A stretch of 63,529 bases of DNA, filler included, from Rhizaria sp. SCN 62-66 (Eukaryota), in the NCBI GenBank assembly GCA_001724265.1. It is 3 parts of 3 records of this genome, joined end to end, with 100 filler letters (N's around TTAATTAATTAA, not from the genome) between each part and the next. Parts side by side here need not be neighbours in the genome. Positions count along the whole stretch, not along the records: positions 1 to 27,552 come from MEDY01000403.1; positions 27,653 to 55,070 come from MEDY01000404.1; positions 55,171 to 63,529 come from MEDY01000586.1. One strand, 5' to 3'. The first letter of the stretch is position 1; each line of letters opens with the position of its first letter. Below the pieces are notes generated by a model. The model made no database searches. It had not been told where the DNA came from and saw only the letters and a program-made list of their open reading frames with translations. Positions 1 through 63,529 of the stretch are shown here, piece after piece. Made by a program: the position numbers and the translations under genes.

Positions 1-167
1 GGGGGTTGCTCGGGCGCGGGCTCGGGAAGGGCGGGGTGGTGCGTGCGGGGCTGCGGTGCGCTGGGGTGAGAGATAGAAGCTTGGGTCGAGAACTGTGGGG
101 GCGGGTGGGAGAGAGAACAAGCAGTCGGATTTGCAGAAAGCACGTGTAAGGATGCATCAGGGATCAT
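1..167 (-). CDS. Possible 5' end of a Pro-rich protein running off the window
   Basis: ATG at 167 opens a frame (MIPDASLHVLSANP...PALPEPAPEQP) with no stop before base 1; divergent from TBP; no recognisable domain. Confidence 0.3.
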   Translation of the reverse strand, partial: MIPDASLHVLSANPTACSLSHPPPQFSTQASISHPSAPQPRTHHPALPEPAPEQP

Positions 168-600
168 GGCAAATGCAGAGTCAGAAGACCGCGTTAAGAT
201 GCGTAACATTCAAGTCAAAGTTCAATAATATACATCGAACACGAGTCTCCACACGGTCACACTGGGGTGTGTATCTCGTCTGGAATGCAGCCGAATCGAC
301 AACCCAGCCAGCAGTCCACAGCATTTTTTTGCGAACCGCTGGTGTTCAGCTTATGTTCGTTCGTTCGCGCCAAGAACGAACACCCTCTTTACAAGAGTAC
401 AGCTCACCTCAACTTCCGCTAATCGCTTTCTTGTTTTGCTCACAGAGAGCGTTATGACTATACTCACATACGTTCAATTTATACGCTTTCTTGCTCCTTG
501 TTCAATTCTCCACGACAGAAACTACACCGACACTTTCTCTCGTCCGACACACGTCGTTCCACCTCCCCACAGAGCCCCCAGTCCGTTTCCTTCCGCCGCC

Positions 601-2360
601 ATGAGTCGCTTCCAGGGCCCCAGCGCGCGCCCGAAGGCCCCCCAGAACCGTCGCGCGACGTTCGCTGACTCAAACGCGGACTTCGGTGCCGTTTTCGACG
701 CCGCCGCCATCTCCGCGGGCGTCTCCGCCGCCCCCGCGACCCCCGCCGCTTCCGCCGCCGCCGTTGCTGCGGCCGACGGCAGCGACGCCGCGCGCGTGCA
801 CGCGGGGCTGCTGGGCGCGCCGGGCGGCAGCGGCGCGGCGGGCGCCGGCGGTCTCGGCGTTCGTGGCAACTACGCTGCTGCCGCGGCCGCTGGCGTCGCC
901 GCTGCGGCCGCGAGCGCGCAGCAGATGATCGCGACCCGGCCCATGGAGGCCCTGCGCGCGGACCCGGTGGGGTTCTTCGCCGGGATCGGCGCCCCGAACA
1001 TCATCCCCGTCATCCAGAACATCGTCTGCACCGTCAACCTCGCAACGCGGCTTGACTTGCAGAAGATCTCCTCCTATGTACGTCTCCTCCAACACCACTC
1101 TAAGCAAAGCAGCTTCCTTTATGTTCATGTGCTGTTTGTGTTTGTTCGAAACAATTTTGTTGGTTTTCTTTTTATCTAGGTATCAAACACACTCACATTG
1201 ACATTTCTGCATCATTATTTTGTTTTGCTGTCCTGTATATATCCCCGCATTTCTGCGTTTAAGGGCCGCAACACGGAGTACAACCCGCGCAAGTTCTCCG
1301 CCGCCATCATGCGCATGCGCGAGCCCCGCACGACGGCGCTCATCTTCCAGTCGGGCAAGCTCGTCGTCACGGGCGCGCGGTCCGAGCACGAGGCGCGGCT
1401 GGCTGCGCGCAAGTTCGCCCGCGTGGTGCAGAAGATCGACGCCATGCCGCGAGACCCGCTGGCGCTGGCGACGTCGCTCGCGGCCATCAGCGACGCGCTC
1501 GCAGCGCCGCCAGTCCCGCAGCAGCAGCAGAACGCACTCGCACTTGCACAGTCACAGGCGAGCTCCGCGGAGAGCGCTGCGCGTGGGGCCGGTGACGTGG
1601 CGGCCGCTGCCGCTGCTGCTGCGGCGGCCGCTGCGGCTGCTGGGGCGGGGGCGGGGGGCTCCTCTGAGCAGCTGCCAGCGACTGGCGTGCCGTCGGCGCT
1701 GTCCCCGGCGTCGACTTCGCTGTCCACCGCCGTCGTCGTCGCCGCGCCCCCCCATAGGACGGGGGCGGGGGCGGCTAATGTGGGCGAGGTGTCCGTGCAC
1801 TCGCCGGCCCCCCTGGCGCCGATGACCAACGACGATCTGGCGCGCCTCTCGGCCGTGCGCTTCACCGATTTTGCGGTGCAGAACGTCGTTGCCTCCGTTG
1901 ACTGCCGGTTTGCGGTCAGTCTCGAAGGCATGGTTCAAGGCCACGAGCAGTACGCGACCTTCAACCCCGAAACCTTCCCCGGCCTCGTGTACCGCATGGT
2001 GGACCCCAACGTCGCGCTGATCGTCTTCGTGTCCGGCAAGGTCGTCGTCACGGGCGCCAAGTCGCGCGCCCATGTGTACCAGGCGTTCGCGAAGCTGTTC
2101 CCGCTGATGCTGCTGCACCGCAAGGACCGCGCGGAGGCTGAGCAATGGCAGTCGGCTGAGCAGGAGAGGCTGCGCACCGCAGAGGCCGCGCTCGCGCAGA
2201 CGCTCCGCTACCAGGGCTCCGCGCAGCAGTACATCGACGGGTTTACATCAGCAGCCGCCTCGGCCGCCGCCGCTGCCACCGCTGCTGCCGCTGCTGCGAG
2301 CAACAACAGCAACAGCAACAGCAGCAGTAGTGCGAGTGCGGGCAATAGCGGCCATGCAGC

Positions 2361-2408
<48 letters not shown>

Positions 2409-2445
2409 CATGGGCACCAGTGGCGGCCGCGCCCGCAACCGCTGA
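601..2445 (+). CDS. TBP: TATA-box binding protein, divergent, with large low-complexity insert; exons 601-1077, 1264-2445
   Basis: IQNIVCTVNL..RLDL / NTEYNPRKFSAAIMRMREPRTTALIFQSGKLVVTGARSE and FAVQNVVASVD..NPETFPGLVYRM..VFVSGKVVVTGAK are the two TBP repeats; GTACGT..AAG intron joins in frame; ends TGA. Confidence 0.95.
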
Positions 2446-2970
2446 AGCGCACGGACAGATATATCCATTCGGATACGCAGTGGAGTGCGGCAGCAACAAC
2501 GCGCACACATCACAGAGTTAACTAGATTTTTCATTTCCCAACAGCGATCGGGGGCCAGGCCCACTGGAGCTCTCAAGAATACAAAGCTTATTGTTTTTCA
2601 CAAATATACTAATTCAGACATCATTGTTGATGCAATTATACGGTCGGTTATTCACAAGTCGCTGTGATATAGGTTAACTAGTAAGTCTTTATTGGTCTCA
2701 CATTTTGGGTCGACTGGCTCTGCTTCCGTCTCTCATTCGCCTCCAAGGCAAATGCGGTGCAGCTTTCCAGGCCTTGGCCCGGTCGCTTGGCCTGGTCAGA
2801 TCACACTGTGCTTCAGACTGTACCTCAGACTGTGACTTGTGAGTCAGCATGCCGCAACTCACAGTCAGTTCATCACCGGTCACCAGCCACCCTTTTTCTC
2901 CTTACTCGAGTCCACCACTTCTCTCTCTATGTGTCTGTGTGTCACTCTCTCTGTGTATCACGCGTCACAC

Positions 2971-5313
2971 TCACTCAGTTTTGAGCGCAGTGCCAGCGGG
3001 GGCGTCGAGGGGGATCCACCCGACGGACACGAAGAAATCCACGATCTTATCCGTCGAGTTGACGTCAATGCGCAGGAGCTGCCGCGCCTGTCCGCGCGCG
3101 ACGAACCCCTGCGCCACGCACTCGCGCAGGATCCGCTCCTTGATGACCGTGTAGTGCTGCGGTGCGAGGCGGAGCTCGGTGCACAGCGTGCGCTCGGCGG
3201 CAGACAGCAGGTCCGACCCTTCCATGAGAGAGACGTCGAAGCCGGTGATTGCGGACAGCGGCAGCGAGCCGGGCGCGGGGCCCGCCGCGGTGAGCTCGAC
3301 GTCCGCCCCCAGCAGCAGCGCCGCCGCATCGCCTGCGCCGCCACCGCTACTGGAGCCACCGCCGGTACTCGTACCGGTGGCGCCAGACCCCGCGGGGACG
3401 ATGCCATCGGCGGTGAATGCAATGCGTGCCTTCTTCGCCGCGCGGCCCCCAGCAGCAACAGCCCCCGCGGCAGCAGCAGCAACAGCAGCGGCAGCAGCAG
3501 TGGCAGCGGAGGCGTCATCAGCGTTGTCAGCGGACGAGTCTGCTACACCCGCCCCATCCGTGTCGCCGACTCCGGTACCCGCGACAGCACCCGTACCTGT
3601 GACCGCGGCAAGCGTGCTCTGCGGCAGCGGCGCGAGCGCGGCGTCTCGGGGCCCCGCCGATGGCTCGGGGCCAAGTCCCACGGCCTCGCGGCGCGCGGCG
3701 ACGGCTAACTCGCGGCGCGCACGCTCTGTCTCAAACAGAGCGCCCTCGGCCAGCGAGCGCACGCCGTTGAGCCGGTACGCCTGCAGCTGTTCGATGCGCT
3801 GCCGCAGGCGCCGCTCGTTCAGCACGCCCTGGACCAGCGCGTCGTGGTCAGCCTGCGCGTGAAAGCGCGCAAGCGGCCGCAGCGCCTGGTGGACCTCTCG
3901 TTCATCGCGGGTCCGCTTGCGCTCGCGCCGGTGCAGCAGCCCCCGCGAGATGATGAAGTCCTTGCGTTCGCGGCGCGCGTCGAGCTTCGAGTTGTACACC
4001 TCGAGCACTTTGAGCTTGAGCGCGCGCTCCCACGGCGAGTCTTGCGCGCGGAACTCCATGTCCGCGACCAGCAGCTCGGCCTCGTTCTCGTACTAAGTCT
4101 CGAAGTCGCCGCGCTGCGGCATGTAGCCCACGAGTCCCGCGAGCGAGTTCTTCTGCTTGGAGCGGAAGAGCTGCTGCTGCACGCGCCACGTCGCCTCCTC
4201 GGCCGCGCGGACCAGCTCGCGCTCGCGCTCGGCAGCCGTCGCGCCGCCCAGCGCAGCGGAGGCCGCCGCAGCCGTCGCCGCCGCAGACCCAGCAGCCGCC
4301 GCGGCCGCAGAGCCAGAGCCCAGGCCTGCAGACGCTGGGCCCGGGGTCGTGACAGGTCCATGGCCAGCGTTGGCGGAGGCCGCCGACGCAGATGAGCTGG
4401 AGCTAGAAGATGAGGAGGAGGGCGTGGCGGGGACGGAGGCCTTGGTGATCCGCCCGGTGGGGCCGCGGCCGTGGCCGTGCAGGATCGACAGCGGCGGCGG
4501 CGGCGGCGGCGCGGCGGCCAGCAACGCGGCGGCGGCGGCGGCGGCCTCGGTGGCCGCGCTCGCGTCGGGGCGCTGCGCCGCGGCGGCGAGGAACTCGGCG
4601 GCCTCGGCCGTGGCCGCGGCGGCGTTGGCGGCGGCGGCGGCGGCGTTGCTGGCGGCCTCGATCGCGCCGGCCGTGGGGAGCGGTTCTGAGCAGTCCGGCA
4701 GCGGGGCCGTGCGGGACTCCAAGTAGCAGGCCATGTAGTGCTGCTCACACTGCTGGCGCGACTTGGAGCCGACGTAGTTGGCGGCCTCAGCCCAGTTGCC
4801 GAGTCCGTACACCTCGATGGCCTCGAGCAGGAGGAGCTCTTCGTCGGCGCCCCAGTCGGGGGTGAATATGGGCGTCGTGACGTGGTGTATCAAGCGGTAC
4901 GCGTGCGTCGGCTGATGCGGCTGCACGGCGTGGCCCGCAGCGAAGCACTGCAGACAGAGGTCGAAGTCTTTGCAGACGGCGCACTTGATGTGGAGCGCGT
5001 TTGAGATGTCGACGCGGCAGTAGTCGCAGTGGTAGGTCACCTTGCGCGACGACGAAGCAGACGACGACGAAGCAGACGACGACGCGGACGATGACGATGA
5101 CGAAGAAGAGGAACTCATCGCCTTCGCCAGCGCCGACGCGGCCGACGCAGAAAGACCGGGCGCGGGCGCGGGGGCCGCGGAAGCAGAAGCAGAAACAGAA
5201 GAAGAGGAAGAGGTGGGGGACGGGGCTGCAGTGCCGGACGCGGACGACGCGGACGAGCCAGACGCCGGTGCTGCGGCATCTCCGTCGGTCATTTTGGCCG
5301 AAGAAGATGACAT
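2971..5313 (-). CDS. ADA2: Transcriptional adaptor ADA2 (ZZ zinc finger, SANT, SWIRM); single exon with in-frame TAG at 4093-4095
   Basis: YHCDYCRVDIS..IKCAVCKDFDLCLQCF (ZZ); DWGADEELLLLEAIEVYGLGNW (SANT); GYMPQRGDFET*YENEAELLVADMEF; LLSAAERTLC..IDVNSTDKIVDFFVSVGWI (SWIRM). The two track ORFs share one frame; ends TGA. Confidence 0.95.
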
Positions 5314-5891
5314 GGTCACACCTCTCTACAAAATCAGTGAGTGAAATATGCAAGGACGCGTAGTAACAGTGAAATACATGTCGTATTGGAAGCTCGGTGA
5401 GGAGGGAAGGTTGAGCCGGCCTGGGAATTGAAATTATCTGGGAGAGTATGTGTCTCATCAAAATATGTTGAGATATTATATACAGAACTTAGATGTTAAT
5501 GATATATTAAAACGTAATATCTGACAACGGTGTTTTGAAACCATACTATACAATCAAAGTTGGTCCCCATTCTTGCTATGGCGCGAAGCATCAAAGCACT
5601 AGGCTGCAGTGGGCGGTCAAGGGGTGTGTGGTTGGAAGAGGAAAGCAAGATGAATCAAGAGACAACAAGGTTTGTGTATGACACAGCACAAATATTATTC
5701 AGATGTATGTGTGTTACGAAGCTATGTAAACGCATATCCTGCCCCGGAGACGATTCCACCAACATATCCCGTCTTAAGGCACGACTATACGAAAGTGAGA
5801 GAGGTTTGCGTTGTGTTTGTTTTAGAGCAAACCGGAGGCCACCAATGAGCCAAACAAAGGCCCATTGGTTGTGCAGCGCGAGGGCGCTCGC

Positions 5892-6784
5892 TTAGTTGGC
5901 GAGCTGCGCCTCGCGCTCGCGCTCGCGTTCCAGCTCGCGCTCGCGCTCGGCCTCAGCCTCCTCCGCTTCCCTGGTTGCCTCGGCCTCCTTGGCCATGCGG
6001 ATGCCCTTGGCGACGGCCTGCTCCAGCTTCTTGCGCGTCGCCGCTTGGCTCTGGCCGGAAGTCTTGTCGACGATGTCGAACAGCGAGCGGCCCTGCAGGT
6101 CCTTGATGTGCATGTTAGCGCCGATCTTTGCGAGGTAAGTCACGACCATGAGACAGCCGTTCTCGGCCGCGAGCATTGCGGCCGTCATGCCGTTGTTGTC
6201 CTGCGCGTTGACGTTGGCGGCGCCGGAGTCATGAAGGAACTCGACGACCTTGAGGTTGTTCGACATGCCCGCGATCATGAGCGCAGAGCGCCCGTCGGCG
6301 GCCTGGAGGTCGACGTCGGCCTTGCTGGTGACGAGCGCCGAGATGATGTGGTGCGAGTTCGTGAACGCGGCCTTCATCAGCGCGGTCTGGCCAAACTTGG
6401 TCTGCGCGTTGAGGTCGGCCTCGTTCTTGAGCAGGAACTCGACGACGTCGAGATAGCCGCCGAACGAGGCGTAGATGAGCGCGGTCTGGCCGTACTTGTC
6501 GGCGAGGTTGATGTCAGCCTTGGCCTCGATCAGGTCGCGCACCTCCTCCAGCTGACCGTTGTTCGCCGCAATCATCAGCGCGGTGTTGCCAAACTACGCG
6601 GGCGGGGACGTGAGGGCATCGAGTGAGGTTCGTGTGTTGTGAGAAAGTCGGAAGAGATTGTGGGGAAGAGTGAGCTCGAGCTCTTAGTAACAAGTCAGGG
6701 TTACAAAGAGGAAATAGCAAGCGAGGGACAAATACGTACCGCATCTTGGGCGTTAATGTTCTTTTGGTTCTGCTGGCCCTCCAT
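5892..6784 (-). CDS. Ankyrin-repeat protein with C-terminal charged coiled coil; exons 6784-6740, 6593-5892
   Basis: Repeats GNTALMIAA, GQTALIYAS, GQTALMKAA, GRSALMIAG, GMTAAMLAA; splicing GTACGT..TAG restores INAQDA-FGNTAL; ends TAA. Confidence 0.9.
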
Positions 6785-7226
6785 GTTCTTCAAAAAAGCA
6801 CGATGGGCTGTGCATATAGATTGGGATCGGCAAGAAGGAGATGGCAATCGTGAGCTCAGGCAGGTTCTCAAAGGCGGACACACAGGGCTCGACAGTAAAG
6901 TTTCTAGGAAGTACCAAACAGGTGAAATATAGAAAACTTGTTAATTTTCACCGCATTACAAAGACAATTCATTATGACGTTCAGAAGGTGTCGAATTACT
7001 CGTCGAAGAAATTGGTTTGACGTAACCGCTCGAAGCTGTCGGCATTTTTCAGAACCGCGCCCGGATGCAGTGTTCCAATTTTTGAAAAAGTGTGATCTTG
7101 TCACTCCACTCGACGAGTCTTAACGACGCCAAGTCTTCGTCAAACTGTCTGCCGTTTGATTTTCCCGACTGTTTCCCTATTGTTCTGTCCTCGATTTCAA
7201 TTATACTCACCAGAGCCTCCTTATTA

Positions 7227-10200
7227 ATGTCCAATGCAGATCCCTTTTCGAACGCGCGACAGCTTGCAGACGCAGCCCACCACGCTTTTTAGTCACCTGG
7301 TGACGCTTTATCTCGTCACTCTTTGCATCATTTGATGCAAGCATCCGACGATTCCGGAGTCACTCTAACACTTTCTTTGGACCACGTCGACACAACGCGC
7401 TGTGAGCCCGGTCTTGCGTCCGTTCTGAGCTACACCCCCGCACCCCTTCCCGAGCCGGCCTTCGACGCCTACCTCACTGCGCCAACGCCCGCTTCGGCCT
7501 CCACACCCGCGTTCTCGATCTCGGCCACATCGGGTCCAGGCTCTGTTACTGCGACCGCGACCGCGACGCTCTCTCCGCGCCGCCCTGCAGACGCACCGTC
7601 TCGCGCCGCTTCAGTCTCATCCTCATCCTCAGTCGCTGGTGTTTCTGCTGCTTCTGTTGCTGCTGCTGTGGCTGACGAGCGCGACCTCTACGACACAGCC
7701 CTTGCGAGCACGCATCTCCTGGCCAAGTCCCGCTTTGCGATCCAGCGCCTGCAGCAGGAGCTCGACGCCGAACGCGCGCGCCGCCCATTAGACCGTCAGT
7801 CAGACCGCCCTTTCGACCGTCCGCTAGAGCGCCCGCTCGAACACCCGCGCTCTCCCTTCGTGCACAGCTCAGGCGCCTTCGTCTCCTCAGGACTCGAGGC
7901 CTCAAACGCAGTGCCCGCGCCCGCGCACGTGTCCGCGCCCCCGCTGCCCGACCCTATCGGCCCCCCTCCGCCGTCCCAGCCACACTACACACACGCGCAC
8001 GCACACGCACAGCTGCACTCGCAGTCACAGCGCGCTTTGCTTAACAACAGCATGCACCCCATGTACGCGAACGCATACAACCCGCACACGCATGTGCCCG
8101 GCTACGCGCGCGCCGGCCCTTTGCACGCTGCACACTACGCCATGCCCATGCCCATGGGCGTGCCGGTGCCCGTGGCGACGGCGGCCCCGTCGCACCCGGG
8201 CGTGGCGTCCCTCACGGCGGCCGCCGCGCTCGCAGCAGCAGCCTCCCGCGCCTACCCCACTGCGTCCAGCTCCAGCTCCGGCTCTAACAGCAGCAGCAGC
8301 GGCAGCGACTACAGAGCCGGTGACCGTGAACGCGACCGCGACCGTGACCCGCTGGGCGCGGGCGTGGCGGAACACATGAGTGCTGTTGACGCACGCATGC
8401 GGACCTTGCGGGAGCGCGAGCGCGAGCTCCAGAACCTTCAGGCGTCCGTCCACGGCATCGCCGCCGAAGCCTGCGGTAGTAACGGCGGGGGCAATAACGG
8501 CGGGTTCGCGCCGCCGTGCTCTGGCGCGCCAGGGGAGCCATGCGCGTGCGGCGGCGGCACCCGCCCCGGTGGCAGCGCGGCTTCGGGCCGCCTGTGCCAG
8601 CGGTCGATCCTCGCCTCGCTCGACGCCCTGCGCGTGCGCGTCGCGGCCGCAGAGGCCATGCACGTCGACCTGGTTGCCACCACCGAGGATCTGCAGCAGC
8701 GCGCGTTGGCGGCAGTTGAGGCCGCGCGCGACGCCGCGCACCGCGCGCATGAGGACGCCGCCGCGCGCGCCGCCGCCGCGGTCGACGCTGCGCGCGAGTC
8801 GGCGCGGCGCGCGCAGGAGGACGCCGAGGAGCGCGCGAGCTCGCTTGCCGCCGCCGCCGCGCGCGCCGCAGAGGACCGCGCGACCGAGGCGGCGCGCGCG
8901 CGCTTTGGCGCCGCCGACGCCCGCGCGGCGCGGGAACTGGCTGACGCAGAGGCGCGCGCCGCCAAGGAGCTGGCCGCCGTGCGCGCACGCGCGGAGGCGG
9001 CCGAGGCCGCGGCAGACGCAGCGCAGCGCGGCGGTGACGCACTGCAGCGCGCGCGCGACGCTGCCGAGGCCCGCGTCGAGGCCGCGTACGCCTCGGGCGC
9101 CGCGGCAGGCCGCGCTGAGGCCGCTGCCGCAAACGCTGCGGCCGAGGAGGCGCAACGGCGTGCCGAGAAGATAGTTGCCGACGCCACGAGCGAGAAGCAG
9201 CGCGCGCAGGCCGACGCGGCGCGCGCCCAGGAGGCCGCTGCGAGCGCCAACACGCGCGCGGACGCCGCGATCGCCGAGGCTGCGCGCGAACGCGAGGCTG
9301 CCGCGCGCGCGACGGCGCAGGCGGCGGCGCAGTCCGAGTCCGCGCGGGCGCGGGCGACTGAGGACACGGACAAGGCGCGCGCGGAGGCGCTCGTGGCCGC
9401 GGAGCGCGCGCGCGCGGAGGCCGCCGACACGGCCGCCAAGGCCAAGGCCGCCGCAACTGAGGCCATCGAACGCGCGCGCGCCGAAGCGGCCGACGCGAGC
9501 GAGAAGGCACGCGCGCTGGCGAGCGAGGCGTCGTCGCGCGCACAGGCGCAGGCTGCCGAGGCCATTGCGCGCGCCGACGTGCAGAGCGCCCGTGCAGAGG
9601 ACGCGTCGCGGCAGCTCGCCGCACTGCAGGCCGACCTTGCCGCAGCGCGCGAGCAGACGCGCTCGCTGGACGCGCGCGTCGACGAGCTGCGGCGCGAGGC
9701 CGCGCAGTCCGCGGCGGCCGCGGCCGCGGCGACGGCGGCGCAGGCCAAGGACGCCGTGACTGCCGCGGCGGCGCTGAACAAGGACCTCGCCGCGGCGGCT
9801 GCGATGCACTGCAAGGACGCCAGCGCGCTGCAGGCGGCGCACAGTAAGGATATCGCCGCCGCGGAGGCCGCGCACGAGCGCGCGCTGCAGGCCGCCGAGG
9901 CCGCCGCCGCGCGCGAGGCCGCCGCGATCGGCGCGGCGCACGCGCGCGAGCTGGCAGCGGCGCGCGACGACGCCGCGGCCGCGCGCACGGAGACCACGGC
10001 TGCGCGCGCAGAGGCCAGCGCGGCCCGCGACGAAGCCGCGGCGGCGCGGCTCGAGCTCGCGGCCGCGCAGAGCCGGCTGGCCACCGCGCAAGCCGCGGCC
10101 GCGGCTGCGGAGGCGCGCAGTGACGCGGCGCAGCGCGCGCTTGACGAGGCGCGCACGGGCCTGGTTGAGGCGTTGCGCGCGCAGACCGAGGCGACTGGGT

Positions 10201-11894
10201 CGGCACAGGCTCAGCTGCTACAGCAGCAGAAGGAGCTGCTGGACCGTGCCTCTGCAGCGGCGTCAGAGGCGCTGAACAACGCCGTCTCACTCAACGCGAC
10301 TGCGAGCAATGCGGGCGGCTACAGCAAGCCGAGCGGCGCCTGCTGCTGCGCGCCTTACGGCTGCGGAAACGGAACTGGGACTGGCTCTGGCGATGTCGAG
10401 GGTGGAGGGCCCTCGTGCCCCGGCGCCGCGCTGGCTCTGCGGACGCAGGAGCTGCTCGCTGTGCGCACTCGACTGGGCGCGGCGCTGGAGGAGCTCGCGG
10501 CTGCGCGCGGCGAGACCGCACTCGCGCGCGCCGCGGCCGGGGCCGCTGCTGCGGAGGCTGCGGCTGCGCGCGAGCAGCTGTCGGCGAGCGAGGCTGCGCG
10601 GAGCAAGCTCGCCGCGCAGGCCGGCGACGCCGCGGCACGCGCGAGCGAGACGGCGCGCGAGCTCCGCGCCGCGCTAGGCGAGCGCGACGCCGCCGTGGCG
10701 CGCGAGACCACAACAAACCACGCGCTGGCGGCGGCGCGGCAGGCGGCCGAGCTGGAGCAGGCGCGCGCGCGCAACCAGGAGGAAGCCGCGGCCGAGGCGC
10801 TGCAGCGGCAGGCCAAGAGCAGCGCCGACGCGCGCAGAGAGGCCGCCGCCGCGCTGGCCGCCGCGCACGACGACGCGGCGCGCGCTGCGTCGGGTGAGGC
10901 TCTGCGCGCGAACGCGGCCGCCACGTTTGCAAAGGAAGCCAACGAGCGCGCGCGCAAATGGAAGGCGGCCGGCAAGGCGTACCGCGACCGTTTGCACGCA
11001 GCCGAGGCCGCGGCGCGCGCGCGCGAGCAGGAGCTCGAGGCCGCGCTGCTGGCCGTGCGCGCCGACGCCGCCGCGCTGGCAGTGCGCGAGGCCGCCGCCC
11101 AGGGCGAGCTCGCGCGCGCGCGCACGGCGGCTGAGGGCTCTGCCAGTCCGCTGTGGGCGGAGGCGCAGCGGCTGCGCGAGCGCGTGGTGCACCTGGAGGC
11201 GTTGCGCGCCGACGACGGTCACGCCGCGCTCGCGCGGGTCGTGCAGGCGCAGGTCAGGGCCGAGGCCGAGCTCCGCGTGAAGCGCGACGCAATCACTGCT
11301 GCGGAGGAGGCCGCGGCGCGCGCTGCTGCGGAGGCGGCGCGCGTGGCGGCCGAGGCGGGCGAGGCGGCTGCTGCCAACGCGCGGCGCGAAGCTGAGCTGG
11401 CCGCGCTGCTGGCCGAAGCGCGTTCTACCGTCGCGGCTCTGCAAGAGCAGCAGGAAGAGCTGGCCGCGGTCGCCGCCGCGCTCGCTGCGGCTGACGCTGC
11501 CGCGCGCCGCGGGGCCGCCAACGACGCGGGCCGCGTCGCTATTTCCTCCGAGGCCGCGGCGTCGAGCGCGGCGGCGCTGGACGCGCTGGCGTCCGTGCTG
11601 GAGCGTCTGATCGCGGCCGCGCAGTTCAGCCCCACTGCCGCGCTGGCGCCGCATGGCCACGCGACTGTGCGGTGCCGTCTGCCGCCGGCGCAGACGCAGC
11701 CGGTAGGGGGCGTGGCGGCGCCGGCGCGAGGGGCAGGGCGCGGAGTTGTGACGACGGGCGGCATCCCGCGGCCTTCACACTCGCACCTGCACAGTCACAC
11801 GACGCCCGTGCCGACCGCCAATGCAGTCGCCGCGGCGGAGGCGCGGGCCAACCGCGACGCCATTCTCGCTGCGGGCGGCTCGGTCATCGCGTAA
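7227..11894 (+). CDS. Large Ala-rich coiled-coil protein of unknown function; probable ATG 7227 with in-frame TAG at 7290-7292 (alternative ATG 7335)
   Basis: >1500-codon open frame with GC-rich codon bias and long A/E/R helical runs; upstream ATG in the same frame separated only by TAG; ends TAA. Confidence 0.8.
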
Positions 11895-12169
11895 TTTCGC
11901 CGCACTCTTCAGACGTGCAACATGAGCAAGGCTGATGAGCTTGTTTTACACTATATAAGGACAGCTGTTTTGTGACTTGCGTTACGGTTTTGTTCACTTT
12001 TTTTGTCAATGTAGGAGCGTTTATATTACATAAGTTGCTGTTGCGTCGTTGGGTCGTACTGTTGTACACGTAGGTGAATGTTTGATTTACGATTCGTATT
12101 TTTAATTTCCATGATTTTTTTCACAATATACAACATCTTATTCAAGGCCATTTGCCTTGCTAAATGTGC

Positions 12170-12860
12170 AGACGCCGTCCGCGCGCGCTAGTGTTTTGTG
12201 GCCGCGGCTATGACCCGCGCAGTGCACCTGCTGCTCAAGGTCTCGCCCGCCGCGCCGCTGGCGGCCGTGGATCTGTTCGGCGTCCACTCTGACGCGCTGT
12301 TGCTCCACATTGACGCAGCCCGCTGAAGCGGCGTCCTTTGCTCGTGAGCATGTACTCGCGCCGCCTCGTTGCTGTGGGCCTCGCCTACGAGGCGGCGTGC
12401 GTTGAACTCACCAGGCACTCGCGGTTGTCCGTACACACGCAGAGGCAGAGCGCCACGCCACTGCTTCAAGTTTGTGAGTCACAACAACGTCGCGCAACGC
12501 CACCCCATGTCTTCAGCACCGCTATCGACTCTATCAGTGCCGTTTATGAGAGTTCTTACCGTCGTGGCATACGTCGAGAACAAACCTGTACGCATGATCG
12601 TCAACACCGCTTAAGGTCGACGCGTGGGCATGAGCACAACGGTTCGCAAGCTGTCGTACTGCGCGAACTTATCGCGGTCGGCAAAACCTTGCGCTTGTCA
12701 CGCGTACCGGACAGAGGCAATCCTCCCGACATCCTCAACAAGTGCATGGACGACAAACATCGCAACGAGATGGGTGCCAAGCTTGATTTCGTCGACTTGG
12801 CGACGGGGCGGGTCATGTGTACTTGTGGTGTAGGGCGTAAAGGGAGACTTGGGTGTCGGT
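12170..12860 (+). pseudogene. Degenerate coding remnant, possibly retropepsin/DDI1-like aspartic protease
   Basis: Coding-like fragments broken by TGA/TAA and frame changes; VAYVENKPVRMIVNTA resembles V-NG-PV---VDTGA, and DILNKCMD..EMGAKLDF resembles the DxLLGMD..GAxID strand. Confidence 0.3.
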
Positions 12861-13243
12861 TGCACACGGAACCCTTTTATTAATAGATTCCAGAATGACT
12901 CTCGTTTCATTTTGCCTCTGTAGTATATAAAGGCCTTAAGTTGGGCGCCGAGCAGATTCAATTTACTTGGGTCTGTCGATAACCCTGGCGGTATTGAAGC
13001 GCGAAAGTAGCAGATTTTCGATTGTGCGCATGGTGGCCTTGATGAATGTGGCGTTGTGGAAGTTGGTTGCTGTAAATGTGATAGCCTACCAAATACAGAT
13101 CCGAGTTTGATAAGTTTATCGTATCGAATTTGAAAATGGATTATACAACATTCTAGCCATGTCAAATAAACTATGTATGAGTTCATAAACCACCGCCTAT
13201 CCCAGACTGTCATAAGAGTAAACGCTCATTGCAGCGTTGCAGC

Positions 13244-14484
13244 TTAGTCGATTCCCATGGACTCCATGCCACCCAGCTTGACGGTAGAGTCGCGCAGCCG
13301 GCGGTAGCCCGCGGCGACTGCGCTGCCCAGCGGGGCCTGCAAGTAGCAGTACACGTGAGCACCGAAGACCGCGCGTGCCGCCCAGCGCACGGCCTCGGAC
13401 AAGAAGGAAACCTTGGTAGAGCCGTCGGACATGAAGCCGCTCGCGCACAGAGCGAAGAAACCGCCAATCTATACAGCCATAGCAGAAACATGGAATCAAT
13501 AAAACAAGATGTGCGTTGTGAGTTGAAATTCGATTGAAATGTACTGCAAGCAAGTCAATGCAAAGATCTCATAACCAATGAACCACAGTTTGCGCCTCAC
13601 TGCAAGCGTGAGAACGTACCCACACGGCGGTGCGAAGAACGTGGACGTCCTTGTGCGCGGCGGCCCAACCCAGCAGCGCGGCGAGCCCTGCTGCAAGCGG
13701 CAGCGCGAAGCGCACCTGGGCCTGCGCGGGCAGCGCAGCGAGCTCCTCGATGCCGAATGCAAGCCGCGTCGCTGCGGCGGCGGCGAGCACAGCGGCGTCG
13801 ACCAGCAGCGCCAGACGCGCCAGGCGCAGCGCCGCGGGCTCGGCCAGCGCAGTCTCGGCCGCGCCGCCGCTACGGCCGCTGCTGTTGGTGCCCGAGATCG
13901 CTGCGGTCGCGGTGGGCGCGGCGTCGGCGGTGTACGTGGTGAGCGCGTAGGCGTTGGCGGCGGCGAGGAGGCCCAGCGCGGCCGCGGGCTGGAGCTGCGG
14001 AAGCGAAAACGCGGCGGCAACGGCGACAAGCCCCGTGAGCGCGGTGAGCAGCGCCTTGCGCACCGCGGGGGCGCGCACGGAGCGGCAGCCCCAGGCGAGG
14101 AGCGCGAGGGCAAAGAGAGCGGAGCCGGAGAAGAGGTCGTCGAACCAGAAGGCGACAGAGAACGCGGGCGGGCGCGCCTGGTTTGCAAGTCCGACGGTTT
14201 TAAGCACGGCTGCGACTGTGCCCGCAAGCGCCAGGACGATCATGTTGACCTGAGGCGTGGCATGAGCAAGGGAGCGATGCGGTGACAAGAAGATACGAGT
14301 GGTGAGCAAGGAGGCACAGGGGTGCTGGAGTAGCGCTAGGTGGTGGGATATATAATCAAGAGTCACGTACGTTGTTGATCATAAAGTCACCAAAGGCGTT
14401 GGCCTTGCGAAAACGCATGGCGGCATCGTAAGCGTGCTCGGTGGGGACAGCACCGCCAGACCTCTTGCCCTTCTTACTTGACAT
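13244..14484 (-). CDS. Multi-pass membrane protein, unknown function; exons 14484-14371, 14249-13620, 13468-13244
   Basis: Two GTACGT..AG phase-0 introns give a continuous frame MSSKKGKRSGG...MESMGID-TAA with several hydrophobic segments. Confidence 0.75.
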
Positions 14485-14909
14485 GAAGGAACTGACAACA
14501 AAAACGGGAGGTTCAAGAGAAATACAAAAGTTTAAAACGTGTTATTTTAAACACAAGGTGTTTATATCTGTTTAATTTGTACAATCAAGAAATTGTCCCT
14601 ATTGACGATCAGGATATTGTTAGCACCTGACTTTCAGATGACTCACCAAACGTCACGGTCAGCAAGCGACAGTCAGCATCTCGCAAGTCAAAGAATGATC
14701 TGTTCATGCACATCCCATCGTGCGACGGTGATCTATCATGTACATACCGATTTACGATTACCTACACTCTATCAACCATTTGTTTCACTCCCATCACTCT
14801 CTCATATCTCTCACACTACCACTTCTCCTTGTACTCCGCCTCGGACCTGGCCACGATCGCATTCTACTCTCGCACATCGCGCCCGGCCGCGTTATCAGCG
14901 TCTTTTCCG

Positions 14910-15281
14910 ATGGAGGAGGCCTTCAAGAGCTACGATTGGGCTTCCGATGAAGCCTGGTCGCGCATTCGCTGCAGTACGTCAAACCCCCACCCGCTCTTTG
15001 TGTTTCCCTCTCTTCATTCTCCGCAGAACTTCATTGACTTCACTCCACACGTTGTTATCCCCTCTGCTGTTGATACCACTTGTTTGTCTCACCCAGGCAT
15101 GGAGATCCCCCCGAACCTCGACGAGGCCGCGGTGATCCTTAAGCGCCAGCGCAAGTACTACAAGGAGAACATCAACCCCGACTACGTTGTGCCTGAGCCC
15201 GCCCCCACCCCGCGCCCCACTCCCTCCGCATCTTCTTCGTCCTCATCCTCCTCGTCGACGTACTCGCGTCCGTCGCCTTCG

Positions 15282-15316
<35 letters not shown>

Positions 15317-16442
15317 GTCGTCGTCGTCGTACTCGTCGCGCCCGTCTGCGTCGTACTCGTCCTATTCCAACCCGAACAGCCAGTACGGCGGCGGCTACTC
15401 CTCCACTATCCCCTCGCAGCCCATCACCGCCACCACCAACGCGGCCGCGAGCCTCTCCGCGCGCGCGCAGGTCGCCGCGCTGCTGATGCTCGCCGCGCTC
15501 CCGCTCGTCTACATCTTTCCCCTCACCCCGCCCGCGACCGCGAGCTCTGTCTACACCGCGACGTGCCTCATCTCGGCCGCATACGCCGTGTGGCGCGCGT
15601 TTGCGGCCCACGGCAAGCCCAGCGCCGACCCGGCCTACATCCAGCGCGTGCTGCCCGACCCGCACGTTGCGTGGCTCTTCTGGGCGCTGCTGGCTTTCTC
15701 CGCGACCCCCAACATCGTCGCACTCGCCCCGCTCGCCGTCCGCGCCTGGGCGTTCGCCCGCCCCTACGCCGCGGCCTTCCTCCCCGCCGCCGTCGCGGGC
15801 TCCGCGGTGCTGGCCGCCATGGCGCCCGACTCGACCGGCGCGCTGGCGCTGCTGACGGCGCGCCTGGAGCAGTTCGCGCTCTACTTTGGCATCGTCGCGC
15901 TCTTCACGCCGCTGCGCTCCATCGCGTTCGTGGTGGTCGCCTGGACCATGGTCCGCATGCGGTACATCATCGACCCGGCCGTGCAGCGCGCGTTCGCAGA
16001 GGCGCAGAGCAACGTGTGGGAGCCCGCCGTGGCGCGCGCGCCTGCGCCCGTGCAGAAGGGCTACCGCTGGGTCGCTGAGAAGATGTACAGGTACGTGCGA
16101 CAAACCACACTGACAAACTGTCGTTGAACTCTTATTTGAACTTTCGTTTGCGATGTGATGGTGCGAAATGCGTTTGTGATTTGACTCTATAAATGATTTT
16201 GTGGATTGAAACGTGCACAAGTATGATTTGACACATGTTATCTTGCGAGTACTGTACTTTCTCTGCTCAACTCCCTCAATGTCATTTTCGCGTCGATCTC
16301 ATTTACTCCTTCTTTTCTTTGCTCTCTATTGTTTTGCTGTCTGTTGCTTAGCTTCGTTGACCCCGTTGCGCTGGAGCAGCAGGCGCGCGAGGCCCAGGCC
16401 AAGGGTGCCAGCGGCGCCGGCGGCGGCTGCACCGTCATGTAA
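14910..16442 (+). CDS. TMEM33/Pom33-like ER/nuclear pore membrane protein; exons 14910-14973, 15097-16090, 16352-16442
   Basis: N-terminal FKSYDWASDEAW..KRQRKYYKENINPDY, hydrophobic core ending WTMVRMRY..VQRAF typical of the family; C-terminus CTVM-TAA. Confidence 0.7.
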
Positions 16443-17030
16443 GTGATCACACAGTCAGTCAGTGCAGTGCATTTTCAACTGTGGCTTGACACTGCATCAC
16501 AGTAGTGACGATTGTTAACTGCGTTTATTAATTATAAATTTGTTCCGTTCTCAGAGAGTGAAAATGTGTTATTTCATGAATTCATACTGTAAAAATAGAA
16601 TAAACAAAGAGGTATTTAGCAAAAGGAATCAATGCCACTCGAAATGTGAAAGGAAGGGATTGTTTGTATTGAGTGATGGCTCTATAAACGACTGCAAGAT
16701 CCACACGTAAAGGGTTTGAAACTTGTGGATACGTAAATATCACGATCTATGTAGTTATAATCATAATGGAATTTGCTGCACCAACAACGACTCGTCGCTG
16801 TTGCCGAGCTGTTGGTTTGTTCGTTAGCTTGGTTTGAGCTTGGTTTGCGCTGTTGTTGTAAAAGGCACCACACATGGACTCATAGTCAATGCGTGTGCAC
16901 GTGATCACAGACTGCGAGCTGCAAACTGCTCCAGCTTCGATTTCTGGGTGCGCGTGGTGGAGGAGACAAAGAAGTAGCGGCGCAGCGCTTGTTTATCGAA
17001 GCGTCGCCGTCGCAGGGTCGCGTCGCAGGC

Positions 17031-17948
17031 TTAAGGCTTGGGGATGCGGACAGTGGAGGAGACGAAAAGGCATCCCCAGGCGACGTAGACAAGGACGAGC
17101 GGGTGGAAATCCTTGCCAAGCACCTTGACGAGCCCGCCGACAACGTCCACGGGGCCGACGCGGCCGACTGACCACGCGGCAGCCCACGCGGCGACGAGGA
17201 TCAGCGAAGTGGGCACGGGGAAGCCTTCATAGTACGGCACCTTGGTGCCCGTGGCGAGCATCGACGAAGTGACGTTAAAGCGTGCAAGACGCGCAATGCC
17301 GCAGAAGACAAAGAAGCAGAGCGCGATGGTGTCCCACATGCCGCGCAGCCCGAGCGTGAAGCCAAGCACGGCGGGCGAGACGACGAACGACACAACGTCC
17401 GCGAGTGAGTCGAGATCAGAGCCCCAGGGAGAGAATGACTGGCGTTTGCGGGCCACCCAGCCGTCGGCAATGTCAAAAACGAGCGCAAGCGGAAGCAGCG
17501 CAAAGGCCCACCAGAGGTAGACGTCGCGGCCGCCGTTGCCGAGGTAGTTGAGGCAGAGGAAGATAGACGACACACCACACACAGCGTTGGCGCAGGTGAC
17601 GTAGTCGGCCAGCACGAAGGAGCGGAACAGCGACGCGCGGCGCACTGTCGGCGTGTCGAGCGGGTTCGGGAAGTGCTTCACGTCTGACGGCGCGGGCGTG
17701 TCGAGCGGAACGAGCGCGGACAGCACGTCGGGAGACGCACGTAGCGAGCGCAGCGAAACGGGCGCGGCGGCTGCGGCGGCGCCGGGAACAATGCCGGGCA
17801 CCGCGGCGGGGCGGCGCGGGCGCGAGGTCGAGCGCGTGGCAGACGTGGAGCGCTGGCGAGAGGTCGAACGGTCGCGGGAGGCCGCGCGGGAGCTGGGCGT
17901 CGCCATGACGTCGACGCGCTTGGAGCGTGACGAACGAGTGGCAGGCAT
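17031..17948 (-). CDS. CDP-diacylglycerol--serine O-phosphatidyltransferase (CHO1/PssA type)
   Basis: ADYVTCANAVCG; CDP-alcohol phosphotransferase motif DIADGWVAR..GSDLDSLADVVSF; RLARFNV; YYEGFPVPTS; C-terminal RIPKP-TAA. Confidence 0.92.
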   Translation of the reverse strand: MPATRSSRSKRVDVMATPSSRAASRDRSTSRQRSTSATRSTSRPRRPAAVPGIVPGAAAAAAPVSLRSLRASPDVLSALVPLDTPAPSDVKHFPNPLDTPTVRRASLFRSFVLADYVTCANAVCGVSSIFLCLNYLGNGGRDVYLWWAFALLPLALVFDIADGWVARKRQSFSPWGSDLDSLADVVSFVVSPAVLGFTLGLRGMWDTIALCFFVFCGIARLARFNVTSSMLATGTKVPYYEGFPVPTSLILVAAWAAAWSVGRVGPVDVVGGLVKVLGKDFHPLVLVYVAWGCLFVSSTVRIPKP

Positions 17949-18296
17949 CCGGGCTGAAAAGGAAAGAAATGCGTATAAGACTGCATTTTGTAAGATCTTG
18001 ATTTATAATTCATAATTAGTAAGCTGTATAGTACTTGGTTAACTCTGTTTTATCCGACTTGACGATCAGAGTTCTGAGATAATGCGTTATCAAAGTTGCT
18101 GATGCAGCCCGACCACACGTCTCGATTTTCGACCGCGCCCACCATGTCAGAGTCGTAACAAGTCTTATTGATTAGAGCCAGATGATTTAACATTAAATGC
18201 TCATACCACCGGATGTTAATAAAACATGTGTATATTATATTGAAATAAACCTGTCTTACGAGAACGATAACCTTGTTAATAATGCATTTTCAGACT

Positions 18297-21200
18297 ATGC
18301 TGCCGGCTGGCGCCTTCGGACCCGAGCGGCCGATGCACGCCGCTGCGGCCGCAGCTTGGCTCACCTCGTCCTCGTCTTTCTCGGCCGAATTTGCCAGCGC
18401 ACCCTACGACTGGCCCCGTGCGCCCGCCGTGCCGGACCTTGTGCTCGTGATGCAGGCGCTGCCCGACACGCCGCTCATCCGCCTATTTCTCCGCCTCACG
18501 CTCGCTCTCTGCGCTGCGCCCAACGCGCAGTCGCAGCGGCAGGGCCAGAAGCCTGCTTCGTACGGCCGCGAGGCTGACGGGCGCGTGCCCGGAAAACACG
18601 ATTTTGGGGCCATAACGCGGCTCTTCCGCGCGCAGGCCGCGGCAGAGCAGGACAGGCTGCTCGCATAGCTGCTCTCAGGCGACTCAAACGACGGCGCAAA
18701 CGAGGGCGCAGACGTGAACGCGGGCTCGAACGCGCGGTGGCCGCAGCGAAACGAGCAGAAGCAAAGCGGCGATGGCGCTGGTTATGCTCGTGCGGTGAGT
18801 GATGACGAACAACATGAGCGTCGTGTAAAGACCGAGCAAAAAATCAAACTCGAGGAGAATGGACAGCGGCAGCAAGATTCATCGCTGTTGCATGCATCTG
18901 GATACCACTCGTATGACCGCGACGGGGACCCAGGCGCAACGTACGCGGCTGCGTTTGCCGCTGCGGCCGCGGCGGAGGCTGCTGAGGAGGCTGAGGCCGC
19001 CGCTGCAGAGGCCGCGGAGGCTGCGGTAGCGGCTGCTGCAGACGCAGCTGACGACACAGATGACGACGATAGTCGGCCATATCATCGCAGCAATACCTCC
19101 AGTGCGAGTGCCAGTGCGGGTGTGAGGGCGACTGTCCACGACGGCACCAACGGCAGCGACAACAGTGACGGAGCCGAGAGCCACGCGCAGGGCACCGCTG
19201 ACCATGGGTACCGGGGGTCCCACAGCAACAGCGACTGCGGCGACGACGATGAGCAGCAGCAGGAGGAAGACGAGCTCGACTGGGACTATCAGGCCGACGC
19301 CGTGGACACCGACAACGAGGCCGAGACCGCCGCCCTCGCCGCCGCGCTGGCCGCCGCCGCCGAGGCCGCCGAGGACAACATCGGCGACCACGCAACGACC
19401 GTGAGCAGCGCCGACCCACTCACGGCCCCGGGTGCCGGCGGCGCTGGCACGGGTGCAGCTGCCGCGGGCACCGGTGCCGGCGACGGCCCTGGGGCCGGGG
19501 TTGCTGGGGGCGCGCGCGTGACTGTGGCGCTGCCGCAGGCGGCGCCGCCGTGTCTCGACGACGTGATGGAACTCCGCGACAGCAGCAGCAGCAGCAGCAG
19601 CGACCGTGACAGCGACAACAACGACGATGACGACGACGACTACGACGATGCCCACAATGACGATTACGAGAATACCAATACGAACTACGCCAGGAGCAGC
19701 AACGTCTTCAACGATGTCGACGACGAATACTACGGCCACAGTAAGAGTTACACTGCCAACGACGACTACGAATATGGCCTAAAACGCAGTAGCGGCAAGA
19801 AAACGGCTGTCAAGAAAGAGCATCTCTCCAGCGCCACCGCCGCAGCCGCTGGTGCTGCTGCTGCCGCATATGCAGTCCCTAGTTCCAGTCTGAGCTCTGT
19901 TGTGTCTAGTTCCTCCAGCTCTTCCTTGGCCGCAGTCGCCACGCCCCGCCTCGATCTGTCACACCGCAGCGACTTGGCCTCCCTGCGCGCGCGCCTCGCA
20001 TCTCACCCGCTGCCCTCGCGCGCGCCCGCTGCGCTCACCGCGCCCGTCGCACCGGCCAACGCTGCGACTGCAGCGGCAGGCACACTGCGCACTGCTCTCG
20101 CGGCTGCGGGTGTCACGGGTACCACCTGCACTGGAGCAGGCGCGATGGCGTCGCTGCCGCGGCGGCCAGAGATGGGCTTTCTCCCGCCGCGCCCGCTGCC
20201 CGCCGCGTCTCTGCTGGTTAACCGCGCTCCTCCGCCCGACCCCTCTGCCCTCGGCAACGCGAACGGCGGCGCGAATTGCGGCGCGAGTGCTGCTGCGGCG
20301 GGCGGGCGTAAGCGGGCGGCGCCGGGTGCGGCGCGTGGCAAGGGCGCTGCGGCCGCGAAGGCTGCGGCAGCTGCCAAGGCCGTTGCGGCTGCCGAGGCGG
20401 CTGCTGCGGCTGCGCAGGCGGCGGCGGCCGCCGCGTCGCGTGGCGCTGGTCCCGGCTCTGGCGCGGACGCAAGCGCTGCGGCCGCCGCAGCCGCCGCCGC
20501 GACTGAGGCCGCCGCAGCCGCCCGCGCCGCCGCAGCCGCCGCAGCTGCAGCCGCTGGCCCTGGCCGTGGTGCTGCTGCTGCTGGAGCGAAGCCGAAGCGC
20601 GCGCGCAAGCCCCCCGCCGGCAGCGTGCTCCGCGGCGGCGGCGGCTTCGTCCTCGACTCTGGTGAGGCCGCGCCCGCGCCCGCCATTGCGCCTGCAGCAC
20701 GCCGCCGTCACAATGCAGCCGTAGCCGCAGCAGCTGGCGCTGGGGTAGACGCTGGCTCTAAGCCCCGCGCACGCCGCTCCAAGAAGCAAAACAACGGCGG
20801 CGACGACGGCGGCGGCGGCGATGGCGGGGGCGGCGGTCATGGACGCGATGACACAGAAGTCGGCGAGACCGAAGGCATGGGTGACGCCGGGGCGGACTTC
20901 GGCCTCGGGCCCGGCCAAGGCTTCTGGCCCCGCGGCCGCGCGGGCGCCATGGCCGTCGCGCCCGTCGGCGACGGCACCGGCAGCGCGCGCGGCGGCATCG
21001 CCGGCAGCAGGGTCGCCGCGGGCGTAGCGCCGCAGCTCGCGCAAAGCACCGGCAACGGCAACGGCAAGAGCGGCGGCGGCGGTGGCGGCGGCGCGGCGCT
21101 GGGGTCTGCGCCGGTCGGGGGCTCGGGCGGTGTCATTGGCGGCGGCGGCACGCTCGGCGGTGGCGGTGGTGGCAGGCCGCTTGCGCAGATGACCGCGGCG

Positions 21201-22169
21201 CAGCTCGCCGGCCTACAGCACCGCCCGCAGATGCTCGGCGTCGGCGCAGATGGCGGCAGCGGCGCGGGCAGTGCAGCCGGTGTCGGCGCGATGGCCGGTG
21301 GCCTGGCCGGCGTGCCGCTAGGCAATCGCGCCGCGCCCCCCGCCGCGCACGCGCACGCACTGCCTCCTTGGGCCCGGCCCCCCTCTTCCGCCGCCGCCGC
21401 CGCCGCGTCTGCTGCCGCCAACGGCAGCAACGGCGGCAGCGCGTTTGGTGCCCGCGGCGTGATTGGCGTGGCCGAGCTGGCCGCGCTGGGCCGCCGCGAG
21501 GCGCGAGAACACCAGCGCCGCGTGTCTGCCGCGGCGGCGCCGCACCACAACTTCACCGCCGCGGGCGCCGCCGAGGCCGCGGGCGTGGCGTCGGGCCGTG
21601 CCAGGCAGGGCCGCGGCGGCCGCGGGCGCGGCGGGCACGCGCGTGTCGGGGTCTCAGCGCTTGACACGCGCCGGCCGCTAGGCAGCGCGCAGGCGCAGGC
21701 AAGTGCTGCCTTGGGCGCTGGCAGCGGCGGCAGTGGCGGGGGTGCTCAGGTGGTGACGCTGGCGTCGTCGGCGCTGGCGGCCGCGGCGGCGCTGGGCAAG
21801 GAGTGCGTGCGGCTGACGAACGTGTTCCGCGCGCAACACGCGCTGCCACCGCTTGAGTGGCACGGGACGCTTGCCGCGGTTGGCTTCGGGCACTCGCGCG
21901 ACATGGGGCTCGGCAAGGCGCCGTTCGATCACGTCGGCTTCGCGGGCCGCGTGCGGAGGTACCCGTTCCGCGCGCGCGCAGCGGCGGAGAACCTGGCGAT
22001 GATGAGCGGCGTCGGCGTCGCCGCGATGGCGCAGACAGCCGTACAGGGCTGGGTCGAGTCGCCGGGGCACCGCAAGAACCTGTTGTGCCGCGCAACGTGG
22101 TGCGGCGTCGGTGTCTTTAAAAACAGGGCGGGGACTGTTTATTTCACGCAGCTCTTTGGGCTTCAGTGA
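18297..22169 (+). CDS. Long low-complexity protein with C-terminal CAP/SCP domain; in-frame TAG at 18666-18668; start uncertain (ATG 18282 or 18297, or an upstream exon)
   Basis: TNVFRAQHALPPL..HSRDM..FDH..AAENLA..AVQGWVESPGHRKNLL..GVGV..YFTQLF is a CAP domain; track ORFs 18273-18668 and 18714-22169 share one frame; ends TGA. Confidence 0.85.
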
Positions 22170-23130
22170 AAATGTTATGTGCCACTGCAGTGTATCATGT
22201 GCTTGACTAAATTAACCTTTATTTAATCCGTTTTAACTTTGCTATTGTGTATGCAAATATAATAGCTTGTGTACTACTGTTTTACAATAAATGTCAATAA
22301 AATAAAGTTTTACCACTCTCATGTTGCGATACACCCTCGTGAACGCATTGTAAATTACAAAGGTGAATGTGTCTTGTTTTGCGCTTGCGCGGGTCTTCAA
22401 TTGCGACTGCGCTATAGTTGGTAAGTTTGAAGACAGTAGTGTAACAGTCGAGTTACCGTGCCAACTTGCGATGCCTTTTTACGATGCAAAGTCTTGTTTC
22501 TGCCACTCCATGTACTTCATCAACAGAACCACTTGTGCAATTATAAGTTTCATATACGGCTTTAAACCTGTGGGCCAGGAGGCCTCTTTTCTCTTTCACC
22601 CATGGTCACCAATCGACTGTAAGCCCACTAGAGAAGCTAACACCAACAACTGTAGTCGGCCATTGATGAAGTGGATACTACGACTACGACTCGTAAAAAA
22701 TGTCGATCGTCACATTAAGACTTTTCATTTAGTCATACTGTATTGAGAATAGTCGTAAATCTCGATGGTAATGTTGTTATTATTGTGATCATGGTTGATG
22801 ATTTTCGTGGTGAATCTTGTTATACGTCGTCTTCAACTCAGCAGTCCGTAGTATGGTTCCTATTATTAATCCAATATCCCATAAAAGCAATGGTAAAATG
22901 AAGACACTCCATCCCAAATGCTCTCGTAGCTATGAACGCCATATGTTTAAGTCTTACGCGCCTTAACTTCAAGCGCACACAGAAGAAGCAACGACAAACA
23001 TCGATGGAGCGACAATCTGATTTACTGTTTTGTCGGTATTAAGACTTACAGCAGCACACACATGCGCGCTATTCCTTCTCGTGTGAAGATGCCCTTCGCT
23101 GAGTCAAAGCGGCCAAGGCTGAAGTGCTGC

Positions 23131-25363
23131 TTAGACGTACTTGTCAGGAACCCACTTCATGGCGGCCATGGGCGGGCGCACGTAGTCCTGGCAGTGCTTG
23201 CGCGGGGGCAGGATCGAGGCCTGAGGAGTCAGGTCCTGGTACGGGATCGACGACAGGAAGTGCGAGATACAGTTGAGACTAAACAAATAAAGCAAACAAA
23301 GAAGAAGACAAAAAAGGACACAAAATGAGAAGCATGTGAGAGGTGAGTTTAAACAATAAAAGCAGACAAAAAAAAATGAACCTGACATTTTAAGTGAAGC
23401 ATGAGTGATGAATCATCGTGGGATCGTACCGAGCGAGCTTCTTGTTGTCGGCGTGGACGTGGACCCAGGGCGCAGTGTCAGAGTCGGTGAACTTAAGCAT
23501 GTCGTCCTTGGCCTTCGAGTACTCGACCCAGCGGTTGCGCGACTCGATATCCATGGGGGAGAGCTTCCAGCGCTTGGTCGAATCGTCCATGCGGGACTGG
23601 AACCGCTTCTCCTGCACGTCATCTGAGACGGAAAACCAGTACTTGAGCAGGAGGATGCCTGAGCGGATGATCATCTCCTCGAAGATGGGGCACGAGTGCA
23701 TGAACTCACGGTACTCCTCGTCGGAGCAAAAGTCCATCACGCGCTCGACGCCGCCGCGGTTGTACCACGAGCGGTCGAACAGCACGATCTCACCGGCGGC
23801 AGGCAGGTGCGAGATGTAGCGCTGGAAGTACCACTGCGTGCGCTCGCGCTCCGTGGGCGTGCCCAGTGCCACGACGCGGCAGATACGCGGGTTGAGCTTC
23901 TCCAGCACACGCTTGATCACACCACCCTTGCCGGCGGCGTCGCGGCCCTCGAAGATGACGACGACCTTGAGGCCCTTGTGCTTGACCCAGGCCTGGAGCT
24001 TCACGAGCTCGACCTGTAGCGCGGCCAGCTCGGCCTCGTACGCAGAGCTGCGCTTCGCCTTGGCCATGCGCGTGATGTTGATCTGGCCGGGCAGCAGAGG
24101 GCGCACCATGCCGGGTGCAATCGCAGGTACGAGCTGCTCGTACTTGGCGGCGGCGCAGTCGTCGACGGCGGCCTCCTTGTTCTCGGTCCCAGCGCCGCTG
24201 GCCGCAGTGGAGTTGGCGGAAGGGTTCTGCAGAAGTTCCGCGAGAGCGGCCTGCGCAGCGGCGGCCTCGGCGGCCTTCTTCTCCTTCTTCTTGTTGGCGC
24301 GCTTCTTCTTCTTGTCCGCCTTCTTGGCCTTCTTGCCCTTCTTCTTGCCATCCTTGTCCTTGTTGTTGCCGCCGGCGGTGGACTCTGTGGCGCCAGCCTC
24401 GGCGGGGGCATCGTCGTCCTCGTCGTCGTCCTCGTCCTCATCGTCCTCGTCTTCGCCTTCCTCGCCCTCAGACTGCGCAGTCGCCTCGGAGTCGGGCGCG
24501 CGCGCGATGTGCTTCTTGTCCTTCTTACCGCCCTTCTTGCCTTTCTTCTTGCCGCCGACCTCGTCGTCGTCACCGTCGTCATCGTCATCGCCGTTCAAGC
24601 CAGCGCCGGCGCGCTCGAGCCACTCGGCGCCGCCGACGCGGCCGCCCATGACGCCGCCGACGGGGGAAGCAACGCCCGACAGCGTGGACTCTGCGCCGCG
24701 GCCAGACTTCTTCAGCGCGGCGGCCGCCTTCTCGGCCTTCTTGTCCTTGTTCTTCTTCTCAAGCTCCGCCGCGGCGACGCGCTGCGCCTCCGGGGGCAGC
24801 GCGGCGGCGGGCAGGAACTGGTAGCCCAGCACGGGGTCGTAGACGAGCACCTGGAGGCCCTTCTTGTCCTTCTTGCCCTCCTTCTTGTCGCCCTTCTTCC
24901 CGTCCTTGCCCTTCTTGTTGCCGTCGGGCAGCGCGTATGAGTGCGAGGTCGCTGCAATGGGCGCCGCGGCCGCTGCGGCGGCGACGGAGGAGTTCTTGAC
25001 AGGCTTGCCGTCAGCAGTGACGGTGGCGTCATCTTCGGAGTCGCTGCGCATGCGAAGCATGTCGCCGTCGTCGTCCTCTTCATCGTCGTCGTCGCTCGCG
25101 CCGCCCTCCTGGTGCATGTAGCGGTTCACCAGCTCGGGGTTCTGGCGTAAGAACTCGAGCGAGCGCTGCTGCTTACGGAGTTCCTTGTTGCGCTTCTTCT
25201 CCGCCTTCTTCACGGCCTTGTCCTCCTTGGACTTCTTAATCTTGTTGCCCTTGCCCTTGCCTTCCTCCATGGGCAGCGCTGGCGCCGGCATAGACGCCGG
25301 CGGCACCACAGCCTCGACAGGAACAACGGGAACGGCCGAATCCTCAGCCAAATGGGAAGACAT
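23131..25363 (-). CDS. ppk2: Polyphosphate kinase 2 (single-domain, class I-like) with long Lys/Asp/Glu-rich N-terminal extension; exons 25363-23430, 23278-23131
   Basis: FEGRDAAGKGG (Walker A), WYFQRY, LFDRSWYNR (Walker B), KYWFSVS, WKLSPMD, APW; splicing GTACGA..TAG restores KLAR-LNCISHFLSSIPY; ends TAA. Confidence 0.95.
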
Positions 25364-26732
25364 GACCTAAAGCGGGAAGGATAAGGTTGCGAAAGACATG
25401 AGGGAAAATGAGCGCAGTTACGAGAGCGGATGAAACGGTTAGAGGGTGTCATTTACTCGGAGTTTCCAAATGGCACGTTTTGTTTGGCATCGCAAAGTAT
25501 CGTCCCGGATTCTGCTTCGTATACGACAAAATAAACGGTTATGAAAAATGAAACATGATTGCGAGAGCACATTTCCATTGGAACAAAACAATTTTGTTGA
25601 ATTCAGGTACGTTACGGATGAGATAACTGAAATTCCGATTGCATCTTTCCGTCCTACCGCTACCTAGCTGATTTTTTTCGGTCCTGCTGCCGCAACCACA
25701 ATTGTGTCTCTGTCTGTCCCTCACAAGTGCCGACAATATGTATTTTTAGACAGCGCACGTGATTATTCGCTAAAGCAAAAGATTTGCTCGAATATGAATT
25801 CAGATGTGGTTTTCGTAATCATCAACAGGAAAATCATCTGCACTGATGTAGTACGTACAACTGAGACACAGAGTGTGCCTGCACAGTGCATCATGCGGCT
25901 CTTGCGGTCACCGGTGCGACCTCGCTTGTTAAAGAGCTCTCGAGCAGTAAGCCGCTGTCACTTGGGGGCAAGCAAGGCGAGCGACGACTGCGCAGCAGCA
26001 ACCAGCCTCAGCGAACGAACGCGCGGTAACACCGGACGACACAGGCACAAGGTTCAGGTGTTTGATCCTCCTCGCGTCAGCAGTGGCAAACCCATTACCT
26101 CTGGGTGAAGGGGGGCTTGTACCTCAGCGCTGTGCCAAGCTCAAAGCGCACTGCCATGCGTTGTAGATGCGGTGGACGGGTGGGTCGTGACGCTGCACGA
26201 GGAACGGTAGAAATATGTTCTTTAAGCCGCAAGTGCAAGTCACAACGCGGCATGCATCCATTATAGCACGTTGGTGGGTGATGTTGAGCTCTGCGTGGTG
26301 GTGGGGACTGCGGTCGTAACTTTCCGGTGCGTAACAGTTCTTCGTAACAGTTTTTCATTCACAACGGCGTGGCGATGAAGCAACGCTCTCGTGAGCCTAC
26401 AAAAGAGGCTTGAATCACACCATTGCAACTTGGAAAATGGCACAAGGAAACGCAATATGAAAGTCATAAAGCGCAGCGCTGTATCCTGACACGTATAAAG
26501 TGCCCCAAATCGCGACTGCAGAGACGAAGGGCAGGCGAAGATGTTGGTGTCGTGGATATCTCTGCCCATGTACACGCTCATTCTAAATCAAAAGAGCACT
26601 TAGCAAAATTTCCAAATAGAATATGTCCGTATATATTCATGTGTAGACGCACATGCAAAGATTGTCGTAAATCTCATCGTACACAGCTAAATAACAAAAT
26701 CACTACGTTTATGTGGTCGGACGGCCACCCAC

Positions 26733-26748
26733 TGACCGTGAGCAGCGG
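26733..26748 (+). promoter_or_regulatory. Recurrent upstream motif TGACCGTGAGCA(GCGG)
   Basis: Same 12-mer at 30792, 35367 and 37000; lies ~150 bp before ATG 26892. Confidence 0.55.
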
Positions 26749-26891
26749 CGGCCCTTAGTGGTGCCCTTAAGGGCCAAGCTCTCTTCCAGTGTGGCAAGCT
26801 CGACCGAGGCCTGCTCGGTCAGGACAAACTTAGAGGTCCTCTATTTGTGCTGAACTCAGATCGCTCGTCGATTTTGATTCCACCTGTGTAG

Positions 26892-27552
26892 ATGAAGGTC
26901 ATCCTTTTCATCCTGGCTCTTTTCGCCGCCTTCTCCTATGCCTCTACGGTACGTAATCATCCCTTTTTCATTCGGCCAACCCTCTCCTTTGGAGTTAGCC
27001 CGAACTTCCCTTGTTTACCTCCTGCCTGCTTCTCCAAGACCCTCCAAGTCAGTTTACTCTTTTGGATAAGAGACTTTATTGGGTAGCATGCTTGTACAGA
27101 GACACTGCACTCTCTTTGACTTGCTGTATCATGCTAGAGAAGGGTAAACAAAAACGCCCACCTTCCGATGGGGCCCTTCCCCTCTGCCCACCTTCCACCC
27201 CTTTGTTGAGCGCCAAACCCCACAAACGAGCGCCATCCAACCGACTAAGTGAGTCTTTCCAACCTTAGGATCCGTTCCAAGCCGGTGCCATCCACTGTGC
27301 ATCGGTTTCTGAAGCAATCTAAGCCTTGGAAAAATCCGTCCCGCCTCCTTCACCCTCTTTCTCTCCTCACCCTCTTCTCATGCCTTCAAACACCCACTCA
27401 CTCTTTCTCCCGCTCCTTCCTTCTTCACTCTTCATCAACTACAGGTTCAGGGTTGCAACCCTGTGTGCAAGTGGCAGTGCGACGACCCGGCTTGCCCGGC
27501 CGTGTGCCACCCCATCTGCGCCCGCCCCAAGTGCCAGATGCAGTGCGAGGAG
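26892..27552 (+). CDS. Secreted cysteine-rich repeat protein, 5' part truncated by gap; exons 26892-26948, 27445-27552
   Basis: Signal peptide MKVILFILALFAAFSYAST, GTACGT..CAG intron, then VQGCNPVCKWQCDDPACPAVCHPICARPKCQMQCEE. Confidence 0.8.
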
Positions 27553-27652
27553 NNNNNNNNNNNNNNNNNNNNNNNNNNNNNNNNNNNNNNNNNNNNTTAA
27601 TTAATTAANNNNNNNNNNNNNNNNNNNNNNNNNNNNNNNNNNNNNNNNNNNN
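27553..27652. other. Assembly gap with artificial six-frame stop linker
   Basis: 100-nt block of Ns with TTAATTAATTAA at 27597-27608. Confidence 0.95.
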
Positions 27653-27896
27653 ACCGTCAAGGGCTCCTTCGCCACCCGCATCCGCCCTTCCCGCCGTGCC
27701 GTCACCAAGCGCCGTGCCACCCTCTCCCTCCGCCGCTACCGGTAAGCGAAAGGTCGTCACTCGTCGCAAGGCTGCTTCTGCACGTCGTCGCTCTTGCTTT
27801 CGTCGTCGTTCTCGCCTTTACCGGCGTCTGCGTGGACAAAGCAGGGCGGCGGCTGCAAGGGCAAAGACTTCCCGCGGCCGTTGTGCGCTGCTGTGA
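27653..27896 (+). CDS. Arg-rich C-terminal coding fragment (frame ambiguous)
   Basis: TVKGSFATRIRPSRRAVTKRRATLSLRRYR-TAA (27653-27745) in preferred codons; Arg-rich sequence continues in another frame to TGA 27896. Confidence 0.4.
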
Positions 27897-28196
27897 GTCT
27901 GAAGCGTCTCAACCGCGCTCCAGGCGCACACTGTGTGCGTCGGTTTAAGACAATACAAAACTCGTTTTCAAACATTTCATATTGCTTTTATATTTATCTT
28001 TGTATTGACTCTGAACATGCTTGGAATGCGCTTGTTATTCTGTCCTCATGTCTGTCATGTTCGGGAAGGCTTCCGTTGTGCTGCTGCTGCGCGAGTGAAG
28101 AGGTCGAGCGAGCAGTTTACGGAGATTGATTATAACTCGTTGAAACATCCGTTGTTATCGCTCTGCTAGCGGTACCGCACAGTTGAGATTTCAAAC

Positions 28197-29606
28197 ATGA
28201 GTGATTCAACCCCCGAAGTTCCCCCCGAGCTCGAGCAGCTGCGCGATATCGTGTCCTATCTCGAGCACTCGAACAGCGCAGTGCGCCAGCAGGCGCTGGA
28301 GATCATGCAGAACTTCTCCATCGAGGAGTCCCACATCAAGGCGCTTATTTCCTTCGGCGTGCTGAAGCCGACCGTTGCGCTCATCGCGGACAAGTCGCTG
28401 GACGTGTCCTCCGCGGCGCTCAACACGCTGATCAACTTCTCCGCCGGCGACGAGGACTGCGTGCAAGCGATGCTCGACGCCGGCGCAGTGAACCTGCTCG
28501 TCGAGTACCTCATCCAGGCCGTCAACCTGCGTTCCCCGCTGCTCGCGCTTATGCTGCTCGTGAACCTCACCCGCGGCGAGCCGGGTGTGCGCGCGCTGAT
28601 GCAGGACGGCAAGGCCTACGAGGGGCTCCACGTCACGCGCCTCATCCGCTGGTTCGCTGACCCCGCGCTGAGGCCGCTGGCCCGCGCCGGCGCAGACGTC
28701 GTCGACGCCGAGGCCGCGGCCGCCGAGGGCGACGACTGGGCGTACGCGGGCGACGTGCTGGCGAACCTCTCGCAGCTGCTCTCTTTCCGCGCGCTCGTGT
28801 GCGACCCCAAGCGTGCGCTGCTGGCCACGCTGCGCTCCCAACTCTCCTCCGCCAACGCGCAGCGCCGCACGGCCGTCATGCGCATCCTGCACAACGTGTC
28901 CAACGACGCCGACAAGCACGCGCTGCTGCTGGATCCCGCCACGGGGTACTGGCCCGTCGTGGTCTCGCTCATCATCTCCGCCGACCCCGAGGGCTGCATC
29001 GACGAAGAGGACCGCGCGCCGATGCTGCCCGAGGTCCGCGCCATGTACGCCAACCCCGCCAAGCGCGCGGACGCGGACGGCGGCGTGCGCACGCTGGTGT
29101 ACGAGACGATGCTGAACCTGGTGCGCAACGCGCCGTCGCGCGCCTACCTGCGCGCGACCCACACGTACCACACACTCCGCGAGGCGCACAAGCACGAGCG
29201 CGCGGTCGAGAACGAGCGCAACGACCTGCTGCTTGAGGACGACCTGGTGCCCTTCTTTATTCTCGACGACGACGCGCCCGCGCCGGGGGAAAAGGGCGAC
29301 AAGGCGGGCGCGGCTGAGACGGCGCTCGCGCTGCTGCGGCGCCAGGCAAAGGGACTCTCGCTCGCCGAGGCCGAGGCGGAACTCAAGGCGCACAGGGAGG
29401 CCGAGGCCGCCGCCGCGCTCGATCCCCTTATGCAGCAGCTCGGGCTCGGCGACATCGGTGCCAGTGCGGACAAGAGCGGTGCTGAGGGCGAGAGCAAGCC
29501 TCCTCGCAAGCACGCGGCCGCGGTGGCCGAGATGGACGAGGACGACGAGTTCGCCATGGCCGCGCGCTATAACGAGGTTATGCAGGCGCAGGAGGGCCGC
29601 AAGTGA
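28197..29606 (+). CDS. HGH1: HGH1 homolog (ARM-repeat eEF2 chaperone)
   Basis: VRQQAL, ALNTLINFS, MLLVNLTR, YAGDVLANLSQ, RRTAV..ILHN, DEED, RAYLR...Y..LREAHK match the HGH1 pattern; single exon; ends TGA. Confidence 0.8.
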   Translation: MSDSTPEVPPELEQLRDIVSYLEHSNSAVRQQALEIMQNFSIEESHIKALISFGVLKPTVALIADKSLDVSSAALNTLINFSAGDEDCVQAMLDAGAVNLLVEYLIQAVNLRSPLLALMLLVNLTRGEPGVRALMQDGKAYEGLHVTRLIRWFADPALRPLARAGADVVDAEAAAAEGDDWAYAGDVLANLSQLLSFRALVCDPKRALLATLRSQLSSANAQRRTAVMRILHNVSNDADKHALLLDPATGYWPVVVSLIISADPEGCIDEEDRAPMLPEVRAMYANPAKRADADGGVRTLVYETMLNLVRNAPSRAYLRATHTYHTLREAHKHERAVENERNDLLLEDDLVPFFILDDDAPAPGEKGDKAGAAETALALLRRQAKGLSLAEAEAELKAHREAEAAAALDPLMQQLGLGDIGASADKSGAEGESKPPRKHAAAVAEMDEDDEFAMAARYNEVMQAQEGRK

Positions 29607-30096
29607 GCGAGTTTATTAGCAAGAACTGCTTCGTAACTCGTGACGATGCGACTGTGAGCTCAGGTGAAGTAACTGAAGCATATGAATGTATGTGTAGGGT
29701 CAGACCTCTTTAGTCTCGATATATCATTAATACAAAAGACAAGACGTTTAATCGTGTTAATAAACGATTTTTTATGTGTATTATTTAATAAATTTTGTTA
29801 ATAATAGCAACAAATGTGATTTGGATGAAAGTTGGCTTCAGAGATACAAAGTCTCTTGCTCACTCCTCTCTGCACTCTGTTGGAATAAAATAGAATAATG
29901 GGGAACAAACAAACAGGACGGAAGTCAGCACTTTCGCGGTCGTTCGATATCGAAACCACCCGCAGTTATGTGCTGTGTGATGCTGTGTGTCAGTCCCCCG
30001 CTAGGTAAAAAACGAAGCAGTTCATCGATTATAGTTTCAACTGCCTGACAGAAATAACGCCTTGACGTTGACGCAAACGATCGCATGCACGTTCGC

Positions 30097-30585
30097 TTAC
30101 TTAGCCTCGGGAGCAGCGGCCTTGACGAGGGGCACGCCGCCAAAGATGACGGAGCGGTCGAGCGTGTAACGCTCGCGACGCAGCGACTGCTTGACCTTCT
30201 TCTCGGCGATCGCGACGACCTTCATGCGCTCCATGGTGGCCTTGCGGCGCGTGAGCGCGTTGTGGAACTCGCGCATGCGCGTCTCGACGCGGGCCTGAAA
30301 CTCGCGGTTGCGCTCCGTGCGGCGCGCAGTGCGGCCGCGGTTACCACCCTGGTTGTGGAGAGCGACGGAGTAGGCGACGCGCTCAGTGTACGAGAGGTCG
30401 TCGACAGTGAGCTTGCGGTTCACGACGTCCACGATGCGGGGGAACTTGCTCGCGATGACCTTGTCGTACATCTGCGTAGCGCCAGCGGCGGAGAAGGACG
30501 CGCTGGGAACAGCGACGGGGGCGGAGATGGCGAGAGGGCGCATCAGGGAGGCGATGGCCTTCGCAGAGCGAACCTGGCCAAGCAT
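30097..30585 (-). CDS. Small basic protein with probable mitochondrial presequence (mitoribosomal candidate)
   Basis: 162-aa ORF with strong codon bias; acid-free R/S/A-rich N-terminus; R/K-rich helical body; ends TAA. Confidence 0.7.
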   Translation of the reverse strand: MLGQVRSAKAIASLMRPLAISAPVAVPSASFSAAGATQMYDKVIASKFPRIVDVVNRKLTVDDLSYTERVAYSVALHNQGGNRGRTARRTERNREFQARVETRMREFHNALTRRKATMERMKVVAIAEKKVKQSLRRERYTLDRSVIFGGVPLVKAAAPEAK

Positions 30586-30791
30586 GGTGCTCTACTGTCT
30601 GAGTAGGCGGCGAAACAACACGCAGAGTGGAGGCAAAACAGAAATTGGTGAGAGAAGGAAATTCTGACGAAATATTTTATATACTGTCCTGTCCGGAGCA
30701 AATATCGTAATGACTAAACAACCGCTGTCGAGTTCGAAAAGTGAACTGCCGATTCTATGACTGATGAAGTGCGACCCTCGCTCGGCCCTAG

Positions 30792-30804
30792 TGACCGTGA
30801 GCAG
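30792..30804 (+). promoter_or_regulatory. Recurrent upstream motif TGACCGTGAGCAG
   Basis: ~200 bp upstream of minus-strand ATG 30585. Confidence 0.55.
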
Positions 30805-30938
30805 TGGTCCTTTGGCGTCCAGTCAACACGACCGTCGTGAGTGTAAAACAACTTAAACGTCTTGTATGATGTCTATCTATCACATTAAAATTAAGTGCAT
30901 AGCATCTCTATATAACTAATGTACTATATATCTAAGAT

Positions 30939-32879
30939 TTACTTTGTCTGCTTTCCAAACGAGAACTTGGCAGGCATTCGCGCGAGCCTCGCCGTGAGCA
31001 TCTCGATGTCAATCTCGTCCTCCGCTCCCGTTGGCAGCGGGCTGTCTGTCCGCACATCCGCAGCTGCAGCGCCATTGTGAGCGCCAGCAATAAATGTTGT
31101 CATTGCAGGCCGCGGTGAATAGAGCGTTGACAACGGAGCGTCGCAGCCGGCGTATTCGCGCTCGAGATCAGCCATGGACCGCTGCTGTGTTGACCGCTGA
31201 ACTGACTGTGATGCCGACTGGGACTGAGACTGTGACTGTGGCGAGAGACTATAAGCAGCGGAGGCCTTGCGCTGGGCGCGGACTGAGGCTGGCACGAACG
31301 CGAACACCGACCGCGGGGTCTGTGAAGCTTGGTTCTGGGTCGGAACTTGTTGTTGTTGCTCTTGCTTTCGCTGCACGACACCGCCAGAGTCCTTCGCGTC
31401 GCTGTAGTCGTCGTTGTGAACATGTTCGCTGTCGCCCATTGTGCTTTCAGCGGCGCCAGCTGAGCTACTCGCAGTTGTGTCTCCCGCAGCATTGTCCGTC
31501 GCAGCGTCAGTAATGCCGAGTTTGCGCTCAGCCTCGCGCTTCATCCGCCGGCGCTCGCGCGCACTGACGCCCGCAGCCCCAACAGCACCAGTTTCAGTCG
31601 CACCAACACCGGCAGTTGCAGTTGCGCTTGCGTCGTCACTCATGGCGCTCACTGGCGCTGACGCTGGCGCCGTCGTCTTCACGGCGGGCATAGTTGCTGT
31701 TGGTTTAGTGACTATCGGAAATGCAACAGCGCCCATCGCCGCAGCCGCAGTCGCGGGACCAGCAGCAGCGGCAGCAGCAAACCGGCCGCTGGCGCCTACT
31801 GCCGGCGCAGTCGCCTCGGTCGGCACCCACTGGCCCTGCGCCGCGCCGAAGCGACCGTGGGCACCGGGCTTCGCAGAGTGACCGTGGGCACCAGAGTGAC
31901 CGTGGGTCGCAGAGTGACCGTGACCGTGGGCAGCAGTAGAGTGACCGTGAGCAGGAGCAGCCTGACTATCACTGCGACTGCTTTGACTGGCGACAGGGTG
32001 CCCGTGTCGCAACGTATACCCCTTTGGGTAGAAATGGACTGTCACTAGATGCTCGTCGCGCTGCCGCTCGCGCCAGAACGCGGTGGCGCAGCCCTCGGCG
32101 ACGCACTCGTACATGCGCCGCGCGCGCGCGTAGACCGCGAACGCGGCGGCGTCGTGCGCTTCCGCGAAGTGCTGCGAGAGTGCGCGCGCCGACGGGAAGC
32201 AGCGCGGGCACGCGCGGCAGCGGTGCGCGTGCCGCAGCGAGTAGTGCGCGCTCGCCGCGGCAAGGGACGAGAACAAGGCGGGACACGAGGGCAGCAGACA
32301 CGCGTGTTGTTGTTCTGGAGCAGCAACGGCAAAAACAACAGGAACAGCAGTTGATGCAGCTGAGTTTGTCGACGTCGGCACTGTTGTCATTGTCACGTCG
32401 GTAGATGCATTAGTTCCTTCAACGCATATGCTAGAAGACGGACATGCTGTTTTGACTGTTGTCGTGGCCGTTGCGGACCAGGAGTCGGCGTGCCGCTCGC
32501 GGGCGCTGTTGCCATCAGCGAAGAAGGGCGACGAAAACAGCGTCACCCGGTGCGATAGCGCTGAAAAGCGTTTGCTATGTAGCTCGGGCGGCGCGGTGCA
32601 GCGGCGCAAACGTGAGATAACACCAAAGCCGCGCAGGACGGAACCTGATGAGGCAGCAGAGGGCGCAGTTGCCGCTGCTCCAGATGTCGTCTCATTCGAA
32701 GACGCTGTTGCCGCCGTGCCTTCACGTGTTGCAGCGGAATATAATTTGATTGCAGGGGTGTTTGAAGACTGTGAGGGCGTGCAAAGCCATGGGGCAAGAT
32801 ACGAATTTGGTGGGCGTCGCGGGAGAGGTGCTGGGTGAAGGACAGCAGCCGGAGGCGCACTCGTCGGGATGCGAGACAT
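30939..32879 (-). CDS. ZNF511-like C2H2 zinc-finger protein
   Basis: CLLPSC..F....HY...H..RCRACPRCFPSARALSQHFAEAHD..MYECVAEGC..F....RDEHLVTVHFYP, the three-finger ZNF511 pattern; ends TAA. Confidence 0.8.
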   Translation of the reverse strand: MSRIPTSAPPAAVLHPAPLPRRPPNSYLAPWLCTPSQSSNTPAIKLYSAATREGTAATASSNETTSGAAATAPSAASSGSVLRGFGVISRLRRCTAPPELHSKRFSALSHRVTLFSSPFFADGNSARERHADSWSATATTTVKTACPSSSICVEGTNASTDVTMTTVPTSTNSAASTAVPVVFAVAAPEQQHACLLPSCPALFSSLAAASAHYSLRHAHRCRACPRCFPSARALSQHFAEAHDAAAFAVYARARRMYECVAEGCATAFWRERQRDEHLVTVHFYPKGYTLRHGHPVASQSSRSDSQAAPAHGHSTAAHGHGHSATHGHSGAHGHSAKPGAHGRFGAAQGQWVPTEATAPAVGASGRFAAAAAAGPATAAAAMGAVAFPIVTKPTATMPAVKTTAPASAPVSAMSDDASATATAGVGATETGAVGAAGVSARERRRMKREAERKLGITDAATDNAAGDTTASSSAGAAESTMGDSEHVHNDDYSDAKDSGGVVQRKQEQQQQVPTQNQASQTPRSVFAFVPASVRAQRKASAAYSLSPQSQSQSQSASQSVQRSTQQRSMADLEREYAGCDAPLSTLYSPRPAMTTFIAGAHNGAAAADVRTDSPLPTGAEDEIDIEMLTARLARMPAKFSFGKQTK

Positions 32880-33663
32880 CCGTTGGGAAGAGTCAAAGCC
32901 ACACCGAGGGCTGAATCAAGGCTAAAACAAGGCTATGGAAAATATAAAACAAGGAAATTAATTGTTGCGTACTATTATCTTATGAGTCTAAGTTAAAGCT
33001 CTAACAACGGAAGTTATACATGCAGTTTAATTAGTGACTTTCTTGGCCCCAGTTCAAAGTCTGTTCGCGACGAGAGTTACAACCACAAAAATATGGAACG
33101 AAGCGGAATCCTCGCTGTATCGCAATCCTCAGCTTTCATATGCGAAATCTAATCGGTAACAAGTGTATTATACATGAATGAAAACAGCCTGAACCAGTGT
33201 CAGCAGCAAATACACATACATACAGGGACATATCTTTAGACCTGACACTACGCAGCGAGTGACAGAATCTGTTGTCCATACATGTCATGTCTCAATGATG
33301 ATGCTGTGTCACTTTCATAACAGTCTGTTTCACACGACTTCATCAACACTCGTAATCTGTCGCACATATCGACAACAACAAACAGCAAACTTTGCCAACA
33401 ACAATCACACTATTTAACTAAGTATCATAGCCCTCTCACTCTAAACCATTCATGGCTCTCTTATAGTTCTTTCTAAATAACAGTCTTTGCAACGTACAAC
33501 AGCAGCAAGAAGAATCGCAAAAAATACTCATTCACGACAAAACACAATACGATTTACTCACTCTGCATGCAACGGCTCCCATTACACTCAATGCACTCTT
33601 TCTGCACTAGTGCTACGTTGACGCATGTCACACGCACGCGAACTTGCTCCCCGAGCGTCCGCC

Positions 33664-35073
33664 TCACGCGAAGCGCCTCCGAAGCGCGACGTCCTGCAGC
33701 GAGAGGCCGACGGCGCGCTCCGGCCGCTGGTTCATCTCGCTGCGCGTGAGGTACTCAACCAGCAGGTCCTGGTACTCATCGGTGAAGTTGATCGGCAGCC
33801 CGGGGTCCCTGCGCGCGGCGGGGTTGGCGAGCGCAAGCCCGGCCGTGCGCGCCGTGGTCGTCACCAGCACGAGCGAGAAGATGGAGTAGAAGAGCCCGAA
33901 GGAGAAGGTGAACTGCGCGCCGGGTCCGCCGCGGACCGGCACCGAGGGCCAGGACCGCGTCAGCCCGAAGCGCCAGCCGATGCCGGCGTCGAAGCCGCGC
34001 AGCGTGAAGAAGATGACCAGCGCGGCGGCAGGGACGAAGAAGACCGAGGCCGTGATGGCGGGGCAAAGCGCTAGTGACCGCTGCTTGCGCGCGAGCGCGG
34101 AGCCGAGGCGCCGCTGCGTGATCCAGAGCGGGAAGCCGAAGATGACGATGAGCGCGTTCATGAGGAAGAAGTCCGCGGGAAGGCAGTACATCAGTCCCAC
34201 GGTGTCGGCCAGCGGGTGGCTCCACAGCACAAGCGGCGCGAGCGTAGCGACCACGAGCACGATCTCTGCGAAGAGCAGCAGCGCCATGGCCATCTGCCCG
34301 TCGCGGTGGCCGGCGCGCGTGAAGGGCACGCCCCGCTGCAGTGAGGCGTCCGTCAGCAACGCGCCGCCAGACAGCACGGGGTTGTCGCGCGCGCCTACCA
34401 GCGCCAGCGACGTCGCCGGGTGGTAGCGCACGCGCTCGGGGACGATCGAGACCGTCGTGCGCGGCACGGTCGACAGCGCTTGCATCGAGGCCACAGCGGC
34501 CGCGGCCGCGGCGGCCGCGGCCGCGGCGGTAGCGGCCGTCGCGGCGGCGACGTCCTGCGACGAGTACTGCGCCTGCGCAGGCTCGTTGCTGTAGACCGCG
34601 ATCGGCGCGGGCGCGACGGAGGCGGAGCCAAAGGTGGGCGGCGCGGGCACGGCCGAGAGGGGGCGCGCGGCGTAGCCGGGGGCGTCGGTGACCTCGGCGA
34701 CGGAGAGGTATGTGTCGGGAGACGTCATGGTGAGGCGCATGACGACGAGCGTGGCGATGAGCGCGGTGAGCGAGAGCGCGAACCAGACGTTTGCGACAAC
34801 GTCGGAGCCGGAGGGCTTGGCGCACGGCACGAGGTCAGTATGGAACGCGGACGTGGCCGTCATCGAGCTGCGCGAGGCCAGCGCCCGGGGGGAAGACAGT
34901 GCAGCAAAGTCGGCGACTGTGGGCTCAACGGGTGACTGCCCTGACGCAGCTGGAGAGGCCGTTGCGGATGAGATAGAGAGAAGAGTTGCTAAGAGCAGGA
35001 GCAGGAGGGCAGGAAGCTGTGCCCGCCGTAAATGGCCGCAGGACGCAGCGTGAAACGCGGGGGGCATGCGCAA
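33664..35073 (-). CDS. Signal-peptide-bearing multi-pass membrane protein, unknown function (first ATG 35067)
   Basis: Long GC-rich ORF with LLLLLLATLLS leader and about five hydrophobic helices; ends TGA. Confidence 0.7.
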   Translation of the reverse strand: MRMPPAFHAASCGHLRRAQLPALLLLLLATLLSISSATASPAASGQSPVEPTVADFAALSSPRALASRSSMTATSAFHTDLVPCAKPSGSDVVANVWFALSLTALIATLVVMRLTMTSPDTYLSVAEVTDAPGYAARPLSAVPAPPTFGSASVAPAPIAVYSNEPAQAQYSSQDVAAATAATAAAAAAAAAAAVASMQALSTVPRTTVSIVPERVRYHPATSLALVGARDNPVLSGGALLTDASLQRGVPFTRAGHRDGQMAMALLLFAEIVLVVATLAPLVLWSHPLADTVGLMYCLPADFFLMNALIVIFGFPLWITQRRLGSALARKQRSLALCPAITASVFFVPAAALVIFFTLRGFDAGIGWRFGLTRSWPSVPVRGGPGAQFTFSFGLFYSIFSLVLVTTTARTAGLALANPAARRDPGLPINFTDEYQDLLVEYLTRSEMNQRPERAVGLSLQDVALRRRFA

Positions 35074-35366
35074 CGGACTGCGTCAAAAAAGTTGTGTTGA
35101 TGGAGGTCCGACGCGGTGCAAGGGCGCTTGAGGGCTGCAGTGGGAAGACATGAAAGGTGTCGGGAGTCGTTTGAGGTCAAGTAACGGAGGGCTTAGGTGC
35201 AGGTCTAAGACACACTTATGCAGGTCTCAAGCAAAAATCATATTGCTAAAATAGCACCCAAAAGTATAACTCGCACAGGCACTTGTCAAAAGACAGCTTT
35301 ACGGAGAAATGACGGCGTATGCAACGGTTTTAAAGTCGCCCAAACATGTCCAGACTTGCCTACTTG

Positions 35367-35382
35367 TGACCGTGAGCAGCGG
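35367..35382 (+). promoter_or_regulatory. Recurrent upstream motif TGACCGTGAGCAGCGG
   Basis: In the divergent spacer just upstream of TRM112; 16/16 identical to the 26733 copy. Confidence 0.55.
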
Positions 35383-35448
35383 CTTAAAGTCTCGGTCCGA
35401 GGCTGAGAGATGGGGTGGCGAGGAGTCCGCAGCGGCGAAGTGCTGAAC

Positions 35449-36568
35449 ATGCGCCTGTTGACTCATAACCAACTGGTCTGTGGCCGTCAGGGTACGTTGA
35501 ATAGCGCTTTTGTGCTTCTTTACATTTTTCGCAGCGCGTCTTAGCGACTTTATTATTCTCAACGAGACCCTTTTTGGAAGCCACCACGCTCACCCATCTT
35601 TGCCCTTGCCCTGCCATCTCTTTCCCGCCACGCCGCAGGTTGCGACGACGCGTACCCGCTGCAGCTGACCTTCCAGGACGTCGAGCAGGTGGACACGGAG
35701 CCGAACCTGGCGATGGTGCTGCACATGCTGCGCCGCGTCGACTACAGCGTCCTCTACGGCGCCGCGGTTGCGCTAGGCATCGAGGTCCTCCCCGCCGAGC
35801 TTCCCGCCGATATGACCGAGAACTCGCACCGCGAGCTCCTCGAGACGCTTCACACCGTCATGTTTGACGTACGTTACACCGCCGCCTTGCGCGCTCCGCT
35901 TTGTCTATCTGTTAATGTCGTCCTATGTCATGACAGCGCCTTCGATCTCTCTTCCGATCGAGGCGTTAGGTCATCCTGTTTCTTTAGTATCCACACTTTA
36001 AGTCAAGACCTCTTGCTCCCTTTGTGTATGAGAGAGATCTGTTACAAGAGTGGAAAAGCAATTCCGTCCCCCGATCCACCGCATCGTTCTGACGCGGCCT
36101 GGGGGACTCTGCGCCGGACCATGAGTTGGCAGCACCCCGATAACGTTACATGAATGCAGCGCGGCTGTGTCCGCCAGTACCTCGCCACTTCACCCCCACG
36201 CTCTCGTCAGTTTTTGGCGTTCATAGCGCGGGGGCCCGGCGGGGGACAGCGGGCAACGCCGCGCTGGTTCGTCTGTCCCGAACCGGTGCCGCCTTAGTTT
36301 ATCCACGCACATTCTAAACAAATCCAGTTCCTTTCCCTTCACTCGATCGCTTCTTGTCTTCGACGAAACCTCTTTTATCGCGGATATATCTCACCTTTCT
36401 CTTTCTTTATCTGCTGTCTTTGTTTTATTTTGCGTCAATCTGCGTGTTATATAATCATTCTTTCAGATCGAGGTCAAGAAGGGCGAGCTCATGTGCCCCG
36501 TGTGCAAGCACTCGTTCCTCATCCGCGAGGGCATCCCCAACATCCGCCTCAACGAGTCCGAACTCTAA
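35449..36568 (+). CDS. TRM112: TRM112 methyltransferase activator; exons 35449-35491, 35639-35868, 36467-36568
   Basis: Spliced MRLLTHNQLVC..DAYPLQL..MLRRVDY..LLETLHTVMFDIEVKKGELMCPVCKHSFLIREGIPNIRLNESEL-TAA; both introns GTACGT..CAG. Confidence 0.93.
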
Positions 36569-36999
36569 GCGCAATAGTACATCTGCGTACTAGACCCCTT
36601 CTCTCTGTCGTGCAAGATGCATCACATTTTGACGCCCTGCCTCTCTGCCGAGCTGCTGAGTCCGCCACGCTTGCTTGATGACAATAAGCGTCAACCGGCT
36701 TGCTTTAGTAGCAGATGCAGCACGTCACGACGCCACTACAGTCGCTTGTCCTGAGCGAACTGTGAACTGAACTGATACCTAAACACTCCATCAAGAATCC
36801 TCACGCACACATCAAGATGTGAGGCTTCTCGGAGTCGCATCTATGCGACGTACATAGCTTGATACCTGGATTTTTCTTTTATTTTTGGATATAAATGATA
36901 CAGAATATATCCATTTTCTTTCTCTTTCGACTTCTTCAAGTCATTTAATACGTGTCTTCAACTTGATTTTGCAGTTTTCGCCAGTTTTGACTGGCGCAG

Positions 37000-37011
37000 T
37001 GACCGTGAGCA
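37000..37011 (+). promoter_or_regulatory. Recurrent upstream motif TGACCGTGAGCA
   Basis: Upstream of the SKI/DAC-like gene. Confidence 0.5.
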
Positions 37012-37663
37012 CCGCCGAGGTTGCGTGGCCCCGATTGTCATCATCGAGGAGTCGAGGAGTCGAACAACAGGCAAGGGGGTGGCCCCTCCAAAACCGAATC
37101 GACTGGCATCGTGTGAGCCGCGCGGGGAGGAAGTGTCGTGAATGAAGACATATTGAAACCCGTGTCGTTGTATTTGGATGTTAAAGTAAATATCTTGCGC
37201 GAGGAAAGCGGGAGCGAGGAAGTCGCTTTTCAATAATCCGGCCTTCTCTCGATGGGGACCGGAATTTTGATCAAGACAAAACGATACTAAATCGAGTCCG
37301 CAGCTTTTGCGAAGCGTAAAACCACGCTGTTTCGTGGCATTTGTTTCTACATTTAACTCCTAATTGCGCAGAGCAGCGATATGTATCGCGCGAAAGGCTG
37401 AGAAAGAGCTCGCCCAGCGGCCAAACTTCGGGACCAAGGAGGCCAACAAAGGTTGGTCCTCGACCGGACGGCCCGAGCAAGACGGAGAGTCGAGTCGTCG
37501 GTTTGCCTTTTGACTTTGCACTGCGCCAAATTGTGGGCGATGTTTCTGATTTTGCGTGAAATCGAGCCACTAACCTCACTCTGATTTATTCCTTTTTCTC
37601 TGCTAGTTCACCGCGCCGCTTCCAAGCTAGATAACTCGAAGGAGGGTGTCTAAAGAACCGTAA

Positions 37664-40629
37664 ATGGAGCTGCCCGTCAGTGCAACCCTCAAGACCCTGC
37701 TGGTCTTCCGCCCGGAGTCGGAGCTCGGCCCCTATGTCGCTGTCCGCATGATCGACAGCGCTGTGCTCCGCTCCGACCGCAACTCGCGCAAGCGCGGTCC
37801 CAGCGAACAGGCAATTCGCGCCAGCATTCGGCAAGGTACGTCGCTCCCCGCAAACCCCTGCCACTCTCGCCACATGCCAGGGTCACACTTTAGCTTCCTT
37901 TCTTGTCGTAGACGGCCTTTCTCGCCGCCGATTTGAGTGAGTCTTTGCTACATCATGTACAACGACTTGATTTTGATTACACCGAGTTTATTCGAGAAAC
38001 TGGCCACGTCTACATAGTTAATGCGCTCTATTCGGACCTGCTGTCTTTGCATTCTGCCTCCTGGTGTTCGAGCATGCCGCGTTCTTCAACTTCGTTATAA
38101 CCCTTCTCATACTCTTCTGTTGTGCATTATTTTTGCCGTTTTGCGTTAACCACACTCTGTTTAGCCATTCTGAACATGGCGCTCAAGTCAGAGCGTGCCA
38201 ACAAGGATGAAATTGCCATCCTTAAGTCCACCGGGGTTCTTGGCAAGCGTGCCCCGTCGTGCTCCCTGCTCAATGCCGAGGACACCATCCGTCTCCTCGC
38301 CGCCTTCGGCAAGGACGACATTGCCAAGGACCTCTCCGAGGCCTTTACCGCTTTCCGCGAGAAGCACCCCCTGCCGAACGGCACATACCGCCCCGCCATC
38401 GACCTCGCTGCCCTGACGCCCGCTTCGCGCATCCTTATCTCCTCCTCTCTGGGCGCCGACGACGAGGAAGGCGAGGACGACCACCACGGCGACTACCACG
38501 GCCTTCACGGCCACGGCAGCGCAGAGCTCGATGCCGCGGGCTACTTGCTCAATGCCCACGGCCACGGCCACCACGACGGCAGCGGCAACAGCTACTTCGC
38601 TTCTGCACTGCACAACGCCGCCGCCGCCGCCGCCGCTGCTGCGGGGCTGTCGCTGTCGCACGCGCACGCGCACTCGTACTCGCACCTCGCGCACGCGCAC
38701 GGCATGCTCCCCGGCGGCGCCCCCTCGTCCGCTCTCCGCGCCGCCGCTTCGTACAACAGCGGTCTCGCCAACGGCAACAGCTTTGCCAACAATAGTCACA
38801 ACAGCTACGTTGCCGCCGCGCCCGTGCGCCGCCAGCGCCTGGGCGCGGGCCCGCGCGCCGCGCCCGGCTACGACTACGGCGCCGAGCCCTCCGCAGCCGG
38901 CGCCGCCGCGGGCGAGGACATGGACGAAGACGGCATCTACGACCGCAGCTCACGCGTCCGGCGCGCTGCAGCGCACGCCGCCATCGCAGGCCACGGCGCC
39001 GCTGCTGCGCACGCCGCCGCTGCGGGCGCGATGGGCCCCGCGCAGGCGAACATGTTCAGCCGCGGTGCCGCGAACGGCTCGAGCGCGGCGGCGACCGCGG
39101 CTGCCTACAGCCTCCTCGGTCTCAGCAACCCCGCCGCCAACAACAACAACAGCAGCAGCAGCTACGGCGGCAGCTCCAGCATCGGTTCGTACCTCTCGCA
39201 GGCAGCGGCCGCCGCCGCCGCCGCGCTTTCCCACAGCAACGGCACCGCCGCCAACGGCAACAGCGGCAGCAGTCTGCCCATGCACACGGGCCTCGGCGTG
39301 CTCGGCCTGAGCACTGCCGCAAGCCTCACGGCCGCAGCCAGTCTGACCGGCTCCGTTGCCGGCTCCGTCTCCGCTGCGTCCTCGCTGCCGCGCGCGCTGT
39401 CGGCGTCCAGCCTGGCGCCCAGCCCCGTGGCCGCCAGTCCCCTTGCCAGCACCACCGGCAACGCCAGCGGTGGCTCCGTGAACGGTGTCAGTGCCGGTGT
39501 CGCTGCGTACCAACGCGCCGCCGCCGCCGCCGCCGCCGCGCGCAGCTTCCCCAGCGCGTTCCCCCTCTCTGCCGCCGCAGCCGCCGCCGCGAACAACAAC
39601 AACGGCAGCAACAACAACAATGGCAACGGCAATGGCAACAACAGTAGCGTGCTGCCGGTGACCGCGCTCGCCCTCTGCGGCAGCATCAACAGCAACAACG
39701 CTCTGCGCCGCTTCGGCCACGCCGGCGCCGCCAGCGCACTCGCGCCCTCCGCCGCGTCCACCGCCGCGACTGCCGCGCCGCTGGCGCTCGCTGCTGCGCT
39801 CGGCCCCGCCGCGCTCTCTGCTAACGTCGGTCACGCTGCTGCAACCGCTGGCTCTAGCGCCGCGAGTAGCATGGGGCCCGTGTCGCCGCTCGCCACGCGC
39901 CCGCTGCTCTCGCCCTCGTCCTCGCACTCCAGCCACGGCAACAACGCCAACGGCTCCGCCGTCGCCCGCGTTCTCCCCTTTGCCGGCGCCCCTGTCACCT
40001 CTACGGCGACTACGGCGAGCGCTGGCTCCGCGCCCACGTCCGTCTCTAGCACCCCCGTCGCCCCTGTCCCCGCCGCTGCGTCTGCCCCCGCCGTCGCTGT
40101 CCCCGCCGCCGCCGCGTCTGCGTCGACTGCGTCTGCGTCGACGGCGGCGCTGCTGTCGACGCTGGTGGACGCCGAGACGGCGGCGAAGCTGATTCGCTCG
40201 CCCAAGGAGGGCGCGCGCATGCAGTACGGCAACAAGCGCCGCCCCGCGCTGCTCGCCGCCGCCTCGGCCTTCGCGGCCCCTTACGGCAACAGCGCCGGCG
40301 TCTCGAGCCCTGTCGCCAGCAACAGCAACAACAGCAACAGCAGCAACAGCATCGCGAGTCTCGCTCTCTACGCCCAGCAGCAGCAGCAGCAGCAGCAGCA
40401 GCTCAGCGCTCTCCAGGCCTTATTCCGTCCCCAGCCCTCCCTCCAGGCCCAGGCCCAGGCCCAGGCCCATACCCAGCAGCAGCAGCAGCAGATGTCGATG
40501 AGTGCGGCGGCCATGGATGTGCTGTCTGGCCGCGCCAACCAGCGCCTCACTGCCGAGACGCTGCTCCACGCCGTGCTCTACGCTTCGGCCAACAACAACG
40601 GAAACAGCGCTAACGGCAACGGCAACGGC

Positions 40630-40689
<60 letters not shown>

Positions 40690-41088
40690 AGCAACGGCAA
40701 CGGCTGGAACGGCGCTGGTGCTGTTGAGAGCGAGACGATGGTGCTGCTGCGCCAGCTGCAGCAGCAGCACGAGCAGCAGCAGCAGCAGCAGCAGCAGGCT
40801 CAGGCCCAGGCTCAGCAGCAGCAACAGCAGCAGCAGGCGCAGCTCGCGCAGATGCTCTTGCAGATCCAGCAACAGCAACAGCAGCAGCAGGCTCAGCAGC
40901 AGCAGCAGCAGGAGCAGCAGGGTGTCACCATGGCGGCAGTCACCGACGCGTTCCTCGCCGCGCGCGCCCAGGCCTCCGCCGCACCCGCCAACAACAACAA
41001 CAACAACAATGGTAACAACAATGGCGGCCTGAGTGTCAACGACATTGCTGCGCTGCTAGCGTCGCTGCAGCAGGCACAGGCGATGTAA
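37664..41088 (+). CDS. Putative transcription regulator: N-terminal SKI/SNO/DAC-like domain plus long A/S/N/Q-rich tail; exons 37664-37835, 38165-41088
   Basis: EIAILKSTGVLGKRAPSCSLLNAEDTIRL resembles Ski [35 protein letters not shown]..TAG intron; polyQ/polyN tracts; ends TAA. Confidence 0.75.
40630..40686 (+). repeat. (AAC)n coding microsatellite (poly-Asn)
   Basis: Uninterrupted AAC run in frame; (CAG)n runs nearby. Confidence 0.9.
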
Positions 41089-43525
41089 GGAGGCCATGTA
41101 AGAGACACTAAACACGTGTCTTGATGGAAGAGCCTTGTGTGCTCTCGCTCAGTTATTCACTCTCGCGTTCGCCGTGTGTTTTGTTTCTTTTCTTTTTCAA
41201 TCTCAACAACTACAGCAACAATGACTCTAGCACCGCTGTCAAGAACAAATTTCATGACATCATCCTTCTCAACAACAAAAAAACAATAGCAAAGCAAAAA
41301 AAAATAACGATTCTATCAATAATCATTCTTACAAAATAGTCCCTGTGTCGCTGCATGTACCTCCCTGCCTTTGCCATTGTCATGATTGCCTCATTGGCTC
41401 TGGCGACCGCGCTGGTGCTGACACGGACGCAAACTCTTCATTTTTTCATATCTCTCATTCTCTCTCGCGTTCACTGTAGTGCTCGCTGATTCTAATTATT
41501 ACCTCACTCACGGCATCGTAGCGCGCTTTGTCGTAGTCTTCAATCACTTTGTTTTACTTTAATTTTCACCATCTCGCTTTGGCGACTCATGTACACTCTT
41601 TTGCTGTTTAATGAGCCCTCTCGTTCGTCTTTTGCTGGGTCCTTCTTTCGGTTCACTTCGTTTGTTAAGGCTTTTCCAGCTTGAAGACGTATTATCCTTC
41701 AGTTCTGTCTTTGTCTTTCGTCTCTGCTTGGTTGTTTCTCTCGCCTTCATTTATTTTGATCTTCTTGACTTCGACGACAACACCACCTTTGGTGTGGCCA
41801 CCGGACCCGATACCCTGACTGCACTTCATCAGTCAGCGCTTGTATCGGTGGTTCTCCCTCTCCTTTGGGTTCCGTGTCGCTCCGTCGAGCTCAGTGTTTG
41901 CTCAGTCGCCCAGTTTAACTCAGCACTCCTTAGTCTATGCTTAATCTAGCTCAGCTTAGTGCAGTCGCTTTGTTGCTGTCATCGTCCGATTCGCGCGAGT
42001 GTGTGCGTGTGTGTGTGTGTATCACGAAATTTCATCAAAGAGCGGTCTCTGCCAACGGCACGTTGGAGCTGCCCCCATCGTTTTCGTCTCACGCACTCAT
42101 GTTCACTGCTTTTAACCTCTCTTTCTTCATTGTCTCTTCTTTTTTCCTGGCTGTCTCAATTTGGCCTGTTGTCAATCACCCTTTCATATTCCTTTGTCTC
42201 TGTTCTCTGTTCTCTGCCCCCCCTCGTCAGTTCGTTCCTTCATCACCATCACATCGTCATCATTCCCAATCTCGCTCTCGCTATTGTTAGTGTCAGCCTC
42301 AGCTTTTTTAATCTTTATCTCGCTCTGACGCGCTCCTGTGCTTCCGTTGTGCACGGTCATTGTCCGCGGGCTCACACCCGCAATGCCTCAATTGCACTCT
42401 GATCACTGCTCTACACAGTCCTTTAGTTTCTCCCTCGTCATAACAATACACTCATCCTACTAGTCTCATACTATAAGCTTTCTTCGTTATACGTTTTAAT
42501 ATTATATTATCCGTCATTCCCTGCTCTGATTGTACTACTTCTCCGCACACTTCGTCTTTCGCTGACGAGGAAGCAATTGTCTTTGTTTATGTTGTTATCC
42601 CGGTTTTGTCAGCAATGATGCTTTTAGTAGCATTCTTCCTGTCATGACGTGCCGTTACATTGCGTTTGCGGCTTTATCCTAGATGTCCTGGCAGCTCAGT
42701 ATCGTTTGCCCCTCACTGTGCCACGCTTCCATTGATTCCCACGACTCTGCTCTACGCGTTACAGACCAGGCTTTAAACGCGTACTCCTACCAACAGCGAA
42801 CATACATCAAGTCCTTTGTTTAGCATACTACCTTAAAACAGCATCAAGTTCTTTATTTGAGTCCGCATTCAAGTCATACTCGTAATGAGCGACGATTATC
42901 ACGACATCACGCAACGAAACGACATTACGAATAAAGCATGCGCATCTCAGTCGAGTCTATGCAACTTGGCACTTGTCATGTAGCTATGTGCATGTACCAC
43001 AATGATGGTATTCTTATTACTGTTACTACGCTGTCGCTGATCTTTGTTGTGACTGCTCGCAGTCGGCTTGTGACCAATATCGTTCAGCCGATGCCAAAAA
43101 CATGTCAGTCTCGAATAAACATACCAAAGAATCATCAATAACATAAAAATAAGCGTTTTAATAAATTGCCTAACATTTGATAAGCTATATCTTTGTTTTA
43201 AAAACATAGAGCAATCTCCTGACGAAACGTCAACTTTTTAATACTACTAGCAGTACTCGTACTAGTAACATGTGACAAAGCATTTGATGCGAGCTATGAG
43301 GAGAAGAAACAAGGATTTTGATGACAATGAATTCTCCTTTGTATAGTGCGTAATTAAGGGACAAAACCAAAAATGACATAAAAATAATTCTAAAAATGTT
43401 AATAATAACTCAATCTACCCAAAGTTTGAGGCAGAGCAATAATGTTCCAATTTTGTACTTTAATATTTTATATACCAAATTTTAACGTAAAAATCACATC
43501 AAATTCAAGAGGAATTAGGTGAAAC

Positions 43526-43598
43526 AGTTCTATAGCTCAGTGGTATGAGCATTGGTCTAATAAGCCAATGGTCCTGGGTTCGACCCCCAGTAGGACTA
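43526..43598 (+). tRNA. tRNA-Ile(AAT)
   Basis: Acceptor AGTTCTA/TAGGACT, anticodon arm TTGGT-CTAATAA-GCCAA, T-loop TTCGACC, followed by an oligo-T Pol III terminator. Confidence 0.95.
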
Positions 43599-45516
43599 TT
43601 TTTTTTGCATTTAACCTCCATGGCGCCTTCCGGCCCCCTGCACTTTTATTTTGCTCTTGTTAACGCTGTCTGGCACTCCGTCACACTCCGCTGCAGTCCA
43701 CCGCTCGGCTGCATTCTGCCACACCGCCCACCACCACCAGGTGCTTCCACTGTCACTCCATTGCTTTGTGTCCGAGTGCACTCTTAGGTCCGTCTAATTG
43801 CTGCTCCGTTGTTTGTGCTCTTGATTGTCACTGTTACAGCAGGTACCGTTGTCGTAGGCGCACTTAAGACGCTGGTTATGCCATTGGCCACTCAAGATTG
43901 TACCAGACGGCTCTTGGTTGCTCGAAACACGCCGTTGTGGGACATCTATCTCGAGTCGCTCAACATTTATTAGACTCGATCTACGGCCTTATGCATGACA
44001 ACAGTGACTCATGTTGCGATTTCACAACTTAGAGCATCGAACACTGCTGCGAACAGATCATCGTCAGAGTTTATGACGAACTAATGCCGATGGTCGCGCT
44101 CAGACCAATACCGCAGACCCATAGGTAGCAGATGTCTTAGTTGTTACTAAAGATAAAAAATGACAGAAGAATGCTAGACGTACTGGTCTAGCTTTCTGGC
44201 TGCAACATCAAACAGCTGACTGCTCTGTGCTGGCTAAGAGGACAGCATGATCTAACAACATACTTACATGAGGAGCGCCAGAAACAGTCGAATCTATGTG
44301 CATCCACAAAAGAAAAACACGTGTATTTCCGATCTTGCAGGTTAAGCGCACAGCGAGCCGTGATTTGGTGCACCATCAACGGTGGCACTGACGGTAATGC
44401 CGCGAACGGAATGGCGCTGATACTGACACTGATGCAGTTGGTGCGAGTGCTAGTGACGTTGCAATGTCAGATAACCCTGCGATCAAAGGCACTAACACTG
44501 GCACGATGTATGTTATGACAACATATACCCCTCAGACATGAGTTCAACGAATGTAAGGTGTGCTTCCTTCAGTTTAACTGCGGTTGAAAAAATTGCACTA
44601 CCCGTAATTTGGTACCAAACTAAAACAAAAAAGTGACCCGAACATAACCCTAATATAACAAGCGACCATAGTAGTAACGTATAAAAAATACGTTGCATTT
44701 GCTGCATCTGTTATTTGCAAAGTGCGGGAGTCGTAGATATGACTGCGCCGTTTGTGCGATTGAAGTCGGTATTACAGAGTATACTAGTATTAATGCGAGC
44801 AATCAAGCGTATAAGCCATCAAAGGCCAAAAAAAATAGAGATCCATAATCAAATTGAAGTCGAAAAGTGCATAGAGATGCTTGAAGCACGAAAAACAGAC
44901 TATAGCTTGCGAAATCGAGACAGGTGATGGCTTGGGGCGCTTTGACTGGGAGCCAAGTGAAGCACTCTCTCAGCACTGCTAGTTGTTGTGCTGCAAAGAA
45001 TCACATCAGCACACTATAAAAAGTGTCCTTACAAATCAAATACGAGCGCAAATCTTGTTTCCAGAGACTTTTACACCTAAGGGTGACACTTTTCAAGGAA
45101 GATCATAAACGACGTTGAGCAGCAGTCCTGTGGGCCTTCAGTTTAACGATGTTTCTGATAGACCAAGGTGGTCACTGTAAGTGTGATTAACAGGCAATGC
45201 AGAAAATATAACATTATCATCCATCATCAACGTCACAACGCGTTTAATGGAGCCTGAACCTCTACACAGGATTGTGATCTTGCGATTTGGGACGTTGCCT
45301 GAGCAGTCGGTCCGCTTCAAGAACTTCAAAAATACGCGTCCCAATAGCTTGGATAGAGGATATTTGCAAAAAAATATGATTAAATGTGTTGTTTAACTGT
45401 GTTTGCCCTGCTTAAGGGCTATGTAAGATCCATATTGAAGAGCTATACACGAATATGTGTGTTGTATAAAAACTATTAATAACTAAAATCAAAGAACCAA
45501 TTACATCAAATCAGCA

Positions 45517-45598
45517 GTGTCGATAGATAAGTGGTTTAAATCGTTAGATTCAGGTTCTAATGTCTCCGGACGCGCGGGTTCGAACCCCGTTCGACACA
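45517..45598 (+). tRNA. tRNA-Leu(CAG)
   Basis: Acceptor GTGTCGA/TCGACAC, TTAGA-TTCAGGT-TCTAA, long variable arm, oligo-T downstream. Confidence 0.95.
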
Positions 45599-46329
45599 TT
45601 CTCTTTTTTTTGCCCCTTCCAGACCTTCCCGACATTTAATCATTCGCCGGGAGAATTCTACTTTCTTTTTTGCATCTTTTTGCATGCTGTCACCGCTTCG
45701 TTCCTGTTGACAAATTGCAGCGTCAGCGAGCCATCATCAGTGCGACTGGCTAACAACAACTTGATCAAGGGTACAGTACGCAAAAAGTTATTAACTGAAA
45801 TAACTGTTAAATAGCTGATAGTATGCACTGGGCAACCTCCGTAGGCAGCATGAACCGCATGTACACCGCAGCGCTGCTTCGTTGCTATGCCCAATATGTG
45901 CTCCAAAGTAGAGGCCACTGGCCGATGGATTCAACTTGTATAATACAGCTGCGAGTGTCGTTTACTCGAGTCACTATGACGACTTTTAACTAGTCCTGCG
46001 TAGTGTCACTCTTCGGCCCAACTAAGTGCAGCATGACGGCAACATCATCGGAGTCATAAAGAAGTCACAACTTGAACAAAAAAGTGATCGTGGCATAAAA
46101 CGTGATCTATTAATATTCAAATATGAAAGAAAAGTCGAGAGCGCGAAAACTCCCAGAGAAAGACTCTGTCGTGTTACAATGTCACAATCAGCAGTAATGT
46201 GTTGTAGGCCAGAGGAATTCTCATGGATACTAATACTATTGCAGCAACCTCATTGAATTGTCAATCATCAATATTAATATAAAATATTTTTGCTTCAAGT
46301 ACAAGTCAAGTAGAACTGACAACAGTACA

Positions 46330-46402
46330 GTGGCTTTAGCTCAGATGGTAGAGTATGCGCTTAGCATGCGCGGGGCAGGGGGATCAATGCCCCCAAGCTA
46401 CA
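46330..46402 (+). tRNA. tRNA-Ala(AGC)
   Basis: Acceptor GTGGCTT/AAGCTAC with G3:U70, TGCGC-TTAGCAT-GCGCG, eukaryotic Ala-type T-loop ATCAATG. Confidence 0.93.
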
Positions 46403-46782
46403 CACTTCTTTTGCACTTTTTTTGCCTCATCGCGCAGTTGCGACTCCACTTGATTCGTGCGCTCAGCTGGAACGAAGCGTGATTTTTTTTGCTTGGCACC
46501 GCACAAGCACTATTGTTTTGCAACAGGAAAAGATCTTAATAATCCCGTTTTGCGCGTTCAAAAAGTTAGGGTTGGTTGGTTGACCATGTCTGTGCATGTG
46601 TCAACTTCATGTCGCTGCAGCAAGCGCGAATGGACTCTGCCACAGGTGTGTCGTTAAAATTGAGTGATTGACAAAAATTCATGTTACAAGATACGTGTAT
46701 GGGTGTAGGTGGAGAGGATCAAGACAAAAAAAAAAAAATCCGACGCGCACGCGTTGGTATTAGAAAGGGCGGCAAAAAGAAA

Positions 46783-46854
46783 TGTACAGGTCGGGGTTTG
46801 AACCCGAGGCCCCTTCGTTGCGAACGAAGTACTCTACCGCTGAGCTACATGCAC
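46783..46854 (-). tRNA. tRNA-Ala(CGC)
   Basis: Acceptor GTGCATG/CCTGTAC (G3:U70, one mismatch), CTTCG-TTCGCAA-CGAAG, T-loop TTCAAAC. Confidence 0.9.
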
Positions 46855-49474
46855 AACATTACTTGATGTTCGGATGTCAGAAATTTTATTTACTTAATTC
46901 TTAAAACAGGCAGGCAGGCGAGATACTGGTCAATAGTAATGTTTCAAGTGTAAAAGCGATATCAGCATCACTTGAAGCATTTCCATAAACATATCCAAGA
47001 GCTTGCGTAGTTGAACTAATTAGCTCTGTTTGAGATAGAGGTTGATAACACTGCGTCACAAGTCATTGAGGCTCCTGTGACGGCAGCGAGTCATAACGCC
47101 TCTGAGCTGAGAGCGATGCGGTCAGACGAAATAAAACCGTCAGTGGCCATGCCCAGGTGGCGTCTAGCATTAATAACATAAACAAGTTGTGATATTGATA
47201 AGTCTGCAAGCTTACTTGTCTTTGCGCCTGTCAGCGGGAACGACGGCGTTCAAAATCATCTTGACCAGCTGTGAAACGCGTTACCTCAGCGAGAAGACGA
47301 AACATTTGGTATTCTTGATCAATTCTGAGTTATTGTATCATTGGGGATAGCAAAAAATGACTGTATTATCGAAGAACGAGTATAATTGAGCACGATTCGT
47401 AATCGCAAGCTCGATCAGGAAGAACTTGAACTTGAAGTGTGCTTGAAATTTTCTAACTGTCGATGTGAGACGAAAGCTGCGTCGATGAGATGGGGGCAAG
47501 AGTCAAGATCTATACGTTTTATCTCATGTGTCTTGATGATGCACCACTTGCAGATTTTGCAACTTGACTCGTGAAGCAAGGCAACACGAACAGAATCGCC
47601 AAATGTATGTCATGCAATGAAAAAAAATTAATCTATAAGTGCTTAAGCTCTGAGACAAAGAGACGTAAAACATGAGTTATATTAAACATAGCATATCATA
47701 TGCTTAATTTTCACAATCTGAGAGTCCGGTTATCTTTGTTGTTATCGGCTCTGAAGATGATCTTGGTACGACTGCGGCACGATCGAGCCTCCAGACAATT
47801 CTGTAAATCGTGAAAAGTAGGCAAAATAGAACGAAACGTTGGTAAAATTAATGTAGTCAATACTTACTGTAAAACTATACAAGATATCAAATTGTTGTCT
47901 TGTTTGACTTACATTGGCCTTGAAAACACATCAAACGTCCTAGGCGTGGGATTATTAATATTGGGGGATTTTAGGGATAAAAATGACTATTATTGTGCAT
48001 TTGACATCAGAACCTGCGCAATTTGAGCCTGAATAATAGCCCACAGCATAAAAACACAAATATCTTTTTGTGCTTTAGTATATTTTATAGCAGCCAACAT
48101 AAGCGTGATATATCAACTCAAATGTTCCTAATGTTCCTATTACGCCTGAAAAGTATTTGAAAATTTATTACATTGGAGCGGTACATTCCTGGATCTCAGA
48201 GAAAGCCAAAAGTTATTGTAGTATGTTGTTATACAATTAATCAAATATGTATGCCTTTTATAATCGATTTACACTCCTTATACAGGCAACTGAGTATGTT
48301 TTAAAGCAGTTGTAAGGATTGTTTTTCGTTACTACTGTTGTCTTTCTGGATATTCCCGACTTTACCGTGATTCATCTCAAGGAAAAAACACATGAGTTTA
48401 AATTTGTATGGGTATATAAATGTGTAAATAGTTAAAAAAATATCGTATTGACATATTGTTGATCTTGACACAAAGCTTAAAGACTATATGGGCTCGAGTT
48501 TCTTATGAAGTGTCAGTCGAATATCAAACAGAAGTACGACACAAACCCTACATTTTCAGAGGGATATAATCGTACAGTACATGTACATTCTTTTAAAAAT
48601 GCTTACACAGACATCTACGCGCTACAATAATAACCGCATAATGACAGTACTGTCCACATTCCTGGTGACTGCGGCAATCACTTGATCGGGTCGTCGCCGC
48701 TACTTTGGTTTAAGGCACTGTGTGCAACATCAAAATGCAAGTGGGTGATCTGTGTCGGTCGCAAACAGAAACAGCACATATAAGACCTAGCAGGAATTTG
48801 CACGTACGAGGCCTTTTAGTTGCGATCGAAACACTCTACCATTACACAGCCACTCGTGATCGCACTTTCACTATGTCACCTACAGTCTCACTTGAAGAGC
48901 ATCAATAACGACAACATAACTTGAAGTTATATCTTCAGCCGCCTAAAAAGCAGACTACATGACCTGAGGTGCAACAATCTCACGTTTACTTGTTGTAATC
49001 GACTGTTGGATGCGCTTACATGCGCTTACAAAGATGTATGAGTATGATATGATAAGCTAACAAACATAATATCATTATTTGGCATTCCGTCTCTTTCATT
49101 TACATGTTTCAGAAGACTCTTATGAGTGTCAATATTGGAAGACAGCGCGCTGCTTGCAGAGCTTCCTGAGACTTTAGCCGATGCTGCCACTAGCGCGACT
49201 GATGCGCGACTGATGCGCGCTAGGATGCTTGTGACAGTCGAGGCAGTGCCGCGGACGCAATCGTGGCTGTCCTGACATCTGCGAAGCCGCAAAGACTGCA
49301 CTCGGACACAAAGAGTGGAACAGAGGAGGTAGCACAGGTGGGGGCGGAGTGCAGCGGAGCGGGGTTGGACCGCGGCAGAGCGCGAACAGCGACTGAGTGT
49401 CAGGCAGCGCCAACGGGAGCAAAATGAAAGCGCACGGGGCCTAAAGGCGCCAAGGAGGCCGAATATAAAAAAAA

Positions 49475-49547
49475 TAGTCCTACTGGGGGTCGAACCCAGG
49501 ACCATTGGCTTATTAGACCAATGCTCATACCACTGAGCTATAGAACT
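49475..49547 (-). tRNA. tRNA-Ile(AAT)
   Basis: Inverted identical copy of 43526-43598. Confidence 0.95.
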
Positions 49548-49681
49548 GTTCACTTGTTTCTTAAGAACTTGTAAGAGACTTCAGAATGTTCACTTGCTAG
49601 AGCACGCTTGTTACGCTTGTTCTTGCTTGCGACTGGTGACATCATAGTAGGGATGAATGGAAAGGGCAAAAAAAAAGAGAA

Positions 49682-49763
49682 TGTGTCGAACGGGGTTCGA
49701 ACCCGCGCGTCCGGAGACATTAGAACCTGAATCTAACGATTTAAACCACTTATCTATCGACAC
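49682..49763 (-). tRNA. tRNA-Leu(CAG)
   Basis: Inverted identical copy of 45517-45598. Confidence 0.95.
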
Positions 49764-50955
49764 TTTGAAGCGACTTCTTGTTCCTGAAACCTGAATTTAA
49801 AATATTTTAATTTGTTAAAGAATACACAAAATTAAGCTTATCTCTTTATATATGTTGATTTACGTTGGTTATAATGAGAAACTAGTATTTTTACGCTTGT
49901 TTTCATACTTAACAAAACTTTTTTATCGAAACAAGGACTCTCTTCAAAGGAATCCAGTAGTCAGTCAGCTGGGGCTGGATGACTGCAGACTGAAACAACA
50001 TGTTACCAAGGATATATTTTTGAAATCATTATAGATAGATCTGAAATGTGCAATAAATGTAGAAACATGCATATTCGAACTGGTTTCAGCGCGATACTTG
50101 CATTTGCAGCAGTTATGTAAGGAAAAATCACATAAAGATTATAATGTTGTAGTCTCGCTGACACCGCCGGCAACGAAGATCAAGTGGTCTACAAGATGCT
50201 TGATTAATTCGCAAAAGTGTCAAATCACTTTTTGCGTCAAGAGACCCGCTTCAACTCAAAAGCGCTTTCATAAGACCAACTTGCACTAGTCGAAACCTGA
50301 CCTATCCTATTAATACTGTACACTGTAGTACTAAAAAGTACTACTACTAGTAGTAGTACTGAGTACAAGTACCAGTACAGTACTGTACGTTGTACGTACG
50401 TGTCACTGTTCGATCAAGTTGCGCTCACTTGTGTCATGAGTGGATTTGGAGTCTGTCTTGCTGCTTCACCATCATCATGAGTGTCGCCACCAGGGTCCTA
50501 CTACTTTAGTATTAATAGTATTCATGGACAGTACTTGCTGTAACAAGACTCCAGTCGAGATGTTGCAGCTGCTCCTGCCTCTGGTCGAGCTAGAACTGGA
50601 GCAATTGCTCATGCTGCTGCCATTGCTGGTGTTGCTGCTTTGAGAATTGATTGAGTGTGTTGGCCTCTTCAAATACGCTCGCTCTTGCACGGTTTTAAGA
50701 ATGATGAGGCTGTGATTGTGCCTACCGCTTCGACAGCTGCGGCGGAGTATGATCGCGATTTCAAGATGCGAGAAAGTGCGAGTGCTGACAGCGTATCTGT
50801 TGCGTGGTGTAGATGATATCAGCGATTGAGACACATCGCAACATACGCGTGATGTGTGAGGAAGCATCGCGACTATCACCAAAAAAGAAATGTGTGTAAG
50901 CTCCACCTCCTGCGGTTGTGCGAAGGCCGCTATGGGCGCAAAAAAAAAAGAAGAA

Positions 50956-51037
50956 TGTGTCGAACGGGGTTCGAACCCGCGCGTCCGGAGACATTAGAAC
51001 CTGAATCTAACGATTTAAACCACTTATCTATCGACAC
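50956..51037 (-). tRNA. tRNA-Leu(CAG)
   Basis: Third identical copy. Confidence 0.95.
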
Positions 51038-51937
51038 TACTGATGCTTTTTAAGCACTTCGTGGGGTTTCGACCCGGATTTTAGCTATAGAAACAATTAA
51101 TTTTACAAACTTTAACAGGATATATCTCGGCAATAATACAGCTGTTGAATGTTTTTACTTTATTTTTACATTTAAAAAAAGGATTTATTTGTTATATCTT
51201 TGAATTGACTTAAAAAAATCACATCTTAAAGATGTATAGACAAGTGAAACCAAGAGAGAACACCAACTTTTGTGAAACACTATTTTTTACGTTTATCTCA
51301 AAAATATTCACCGAGAGTAACTTGTTTAATGTAGGTAACTCACATTAACAATGTATGTTACAATGAATATTTAAGTTTGATGTGATATCCATAAGATCCA
51401 ATTGCACAGTGATCTTATAATCATCATAAATGTCACTCGTAACAAACGTGCAAGTTGATGTTAAAGACATCAGTGCGCCTTGAATATGGAGTTAATAACG
51501 CAAATAACATCCAATTCAGACAATTTTGACGCTTGTAAAAACAACCTGCTCCCAAATGTGACTCGACTTAGATTTTATACTGCCGAGAACAGCTCTCGTA
51601 GGAGAACTCACCCAATCATGACCGCATTGCTGCCAGTCTCAACGGTGAATTTTGACATGGATTCGTCGCTTGAATGATCACCAGAATCAAGACGCGCACT
51701 AAAATCATCAAGATCAGGTTTGGTTTTGTTGATCTAAAGTCAGTTCATGTTGTTACGCAGCCGTTGCGTCAACTAGGCATGTGAGTCCGAAATAACACAG
51801 CACTTTTGACGAGGATAAGCATACGTATGAATCAGTTTAACGCAAAAAGATATCAAGAACATTTAGCAGTAGCAAAATGCACGAAGCAGGTGGAGGCGCG
51901 ATTGCGCGAAGAGGCAAAAAAAGTGCAAAAAGAAGTG

Positions 51938-52010
51938 TGTAGCTTGGGGGCATTGATCCCCCTGCCCCGCGCATGCTAAGCGCATACTCTACCATCTGAG
52001 CTAAAGCCAC
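51938..52010 (-). tRNA. tRNA-Ala(AGC)
   Basis: Inverted identical copy of 46330-46402 with homologous flanks. Confidence 0.93.
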
Positions 52011-52452
52011 TGTACTGTTGTCAGTTTTACTTAACAATTGGAAAAAGAAAGCGAAATAACGATTTCTTGGTGCATAAGGCAAAATCTAGTACTTAAATAG
52101 TAAAATTTATTTATAATGAAAGTGTGAAAGTTATCAACGCACACTATACTCCACTTAAACCTGCCTAAAATCTACCCTCCACTCATTCTTCTCCATCTGA
52201 ATCACGAACAAAAATATGTCTTAAATCGTTTAAAATTAACTTAAACTCTCCCAGCAATGGGGTTTACAGTCCACAAGCGTAACATTACGAATCAGAAACT
52301 GAGATGAATGTGTATTGATAATATCTCTGACAGGAGATGTGCAAAAAAGAGTAATTAATAGTTCAGATATATCTCAGTATAAGTGCAAACGTAGCCTCAC
52401 GCATTCAAAAAACGCGCTTACCTCAGTCAAACTTTCGGATCTTTACAAACGT

Positions 52453-55070
52453 TTACCAACCACGCTTGACAGCAACCCGCGGAGCCTCAGCTTCGGTCGG
52501 CGGAGCCCGGTTGGACGAAGTATTCGCGGGTGGGGGCGCCACAGCCTCAGTCTCACGCACACGCACACCTGCGCCACTGTCGTTGCCGCTGCTGTTGTCA
52601 CCATCATTGTTGTGATCCTGGTCCTCCTCGGCCGCGGCTGCCGCGGCAGCCTGGTGGTCGGCGAGCGTCTCGACCAGCGCGGCCGTGGCGTAGACCTGCT
52701 TCTCCACGCCTTCGAGCACGCGGCGCTGCGCACGCGCAGCGTCCTTGGCCGCCGCAGCCGCCGCCTCGACTTTGTCGCCGCGCGCGTTAAGCGCCGCCGT
52801 GAAGGCCGCGTCGGCGTCGCCGGCCTTGCGCTCGTACAGCTGGACGGCCGCGGCCACGGTGTCGAGCAGCGAGACCGCGGCGGCGCGCTCGCGGTCAAAC
52901 GCCTCCGCAAAGCGCACGACTTCACGGCGGCGCGCGGCGACAAGCTCCAGCGCGGCGGCCAGCTCATCGCGCTTGGCGTCAGCCGCGGCTACGGCGGCGC
53001 GCAGCTCGGCCGCGAGCTCGGCCGCGCGCGGGGACAGCGCCGCCAGCGCGGCGACGGACCCGCTGCTGCTGACGCTGGGCGCAACCGCGGCGGCGGCGGC
53101 GGCGGCGGCGCTGACTCCGGTCTGCTCGCTCTGGTCCACGGGCTGCTGCTGCAGCTGCTGCTGGCGCGCGGCCTCGGCGGCCTCAGCGGCGGCGAGCACC
53201 TTGTCCACGAGCACGTCGACGTCGTAGCGGTCGCGCAGCTGCGCCAGGCGCCGCGTGCGCTCGCCCGCGACGGACTCGAGCGCAGTCCGCTCGGCTGCAG
53301 CGGCCAGCAGCAGCGCGCCCGCGTCCGTCTCCCTCTTGCTCTGCTGGCTCCCGCTCGCCGCAGCCGAACTCGACTTCGCTGTCGCCGTCGCAGCCGCCGC
53401 GCCACTGCCGCTGCCGCTGCCGCTGCCAGTCGCGGCCGAGGAGGCGACGGCGGGCGGCGCGCCGGCGATGGTGGCGATGGCGGCCTCGAGCGCGTGCAGC
53501 CGCGTCTTGGCGGCGCCGACAGTTGCCACGAGCTCCCTGGTCTCGCCGCTCAGCGCCCGCAACAGCCCGCCCTGCTCGCCACCGCCACCGCCCACAGCAG
53601 CGGCCTCGGAGGAGAGGATGGCGCGCTGCACGCGCGGCGGCAGCGCGGCGAAGTCGCCTGCGAACCGCGGCAGCGCGTCTGCGCCCGTCGTGTGCACCGT
53701 GGGGGAGAACTCCAGCAGCGTCTGCGCGCTGGGCCCGCTGCGCGCAGACGCCGCCGACGCAGCAGCAGCAGGCGCAGTCGCGGCGGCGGTGGACTCGGCG
53801 CTGGAGCCGCCGGCGAAGCGGATGAGGCTCAGGAGCTTGCGGAGAGCGCCGCCCTTGCTCTTGCTGCCGTCACGCGCGGCGGCGGCGGCCGCAGCGGCGG
53901 CGCTGGCAGCAGCGGCGGCGGCGGACGCGGCAGACGCAGCGGCGGCGGCGGCCGCGACAGGATGCGCGTGCGCGTCGGCGTGGTCGTTGAGGTTGTCAAT
54001 GTGGCTCGCCCCACTGCCAGTGGCAGCGTTGCCGCTAGAGCCGGAGCCTGCACCGCTACTCTTGCCGCTGCCGCTGCCGGTCTGCGCGGGCACCTTCTTC
54101 GCAGCCTCGCTCGCGGCTGCGGCGGCCGCGGCGGAGACGCCGGCGGCCGCGTCCGGCGACGGCAACGCAGGCCGCGCGCGCCACGAGTTGTCCGAGAACG
54201 TGAACGCGAAGTGGCACTCCTCGGGCGCGTGCACAGTCCCAGTCGCAGTCCCGGCAGGAGCCCCGGCCGCGGCGCTCTTGCTCTTGCCGGTGCCGGTGGT
54301 GTCGGCATTGTTGGCGGCGGTCGCCGGGTCAGCCAAGTGCGCGTGAGGCAGGTTCGTGCTCTCGGCCGCCGTCCCCGCGCCGCCCGTGCCTGAAGCAGCC
54401 GCAGCCGGAGCTAGACCTGAGGCTGAGGATAAGGTCGGGGCGACGGGGGTGCCAACGTCAGGGATGGGGCCCAGAGGCGTCGCGTTATGCATGTTCATCC
54501 CTGCAGCGCCGACAGCAGCGGCGGTGGCGGCGGCGGCAGCGGCGGCGCCCTCATGCGGCGGGGGCACCGCGGGGACGGTGTGGAGCGCGGTGTAGAGCAG
54601 CGACTGCTGCTGGTGCTGCGCCGAGTAAGGGTGCGCGGCGGGCACGGCGGCTGTACGCGACCACGACATGCCCTGCTCCTTGATGATCTCGAGCTTGCGC
54701 TCGTGGCTCAGCGCCGAGTACGTCAGATAGTCGTCCTCGGCGGCGGCGGCCGCGGCGGCGTCAGCGGCCTCGTACACGTCGAGCGCGGCCTCGACCGCGG
54801 CGGCCTCGCCGGCTTCGGCCTCAGCCGACAGCACCGCCGCCGCCGCAGCGTCTGCCTCGGCCGCTGCGCTCGCCGCCGCGCGCGCCGCCGCCAGCGCCGC
54901 GCCCTGCGCCGCCTCCTCGCCCGCAACGCCCGCATCCGCGCCCGCGTCCGCGCTGACGTCGGCCTCTGCAATGTCGGCGTCGGGGTCGATGTCGATGTCC
55001 ACGTCCCCATCGCCATCGTCGACGTACACCGGGTGACCGGGCGGCGCGCGCGGTGCCCCGGCGCGGCGCG
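52453..55070 (-). CDS. 3' part of a large Ala-rich coiled-coil protein (5' end lost in gap; may continue the 57143 gene)
   Basis: >850-codon open frame from the gap to TAA at 52453. Confidence 0.75.
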
Positions 55071-55170
55071 NNNNNNNNNNNNNNNNNNNNNNNNNNNNNN
55101 NNNNNNNNNNNNNNTTAATTAATTAANNNNNNNNNNNNNNNNNNNNNNNNNNNNNNNNNNNNNNNNNNNN
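55071..55170. other. Assembly gap with artificial six-frame stop linker
   Basis: 100-nt block of Ns with TTAATTAATTAA at 55115-55126. Confidence 0.95.
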
Positions 55171-56359
55171 GCCGCGGCCACGGCCGCCGCGTAGGCCCGC
55201 GCGCGCGCCGCCTCGGCCCGGAGCGCCACGCCCAGACGCGTGCGCCGCGCGCGGGCCAGCGCGGCGGCCGCGGCCAGGAGCCGGCGAGCACGGGCCAGGA
55301 AGGCGTGCACCTGGCCGGGTGCAACGGTCAGCAGCAGCAGCGCGGGCGACAGCGACCCGCCGGGCGTGGGCGCGGGCGCGGGCGCTGGGGCAAAGCTGTT
55401 ATAGCTATGTTGCTGGTGCGCTTGTTGTTGCTGGGGGTCCTGAGCGAGCGCGGCCTCCGCGTCCGCGGCCGCGGCGGCGACGGCCCTAGCGTCGGCGGCC
55501 CGGAGCGTTCCTGCGCCGGCGCGCTCGCGCTCCAGCGTGTCGGCCAGCGCGGCCAGGTGGGACTGCAGCCGCGCGCCGTGCCGCAGCAGCGCGGCCGCGG
55601 TCGCCGCGGCGGCGCGCAGCGAGCCCGTGTAGAGCGGCACCAGGCGGCGCAGCGACGGCGGGAACGACGACTGCGACGACTGCAAAGATTGTGAGTGTGA
55701 AGACTGTAGCTATGACTGTGAGCACGGGCGGGAGCAGCGGGGGCAGCAGCAGGCAAGCGAAGAAACAGCGTTGTTGCTGCTGCTGTTGTTGTTGTTGTTG
55801 TTATTGTTGTTGTTGTTGTTGTTGTTGTTGCAATCACGCTTTGCAGTGGCAGCAGTCGTGGCAGCCTCTTCTTCTTCGGCCTCTAAAAAGGCCCGCAGCA
55901 ACCGCCGCTGGTCGCGCCGCTGCTGTTGCCGCTGACCGAGAGTCTGACCGTCAGCGTCGATATGAGCGAGACTAATGCCGTCGTCATCGTCACTACCTTT
56001 GTCGTCGCCACTATCGTCGGCGTTTTCGTCATAGTAAGCTCGGATGCTGTGACTAACATTCGCGTTCACATAGAAACTCAACGAACACCCCTCACACACA
56101 ACGACAATATTGTGACTCCCATGACTGTCGGCGCCCCTCTCGCCGACGTCGCCCGCAGCCCCCGCGGCCGCGTGTTCCCGCCACGCCCACTCGCGCGCGA
56201 GCCGGCCCAGCCGCGCGGCCTCGGCGGCGCACGGCGCGAGCCCCAGTGCGCGCAGGCGCCCCGCGAGCGCGGCGACGCGGCCGGCCACGGCGCCCAGCGC
56301 GGCAGCCAGCGCGCTCGAGTGCGCCAGCGAGACGGCCGCCGCGCGCTGCAGCGCCACGC

Positions 56360-56406
<47 letters not shown>

Positions 56407-57143
56407 CCGCGCAGCAGCCGCGACAGCGACGGCGACGGTGGCAGCAACGGCGAGAACTCGGACATGTGCGGAGACGTGTACGGGGACACGGAGCGGTGTA
56501 CGGCTGAGCTGGGGCGGGAAGGCCTGTTCGCGTTGCGTCCATGACCGTTGTAGCCGCTGTCGTAGCTGTCGTTGTACGCCTGTGTGGCGCTATTATTGCT
56601 GTTGCTGTATTGGGCGTTGCCAGCGCTTTTAATGTAGAGCTTCGGCTGTGAGTATGCCGTGTTGTCTCGGCTGCTGATGCTCATGCTGACGCTCCCGCTG
56701 CCACTCTGGGCCTTGAAGGCGCGCTCCTCGAGCCGGGCGATGAGACTGCGGTCGGCGGCCTGGGCGGCGCGCGCGCTGCTGCTGCTAGCGCCGCTATAGC
56801 CCTTGCCGCTCGCTGCCCTGGCATCACTGGTGCCCGCGTTGAGCGCCGTGGCCGCCGTGGCCGCCATGTAGGCCGCGGGCCCGCGCTGCGTGAGCGAGCG
56901 CGCGTGGCCGCGCAACGGCACCGGCCCGCGCGCGCCCAGCACCGTGTGGTAGTGCCCGTCGTTGCGGGTGCCTGGCGCGAGCGGCTGCTGGCGGCCGGGG
57001 GCGGCGCTGGCGGGGCGTACTGCAGTGAACGCGGCGGCGGATGCAGAAGTGAGGGGCGCCGACCAGTCTGCGGGCACGGGCGCTGGCGCGGGACCGCGGG
57101 GCGCGGAGAAGCCGGGGCCGCCTGGGCCCGGACGCGCGGACAT
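55171..57143 (-). CDS. 5' part of a low-complexity protein of unknown function; in-frame TAG at 55710-55712
   Basis: Track ORFs 55710-57143 and 55119-55685 share one frame separated only by TAG; open into the gap. Confidence 0.7.
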
Positions 57144-57644
57144 AGGCGCAGATAGCGGCGGTCAAAGTTTGCAAAGTATCGCTTAAGAACTGCGACGATT
57201 GCTGCGTGTGCCAGACTGCGTTGCGGTGTAAGGAAGGAGACAGTAAGTCGAGCGGAAACGGCCCGTGAGATAAGAGCAAAAATACATCCATAGACGGACT
57301 TTAATCGAAAAGCAAAAACAATAATAGAATTAAAATAGCTGCACATGTCATACGATCAGTGAAATTCCCCGTTGACGGACTCCTCACTTCGCTGGCCACA
57401 CTAACACGAGTTGAAACACAGCTTAGAAGTGGCGCAACGAAGACCAGCAACGGCTCCAATGCAACGCACAAACGTATGTGTGACTATAACTGGTTGTTTT
57501 GTATGATGTAGAACATATCAACACAACAAACTAACGTAAAAATCGATGTTACATATCACATACCAAAATTTAACAAAATACTTTGACATAACAGTAAACA
57601 AAATCCTTCTTCTTGACAGACTAGGCACTGCTCGCGCTTTTGCC

Positions 57645-58664
57645 TTAGGCGTTCTTGGCCTTGCTGGCGCCGGGCATGGTGAGCGTGAAATACTTCATGT
57701 CGCCGAGCGGGCGCGGCGACACGGCGGCCTTGATGGCGAAGGCGAGCGCGAACACGATGCACACGATGCCGACGATGATATAAGCCCAGCCCAGGAAGGT
57801 GTTGCGGCCGCCGACCCAGGTCAGCGTCGACAGCACCACGCTCTTGGTCCCGTCGTAGCTCGCCGAGTCGAACGCGTTGTCGACGGTGACGGTGAGCTTG
57901 GAGCCCTTGGGCAGCGAGCGGTCGATGACGGCGTAGAGCTTGCGGAAGGTCGACAGCGAGGCCGTGCGCATCCACACCATGAGGTGCTGGTCGTTGAGGT
58001 ACGGCAGCTGGCCGCGCGGGCCGTCGCGCGTCAGCGACGACGGCAGCGGCGTCGGCGGCAGGTACAGGTCCTTGAACTTGACGTCGATGTCCGAGGCCCA
58101 GGCGATGTTGGTCTCGTCCCAGTTGCTGTCGGCGAGCGGCACTGCGGGCGCCAGCGTGCCGTCGTCCTGCATGAGCTCCACCTCGGCAGTGAACTTGTCG
58201 TTGAAGAAGGAGTTGGCGACAAGCCCGCAGGGGTAGAGCGTCTTGCCGTCCCAGTTCTCCAGCGGGTCGCAGCTCGAGCTGGCGCTGCCCTCGCCCGAGA
58301 GCTGCTCGTCGGAGCGCGACTTGACGTACCGGCGGTGGTTTTGGAAGAAGTTAGTGAGCTTGTAGTAGAAGTACACGGGTCCCTCCATCTTGTCCTCGAT
58401 GTCGAGCGTGACGGAGCACGTCGCCGCGGAGCCGCAAACGGCGTCGTAGCGCTGCTCGACCTCGACGACGTCGCCCGAGGCGGCCAGCACAGCGGCGCCG
58501 ATGGGGATGAAGGCGATGCCGATGATGAGGAACGTCAAGATGACCCACTTGGGAGTCAGAATCGGCTGCCACGCGCGCAGGCGCTGTTGGCGGAAGTCCG
58601 TGTCCTCGGGCTTCGTGCGCTCGCTGTCGCGCGCCGCGTCGGCGCCGGCGGCAGGGTCAGACAT
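57645..58664 (-). CDS. CDC50: CDC50/LEM3 family flippase beta subunit
   Basis: FRQQRLRAWQPILTP, YYKLTNFFQNHRRYVKSRSDEQL, YPCGLVANSFFND, HLMVWMRTA, WVGGRNTFLG; ends TAA. Confidence 0.96.
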   Translation of the reverse strand: MSDPAAGADAARDSERTKPEDTDFRQQRLRAWQPILTPKWVILTFLIIGIAFIPIGAAVLAASGDVVEVEQRYDAVCGSAATCSVTLDIEDKMEGPVYFYYKLTNFFQNHRRYVKSRSDEQLSGEGSASSSCDPLENWDGKTLYPCGLVANSFFNDKFTAEVELMQDDGTLAPAVPLADSNWDETNIAWASDIDVKFKDLYLPPTPLPSSLTRDGPRGQLPYLNDQHLMVWMRTASLSTFRKLYAVIDRSLPKGSKLTVTVDNAFDSASYDGTKSVVLSTLTWVGGRNTFLGWAYIIVGIVCIVFALAFAIKAAVSPRPLGDMKYFTLTMPGASKAKNA

Positions 58665-59538
58665 GATCGCAGCGGAGCAGAGTTAAGTGTTGTTTGAGAC
58701 TGGAGGGGTGCGCTCACAGACGTGGAGGCAAGAGTGGAGTTTGCTTGTTTAGGAGATTAAAAAGAAAAGGTGGTCTATGCTTAGACACGAGCGTGGTGGT
58801 ATTGTTGATGTTGAGGGGTCAGAGTGCGAATGAAGATATCGGACGCAATACAAACAACGAAAGTTTTGTTGTTCGCGGTGGGCAGTGAGAGAGTGAAAAA
58901 GAAAGGGAAGAAAGGGTTTAGTGAGATGAGGGTTGATATTGGAGAGGAGAAACATGTAGAGCGTAAATAAACTATAGATGTCGCATGTAATGAGAGTGGT
59001 CACAGTGTCGAGCAGAGAGAGTGGCGCGAGTGAGAAGCTGTCGAAAGAGGGGGAACGTTGGGCTAGCGAGAAGCGAGTCATTCGAGTGCTCAAACACAAT
59101 TGCAGAGGACCGAAACGTCCGTCAAGCAAGAAGAAACAAACACCACGCAAAACTATACTGTGCCTCATAGCTTATATATAGCGGCGGAGAAAAATAGAGC
59201 CTCATATGATGCCTGCCAGATGTGTTTAGGTCGACTCGACGACGCTCTGACCGAGACCCAGTCGCCGCTGGAGAGGAAAGTAAGCCGCACCTGGCGAAGG
59301 CCCGTTACCTTGAATATCTCAATATATAAGTTATATTTACAAATTCTATAAGTACCTCAGCGTAGTTCCTCTTTGCTAAAATATCATACTCCGGTTTTAC
59401 TTCTTAAGTCCCTTGTTTGAGTGTGTATTATCGCCTCCCCGCGCCGACGCCGCAGCCCGTTCTCTGCTGCGCTTCCTACATCGCCTTCATACCGCTGCCA
59501 CAGCGCGCTGCGCCTCGCCAGCGCCCCTATTAGACCCC

Positions 59539-60113
59539 ATGTCGCGCGTGACCGCAGCCTCCAAGCTGCAGCCTTATACCGCGCCTTCGTGGCATCCCGT
59601 CCGCGCGTCCAGCCCGTCTGGAGCCTCCCGTGACTGCCACCACAAACAGCTTTTGCGAGCTGAAAACGCACAGCAGGTCAAGGCTGATCTGGAGCAAAAC
59701 GCGAGTGAGAGCGCGTGTGTGAGTGTAATGCACCGCGGACAGATCATCCTGGCGCCCAGCGCTGTGGCCAGCATCGCCGCACTAATTTCCGACGCCCTGG
59801 TACGTCCATCACCCGGTATATCCGTCCTGCAATCGACTTGGATCCATCATCATGACTCCTCACTCCTTCCCTTCTGTGTGTTTCGCTGTGCAAGGAGACG
59901 CGCGAGGAGCCGGGCGCGCTGGCGACGGCGGGGCCCAAATTCTCTGCCGCCGCCGCCTCGGCCGCCGCGGACGCGACGGGCGCCGACGTCGTGGTGTTCC
60001 TGAGCGAGGAGGAGGCGGAGGCTGTGCTCGACGAAATGCCACCGCCGACGGGGAACTGGAAATAGATCAGGGAGAGCCTCACAGCTTTCTTGGCCAAGAT
60101 TAGGCAAACTTAA
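59539..60113 (+). CDS. Small hypothetical protein; exons ~59539-59799, 59895-60113; in-frame TAG at 60063-60065; start uncertain
   Basis: GTACGT..AAG phase-0 intron; exon 2 reads ETREEPG..VVVFLSEEEAEAVLDEMPPPTGNWK*IRESLTAFLAKIRQT-TAA. Confidence 0.55.
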
Positions 60114-60551
60114 AATACACCAGCTTCATTATTACACCTCATATCCAAGTCTCAGCGCCAACTGACGCCGTCTTGATCTCCACCTATCTTCCCGAAGTCG
60201 GCTGTTCACGAACTGCCTCGCGCCGTCTATCGCTGGATCGGACTCGAGTGGTGAGTCAGAGATGGCTGCCGAAATAGCGATTGAGCGCGCTTCCCTGCTT
60301 TGCTGTGCAGATTCTGCCGGTATTTCTTGGTTTTTACTCACGTATTTTATCTTTTATCTTTTGTACATTTTCTCCGTCGATTGTTCCACGCGTCTACGGG
60401 CTCCGTCCTGACTGCACTACAAACAGAGCACAGTCGTCACCGCCCCACACCCCGCCTTCGTCTGTCGCCAGTCGCTCTCGCTACTGCTGCTGTCGTCGCT
60501 CTCTCTCCTTTCTCGTCGCCAACCGCACTCTTCTCTTGCTTGCGCGCGCAC

Positions 60552-63529
60552 ATGGACCCCTCTGTCTACACCCTCGCCGGTACGTTGTATCATCCTATCT
60601 CTCTCGCTCTTCCATGACACCACCACCAATGGGACGCTCTCTTTCCTGTCGCAACTGCACATCACAACACAACAGCACCCGGAGCTCACCTCGGCATAAC
60701 CATCTCTTTTTTTTTCTCTCTCTCTCTTTCTGTCGTTGCTGCACGGCTCAGGTCCCGCGCTGGAGGCGTGGGCGGAGCAGACGCTGCGCCTGCACCGCGA
60801 CACGCAGCTCGTGTACGACTACCTCTTCTCGCGCTTCGACCCCACGCGCGCGCGCGCCGTGCCCATGAAGGCGCTTGCCGCGCTCTTCGTCTCGTCGAAG
60901 CTCTCGCGTGAGGACCTGCGCGCGATCATGTCGCTGGCGCTGCCGTCGGGCACGCAGACGGTCACGCGCGCGTCCTTCTACTGCTACCTGCAGCTCATCG
61001 CCGCCGCGCAGGCCGGACACGATCTCTCGCGGCCCTGGCCGCTGCCGGCCTCGCTCCCGCTGCCGCGCCTTGCCGACGCCGACTTTGCCGCCCTCAAGCG
61101 CGACACTGAGGCCATGGTCCAGCAGCAGTTCCGCGCTCAGCAGCAGCAACAGCAGCAGTCGCTAGTCGGCTCGCCGTCGTCGTCGGCGATGGCCGCGCTG
61201 GCCGCCGCGGCCGCCTCGCCCACGGCGGCGGCTAGCGGCCCGTTTGCGGCCGCGCTGGCCGCCGACGAAGCCGGCCGCTGCGCCAAGGGCTTCCAGGCCG
61301 CCGACACGGACCGCGATGGCTTCGTGGCGGGCACCGAGCTGGCCTACCTCGCGCGCTCGGGGCTGCCCGCGGAGCAGGTCGCCGCCGCCGTGCGCGCCGC
61401 CGACGCCGACGGGGACGGCAGGCTTAGCCGCCAGGAGTTCTACGTCGCTCTCGCCCTCTGCCTCCGCGCGCTCGCCTCCAAGCAGCCCCCGCCCGCGGCG
61501 CCCGCGGCCGTCTCCGCCGCGCTCGTGGCCACGGCCGCCGCCGCCGCCGCCGCCGCGGCCCCCGCCCCGACCCCGGCCCCCGCCGTGCCCGCCACGGCCA
61601 GCATCCCGCCGTCCGCGTCGCCGGCCCCGTCGGACACGTTCCCCGCCACGGACTCCTTCACCATGCCCGCGCCCGGCAGCGCGCCCGCGGCAGTCACGGT
61701 GGACCCCTTCGCGCCCACGCCGCGCGCGCGCGCCGCCACCGTCTTCCCCGTCCTCTCCCCGCCCTCGACCGCGACCAACGCTACAGCAGCCGGGGCGGGC
61801 AGTGCGAGTCTGCTGCCGCCGACGGGCGAGGCCGGGGGCCGCCGCCGCCGTGCCACCGCCTTCGCGGGCGCGGCCCCGGGGCTGCCCGCCGCGCCCGGCG
61901 CCGCCACCGTCGCCGTCGCCGGCAGCGCCAGCAGTAGCAACGCCGCGCCTGACCTGCTCGCGATGCTCGGTGGCAGTAGCGACACCGCCACCGCGACTGC
62001 GGCTGCGGCGAGCTCGAAGCCTGCGAAGCCGTCGCCGGCCGCCGCAACGCCGACGGTGAGCGCAGACGCCTTCTTCGCCTCGCTGTCGGGCTCCGCCGCG
62101 CCCTCCCGCGGCCCCTCGCCCAGCCATTCGGCGCAGCAGCAGTCGGCCTCGGCGCGCGGCTCCCCTGCCCTGGCCCCTGCCGCCGCTGGCGCCGGCGCTG
62201 CGTCGAACAGCGCGGGTTTCGACGCGATGGACCTGTTCACCGCGCCGGTCGCCGCCGCCGCCAAGCATAGCCGAAGCAACAGCAAGGTCGACGACTCCTT
62301 CGCCGCCGCCTTCGACAACAACAACAGCACGGCGAATGCCAACGCTTCTACCAGTGGCGACGCCTGGAGCCTCACGCTCTCGCCTGCCAACGCCGCCGCG
62401 GACGGCCGGGGCCGCGCCGCCTCGGTGTCAACCTCGCGCCGGCCCGCGCCCTCGCCCCCAGGCTCGGCCACCGCCGCCGTCGGGGCCGCCGTCACGCGCG
62501 ACGGGCGCTCAGGCAGCACGGCCAGTCCCAGTCCGTCCCATAGTAAGGCCCCGGGGGCGGGCGGCATGGACGACTCCTTCTTCGGGTCAGATCCCTTCAC
62601 CAACAACAACGCCGCCAGCGCCGCCAACACGCCCTCGCAGCGCCGCGGCAGCGCCGCCAGCGCCGCCTTCGAGCTCACGCCCACCAACGGCAACGGCGTC
62701 AACGGCAACGCTGCGGACGCGGCGGCCGTGGACCGCGAGCTACAGCTGCTGGGGCTGCCCACACTGGCCTCACGCTCCCGCCGCAACTCGGCCGCGCACA
62801 GCGGCGGCGCCGGCGGCTCGAGAGCGGCCGCCGCGGCGCCCGTGTCGCTGCTGGCGCCGTCGCCGATGGCGGCCGCCGTTATCGCTAACGTCGAGGCCGA
62901 CACGGCGCAGGTCCTCGAGGCGGCGGCGCGCGCGGCGGCGCTGCGGGATCCTGCCGAGGCGCAGGCGGCCGCGGACGAGGCCGCGCTCGACGCCGCGCAC
63001 GCCGCGCTGGCGGCCGCGCAGGCGCGCGAGCAGGCCGAGGAGGACGCTTGCTTCCGCGCCGAGGCCCGCGCGACGGCGGCGCGCGAACGGCGTGAGCAGC
63101 AGCAGCAGCTCACGGTCGAGGCCGAGGCGCTGAGCGAGGCTGCGGCCGCCAAACGCGCCGCCGCCGAGGCCGAGGCCGAGGCTGCCGAGGCTGAGGCCGC
63201 CGCGGCTGAGGCTGAGGCCGCCGCGGCTGAGGCCCGGCTGGCTGAGCTGGAGGCCGCCGCGGCGACGGCGACGGCGCGCCTGGCCGAGCTCGAGGCCGCC
63301 GCCGCCGCGCGTGCCGCCGCCGAGGACAAGCGCGCCGCGGCGCTGGCGCGGCTGGAGCGCGCGACTGCACTGGCCGCAACTGCTGAGGCCGAGGCCGCCG
63401 CCGAGCGCGCCGCGGCCGCCGACAGCGAGGCCGCGGCCGCTGAGGCCGAGACCGCCGCGGCGCGGTGGCAGGAGACGCTCTCGGCAGCGCAGCGCCAGCG
63501 CGGCGAGGCCGAGGCGGCCCGCGACGGAG
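60552..63529 (+). CDS. Eps15-like EH-domain endocytic protein (3' incomplete); exons 60552-60579, 60752 to window end
   Basis: YDYLFSRFD..LFVSSKLSREDLRAIMSLA and FQAADTDRDGFVAG..LARSGLP..ADADGDGRLSRQEFYVAL (EH/EF-hand), DPF motifs (VDPF, SDPF), coiled coil; missing from the ORF track because it has no stop in the window. Confidence 0.85.

Follow-up and report, generated by a model that had tools for sequence, protein, structure and literature searches.

Described UAG reassignments and the present locus

A changed meaning of UAG is described for the rhizarian exLh (Sainouroidea), where it stands for Leu, with UAA (56) and UGA (15) as terminators (PMC5304391). It is a frequent codon there, with 384 occurrences in 71 genes (approximately 5 per gene), and it is found at conserved Leu columns. 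UAG encodes Gln, with UAA retained as a stop, in the fornicate Iotanema spirale and in the ciliates Hartmannula sinica, Trochilia petrani and Protocruzia tuzeti (PMC5304391; PMC11687900). The oligohymenophorean ciliate PL0344 reads UAG as Glu and UAA as Lys, with UGA as the sole stop (PMC10553269; PMC11687900), and the green alga Scotinosphaera reads UAG as Ser and stops at UAA, which makes it a non-ciliate with a UAG-only change (PMC11687900). Dual codes, in which one codon serves as stop and as sense codon, are reported for Condylostoma, Parduczia, karyorelicts and Blastocrithidia (10.1101/2022.04.12.488043; PMC12153298). Several lineages are thus known in which the change is restricted to UAG. 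UAA and UAG almost always shift their meaning jointly, and the few uncoupled lineages are test cases for the capture of stop codons. The literature surveyed, supplements aside, mentions no altered UAG in Rhogostoma, in any rhizarian besides exLh or in a eukaryote of activated sludge.

The DNA analyzed here (the window, 63,529 nucleotides including filler) comes from Rhizaria sp. SCN 62-66, a GC-rich, intron-poor, uncultured protist encountered repeatedly in metagenomes of bioreactors and wastewater. Our analysis indicates that UAG is probably a sense codon in nuclear genes of this organism, while UAA and UGA are kept as stops. This reading is favored because the flanks of two in-frame TAGs are conserved in homologs, because none of 18 gene ends is a TAG and because the same TAGs recur in an independent assembly; two further sites are probable. 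The reassignment proposed in the first-pass annotation is thereby supported.

Compared with exLh, the set of terminators is alike (13 UAA and 5 UGA here), but UAG is rare, with 3 to 5 occurrences in approximately 11,100 codons, and the columns aligned to it hold Glu (13 of 13 homologs) and P, G or A instead of Leu. What our case would share with the lineages with UAG = Gln is a change confined to UAG, with UAA as the preferred stop; however, these are other lineages, and the Glu column suits Gln less well. UAG, which is Glu in PL0344, may be Glu here too, whereas UAA, a sense codon in PL0344, ends 13 of the 18 genes. Scotinosphaera differs in lineage as well as in residue, since neither aligned column points to Ser. 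The context-dependent codes share with our case the translation of a stop codon inside genes, but there the same codon also terminates translation, whereas here it does so at none of the 18 gene ends.

In-frame TAG codons and gene ends

All five in-frame TAGs listed in the first-pass annotation are present in the respective frames (Table 1). The accompanying claim of five genes with an in-frame TAG stood in part only: we grade sites 1 and 5 as proven internal codons, site 3 as probable and site 4 as plausible, whereas site 2 is either a 5' UTR triplet or an N-terminal codon.

Table 1. Features of the window and records of other assemblies that cover the TAG sites
Feature	Position	Strand	Remarks
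ADA2 gene	2971-5313	-	ATG 5313, TGA 2971-2973; ZZ, Myb/SANT, third domain, SWIRM
TAG, site 1	4093-4095	-	ADA2 residue 407 of 780, within the TADA2A-like third domain
TAG, site 2	7290-7292	+	5' end of a coiled-coil gene (1,500 codons); N-terminal codon or part of the 5' UTR
CAP/SCP-domain gene	18282-22169	+	CAP domain C-terminal (Pfam PF00188); stop TGA 22167-22169
TAG, site 3	18666-18668	+	N-terminal part of the CAP-domain protein
8 tRNA genes	43526-52010		Ile-AAT (2), Leu-CAG (3), Ala-AGC (2), Ala-CGC
TAG, site 4	55710-55712	-	In a low-complexity protein
Small two-exon gene	59539-60113	+	Exon 1 59539-59799, exon 2 59895-60110, TAA 60111-60113
Intron of the small gene	59800-59894	+	GTACGT..CAAG
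TAG, site 5	60063-60065	+	16 codons ahead of the true TAA of the small gene
X3 record 1	3425-4453		Covers site 1, 0 differences
X3 record 3, X4 record 10			Cover site 2, 0 differences
X3 record 7, X4 record 15			Cover site 3, 0 differences

In ADA2, the match to Pfam PF22941 (E 4.4e-26) spans site 1, and the SWIRM domain downstream is intact. The TAG falls on a column with Glu in all 13 aligned homologs, and also in P0023, and the alignment leaves room for exactly one column at this position and none for an intron. The homology on both sides lets us regard the internal position of this TAG as proven. Gene calling with the standard code has recorded ADA2 as two separate fragments, of which the N-terminal one, terminating at the TAG, has been called on 5 ENA contigs. 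When metagenomes were scanned with ADA2, only two contigs of 1.3-1.4 kb were obtained, which are 100% identical over residues 1-281 and do not reach the TAG.

Site 5 lies in a small gene for which Pfam holds no family, as is also true for several other ORFs. A phmmer search of 1.84 billion representatives returned four matches, three of which (P0028, P0029 and P0031) align across the TAG. They span positions 10-71 or 15-70 of the query, with the TAG at position 57 and occupied by P, G or A in the homologs, and downstream of it the residues R59, A64, F65, L66 and R70 are invariant. Two of the three homologs end at the column of the TAA in the window and the third is one residue longer. The tail of 15 residues alone is matched by P0028 and P0029 with scores that were reached by none of 5000 shuffles each (P0031: p = 0.015), and its other two reading frames gave no match to the homologs. 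P0154 is collinear with the small gene over the exon junction. A drop in GC content and coding potential behind this TAG had suggested a true terminator, an interpretation overturned by the homologs aligning across it. From these alignments, the TAG at site 5 can likewise be considered a proven internal codon.

The evidence at the remaining sites comes mostly from reading frames and coding potential, calculated with a model whose training segments held six stray in-frame stops owing to one misframed segment. At site 3, the coding potential of the TAG frame is positive in 17 of 17 windows across the TAG, and the Pfam match of the CAP domain reaches the end of the profile (117/117). Possible ATGs are located upstream at 18282-18450, while the first one downstream is 300 codons away. 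At site 4, coding potential dips at the TAG and resumes 15 codons behind it, and there is no ATG among the 179 coding-like codons that follow. The absence of a usable downstream start at both sites was counted in favor of internal codons, which is probable for site 3 and plausible for site 4. The region of site 2 has weak composition and coding potential, and both candidate ATGs are in poor context; this TAG may belong to the 5' UTR.

The modelled gene ends of the window comprise 13 TAA, 5 TGA and no TAG (n = 18), which extends an earlier tally of 12 and 5. The statement that intact genes lack internal TAA or TGA agrees with 11,125 curated codons, in which neither occurs in frame, and TAA was verified as a true stop behind the conserved ends of TRM112 (LNESEL) and PSS (RIPKP) and behind the CaaX box CTVM. 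TAG is nevertheless present in the 150 nt past the stops, where it accounts for 29 of 131 stop triplets. If TAG terminated 10% of the genes, its absence from 18 ends would be expected with P = 0.15. By itself, the lack of TAG terminators is a weak argument, because the standard-code sainouroid Guttulinopsis closes nearly all of its transcripts with UAA (PMC5304391).

Alternative explanations for the in-frame TAGs

The TAGs might never reach the ribosome, being removed as intron ends, situated in UTRs or edited in the mRNA. The window does hold such cases: the in-frame TAG at 6594-6596 of the ANK gene is an intron acceptor, the one at 1177-1179 of TBP lies in the interior of an intron, several are located in 5' UTRs (ADA2 at 5326; upstream of PPK2, DUF383 and g30097), and four of the eight introns whose 3' end could be read terminate in TAG. 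Site 2 carries the acceptor-like CGCTTTTTAG, which might in principle serve as an intron acceptor. However, no intron fits sites 1 and 5, since the TAG there is exactly one alignment column amid conserved residues. Moreover, every modelled intron opens with GTACG, and the 400 nt that precede each of sites 1 to 4 contain no donor in a compatible frame; the only donor-like site upstream of site 3 (18560) leads into a stop 16 codons past the junction, and no frame-compatible canonical donor precedes site 4. The intron-acceptor explanation was rejected for sites 1, 3, 4 and 5. The polyA RNA run X5 lists no alternative letter at the TAGs, although coverage of the exact bases is not evident. Altogether, that the TAGs never reach the ribosome is very unlikely and the least probable of the explanations considered here.

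If the TAGs do reach the ribosome, they might still be stops, either arisen by mutation in this strain or read through. The expectation that nonsense mutations would not yield TAG exclusively did not hold: in the GC3-rich codon usage of this organism, 69-73% of all single-base nonsense changes (11,125 codons) result in TAG, which makes it the commonest outcome in decaying genes under the standard code, and at ADA2 one change from GAG to TAG is sufficient. Yet two to four knockouts would be needed in approximately 20 genes, without any frameshift, TAA or TGA, and the reading frames downstream of the TAGs remain conserved. Assemblies of other years and studies carry the same TAGs as well. X3, which is DNA assembled in a separate study, spans sites 1, 2 and 3 without a difference, as does X4 for sites 2 and 3, and the two variants shown by X4 downstream of the ADA2 TAG (3739 and 4063) both affect third codon positions. 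Hence we consider decay of these genes very unlikely. Readthrough of UAG as a stop, be it programmed or context-dependent as in Condylostoma and karyorelict ciliates, is a somewhat less remote but still improbable explanation. It is in accordance with the rarity of UAG, with the eight tRNAs of the window, among which there is no cognate one, and with the small size of the gene sample. However, readthrough would be required within essential domains in two to four of approximately 20 genes, and a dual code predicts TAG terminators, which are absent from all 18 gene ends.

Proposed decoding of UAG and possible origin of the organism

If UAG is indeed a sense codon, nuclear genes would use it to specify an amino acid, and translation would be ended by UAA and UGA only. 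A tRNA with the anticodon CUA, presumably encoded outside the window (none of its eight tRNAs carries this anticodon), would read UAG, and the recognition of UAG by eRF1 would have been lost or weakened.

Concerning the amino acid, only two columns are aligned to UAG, a conserved one (Glu 13/13) and a variable one (P/G/A). The single conserved column of ADA2 gives Glu about an even chance of being the residue; Gln is the second candidate and rather unlikely, and any other residue comes after both. The earlier statement that Glu fits the conserved site agrees with this column, and Gln, proposed alongside, is the less likely of the two. The Leu or hydrophobic columns expected for UAG = Leu were not found among the two.

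A previously undescribed nuclear code with UAG = Glu and with UAA and UGA as stops, in a possibly cercozoan wastewater protist and independent of the UAG = Leu code of exLh, is a tentative proposal, with somewhat less than even chances. To our knowledge, this combination is in no NCBI table. Since UAG is still rare, the reassignment may be young, and a further case, apparently of separate origin, would contribute an example in which the codon is possibly observed soon after its capture. There is also a practical aspect. Gene calling with the standard code has already split ADA2, and annotations of eukaryotic metagenome bins of this kind will consequently be wrong unless the code is set accordingly. 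The read-mapping joints listed are all cross-mappings in low-complexity, GC-rich repeats and reveal neither introns nor RNA ends.

The organism may be a rhizarian, possibly a cercozoan. A scan of genome contigs by alignment with CDC50 yielded one relative (33%), located in a bacterial MAG, viral contigs yielded none, and an Atlas search with the same protein gave no useful taxonomy. Two of the three CDC50 matches with a named organism that were looked up are cercozoan (Lapot gusevi and Mataza). The nearest relatives by CDC50 (P0033, P0034 and P0038) match at 59-70%.

In-frame TAG codons of ADA2 and of a small two-exon gene

It is likely that UAG serves as a general sense codon in this organism. 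If its in-frame TAG (site 1) is read as X, the ADA2 gene codes for 780 residues with a ZZ, a Myb/SANT, a third and a SWIRM domain, and the TAG becomes residue 407 within the third-domain match (PF22941, E 4.4e-26). When ADA2 is aligned with 13 homologs, no gap opens next to the TAG on either side (..GDFET-X-YENEAE..), and the TAG column holds Glu in all 13 as well as in P0023, the protein of a relative at 62%. This single column leaves no room for an intron. Gene callers have split ADA2: a 315-residue fragment ending in ..GDFET is on record from five ENA contigs, and C-terminal fragments from one and three contigs. The two variants behind the TAG in the run X4 (3739 and 4063) both lie at third codon positions. 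The same is true of 17 of the 20 differences to the window over 157 bases (4801-4957) in a contig from X5, a polyA RNA run. ADA2 is therefore under purifying selection; the X5 contig stems from a related lineage, which shares this type of habitat and has a constrained ADA2.

Since GC content and coding potential drop behind it, the TAG of the small gene (site 5) was first suspected to be a true stop, which was ruled out by homologs aligned across it. The query, exon 2 extended by the 15 codons that precede the next TAA and with Q in place of the TAG, was compared to 1.84 billion representative proteins and gave four matches. Three are small proteins (E 1.2e-7 to 1.2e-4) that cover query positions 10-71 or 15-70 and span the TAG, which is position 57 of the query; the remaining match is a repeat protein and covers positions 7-52 only. 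Behind the TAG, five columns are invariant in the alignment with the three homologs (R59, A64, F65, L66, R70); the TAG column itself is P, G or A, and two homologs end at the TAA column of the window, the other one residue later. Alone, the 15-residue tail outscores 5000 of 5000 shuffles against protein P0028 and likewise against P0029 (p = 0.015 against P0031), and the tail region has no match to the homologs in the two other frames. P0154, which is longer and falls into the cluster of P0028, is collinear over the modelled exon junction. The homologs across the TAG, the conserved tail and this collinearity together identify the TAG as an internal codon of a gene that ends in TAA. For the CDC50 protein (P0034) and the small-gene homolog (P0029) of a relative, the source is in each case an NCBI contig with a listed length of 4681 bases. 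They probably lie on one contig, and if so, CDC50 and the small gene (57645-60113 in the window) adjoin in the relative, too.

Coordinates of the features in the window
Feature	Position	Strand	Remark
TAG, site 1 (ADA2)	4093-4095	-	
TAG, site 2	7290-7292	+	
TAG, site 3	18666-18668	+	
TAG, site 4	55710-55712	-	
TAG, site 5 (small gene)	60063-60065	+	
Small gene	59539-60113	+	ATG 59539; intron 59800-59894 (GTACGT..CAAG); exon 2 from 59895
TBP	229-2445		single intron 1078-1263
TMEM33/Pom33-like, last exon	16350-16442		
PPK2	23131-25366	-	
Intron sites	1078, 6739(-), 13619(-), 16091, ~23432(-), 35492, 35869, 59800		
Intron sites, donor-motif matches only	14370(-), 14974, 37836, 60580		3' ends unread
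Ile-AAT tRNA	within 43526-52010	+ and -	
Leu-CAG tRNA	within 43526-52010	1x +, 2x -	
Ala-AGC tRNA	within 43526-52010	+ and -	
Ala-CGC tRNA	within 43526-52010		one copy
N-run pairs	27553-27652; 55071-55170		

The other sites and rival explanations

Site 3 lies in GC-rich surroundings, and coding potential, computed for sites 2-4 from a training set with one misframed segment and six stray stops counted, is positive for the TAG frame in 17 of 17 windows (18279-18759) and negative for the two other frames in 33 of 34. Four ATGs lie upstream, the next in-frame ATG follows 300 codons downstream, and a CAP domain closes the frame. An intron from GTACGG at 18560, the sole donor-like site upstream, was rejected, as the frame would stop 16 codons beyond the splice junction. 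Around site 4 the sequence is of low complexity and rich in S, Q and C, and coding potential dips there; behind its TAG there are 179 coding-like codons without any ATG, and upstream no frame-compatible canonical donor was found. The end of the site-4 protein is not readable, because a pair of N runs interrupts the ORFs there. The N runs are 44 long and stand 12 bases apart within each of the two pairs; the second pair parts ORFs 52453-55122(-) and 55119-57161(-), possibly two pieces of a single gene. The TAG of site 2 may belong to a 5' UTR: the sequence is 47-57% GC with weak coding potential, and neither candidate ATG (7227, 7335) has the context of the five confident starts (C at -1; A, C or G at -3).

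It is conceivable that in-frame TAGs are parts of introns. The eight modelled introns (TBP, ANK, TMEM33, g13569, PPK2, two in TRM112, small gene) all begin with GTACG, with a 5' splice site that is nearly invariantly GTACGT (GTACGA in PPK2), and four end in TAG (ANK GCGTAG, TMEM33 GCTTAG, PPK2 GTTTAG, g13569 TATAG). The ANK acceptor (6594-6596) is itself an in-frame TAG, another lies inside the TBP intron (1177-1179), and further ones occur in 5' UTRs (ADA2 at 5326; upstream of PPK2, DUF383 and g30097). However, none of these explains sites 1 and 5. Gene decay gains some weight from codon usage: the first-pass annotation argued that nonsense mutations ought to yield other stops besides TAG, which does not hold, since TAG makes up 69-73% of the single-base nonsense changes here. 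Yet decay would need two to four strikes among about 20 genes, without a frameshift or other stop, and is spoken against by the conserved frames behind the TAGs and by identical letters in other studies. The run X3, DNA from another study (Logan contigs), covers 3425-4453, 6713-8376 and 16752-18993 with 0 differences and therefore shares the TAG of sites 1-3; X4 spans sites 2 and 3, also with 0 differences. The mRNA may be edited at the TAGs; no other letter is listed at any TAG in the four runs, and the listing names no X5 contig across a TAG. UAG may also be read through at special sites or have a dual meaning as stop and sense codon, but no gene ends in TAG.

After modelling of terminal exons, the 18 gene ends of the window are 13 TAA and 5 TGA. 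Direct inspection confirmed the ends of TMEM33 (CaaX box CTVM, then TAA), PPK2 (..DKYV TAA, after an intron) and TRM112 (..LNESEL TAA), and the earlier statement that internal TAA and TGA are absent stands, with 0 in frame across 11,125 curated codons. In the 150 nt behind the 18 stops, TAG accounts for 29 of 131 stop triplets. The chance of 0 TAG among 18 ends is P = 0.018 at 20% TAG usage and P = 0.15 at 10%. This absence lends some support to a sense UAG; in the sainouroid Guttulinopsis, which uses the standard code, UAA also ends all but one available transcript (PMC5304391).

The residue that UAG would encode

One of the columns aligned to TAG is informative (invariant Glu) and one is variable (P/G/A). 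On these columns, Glu would have about an even chance of being the residue; Gln is a possible but weaker candidate, and some other residue is about as tentative as Gln. Leu is suggested by neither column. A single step leads from GAG to TAG, and with UAG as Glu this change would be a silent one.

The reassignment of UAG alone is already known as such, and the organism of the window would add a case. PMC5304391 describes it in Iotanema (Gln) and in exLh, a rhizarian (Leu), and PMC11687900 in phyllopharyngean ciliates (Leu; Gln twice), Protocruzia (Gln) and Scotinosphaera (Ser), together with a ciliate in which UAG is Glu and UAA is Lys. Our literature search returned no UAG reassignment in a wastewater protist or a second rhizarian. 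If UAG is Glu while UAA and UGA are both still stops, the code variant would be new.

The window and its organism

The window consists of eukaryotic nuclear DNA. Its genes have 60-77% GC (up to 0.8-0.95 at third codon positions), the non-coding DNA is GC-poorer, and introns are few and short, many of them near the start or the end of a gene. Pfam recognizes TBP, ADA2, an ankyrin protein, TMEM33/Pom33, CDP-alcohol phosphatidyltransferase, a CAP-domain protein, PPK2, an HGH1-like protein (DUF383/384), CDC50 and an EH/EF-hand protein. Metagenomes of bioreactors, wastewater and activated sludge from 7 studies contain the same DNA. The closest ADA2 matches have 65% and 56%, followed by oomycetes with 52-54%; those of CDC50 have 70%, 60% and 59%. 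The organism-named CDC50 matches looked up are Lapot gusevi (53%), Ploeotia vitrea (50%) and Mataza sp. (50%). Lapot and Mataza are cercozoans, and these matches would give a lead, not a result, towards a rhizarian affinity.

Over some 9 kb of AT-rich sequence (GC 0.41-0.50), eight tRNA genes form partly inverted duplicate sets. The two repeats of TBP are separated by an insert of about 170 residues rich in alanine, and the protein has a tail of about 110 residues. The CaaX box of the TMEM33/Pom33-like protein, coded by a short last exon, is an unusual end for this family. PPK2 is a eukaryotic polyphosphate kinase 2 (PF03976, E 5.6e-98) with an intron near the 3' end of the gene and an N-terminal extension of about 450 residues rich in lysine and aspartate.

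What the first reader, a model, noticed from the sequence alone, without database searches (positions are those of the whole stretch)
4060..4128. In-frame TAG at a conserved Glu of ADA2
Seen: the minus strand reads GGC TAC ATG CCG CAG CGC GGC GAC TTC GAG ACT TAG TAC GAG AAC GAG GCC GAG (GYMPQRGDFET*YENEAE). Known from recall: yeast Ada2 has GFMPGRLEFETEFENEAE, and plant/animal ADA2 also have Glu there. The spacing is exact, leaving no room for an intron, and ZZ, SANT and SWIRM domains are all intact. This is the strongest single site and points to UAG=Glu, or conservatively Gln.
Basis: partly seen in the sequence, partly recalled or inferred. Interest (0 to 1): 0.9.

Follow-up and report, generated by a model that had tools for sequence, protein, structure and literature searches.

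The report
In-frame amber codon in ADA2
An otherwise intact ADA2 transcription-adapter gene of an uncultured wastewater protist has a TAG codon where all relatives have glutamate, and the neighbouring genes hint that this organism reads TAG as an amino acid rather than as stop.

Summary
On the minus strand, an intron-free ADA2 gene (ATG 5313 to TGA 2971-2973, 780 codons; ZZ, SANT, ADA2 middle and SWIRM domains) has one in-frame TAG at 4093-4095. That column is Glu in 37 of 37 homologues. A contig from a different study carries the TAG, so it is not an assembly slip.

The window is three joined contigs of a GC-rich, intron-bearing eukaryote from wastewater or bioreactor metagenomes. Its ADA2 groups with Rhizaria.

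Further support is modest:
- None of 15 complete gene models closes with TAG (10 TAA, 5 TGA).
- Two more TAGs (18666-18668 and 55710-55712) lie where the same frame looks coding on both sides. No TAA or TGA does (5/43 against 0/90).

I could not reach a tRNA(CUA), eRF1, the whole genome, or RNA reads over the site.

Odds:
- UAG read as sense here: about 0.6, with Glu the likeliest meaning.
- Young nonsense allele or pseudogene: about 0.2.
- Leaky or ambiguous UAG: about 0.1.

UAG=Glu with UAA and UGA kept as stops would be a new nuclear code variant. It is not proven from this window.

The parts
2971..5313 (-). ADA2 (transcriptional adapter 2) gene. Single exon, 780 codons plus TGA stop.
   Evidence: Translation, coordinates, Pfam domains, PDB match 9ynv_M at E 4e-67.
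4093..4095 (-). In-frame TAG, codon 407, at a column that is Glu in all homologues. This is the finding.
   Evidence: Column is E in 37/37. An X3 contig covers 3425-4453 with 0 differences.
4891..5028 (-). ZZ-type zinc finger of ADA2 (residues 96-141).
   Evidence: PF25299, E 6.8e-13.
4732..4857 (-). SANT/Myb domain (residues 153-194).
   Evidence: PF00249, E 1.1e-08.
3913..4134 (-). ADA2 middle domain (TADA2A-like_3rd, residues 394-467). It contains the TAG.
   Evidence: PF22941, E 4.1e-26, profile positions 1-74 of 77 matched without a gap.
3013..3213 (-). SWIRM domain (residues 701-767), downstream of the TAG and intact.
   Evidence: PF04433, E 1.7e-09. 70% identical to relative P0001 over residues 695-768.
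18666..18668 (+). Second candidate sense TAG, in the long N-terminal low-complexity part of a CAP-domain protein gene (about 18282 or 18450 to TGA 22167-22169).
   Evidence: The frame holds only this one stop in 439 codons (18249-19565); the other two forward frames hold 13 stops each. It is the best coding frame on both sides. There is no ATG between the TAG and 19566. CAP domain at the C-terminus. No homologue evidence.
55710..55712 (-). Third, weakest, candidate sense TAG, in a low-complexity protein gene (ATG 57143, open to the contig end at 55173).
   Evidence: Coding score in the same frame is 0.20 before and 0.24 after the TAG; the other five frames score -0.26 to -0.98. 179 open codons follow. 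No homologues found.

Best explanation
In this uncultured, GC-rich, probably rhizarian eukaryote, UAG is no longer a dedicated stop. It is a rare sense codon, about 3 per 10,000 codons here. The ADA2 mRNA is translated through codon 407 into a full-length protein of 780 residues. The inserted residue is most probably glutamate.

Inferred mechanism, not shown: a tRNA-Glu whose anticodon changed from CUC to CUA reads UAG, and eRF1 has lost efficient recognition of UAG. UAA and UGA remain the terminators.

Shown:
- the TAG is real DNA;
- it sits at an invariant Glu in an otherwise intact, conserved gene;
- TAG closes none of the gene models in the window;
- TAG alone among the three stop triplets occurs with coding sequence in the same frame on both sides.

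Inferred: that it is translated, which amino acid is inserted, and the tRNA and release-factor changes.

Of the 0.6 given to this reading, about 0.7 goes to Glu, 0.15 to Gln and the rest to other residues.
For: 1. ADA2 has a single in-frame TAG inside the Pfam middle domain, with no gap in the alignment to 9ynv_M. The column is E in 37/37 homologues. The nearest relatives, P0001 and P0040, have E there.

2. The TAG is reproduced in a contig of another study (X3, 3425-4453, 0 differences). The fragment that ends at it is on record from 5 contigs.

3. Sequence downstream of the TAG looks constrained.
- There is no further stop or frameshift in 373 codons.
- The coding score is 0.36, against 0.44 upstream.
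- Identity to six outgroup homologues over residues 408-535 is 56-63% for the window, 59-70% for P0001 and 57-61% for P0040. SWIRM gives 45-58% for the window and 45-62% for P0001.
- The one strain difference seen downstream (3739, run X4) is synonymous, GCT to GCC.

4. Closing stops of the 15 gene models whose 3' end lies in the window are 8 TAA and 7 TGA. After modelling two terminal introns they are 10 TAA and 5 TGA. None is TAG. TAG is 21% of all stop triplets in the window, so P(0 of 15) is 0.027 at that share.

5. I counted stop triplets with 60 stop-free codons on each side and a coding score above 0.1 on both sides. The result is TAG 5 of 43, TAA 0 of 18, TGA 0 of 72. Fisher p is 0.003. 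It is 0.032 if the TBP-intron site and one antisense site are set aside.

6. The CAP-gene TAG (18666) has 299 coding-like, ATG-free codons behind it and 128 open codons before it in the same frame.

7. The two clear introns of the window start GTACGT and are AT-rich. Nothing of the kind surrounds the three TAGs.

8. UAG read as Glu by tRNA(CUA) derived from tRNA-Glu has a precedent (PMC10553269, passages read).
Against: - Only one of the three TAGs sits at an alignable, conserved position. The other two rest on frame statistics in low-complexity proteins that have no homologues (1 weak hit in 1.84 billion representatives) and no domain near the TAG.
- The codon model was trained partly on ADA2 itself and on the C-terminal part of the CAP gene.
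- GAG is the commonest Glu codon (440 of 499 Glu codons), so GAG to TAG is also a very likely nonsense mutation.
- There is no tRNA with a CUA anticodon among the 8 tRNAs of the window.
- With n = 15, the absence of closing TAGs is expected in 9-21% of cases if the organism simply uses TAG for 10-15% of its stops.
- In-frame continuity across an intron that holds a TAG does occur here by chance (TBP, 1177-1179).
- RNA cover of the site is not shown.
- The window is a join of three contigs, so gene counts may mix bin members.
Confidence: 0.6

Rival explanations
1. Standard genetic code. The TAG is a recent G-to-T nonsense mutation of a GAG codon, either a null allele fixed or common in this clonal population or a young pseudogene. 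ADA2 function is lost, or supplied by another copy or allele. The other two TAGs are then an ordinary stop (55710) and an upstream-ORF stop or mis-modelled start (18666).
For: One base separates TAG from the GAG expected at that column. GAG is very frequent. Relatives have E there. The samples that share the TAG are nearly identical in sequence (0 differences over 1-2 kb pieces), so they may be one clone. No suppressor tRNA lies in the window. The two extra sites have no homology support.
Against: - There is no second lesion in 780 codons, and conservation downstream is normal.
- The stop lies inside a conserved domain of a normally single-copy chromatin gene.
- The same window also shows 0 of 15 closing TAGs and a TAG-specific excess of same-frame coding on both sides, which this reading leaves to coincidence.
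- The CAP ORF would have 299 coding-like codons with no start codon.
Confidence: 0.22
2. UAG is ambiguous or leaky. It still terminates, but near-cognate or low-level suppressor decoding (typically Gln, Tyr or Lys at UAG) gives enough full-length ADA2. This would be programmed or tolerated readthrough rather than a clean reassignment.
For: In-frame TAG is very rare (3 in 10,496 codons), as expected if it is still costly. Two of the three candidate TAGs are followed by C, which I recall from the general literature (not from any call) as the weakest termination context.
Against: - There is no stimulatory RNA structure behind the ADA2 TAG: the 120 nt fold is weaker than shuffles, z +1.43, and 187 of 200 shuffles fold as well.
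- The ADA2 context is UAG-U.
- No gene model in the window uses TAG to terminate.
- Near-cognate decoding would put Gln, Tyr or Lys at an invariant Glu.
Confidence: 0.1
3. mRNA editing restores a sense codon. Examples would be A-to-I making UAG read as UGG, or U-to-C making CAG. On this reading the genome carries TAG but the message does not.
For: None from this window. It is only that RNA cover of the site was not shown. That A-to-I repair of premature UAG occurs in some fungi is recalled, not from any call.
Against: Editing would give Trp or Gln at an invariant Glu. No RNA-specific difference at 4093-4095 is listed for the polyA RNA run X5, though its cover there is unknown.
Confidence: 0.03
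4. Sequencing or assembly artefact: the true codon is GAG.
For: G-to-T is a known oxidative-damage artefact of library preparation (recalled).
Against: An independent assembly of another study (X3, depth 8.1) has the same sequence over 3425-4453 with 0 differences. No alternative letter is listed in the 4 runs. The fragment ending at the TAG is recorded on 5 contigs.
Confidence: 0.02

Closest known systems
Oligohymenophorea sp. PL0344 (ciliate) nuclear code: UAA=Lys, UAG=Glu, UGA stop (PMC10553269; abstract and passages read)
   Same: UAG is decoded as glutamate separately from UAA. In-frame UAGs fall at conserved Glu columns. The mechanism there is tRNA-Sup(CUA) genes most similar to tRNA-Glu(CUC/UUC), which is the mechanism I infer here.
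   Different: It is a ciliate with an AT-rich macronuclear genome, and UAA is reassigned as well. There UAG is common (63 UAG at conserved sites in 46 genes). Here UAA closes 8-10 of 15 gene models, UAG is rare (3 candidates in about 10,500 codons), and the organism is not a ciliate (long GC-rich contigs; ADA2 groups with Rhizaria).
Rhizarian exLh (Sainouroidea): UAG=Leu, UAA and UGA stops (PMC5304391; passages read)
   Same: Only UAG is reassigned, UAA and UGA are kept as terminators, and the supergroup is probably the same (Rhizaria). It is the same kind of evidence: in-frame UAG only, and terminators never UAG (56 UAA and 15 UGA there).
   Different: There UAG is Leu and abundant (384 UAG in 71 genes; 82 of 86 hyperconserved sites are Leu). 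Here the one informative site is an invariant Glu, where Leu would be highly disruptive, and UAG is rare. Whether the two organisms are related was not tested.
UAG=Gln-only codes: Iotanema spirale (PMC5304391); Hartmannula sinica and Trochilia petrani (PMC11687900, abstract)
   Same: UAG alone is reassigned. In Iotanema UAG is scarce, as it is here.
   Different: The meaning there is Gln. Here the aligned column is Glu in 37/37. Gln is possible but less likely.
UAR=Glu codes: peritrich ciliates (Campanella, Carchesium; mentioned in PMC10553269) and Blastocrithidia nonstop (PMC12153298, abstract in the search listing)
   Same: A stop of the UAR box is read as glutamate.
   Different: Both UAA and UAG are reassigned there (plus UGA=Trp in Blastocrithidia). 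Here UAA is the commonest closing stop.
ADA2/TADA2 transcriptional adapter of SAGA/ADA histone acetyltransferase modules (PDB 9ynv_M, 6cw3_E)
   Same: The full domain order ZZ, SANT, middle domain, SWIRM. Over the aligned cores it is 60-73% identical to the nearest environmental homologues and to Paulinella.
   Different: It has long Ala/Ser-rich inserts (780 aa against about 430-600 aa) and the in-frame TAG.

Membership tests
ADA2/TADA2 transcriptional adapter | N-terminal ZZ zinc finger followed by a SANT/Myb domain | tested here: met
   PF25299 at 96-141 (E 6.8e-13) and PF00249 at 153-194 (E 1.1e-08). Residues 94-209 align to 6cw3_E at E 7.6e-36.
ADA2/TADA2 transcriptional adapter | ADA2 middle domain (TADA2A-like_3rd) | tested here: met
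   PF22941 at 394-467, E 4.1e-26, profile positions 1-74 of 77, spanning the TAG.
ADA2/TADA2 transcriptional adapter | C-terminal SWIRM domain | tested here: met
   PF04433 at 701-767, E 1.7e-09. Aligns to 2aqe_A and 2cuj_A.
ADA2/TADA2 transcriptional adapter | Uninterrupted reading frame under the standard code | tested here: not met
   TAG at codon 407. Database gene calls split the gene into P0041 and P0039.
Nuclear stop-codon reassignment (UAG as sense) | Many in-frame UAGs at conserved positions in several genes | tested here: inconclusive
   One site at a conserved column (ADA2, 37/37 Glu). Two further sites are supported only by frame and codon statistics. Only about 17 genes were available.
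Nuclear stop-codon reassignment (UAG as sense) | UAG not used as a terminator | tested here: met
   0 of 15 gene models with a 3' end in the window close with TAG. The sample is small: P = 0.027 at a 21% share, and 0.09-0.21 at 10-15%.
Nuclear stop-codon reassignment (UAG as sense) | Cognate suppressor tRNA with a CUA anticodon | tested here: not met
   The window holds 8 tRNAs (Ile-AAU x2, Leu-CAG x3, Ala-AGC x2, Ala-CGC) and none is CUA. The rest of the genome cannot be tested.
Nuclear stop-codon reassignment (UAG as sense) | eRF1 changed in its stop-recognition motifs | not testable with these tools
   There is no eRF1 gene in the window and no whole genome is held.
Nuclear stop-codon reassignment (UAG as sense) | UAG present in the mRNA, and a peptide across it | not testable with these tools
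   Only contigs of the RNA run X5 were available. No listed piece covers 4093-4095. There are no proteomic data.
Programmed stop-codon readthrough | Stimulatory 3' context or RNA structure behind the stop | tested here: not met
   The 120 nt after the TAG fold no better than shuffles (z +1.43). The context is UAG UAC GAG.
Pseudogene | Further disabling lesions or relaxed constraint after the stop | tested here: not met
   There is no other stop or frameshift. Downstream identity to outgroups is like that of intact relatives. Codon bias is kept. A very young pseudogene is not excluded.
Pseudogene | An intact paralogue that carries the function | not testable with these tools
   No whole genome is held. 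The metagenome-contig scan gave only two short N-terminal contigs of the same gene.

The most novel reading that the evidence does not exclude
An uncultured rhizarian-like protist of activated sludge uses a nuclear genetic code in which UAG alone is reassigned to glutamate, while UAA and UGA stay terminators. That combination is not among the codes I found in print (searches; UAG=Glu is reported only together with reassigned UAA). It appears to be caught at an early, low-usage stage of codon capture in a GC-rich genome.
Probability: 0.4. Interest if true: 0.85.

Novelty: new variant of a known kind. Interest (0 to 1): 0.68.

Why it matters
Nuclear code changes outside ciliates are few, and cases where UAG and UAA have different meanings are fewer still.

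A UAG=Glu-only code in a non-ciliate would add an independent origin and a new table. At about 0.03% of codons, it would also show an early stage of reassignment, when the codon is still rare. That stage bears on the debate between the codon-capture and ambiguous-intermediate routes.

There is a practical side as well. Standard gene callers split such genes: the database holds this ADA2 as two fragments. Eukaryotic bins from wastewater would therefore be mis-annotated.

If the TAG is instead a nonsense allele, the finding is ordinary.

Tried and rejected
- Whole genome: not held.
- Metagenome-contig scan with ADA2: only two short contigs (L001, L002), 100% identical, covering residues 1-281 and 1-261. 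Neither reaches the TAG.
- Viral-contig scan: nothing.
- Genome-contig scan with alignment A1: one 1.5 kb MAG contig with a 37% relative (L003), of no use.
- Homologues of the 55710-TAG protein among 1.84 billion representatives: one weak hit (E 2.8e-4, low-complexity stretch). There is no support either way.
- DUF383/HGH1 protein searched for taxonomy: only the window's own protein and one unnamed JGI relative. Two cluster look-ups named only Paulinella, Nonionella, a 'Ploeotia' transcriptome entry and Chlorella sp. A99.
- RNA cover of the TAG: runs X4, X5 and X6 show depth in the bin 4003-4669, but no listed piece over 4093-4095. This is not counted for or against.
- TAG 1177-1179 in the TBP gene: rejected as evidence. 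It lies in an AT-rich GTACGT...AG intron.
- TAG 6594-6596 upstream of the ankyrin ORF: rejected. It is the 3' splice acceptor.
- TAGs at 7290, 25369, 28167 and 30594: upstream of start codons in non-coding-like sequence.
- TAG on the + strand at 33887: antisense to a gene.
- An intron from 18560 (GTACGG) to 18668 that would remove the CAP TAG: it is 109 nt, GC-rich, and would need the lower-scoring upstream frame. Judged unlikely but not excluded.
- ORF models dropped from the stop tally: the '+' ORF 57546-58694, because the coding frame is on the minus strand (57648-58682); and ORF 30942-32879, because its coding score is -0.05 and it has no Pfam hit (it closes with TAA).
- Two coordinate or frame slips were corrected.
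- Supplementary tables of the cited papers could not be seen. They may hold per-gene UAG lists that would sharpen the comparison.
Full report
**What is there.** The minus strand between 5313 and 2971 is one open frame of 780 codons that closes with TGA (2971-2973). Its only interruption is a TAG at 4093-4095, codon 407.

Pfam finds the full ADA2 architecture:
- ZZ_ADA2, residues 96-141;
- Myb/SANT, 153-194;
- TADA2A-like_3rd, 394-467 (E 4e-26, profile 1-74 of 77);
- SWIRM, 701-767.

The TAG lies inside the third domain. The best solved relative, 9ynv_M ('Transcriptional adapter 2', E 4e-67), aligns GYMPGRLEFETEYCNEAE to GYMPQRGDFETxYENEAE without a gap, with E opposite the TAG. All 37 hits of a search of 5.8 billion proteins were aligned. 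The column is E in 37 of 37.

**Is the TAG real?** The window matches wastewater, bioreactor and activated-sludge metagenomes of several studies. I laid contigs of four runs that are not the possible source run.
- Run X3, from another study, has a 1217-nt contig (depth 8.1) on 3425-4453 with 0 differences and 0 gaps. It bridges the TAG by hundreds of bases.
- No other letter is listed at 4093-4095 in any of the four runs.
- For X4, X5 (polyA RNA) and X6, no listed piece covers the TAG, and the table is cut. Transcription of the TAG is therefore not shown.

The protein collection holds this gene as two fragments called under the bacterial code. P0041 ends ...GDFET and is on record from 5 contigs. 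P0039 starts MEFRAQ. A sequencing or assembly artefact is thus very unlikely.

**What organism?**
- The window is three contigs joined by N44-TTAATTAATTAA-N44 spacers, at 27553-27652 and 55071-55170.
- Genes are GC-rich, with GC3 of 0.8-0.9.
- The spliceosomal introns are AT-rich and start GTACGT (TBP and ankyrin genes).
- The nearest ADA2 proteins are unnamed environmental sequences: P0001 (best-segment identity 67%) and P0040 (62%).
- The nearest named ones are Paulinella micropora, P. chromatophora and Nonionella stella.
- In a quick maximum-likelihood tree (the careful search did not finish), the window groups with P0001, P0040, P0009 and P0010 (SH-aLRT 100). That group sits inside a 15-row clade (SH-aLRT 99) whose named members are those rhizarians, plus a 'Ploeotia' and an amphipod transcriptome entry that may be contaminants.

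I therefore call it a probable rhizarian, on one gene only.

**Does the rest of the window speak to the code?** I built a codon log-odds model from nine Pfam-supported ORFs. It includes ADA2 and the C-terminal part of the CAP gene, which is a partial circularity. With it I scored all frames.

First, closing stops. Seventeen frames score as clearly coding, and fifteen of them have their 3' end in the window. They close with 8 TAA and 7 TGA. In two of them a GTACGT donor lies 34 or 48 nt before the closing TGA, and the modelled last exons end in TAA. That gives 10 TAA, 5 TGA and 0 TAG. TAG makes up 21% of all stop triplets in the window. At that share, 0 of 15 has P = 0.027; at 10-15% it has P = 0.09-0.21.

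Second, a symmetric test. For every TAA, TAG and TGA in all six frames, I asked whether 60 stop-free codons lie on each side and whether both sides score above 0.1. This holds for 5 of 43 TAGs, 0 of 18 TAAs and 0 of 72 TGAs (Fisher p = 0.003). The five TAGs are:
- ADA2;
- 18666;
- 55710;
- the TAG inside the TBP intron, which by chance keeps the frame;
- one antisense site.

Setting the last two aside gives 3 of 43 against 0 of 90 (p = 0.032).

**The two extra sites.** TAG 18666-18668 lies in the frame that ends in a CAP domain. Between 18249 and 19565 that frame has this single stop in 439 codons, while the other two forward frames have 13 each. It is the best-scoring frame in every sub-window on both sides. 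No ATG lies between the TAG and 19566, so 299 coding-like codons would lack a start under the standard code. Upstream ATGs exist at 18282 and 18450. The one at 18450 is followed by a hydrophobic stretch that could be a signal peptide, as expected for a CAP protein; that is my reading and not a tool result.

An intron that would remove the TAG (18560 GTACGG to 18668) is 109 nt and GC-rich, and it requires the worse upstream frame.

TAG 55710-55712 closes a 477-codon ORF under the standard code. The same frame stays open for 179 more codons, to the contig end. Its coding score there is 0.24, against 0.20 before the TAG, while the other five frames score -0.26 to -0.98. In that very GC-rich stretch the other two frames of the strand have only 1 and 3 stops. 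This is therefore the weakest site, and no homologue exists to test it.

**Constraint downstream of the ADA2 TAG.**
- There is no further lesion, and codon bias is kept (0.36 against 0.44).
- Identity to six outgroup homologues over residues 408-535 is 56-63% for the window, 59-70% for P0001 and 57-61% for P0040.
- Over the SWIRM domain it is 45-58% for the window and 45-62% for P0001.
- The one strain difference downstream (3739, run X4) is synonymous.
- A second, more distant ADA2 transcript in the polyA RNA run differs at 16 listed places in 4801-4913, upstream of the TAG. By my arithmetic from the table, 13 of them are third codon positions.

This excludes an old pseudogene but not a fresh nonsense mutation.

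**Which amino acid?** Only the ADA2 site is informative. The column is Glu in 37 of 37, including the closest relatives. GAG to TAG is one step and would be silent if UAG is Glu. Gln, Leu, Tyr, Lys, Ser or Trp would each be a replacement at an invariant acidic position. I therefore favour Glu (about 0.7 given reassignment). One site cannot settle it.

**Mechanism.** By analogy with the ciliate PL0344, where ten tRNA-Sup(CUA) genes are most similar to tRNA-Glu (PMC10553269), I infer a tRNA-Glu(CUA) and a release factor with weakened UAG recognition. Neither is in the window: the 8 tRNAs carry no CUA anticodon, and the genome is not held.

Programmed readthrough has no support. The 120 nt behind the TAG fold no better than shuffles (z +1.43).

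**Comparison with what is known.** UAG-only reassignments in print:
- Leu in the rhizarian exLh and in a phyllopharyngean ciliate lineage;
- Gln in Iotanema, Hartmannula and Trochilia (PMC5304391 passages; PMC11687900 abstract).

UAG=Glu is reported together with UAA=Lys (PMC10553269) or as part of UAR=Glu (peritrichs, Blastocrithidia). Three full-text searches showed no report of UAG=Glu with UAA and UGA kept as stops, nor of any code change in a wastewater rhizarian.

**Verdict.** The odds are:

| Reading | Probability |
|---|---|
| UAG decoded as sense in this organism (Glu most likely) | about 0.6 |
| Young nonsense allele or pseudogene | about 0.2 |
| Leaky or ambiguous UAG | about 0.1 |
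| Editing or artefact | about 0.05 together |

The whole bin, a tRNA scan and raw RNA reads would decide it quickly.

Noticed in passing
27553-27652 and 55071-55170: The window is not one contig. Two spacers of 44 N + TTAATTAATTAA + 44 N (an all-frame stop linker) join three contigs: 1-27552, 27653-55070 and 55171-63529. Gene order across the spacers is arbitrary, and bin purity is unknown.
   Followed up: partly
43526-52010: A low-GC (41-44%) stretch of about 10 kb holds 8 tRNA genes (Ile-AAU x2, Leu-CAG x3, Ala-AGC x2, Ala-CGC). They are arranged as direct and inverted duplicate copies with conserved flanks of 100-170 nt. No protein-coding signal was seen there.
   Followed up: partly
454-2445 (+): TBP gene with a roughly 186-nt AT-rich intron (GTACGT at 1078 to AAG at about 1264) that happens to keep the frame and contains a TAG. 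It also has an unusually long Ala/Gln-rich insert between the two TBP repeats.
   Followed up: partly
23393-25363 (-): A eukaryotic-looking gene (high GC3, long N-terminal extension of about 438 residues) carries a bacterial-type polyphosphate kinase 2 domain (PF03976, E 5e-98). It may be a horizontally acquired PPK2.
   Followed up: no
4801-4913 (run X5): The polyA RNA run holds a second ADA2 contig that differs from the window at 16 listed places, mostly third codon positions. This points to a related species or strain in the same sludge. Its codon at the TAG column could not be seen.
   Followed up: no
16091, 13619, 14370, 6739, 1078 and others: The 5' splice sites of this organism appear to follow a strict GTACGT consensus. 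Several further GTACGT sites lie at the ends of short coding-like segments (35492, 35869, 37836, 59800, 60580), which suggests unannotated multi-exon genes.
   Followed up: partly
7335-11894 (+), 38176-41088 (+), 52456-55068 (-): Three long, strongly coding-like ORFs (1519 aa, 970 aa and more than 870 aa) have no Pfam family at E <= 0.001. They are Ala/Gln/Ser-rich proteins of unknown function.
   Followed up: no
L003 (CAZOXW010000109.1, 1534 nt): A contig filed in a bacterial MAG ('uncultured Bacteriovorax sp.') encodes a eukaryotic ADA2 homologue (37% identity). It is probably a mis-binned eukaryotic contig.
   Followed up: no
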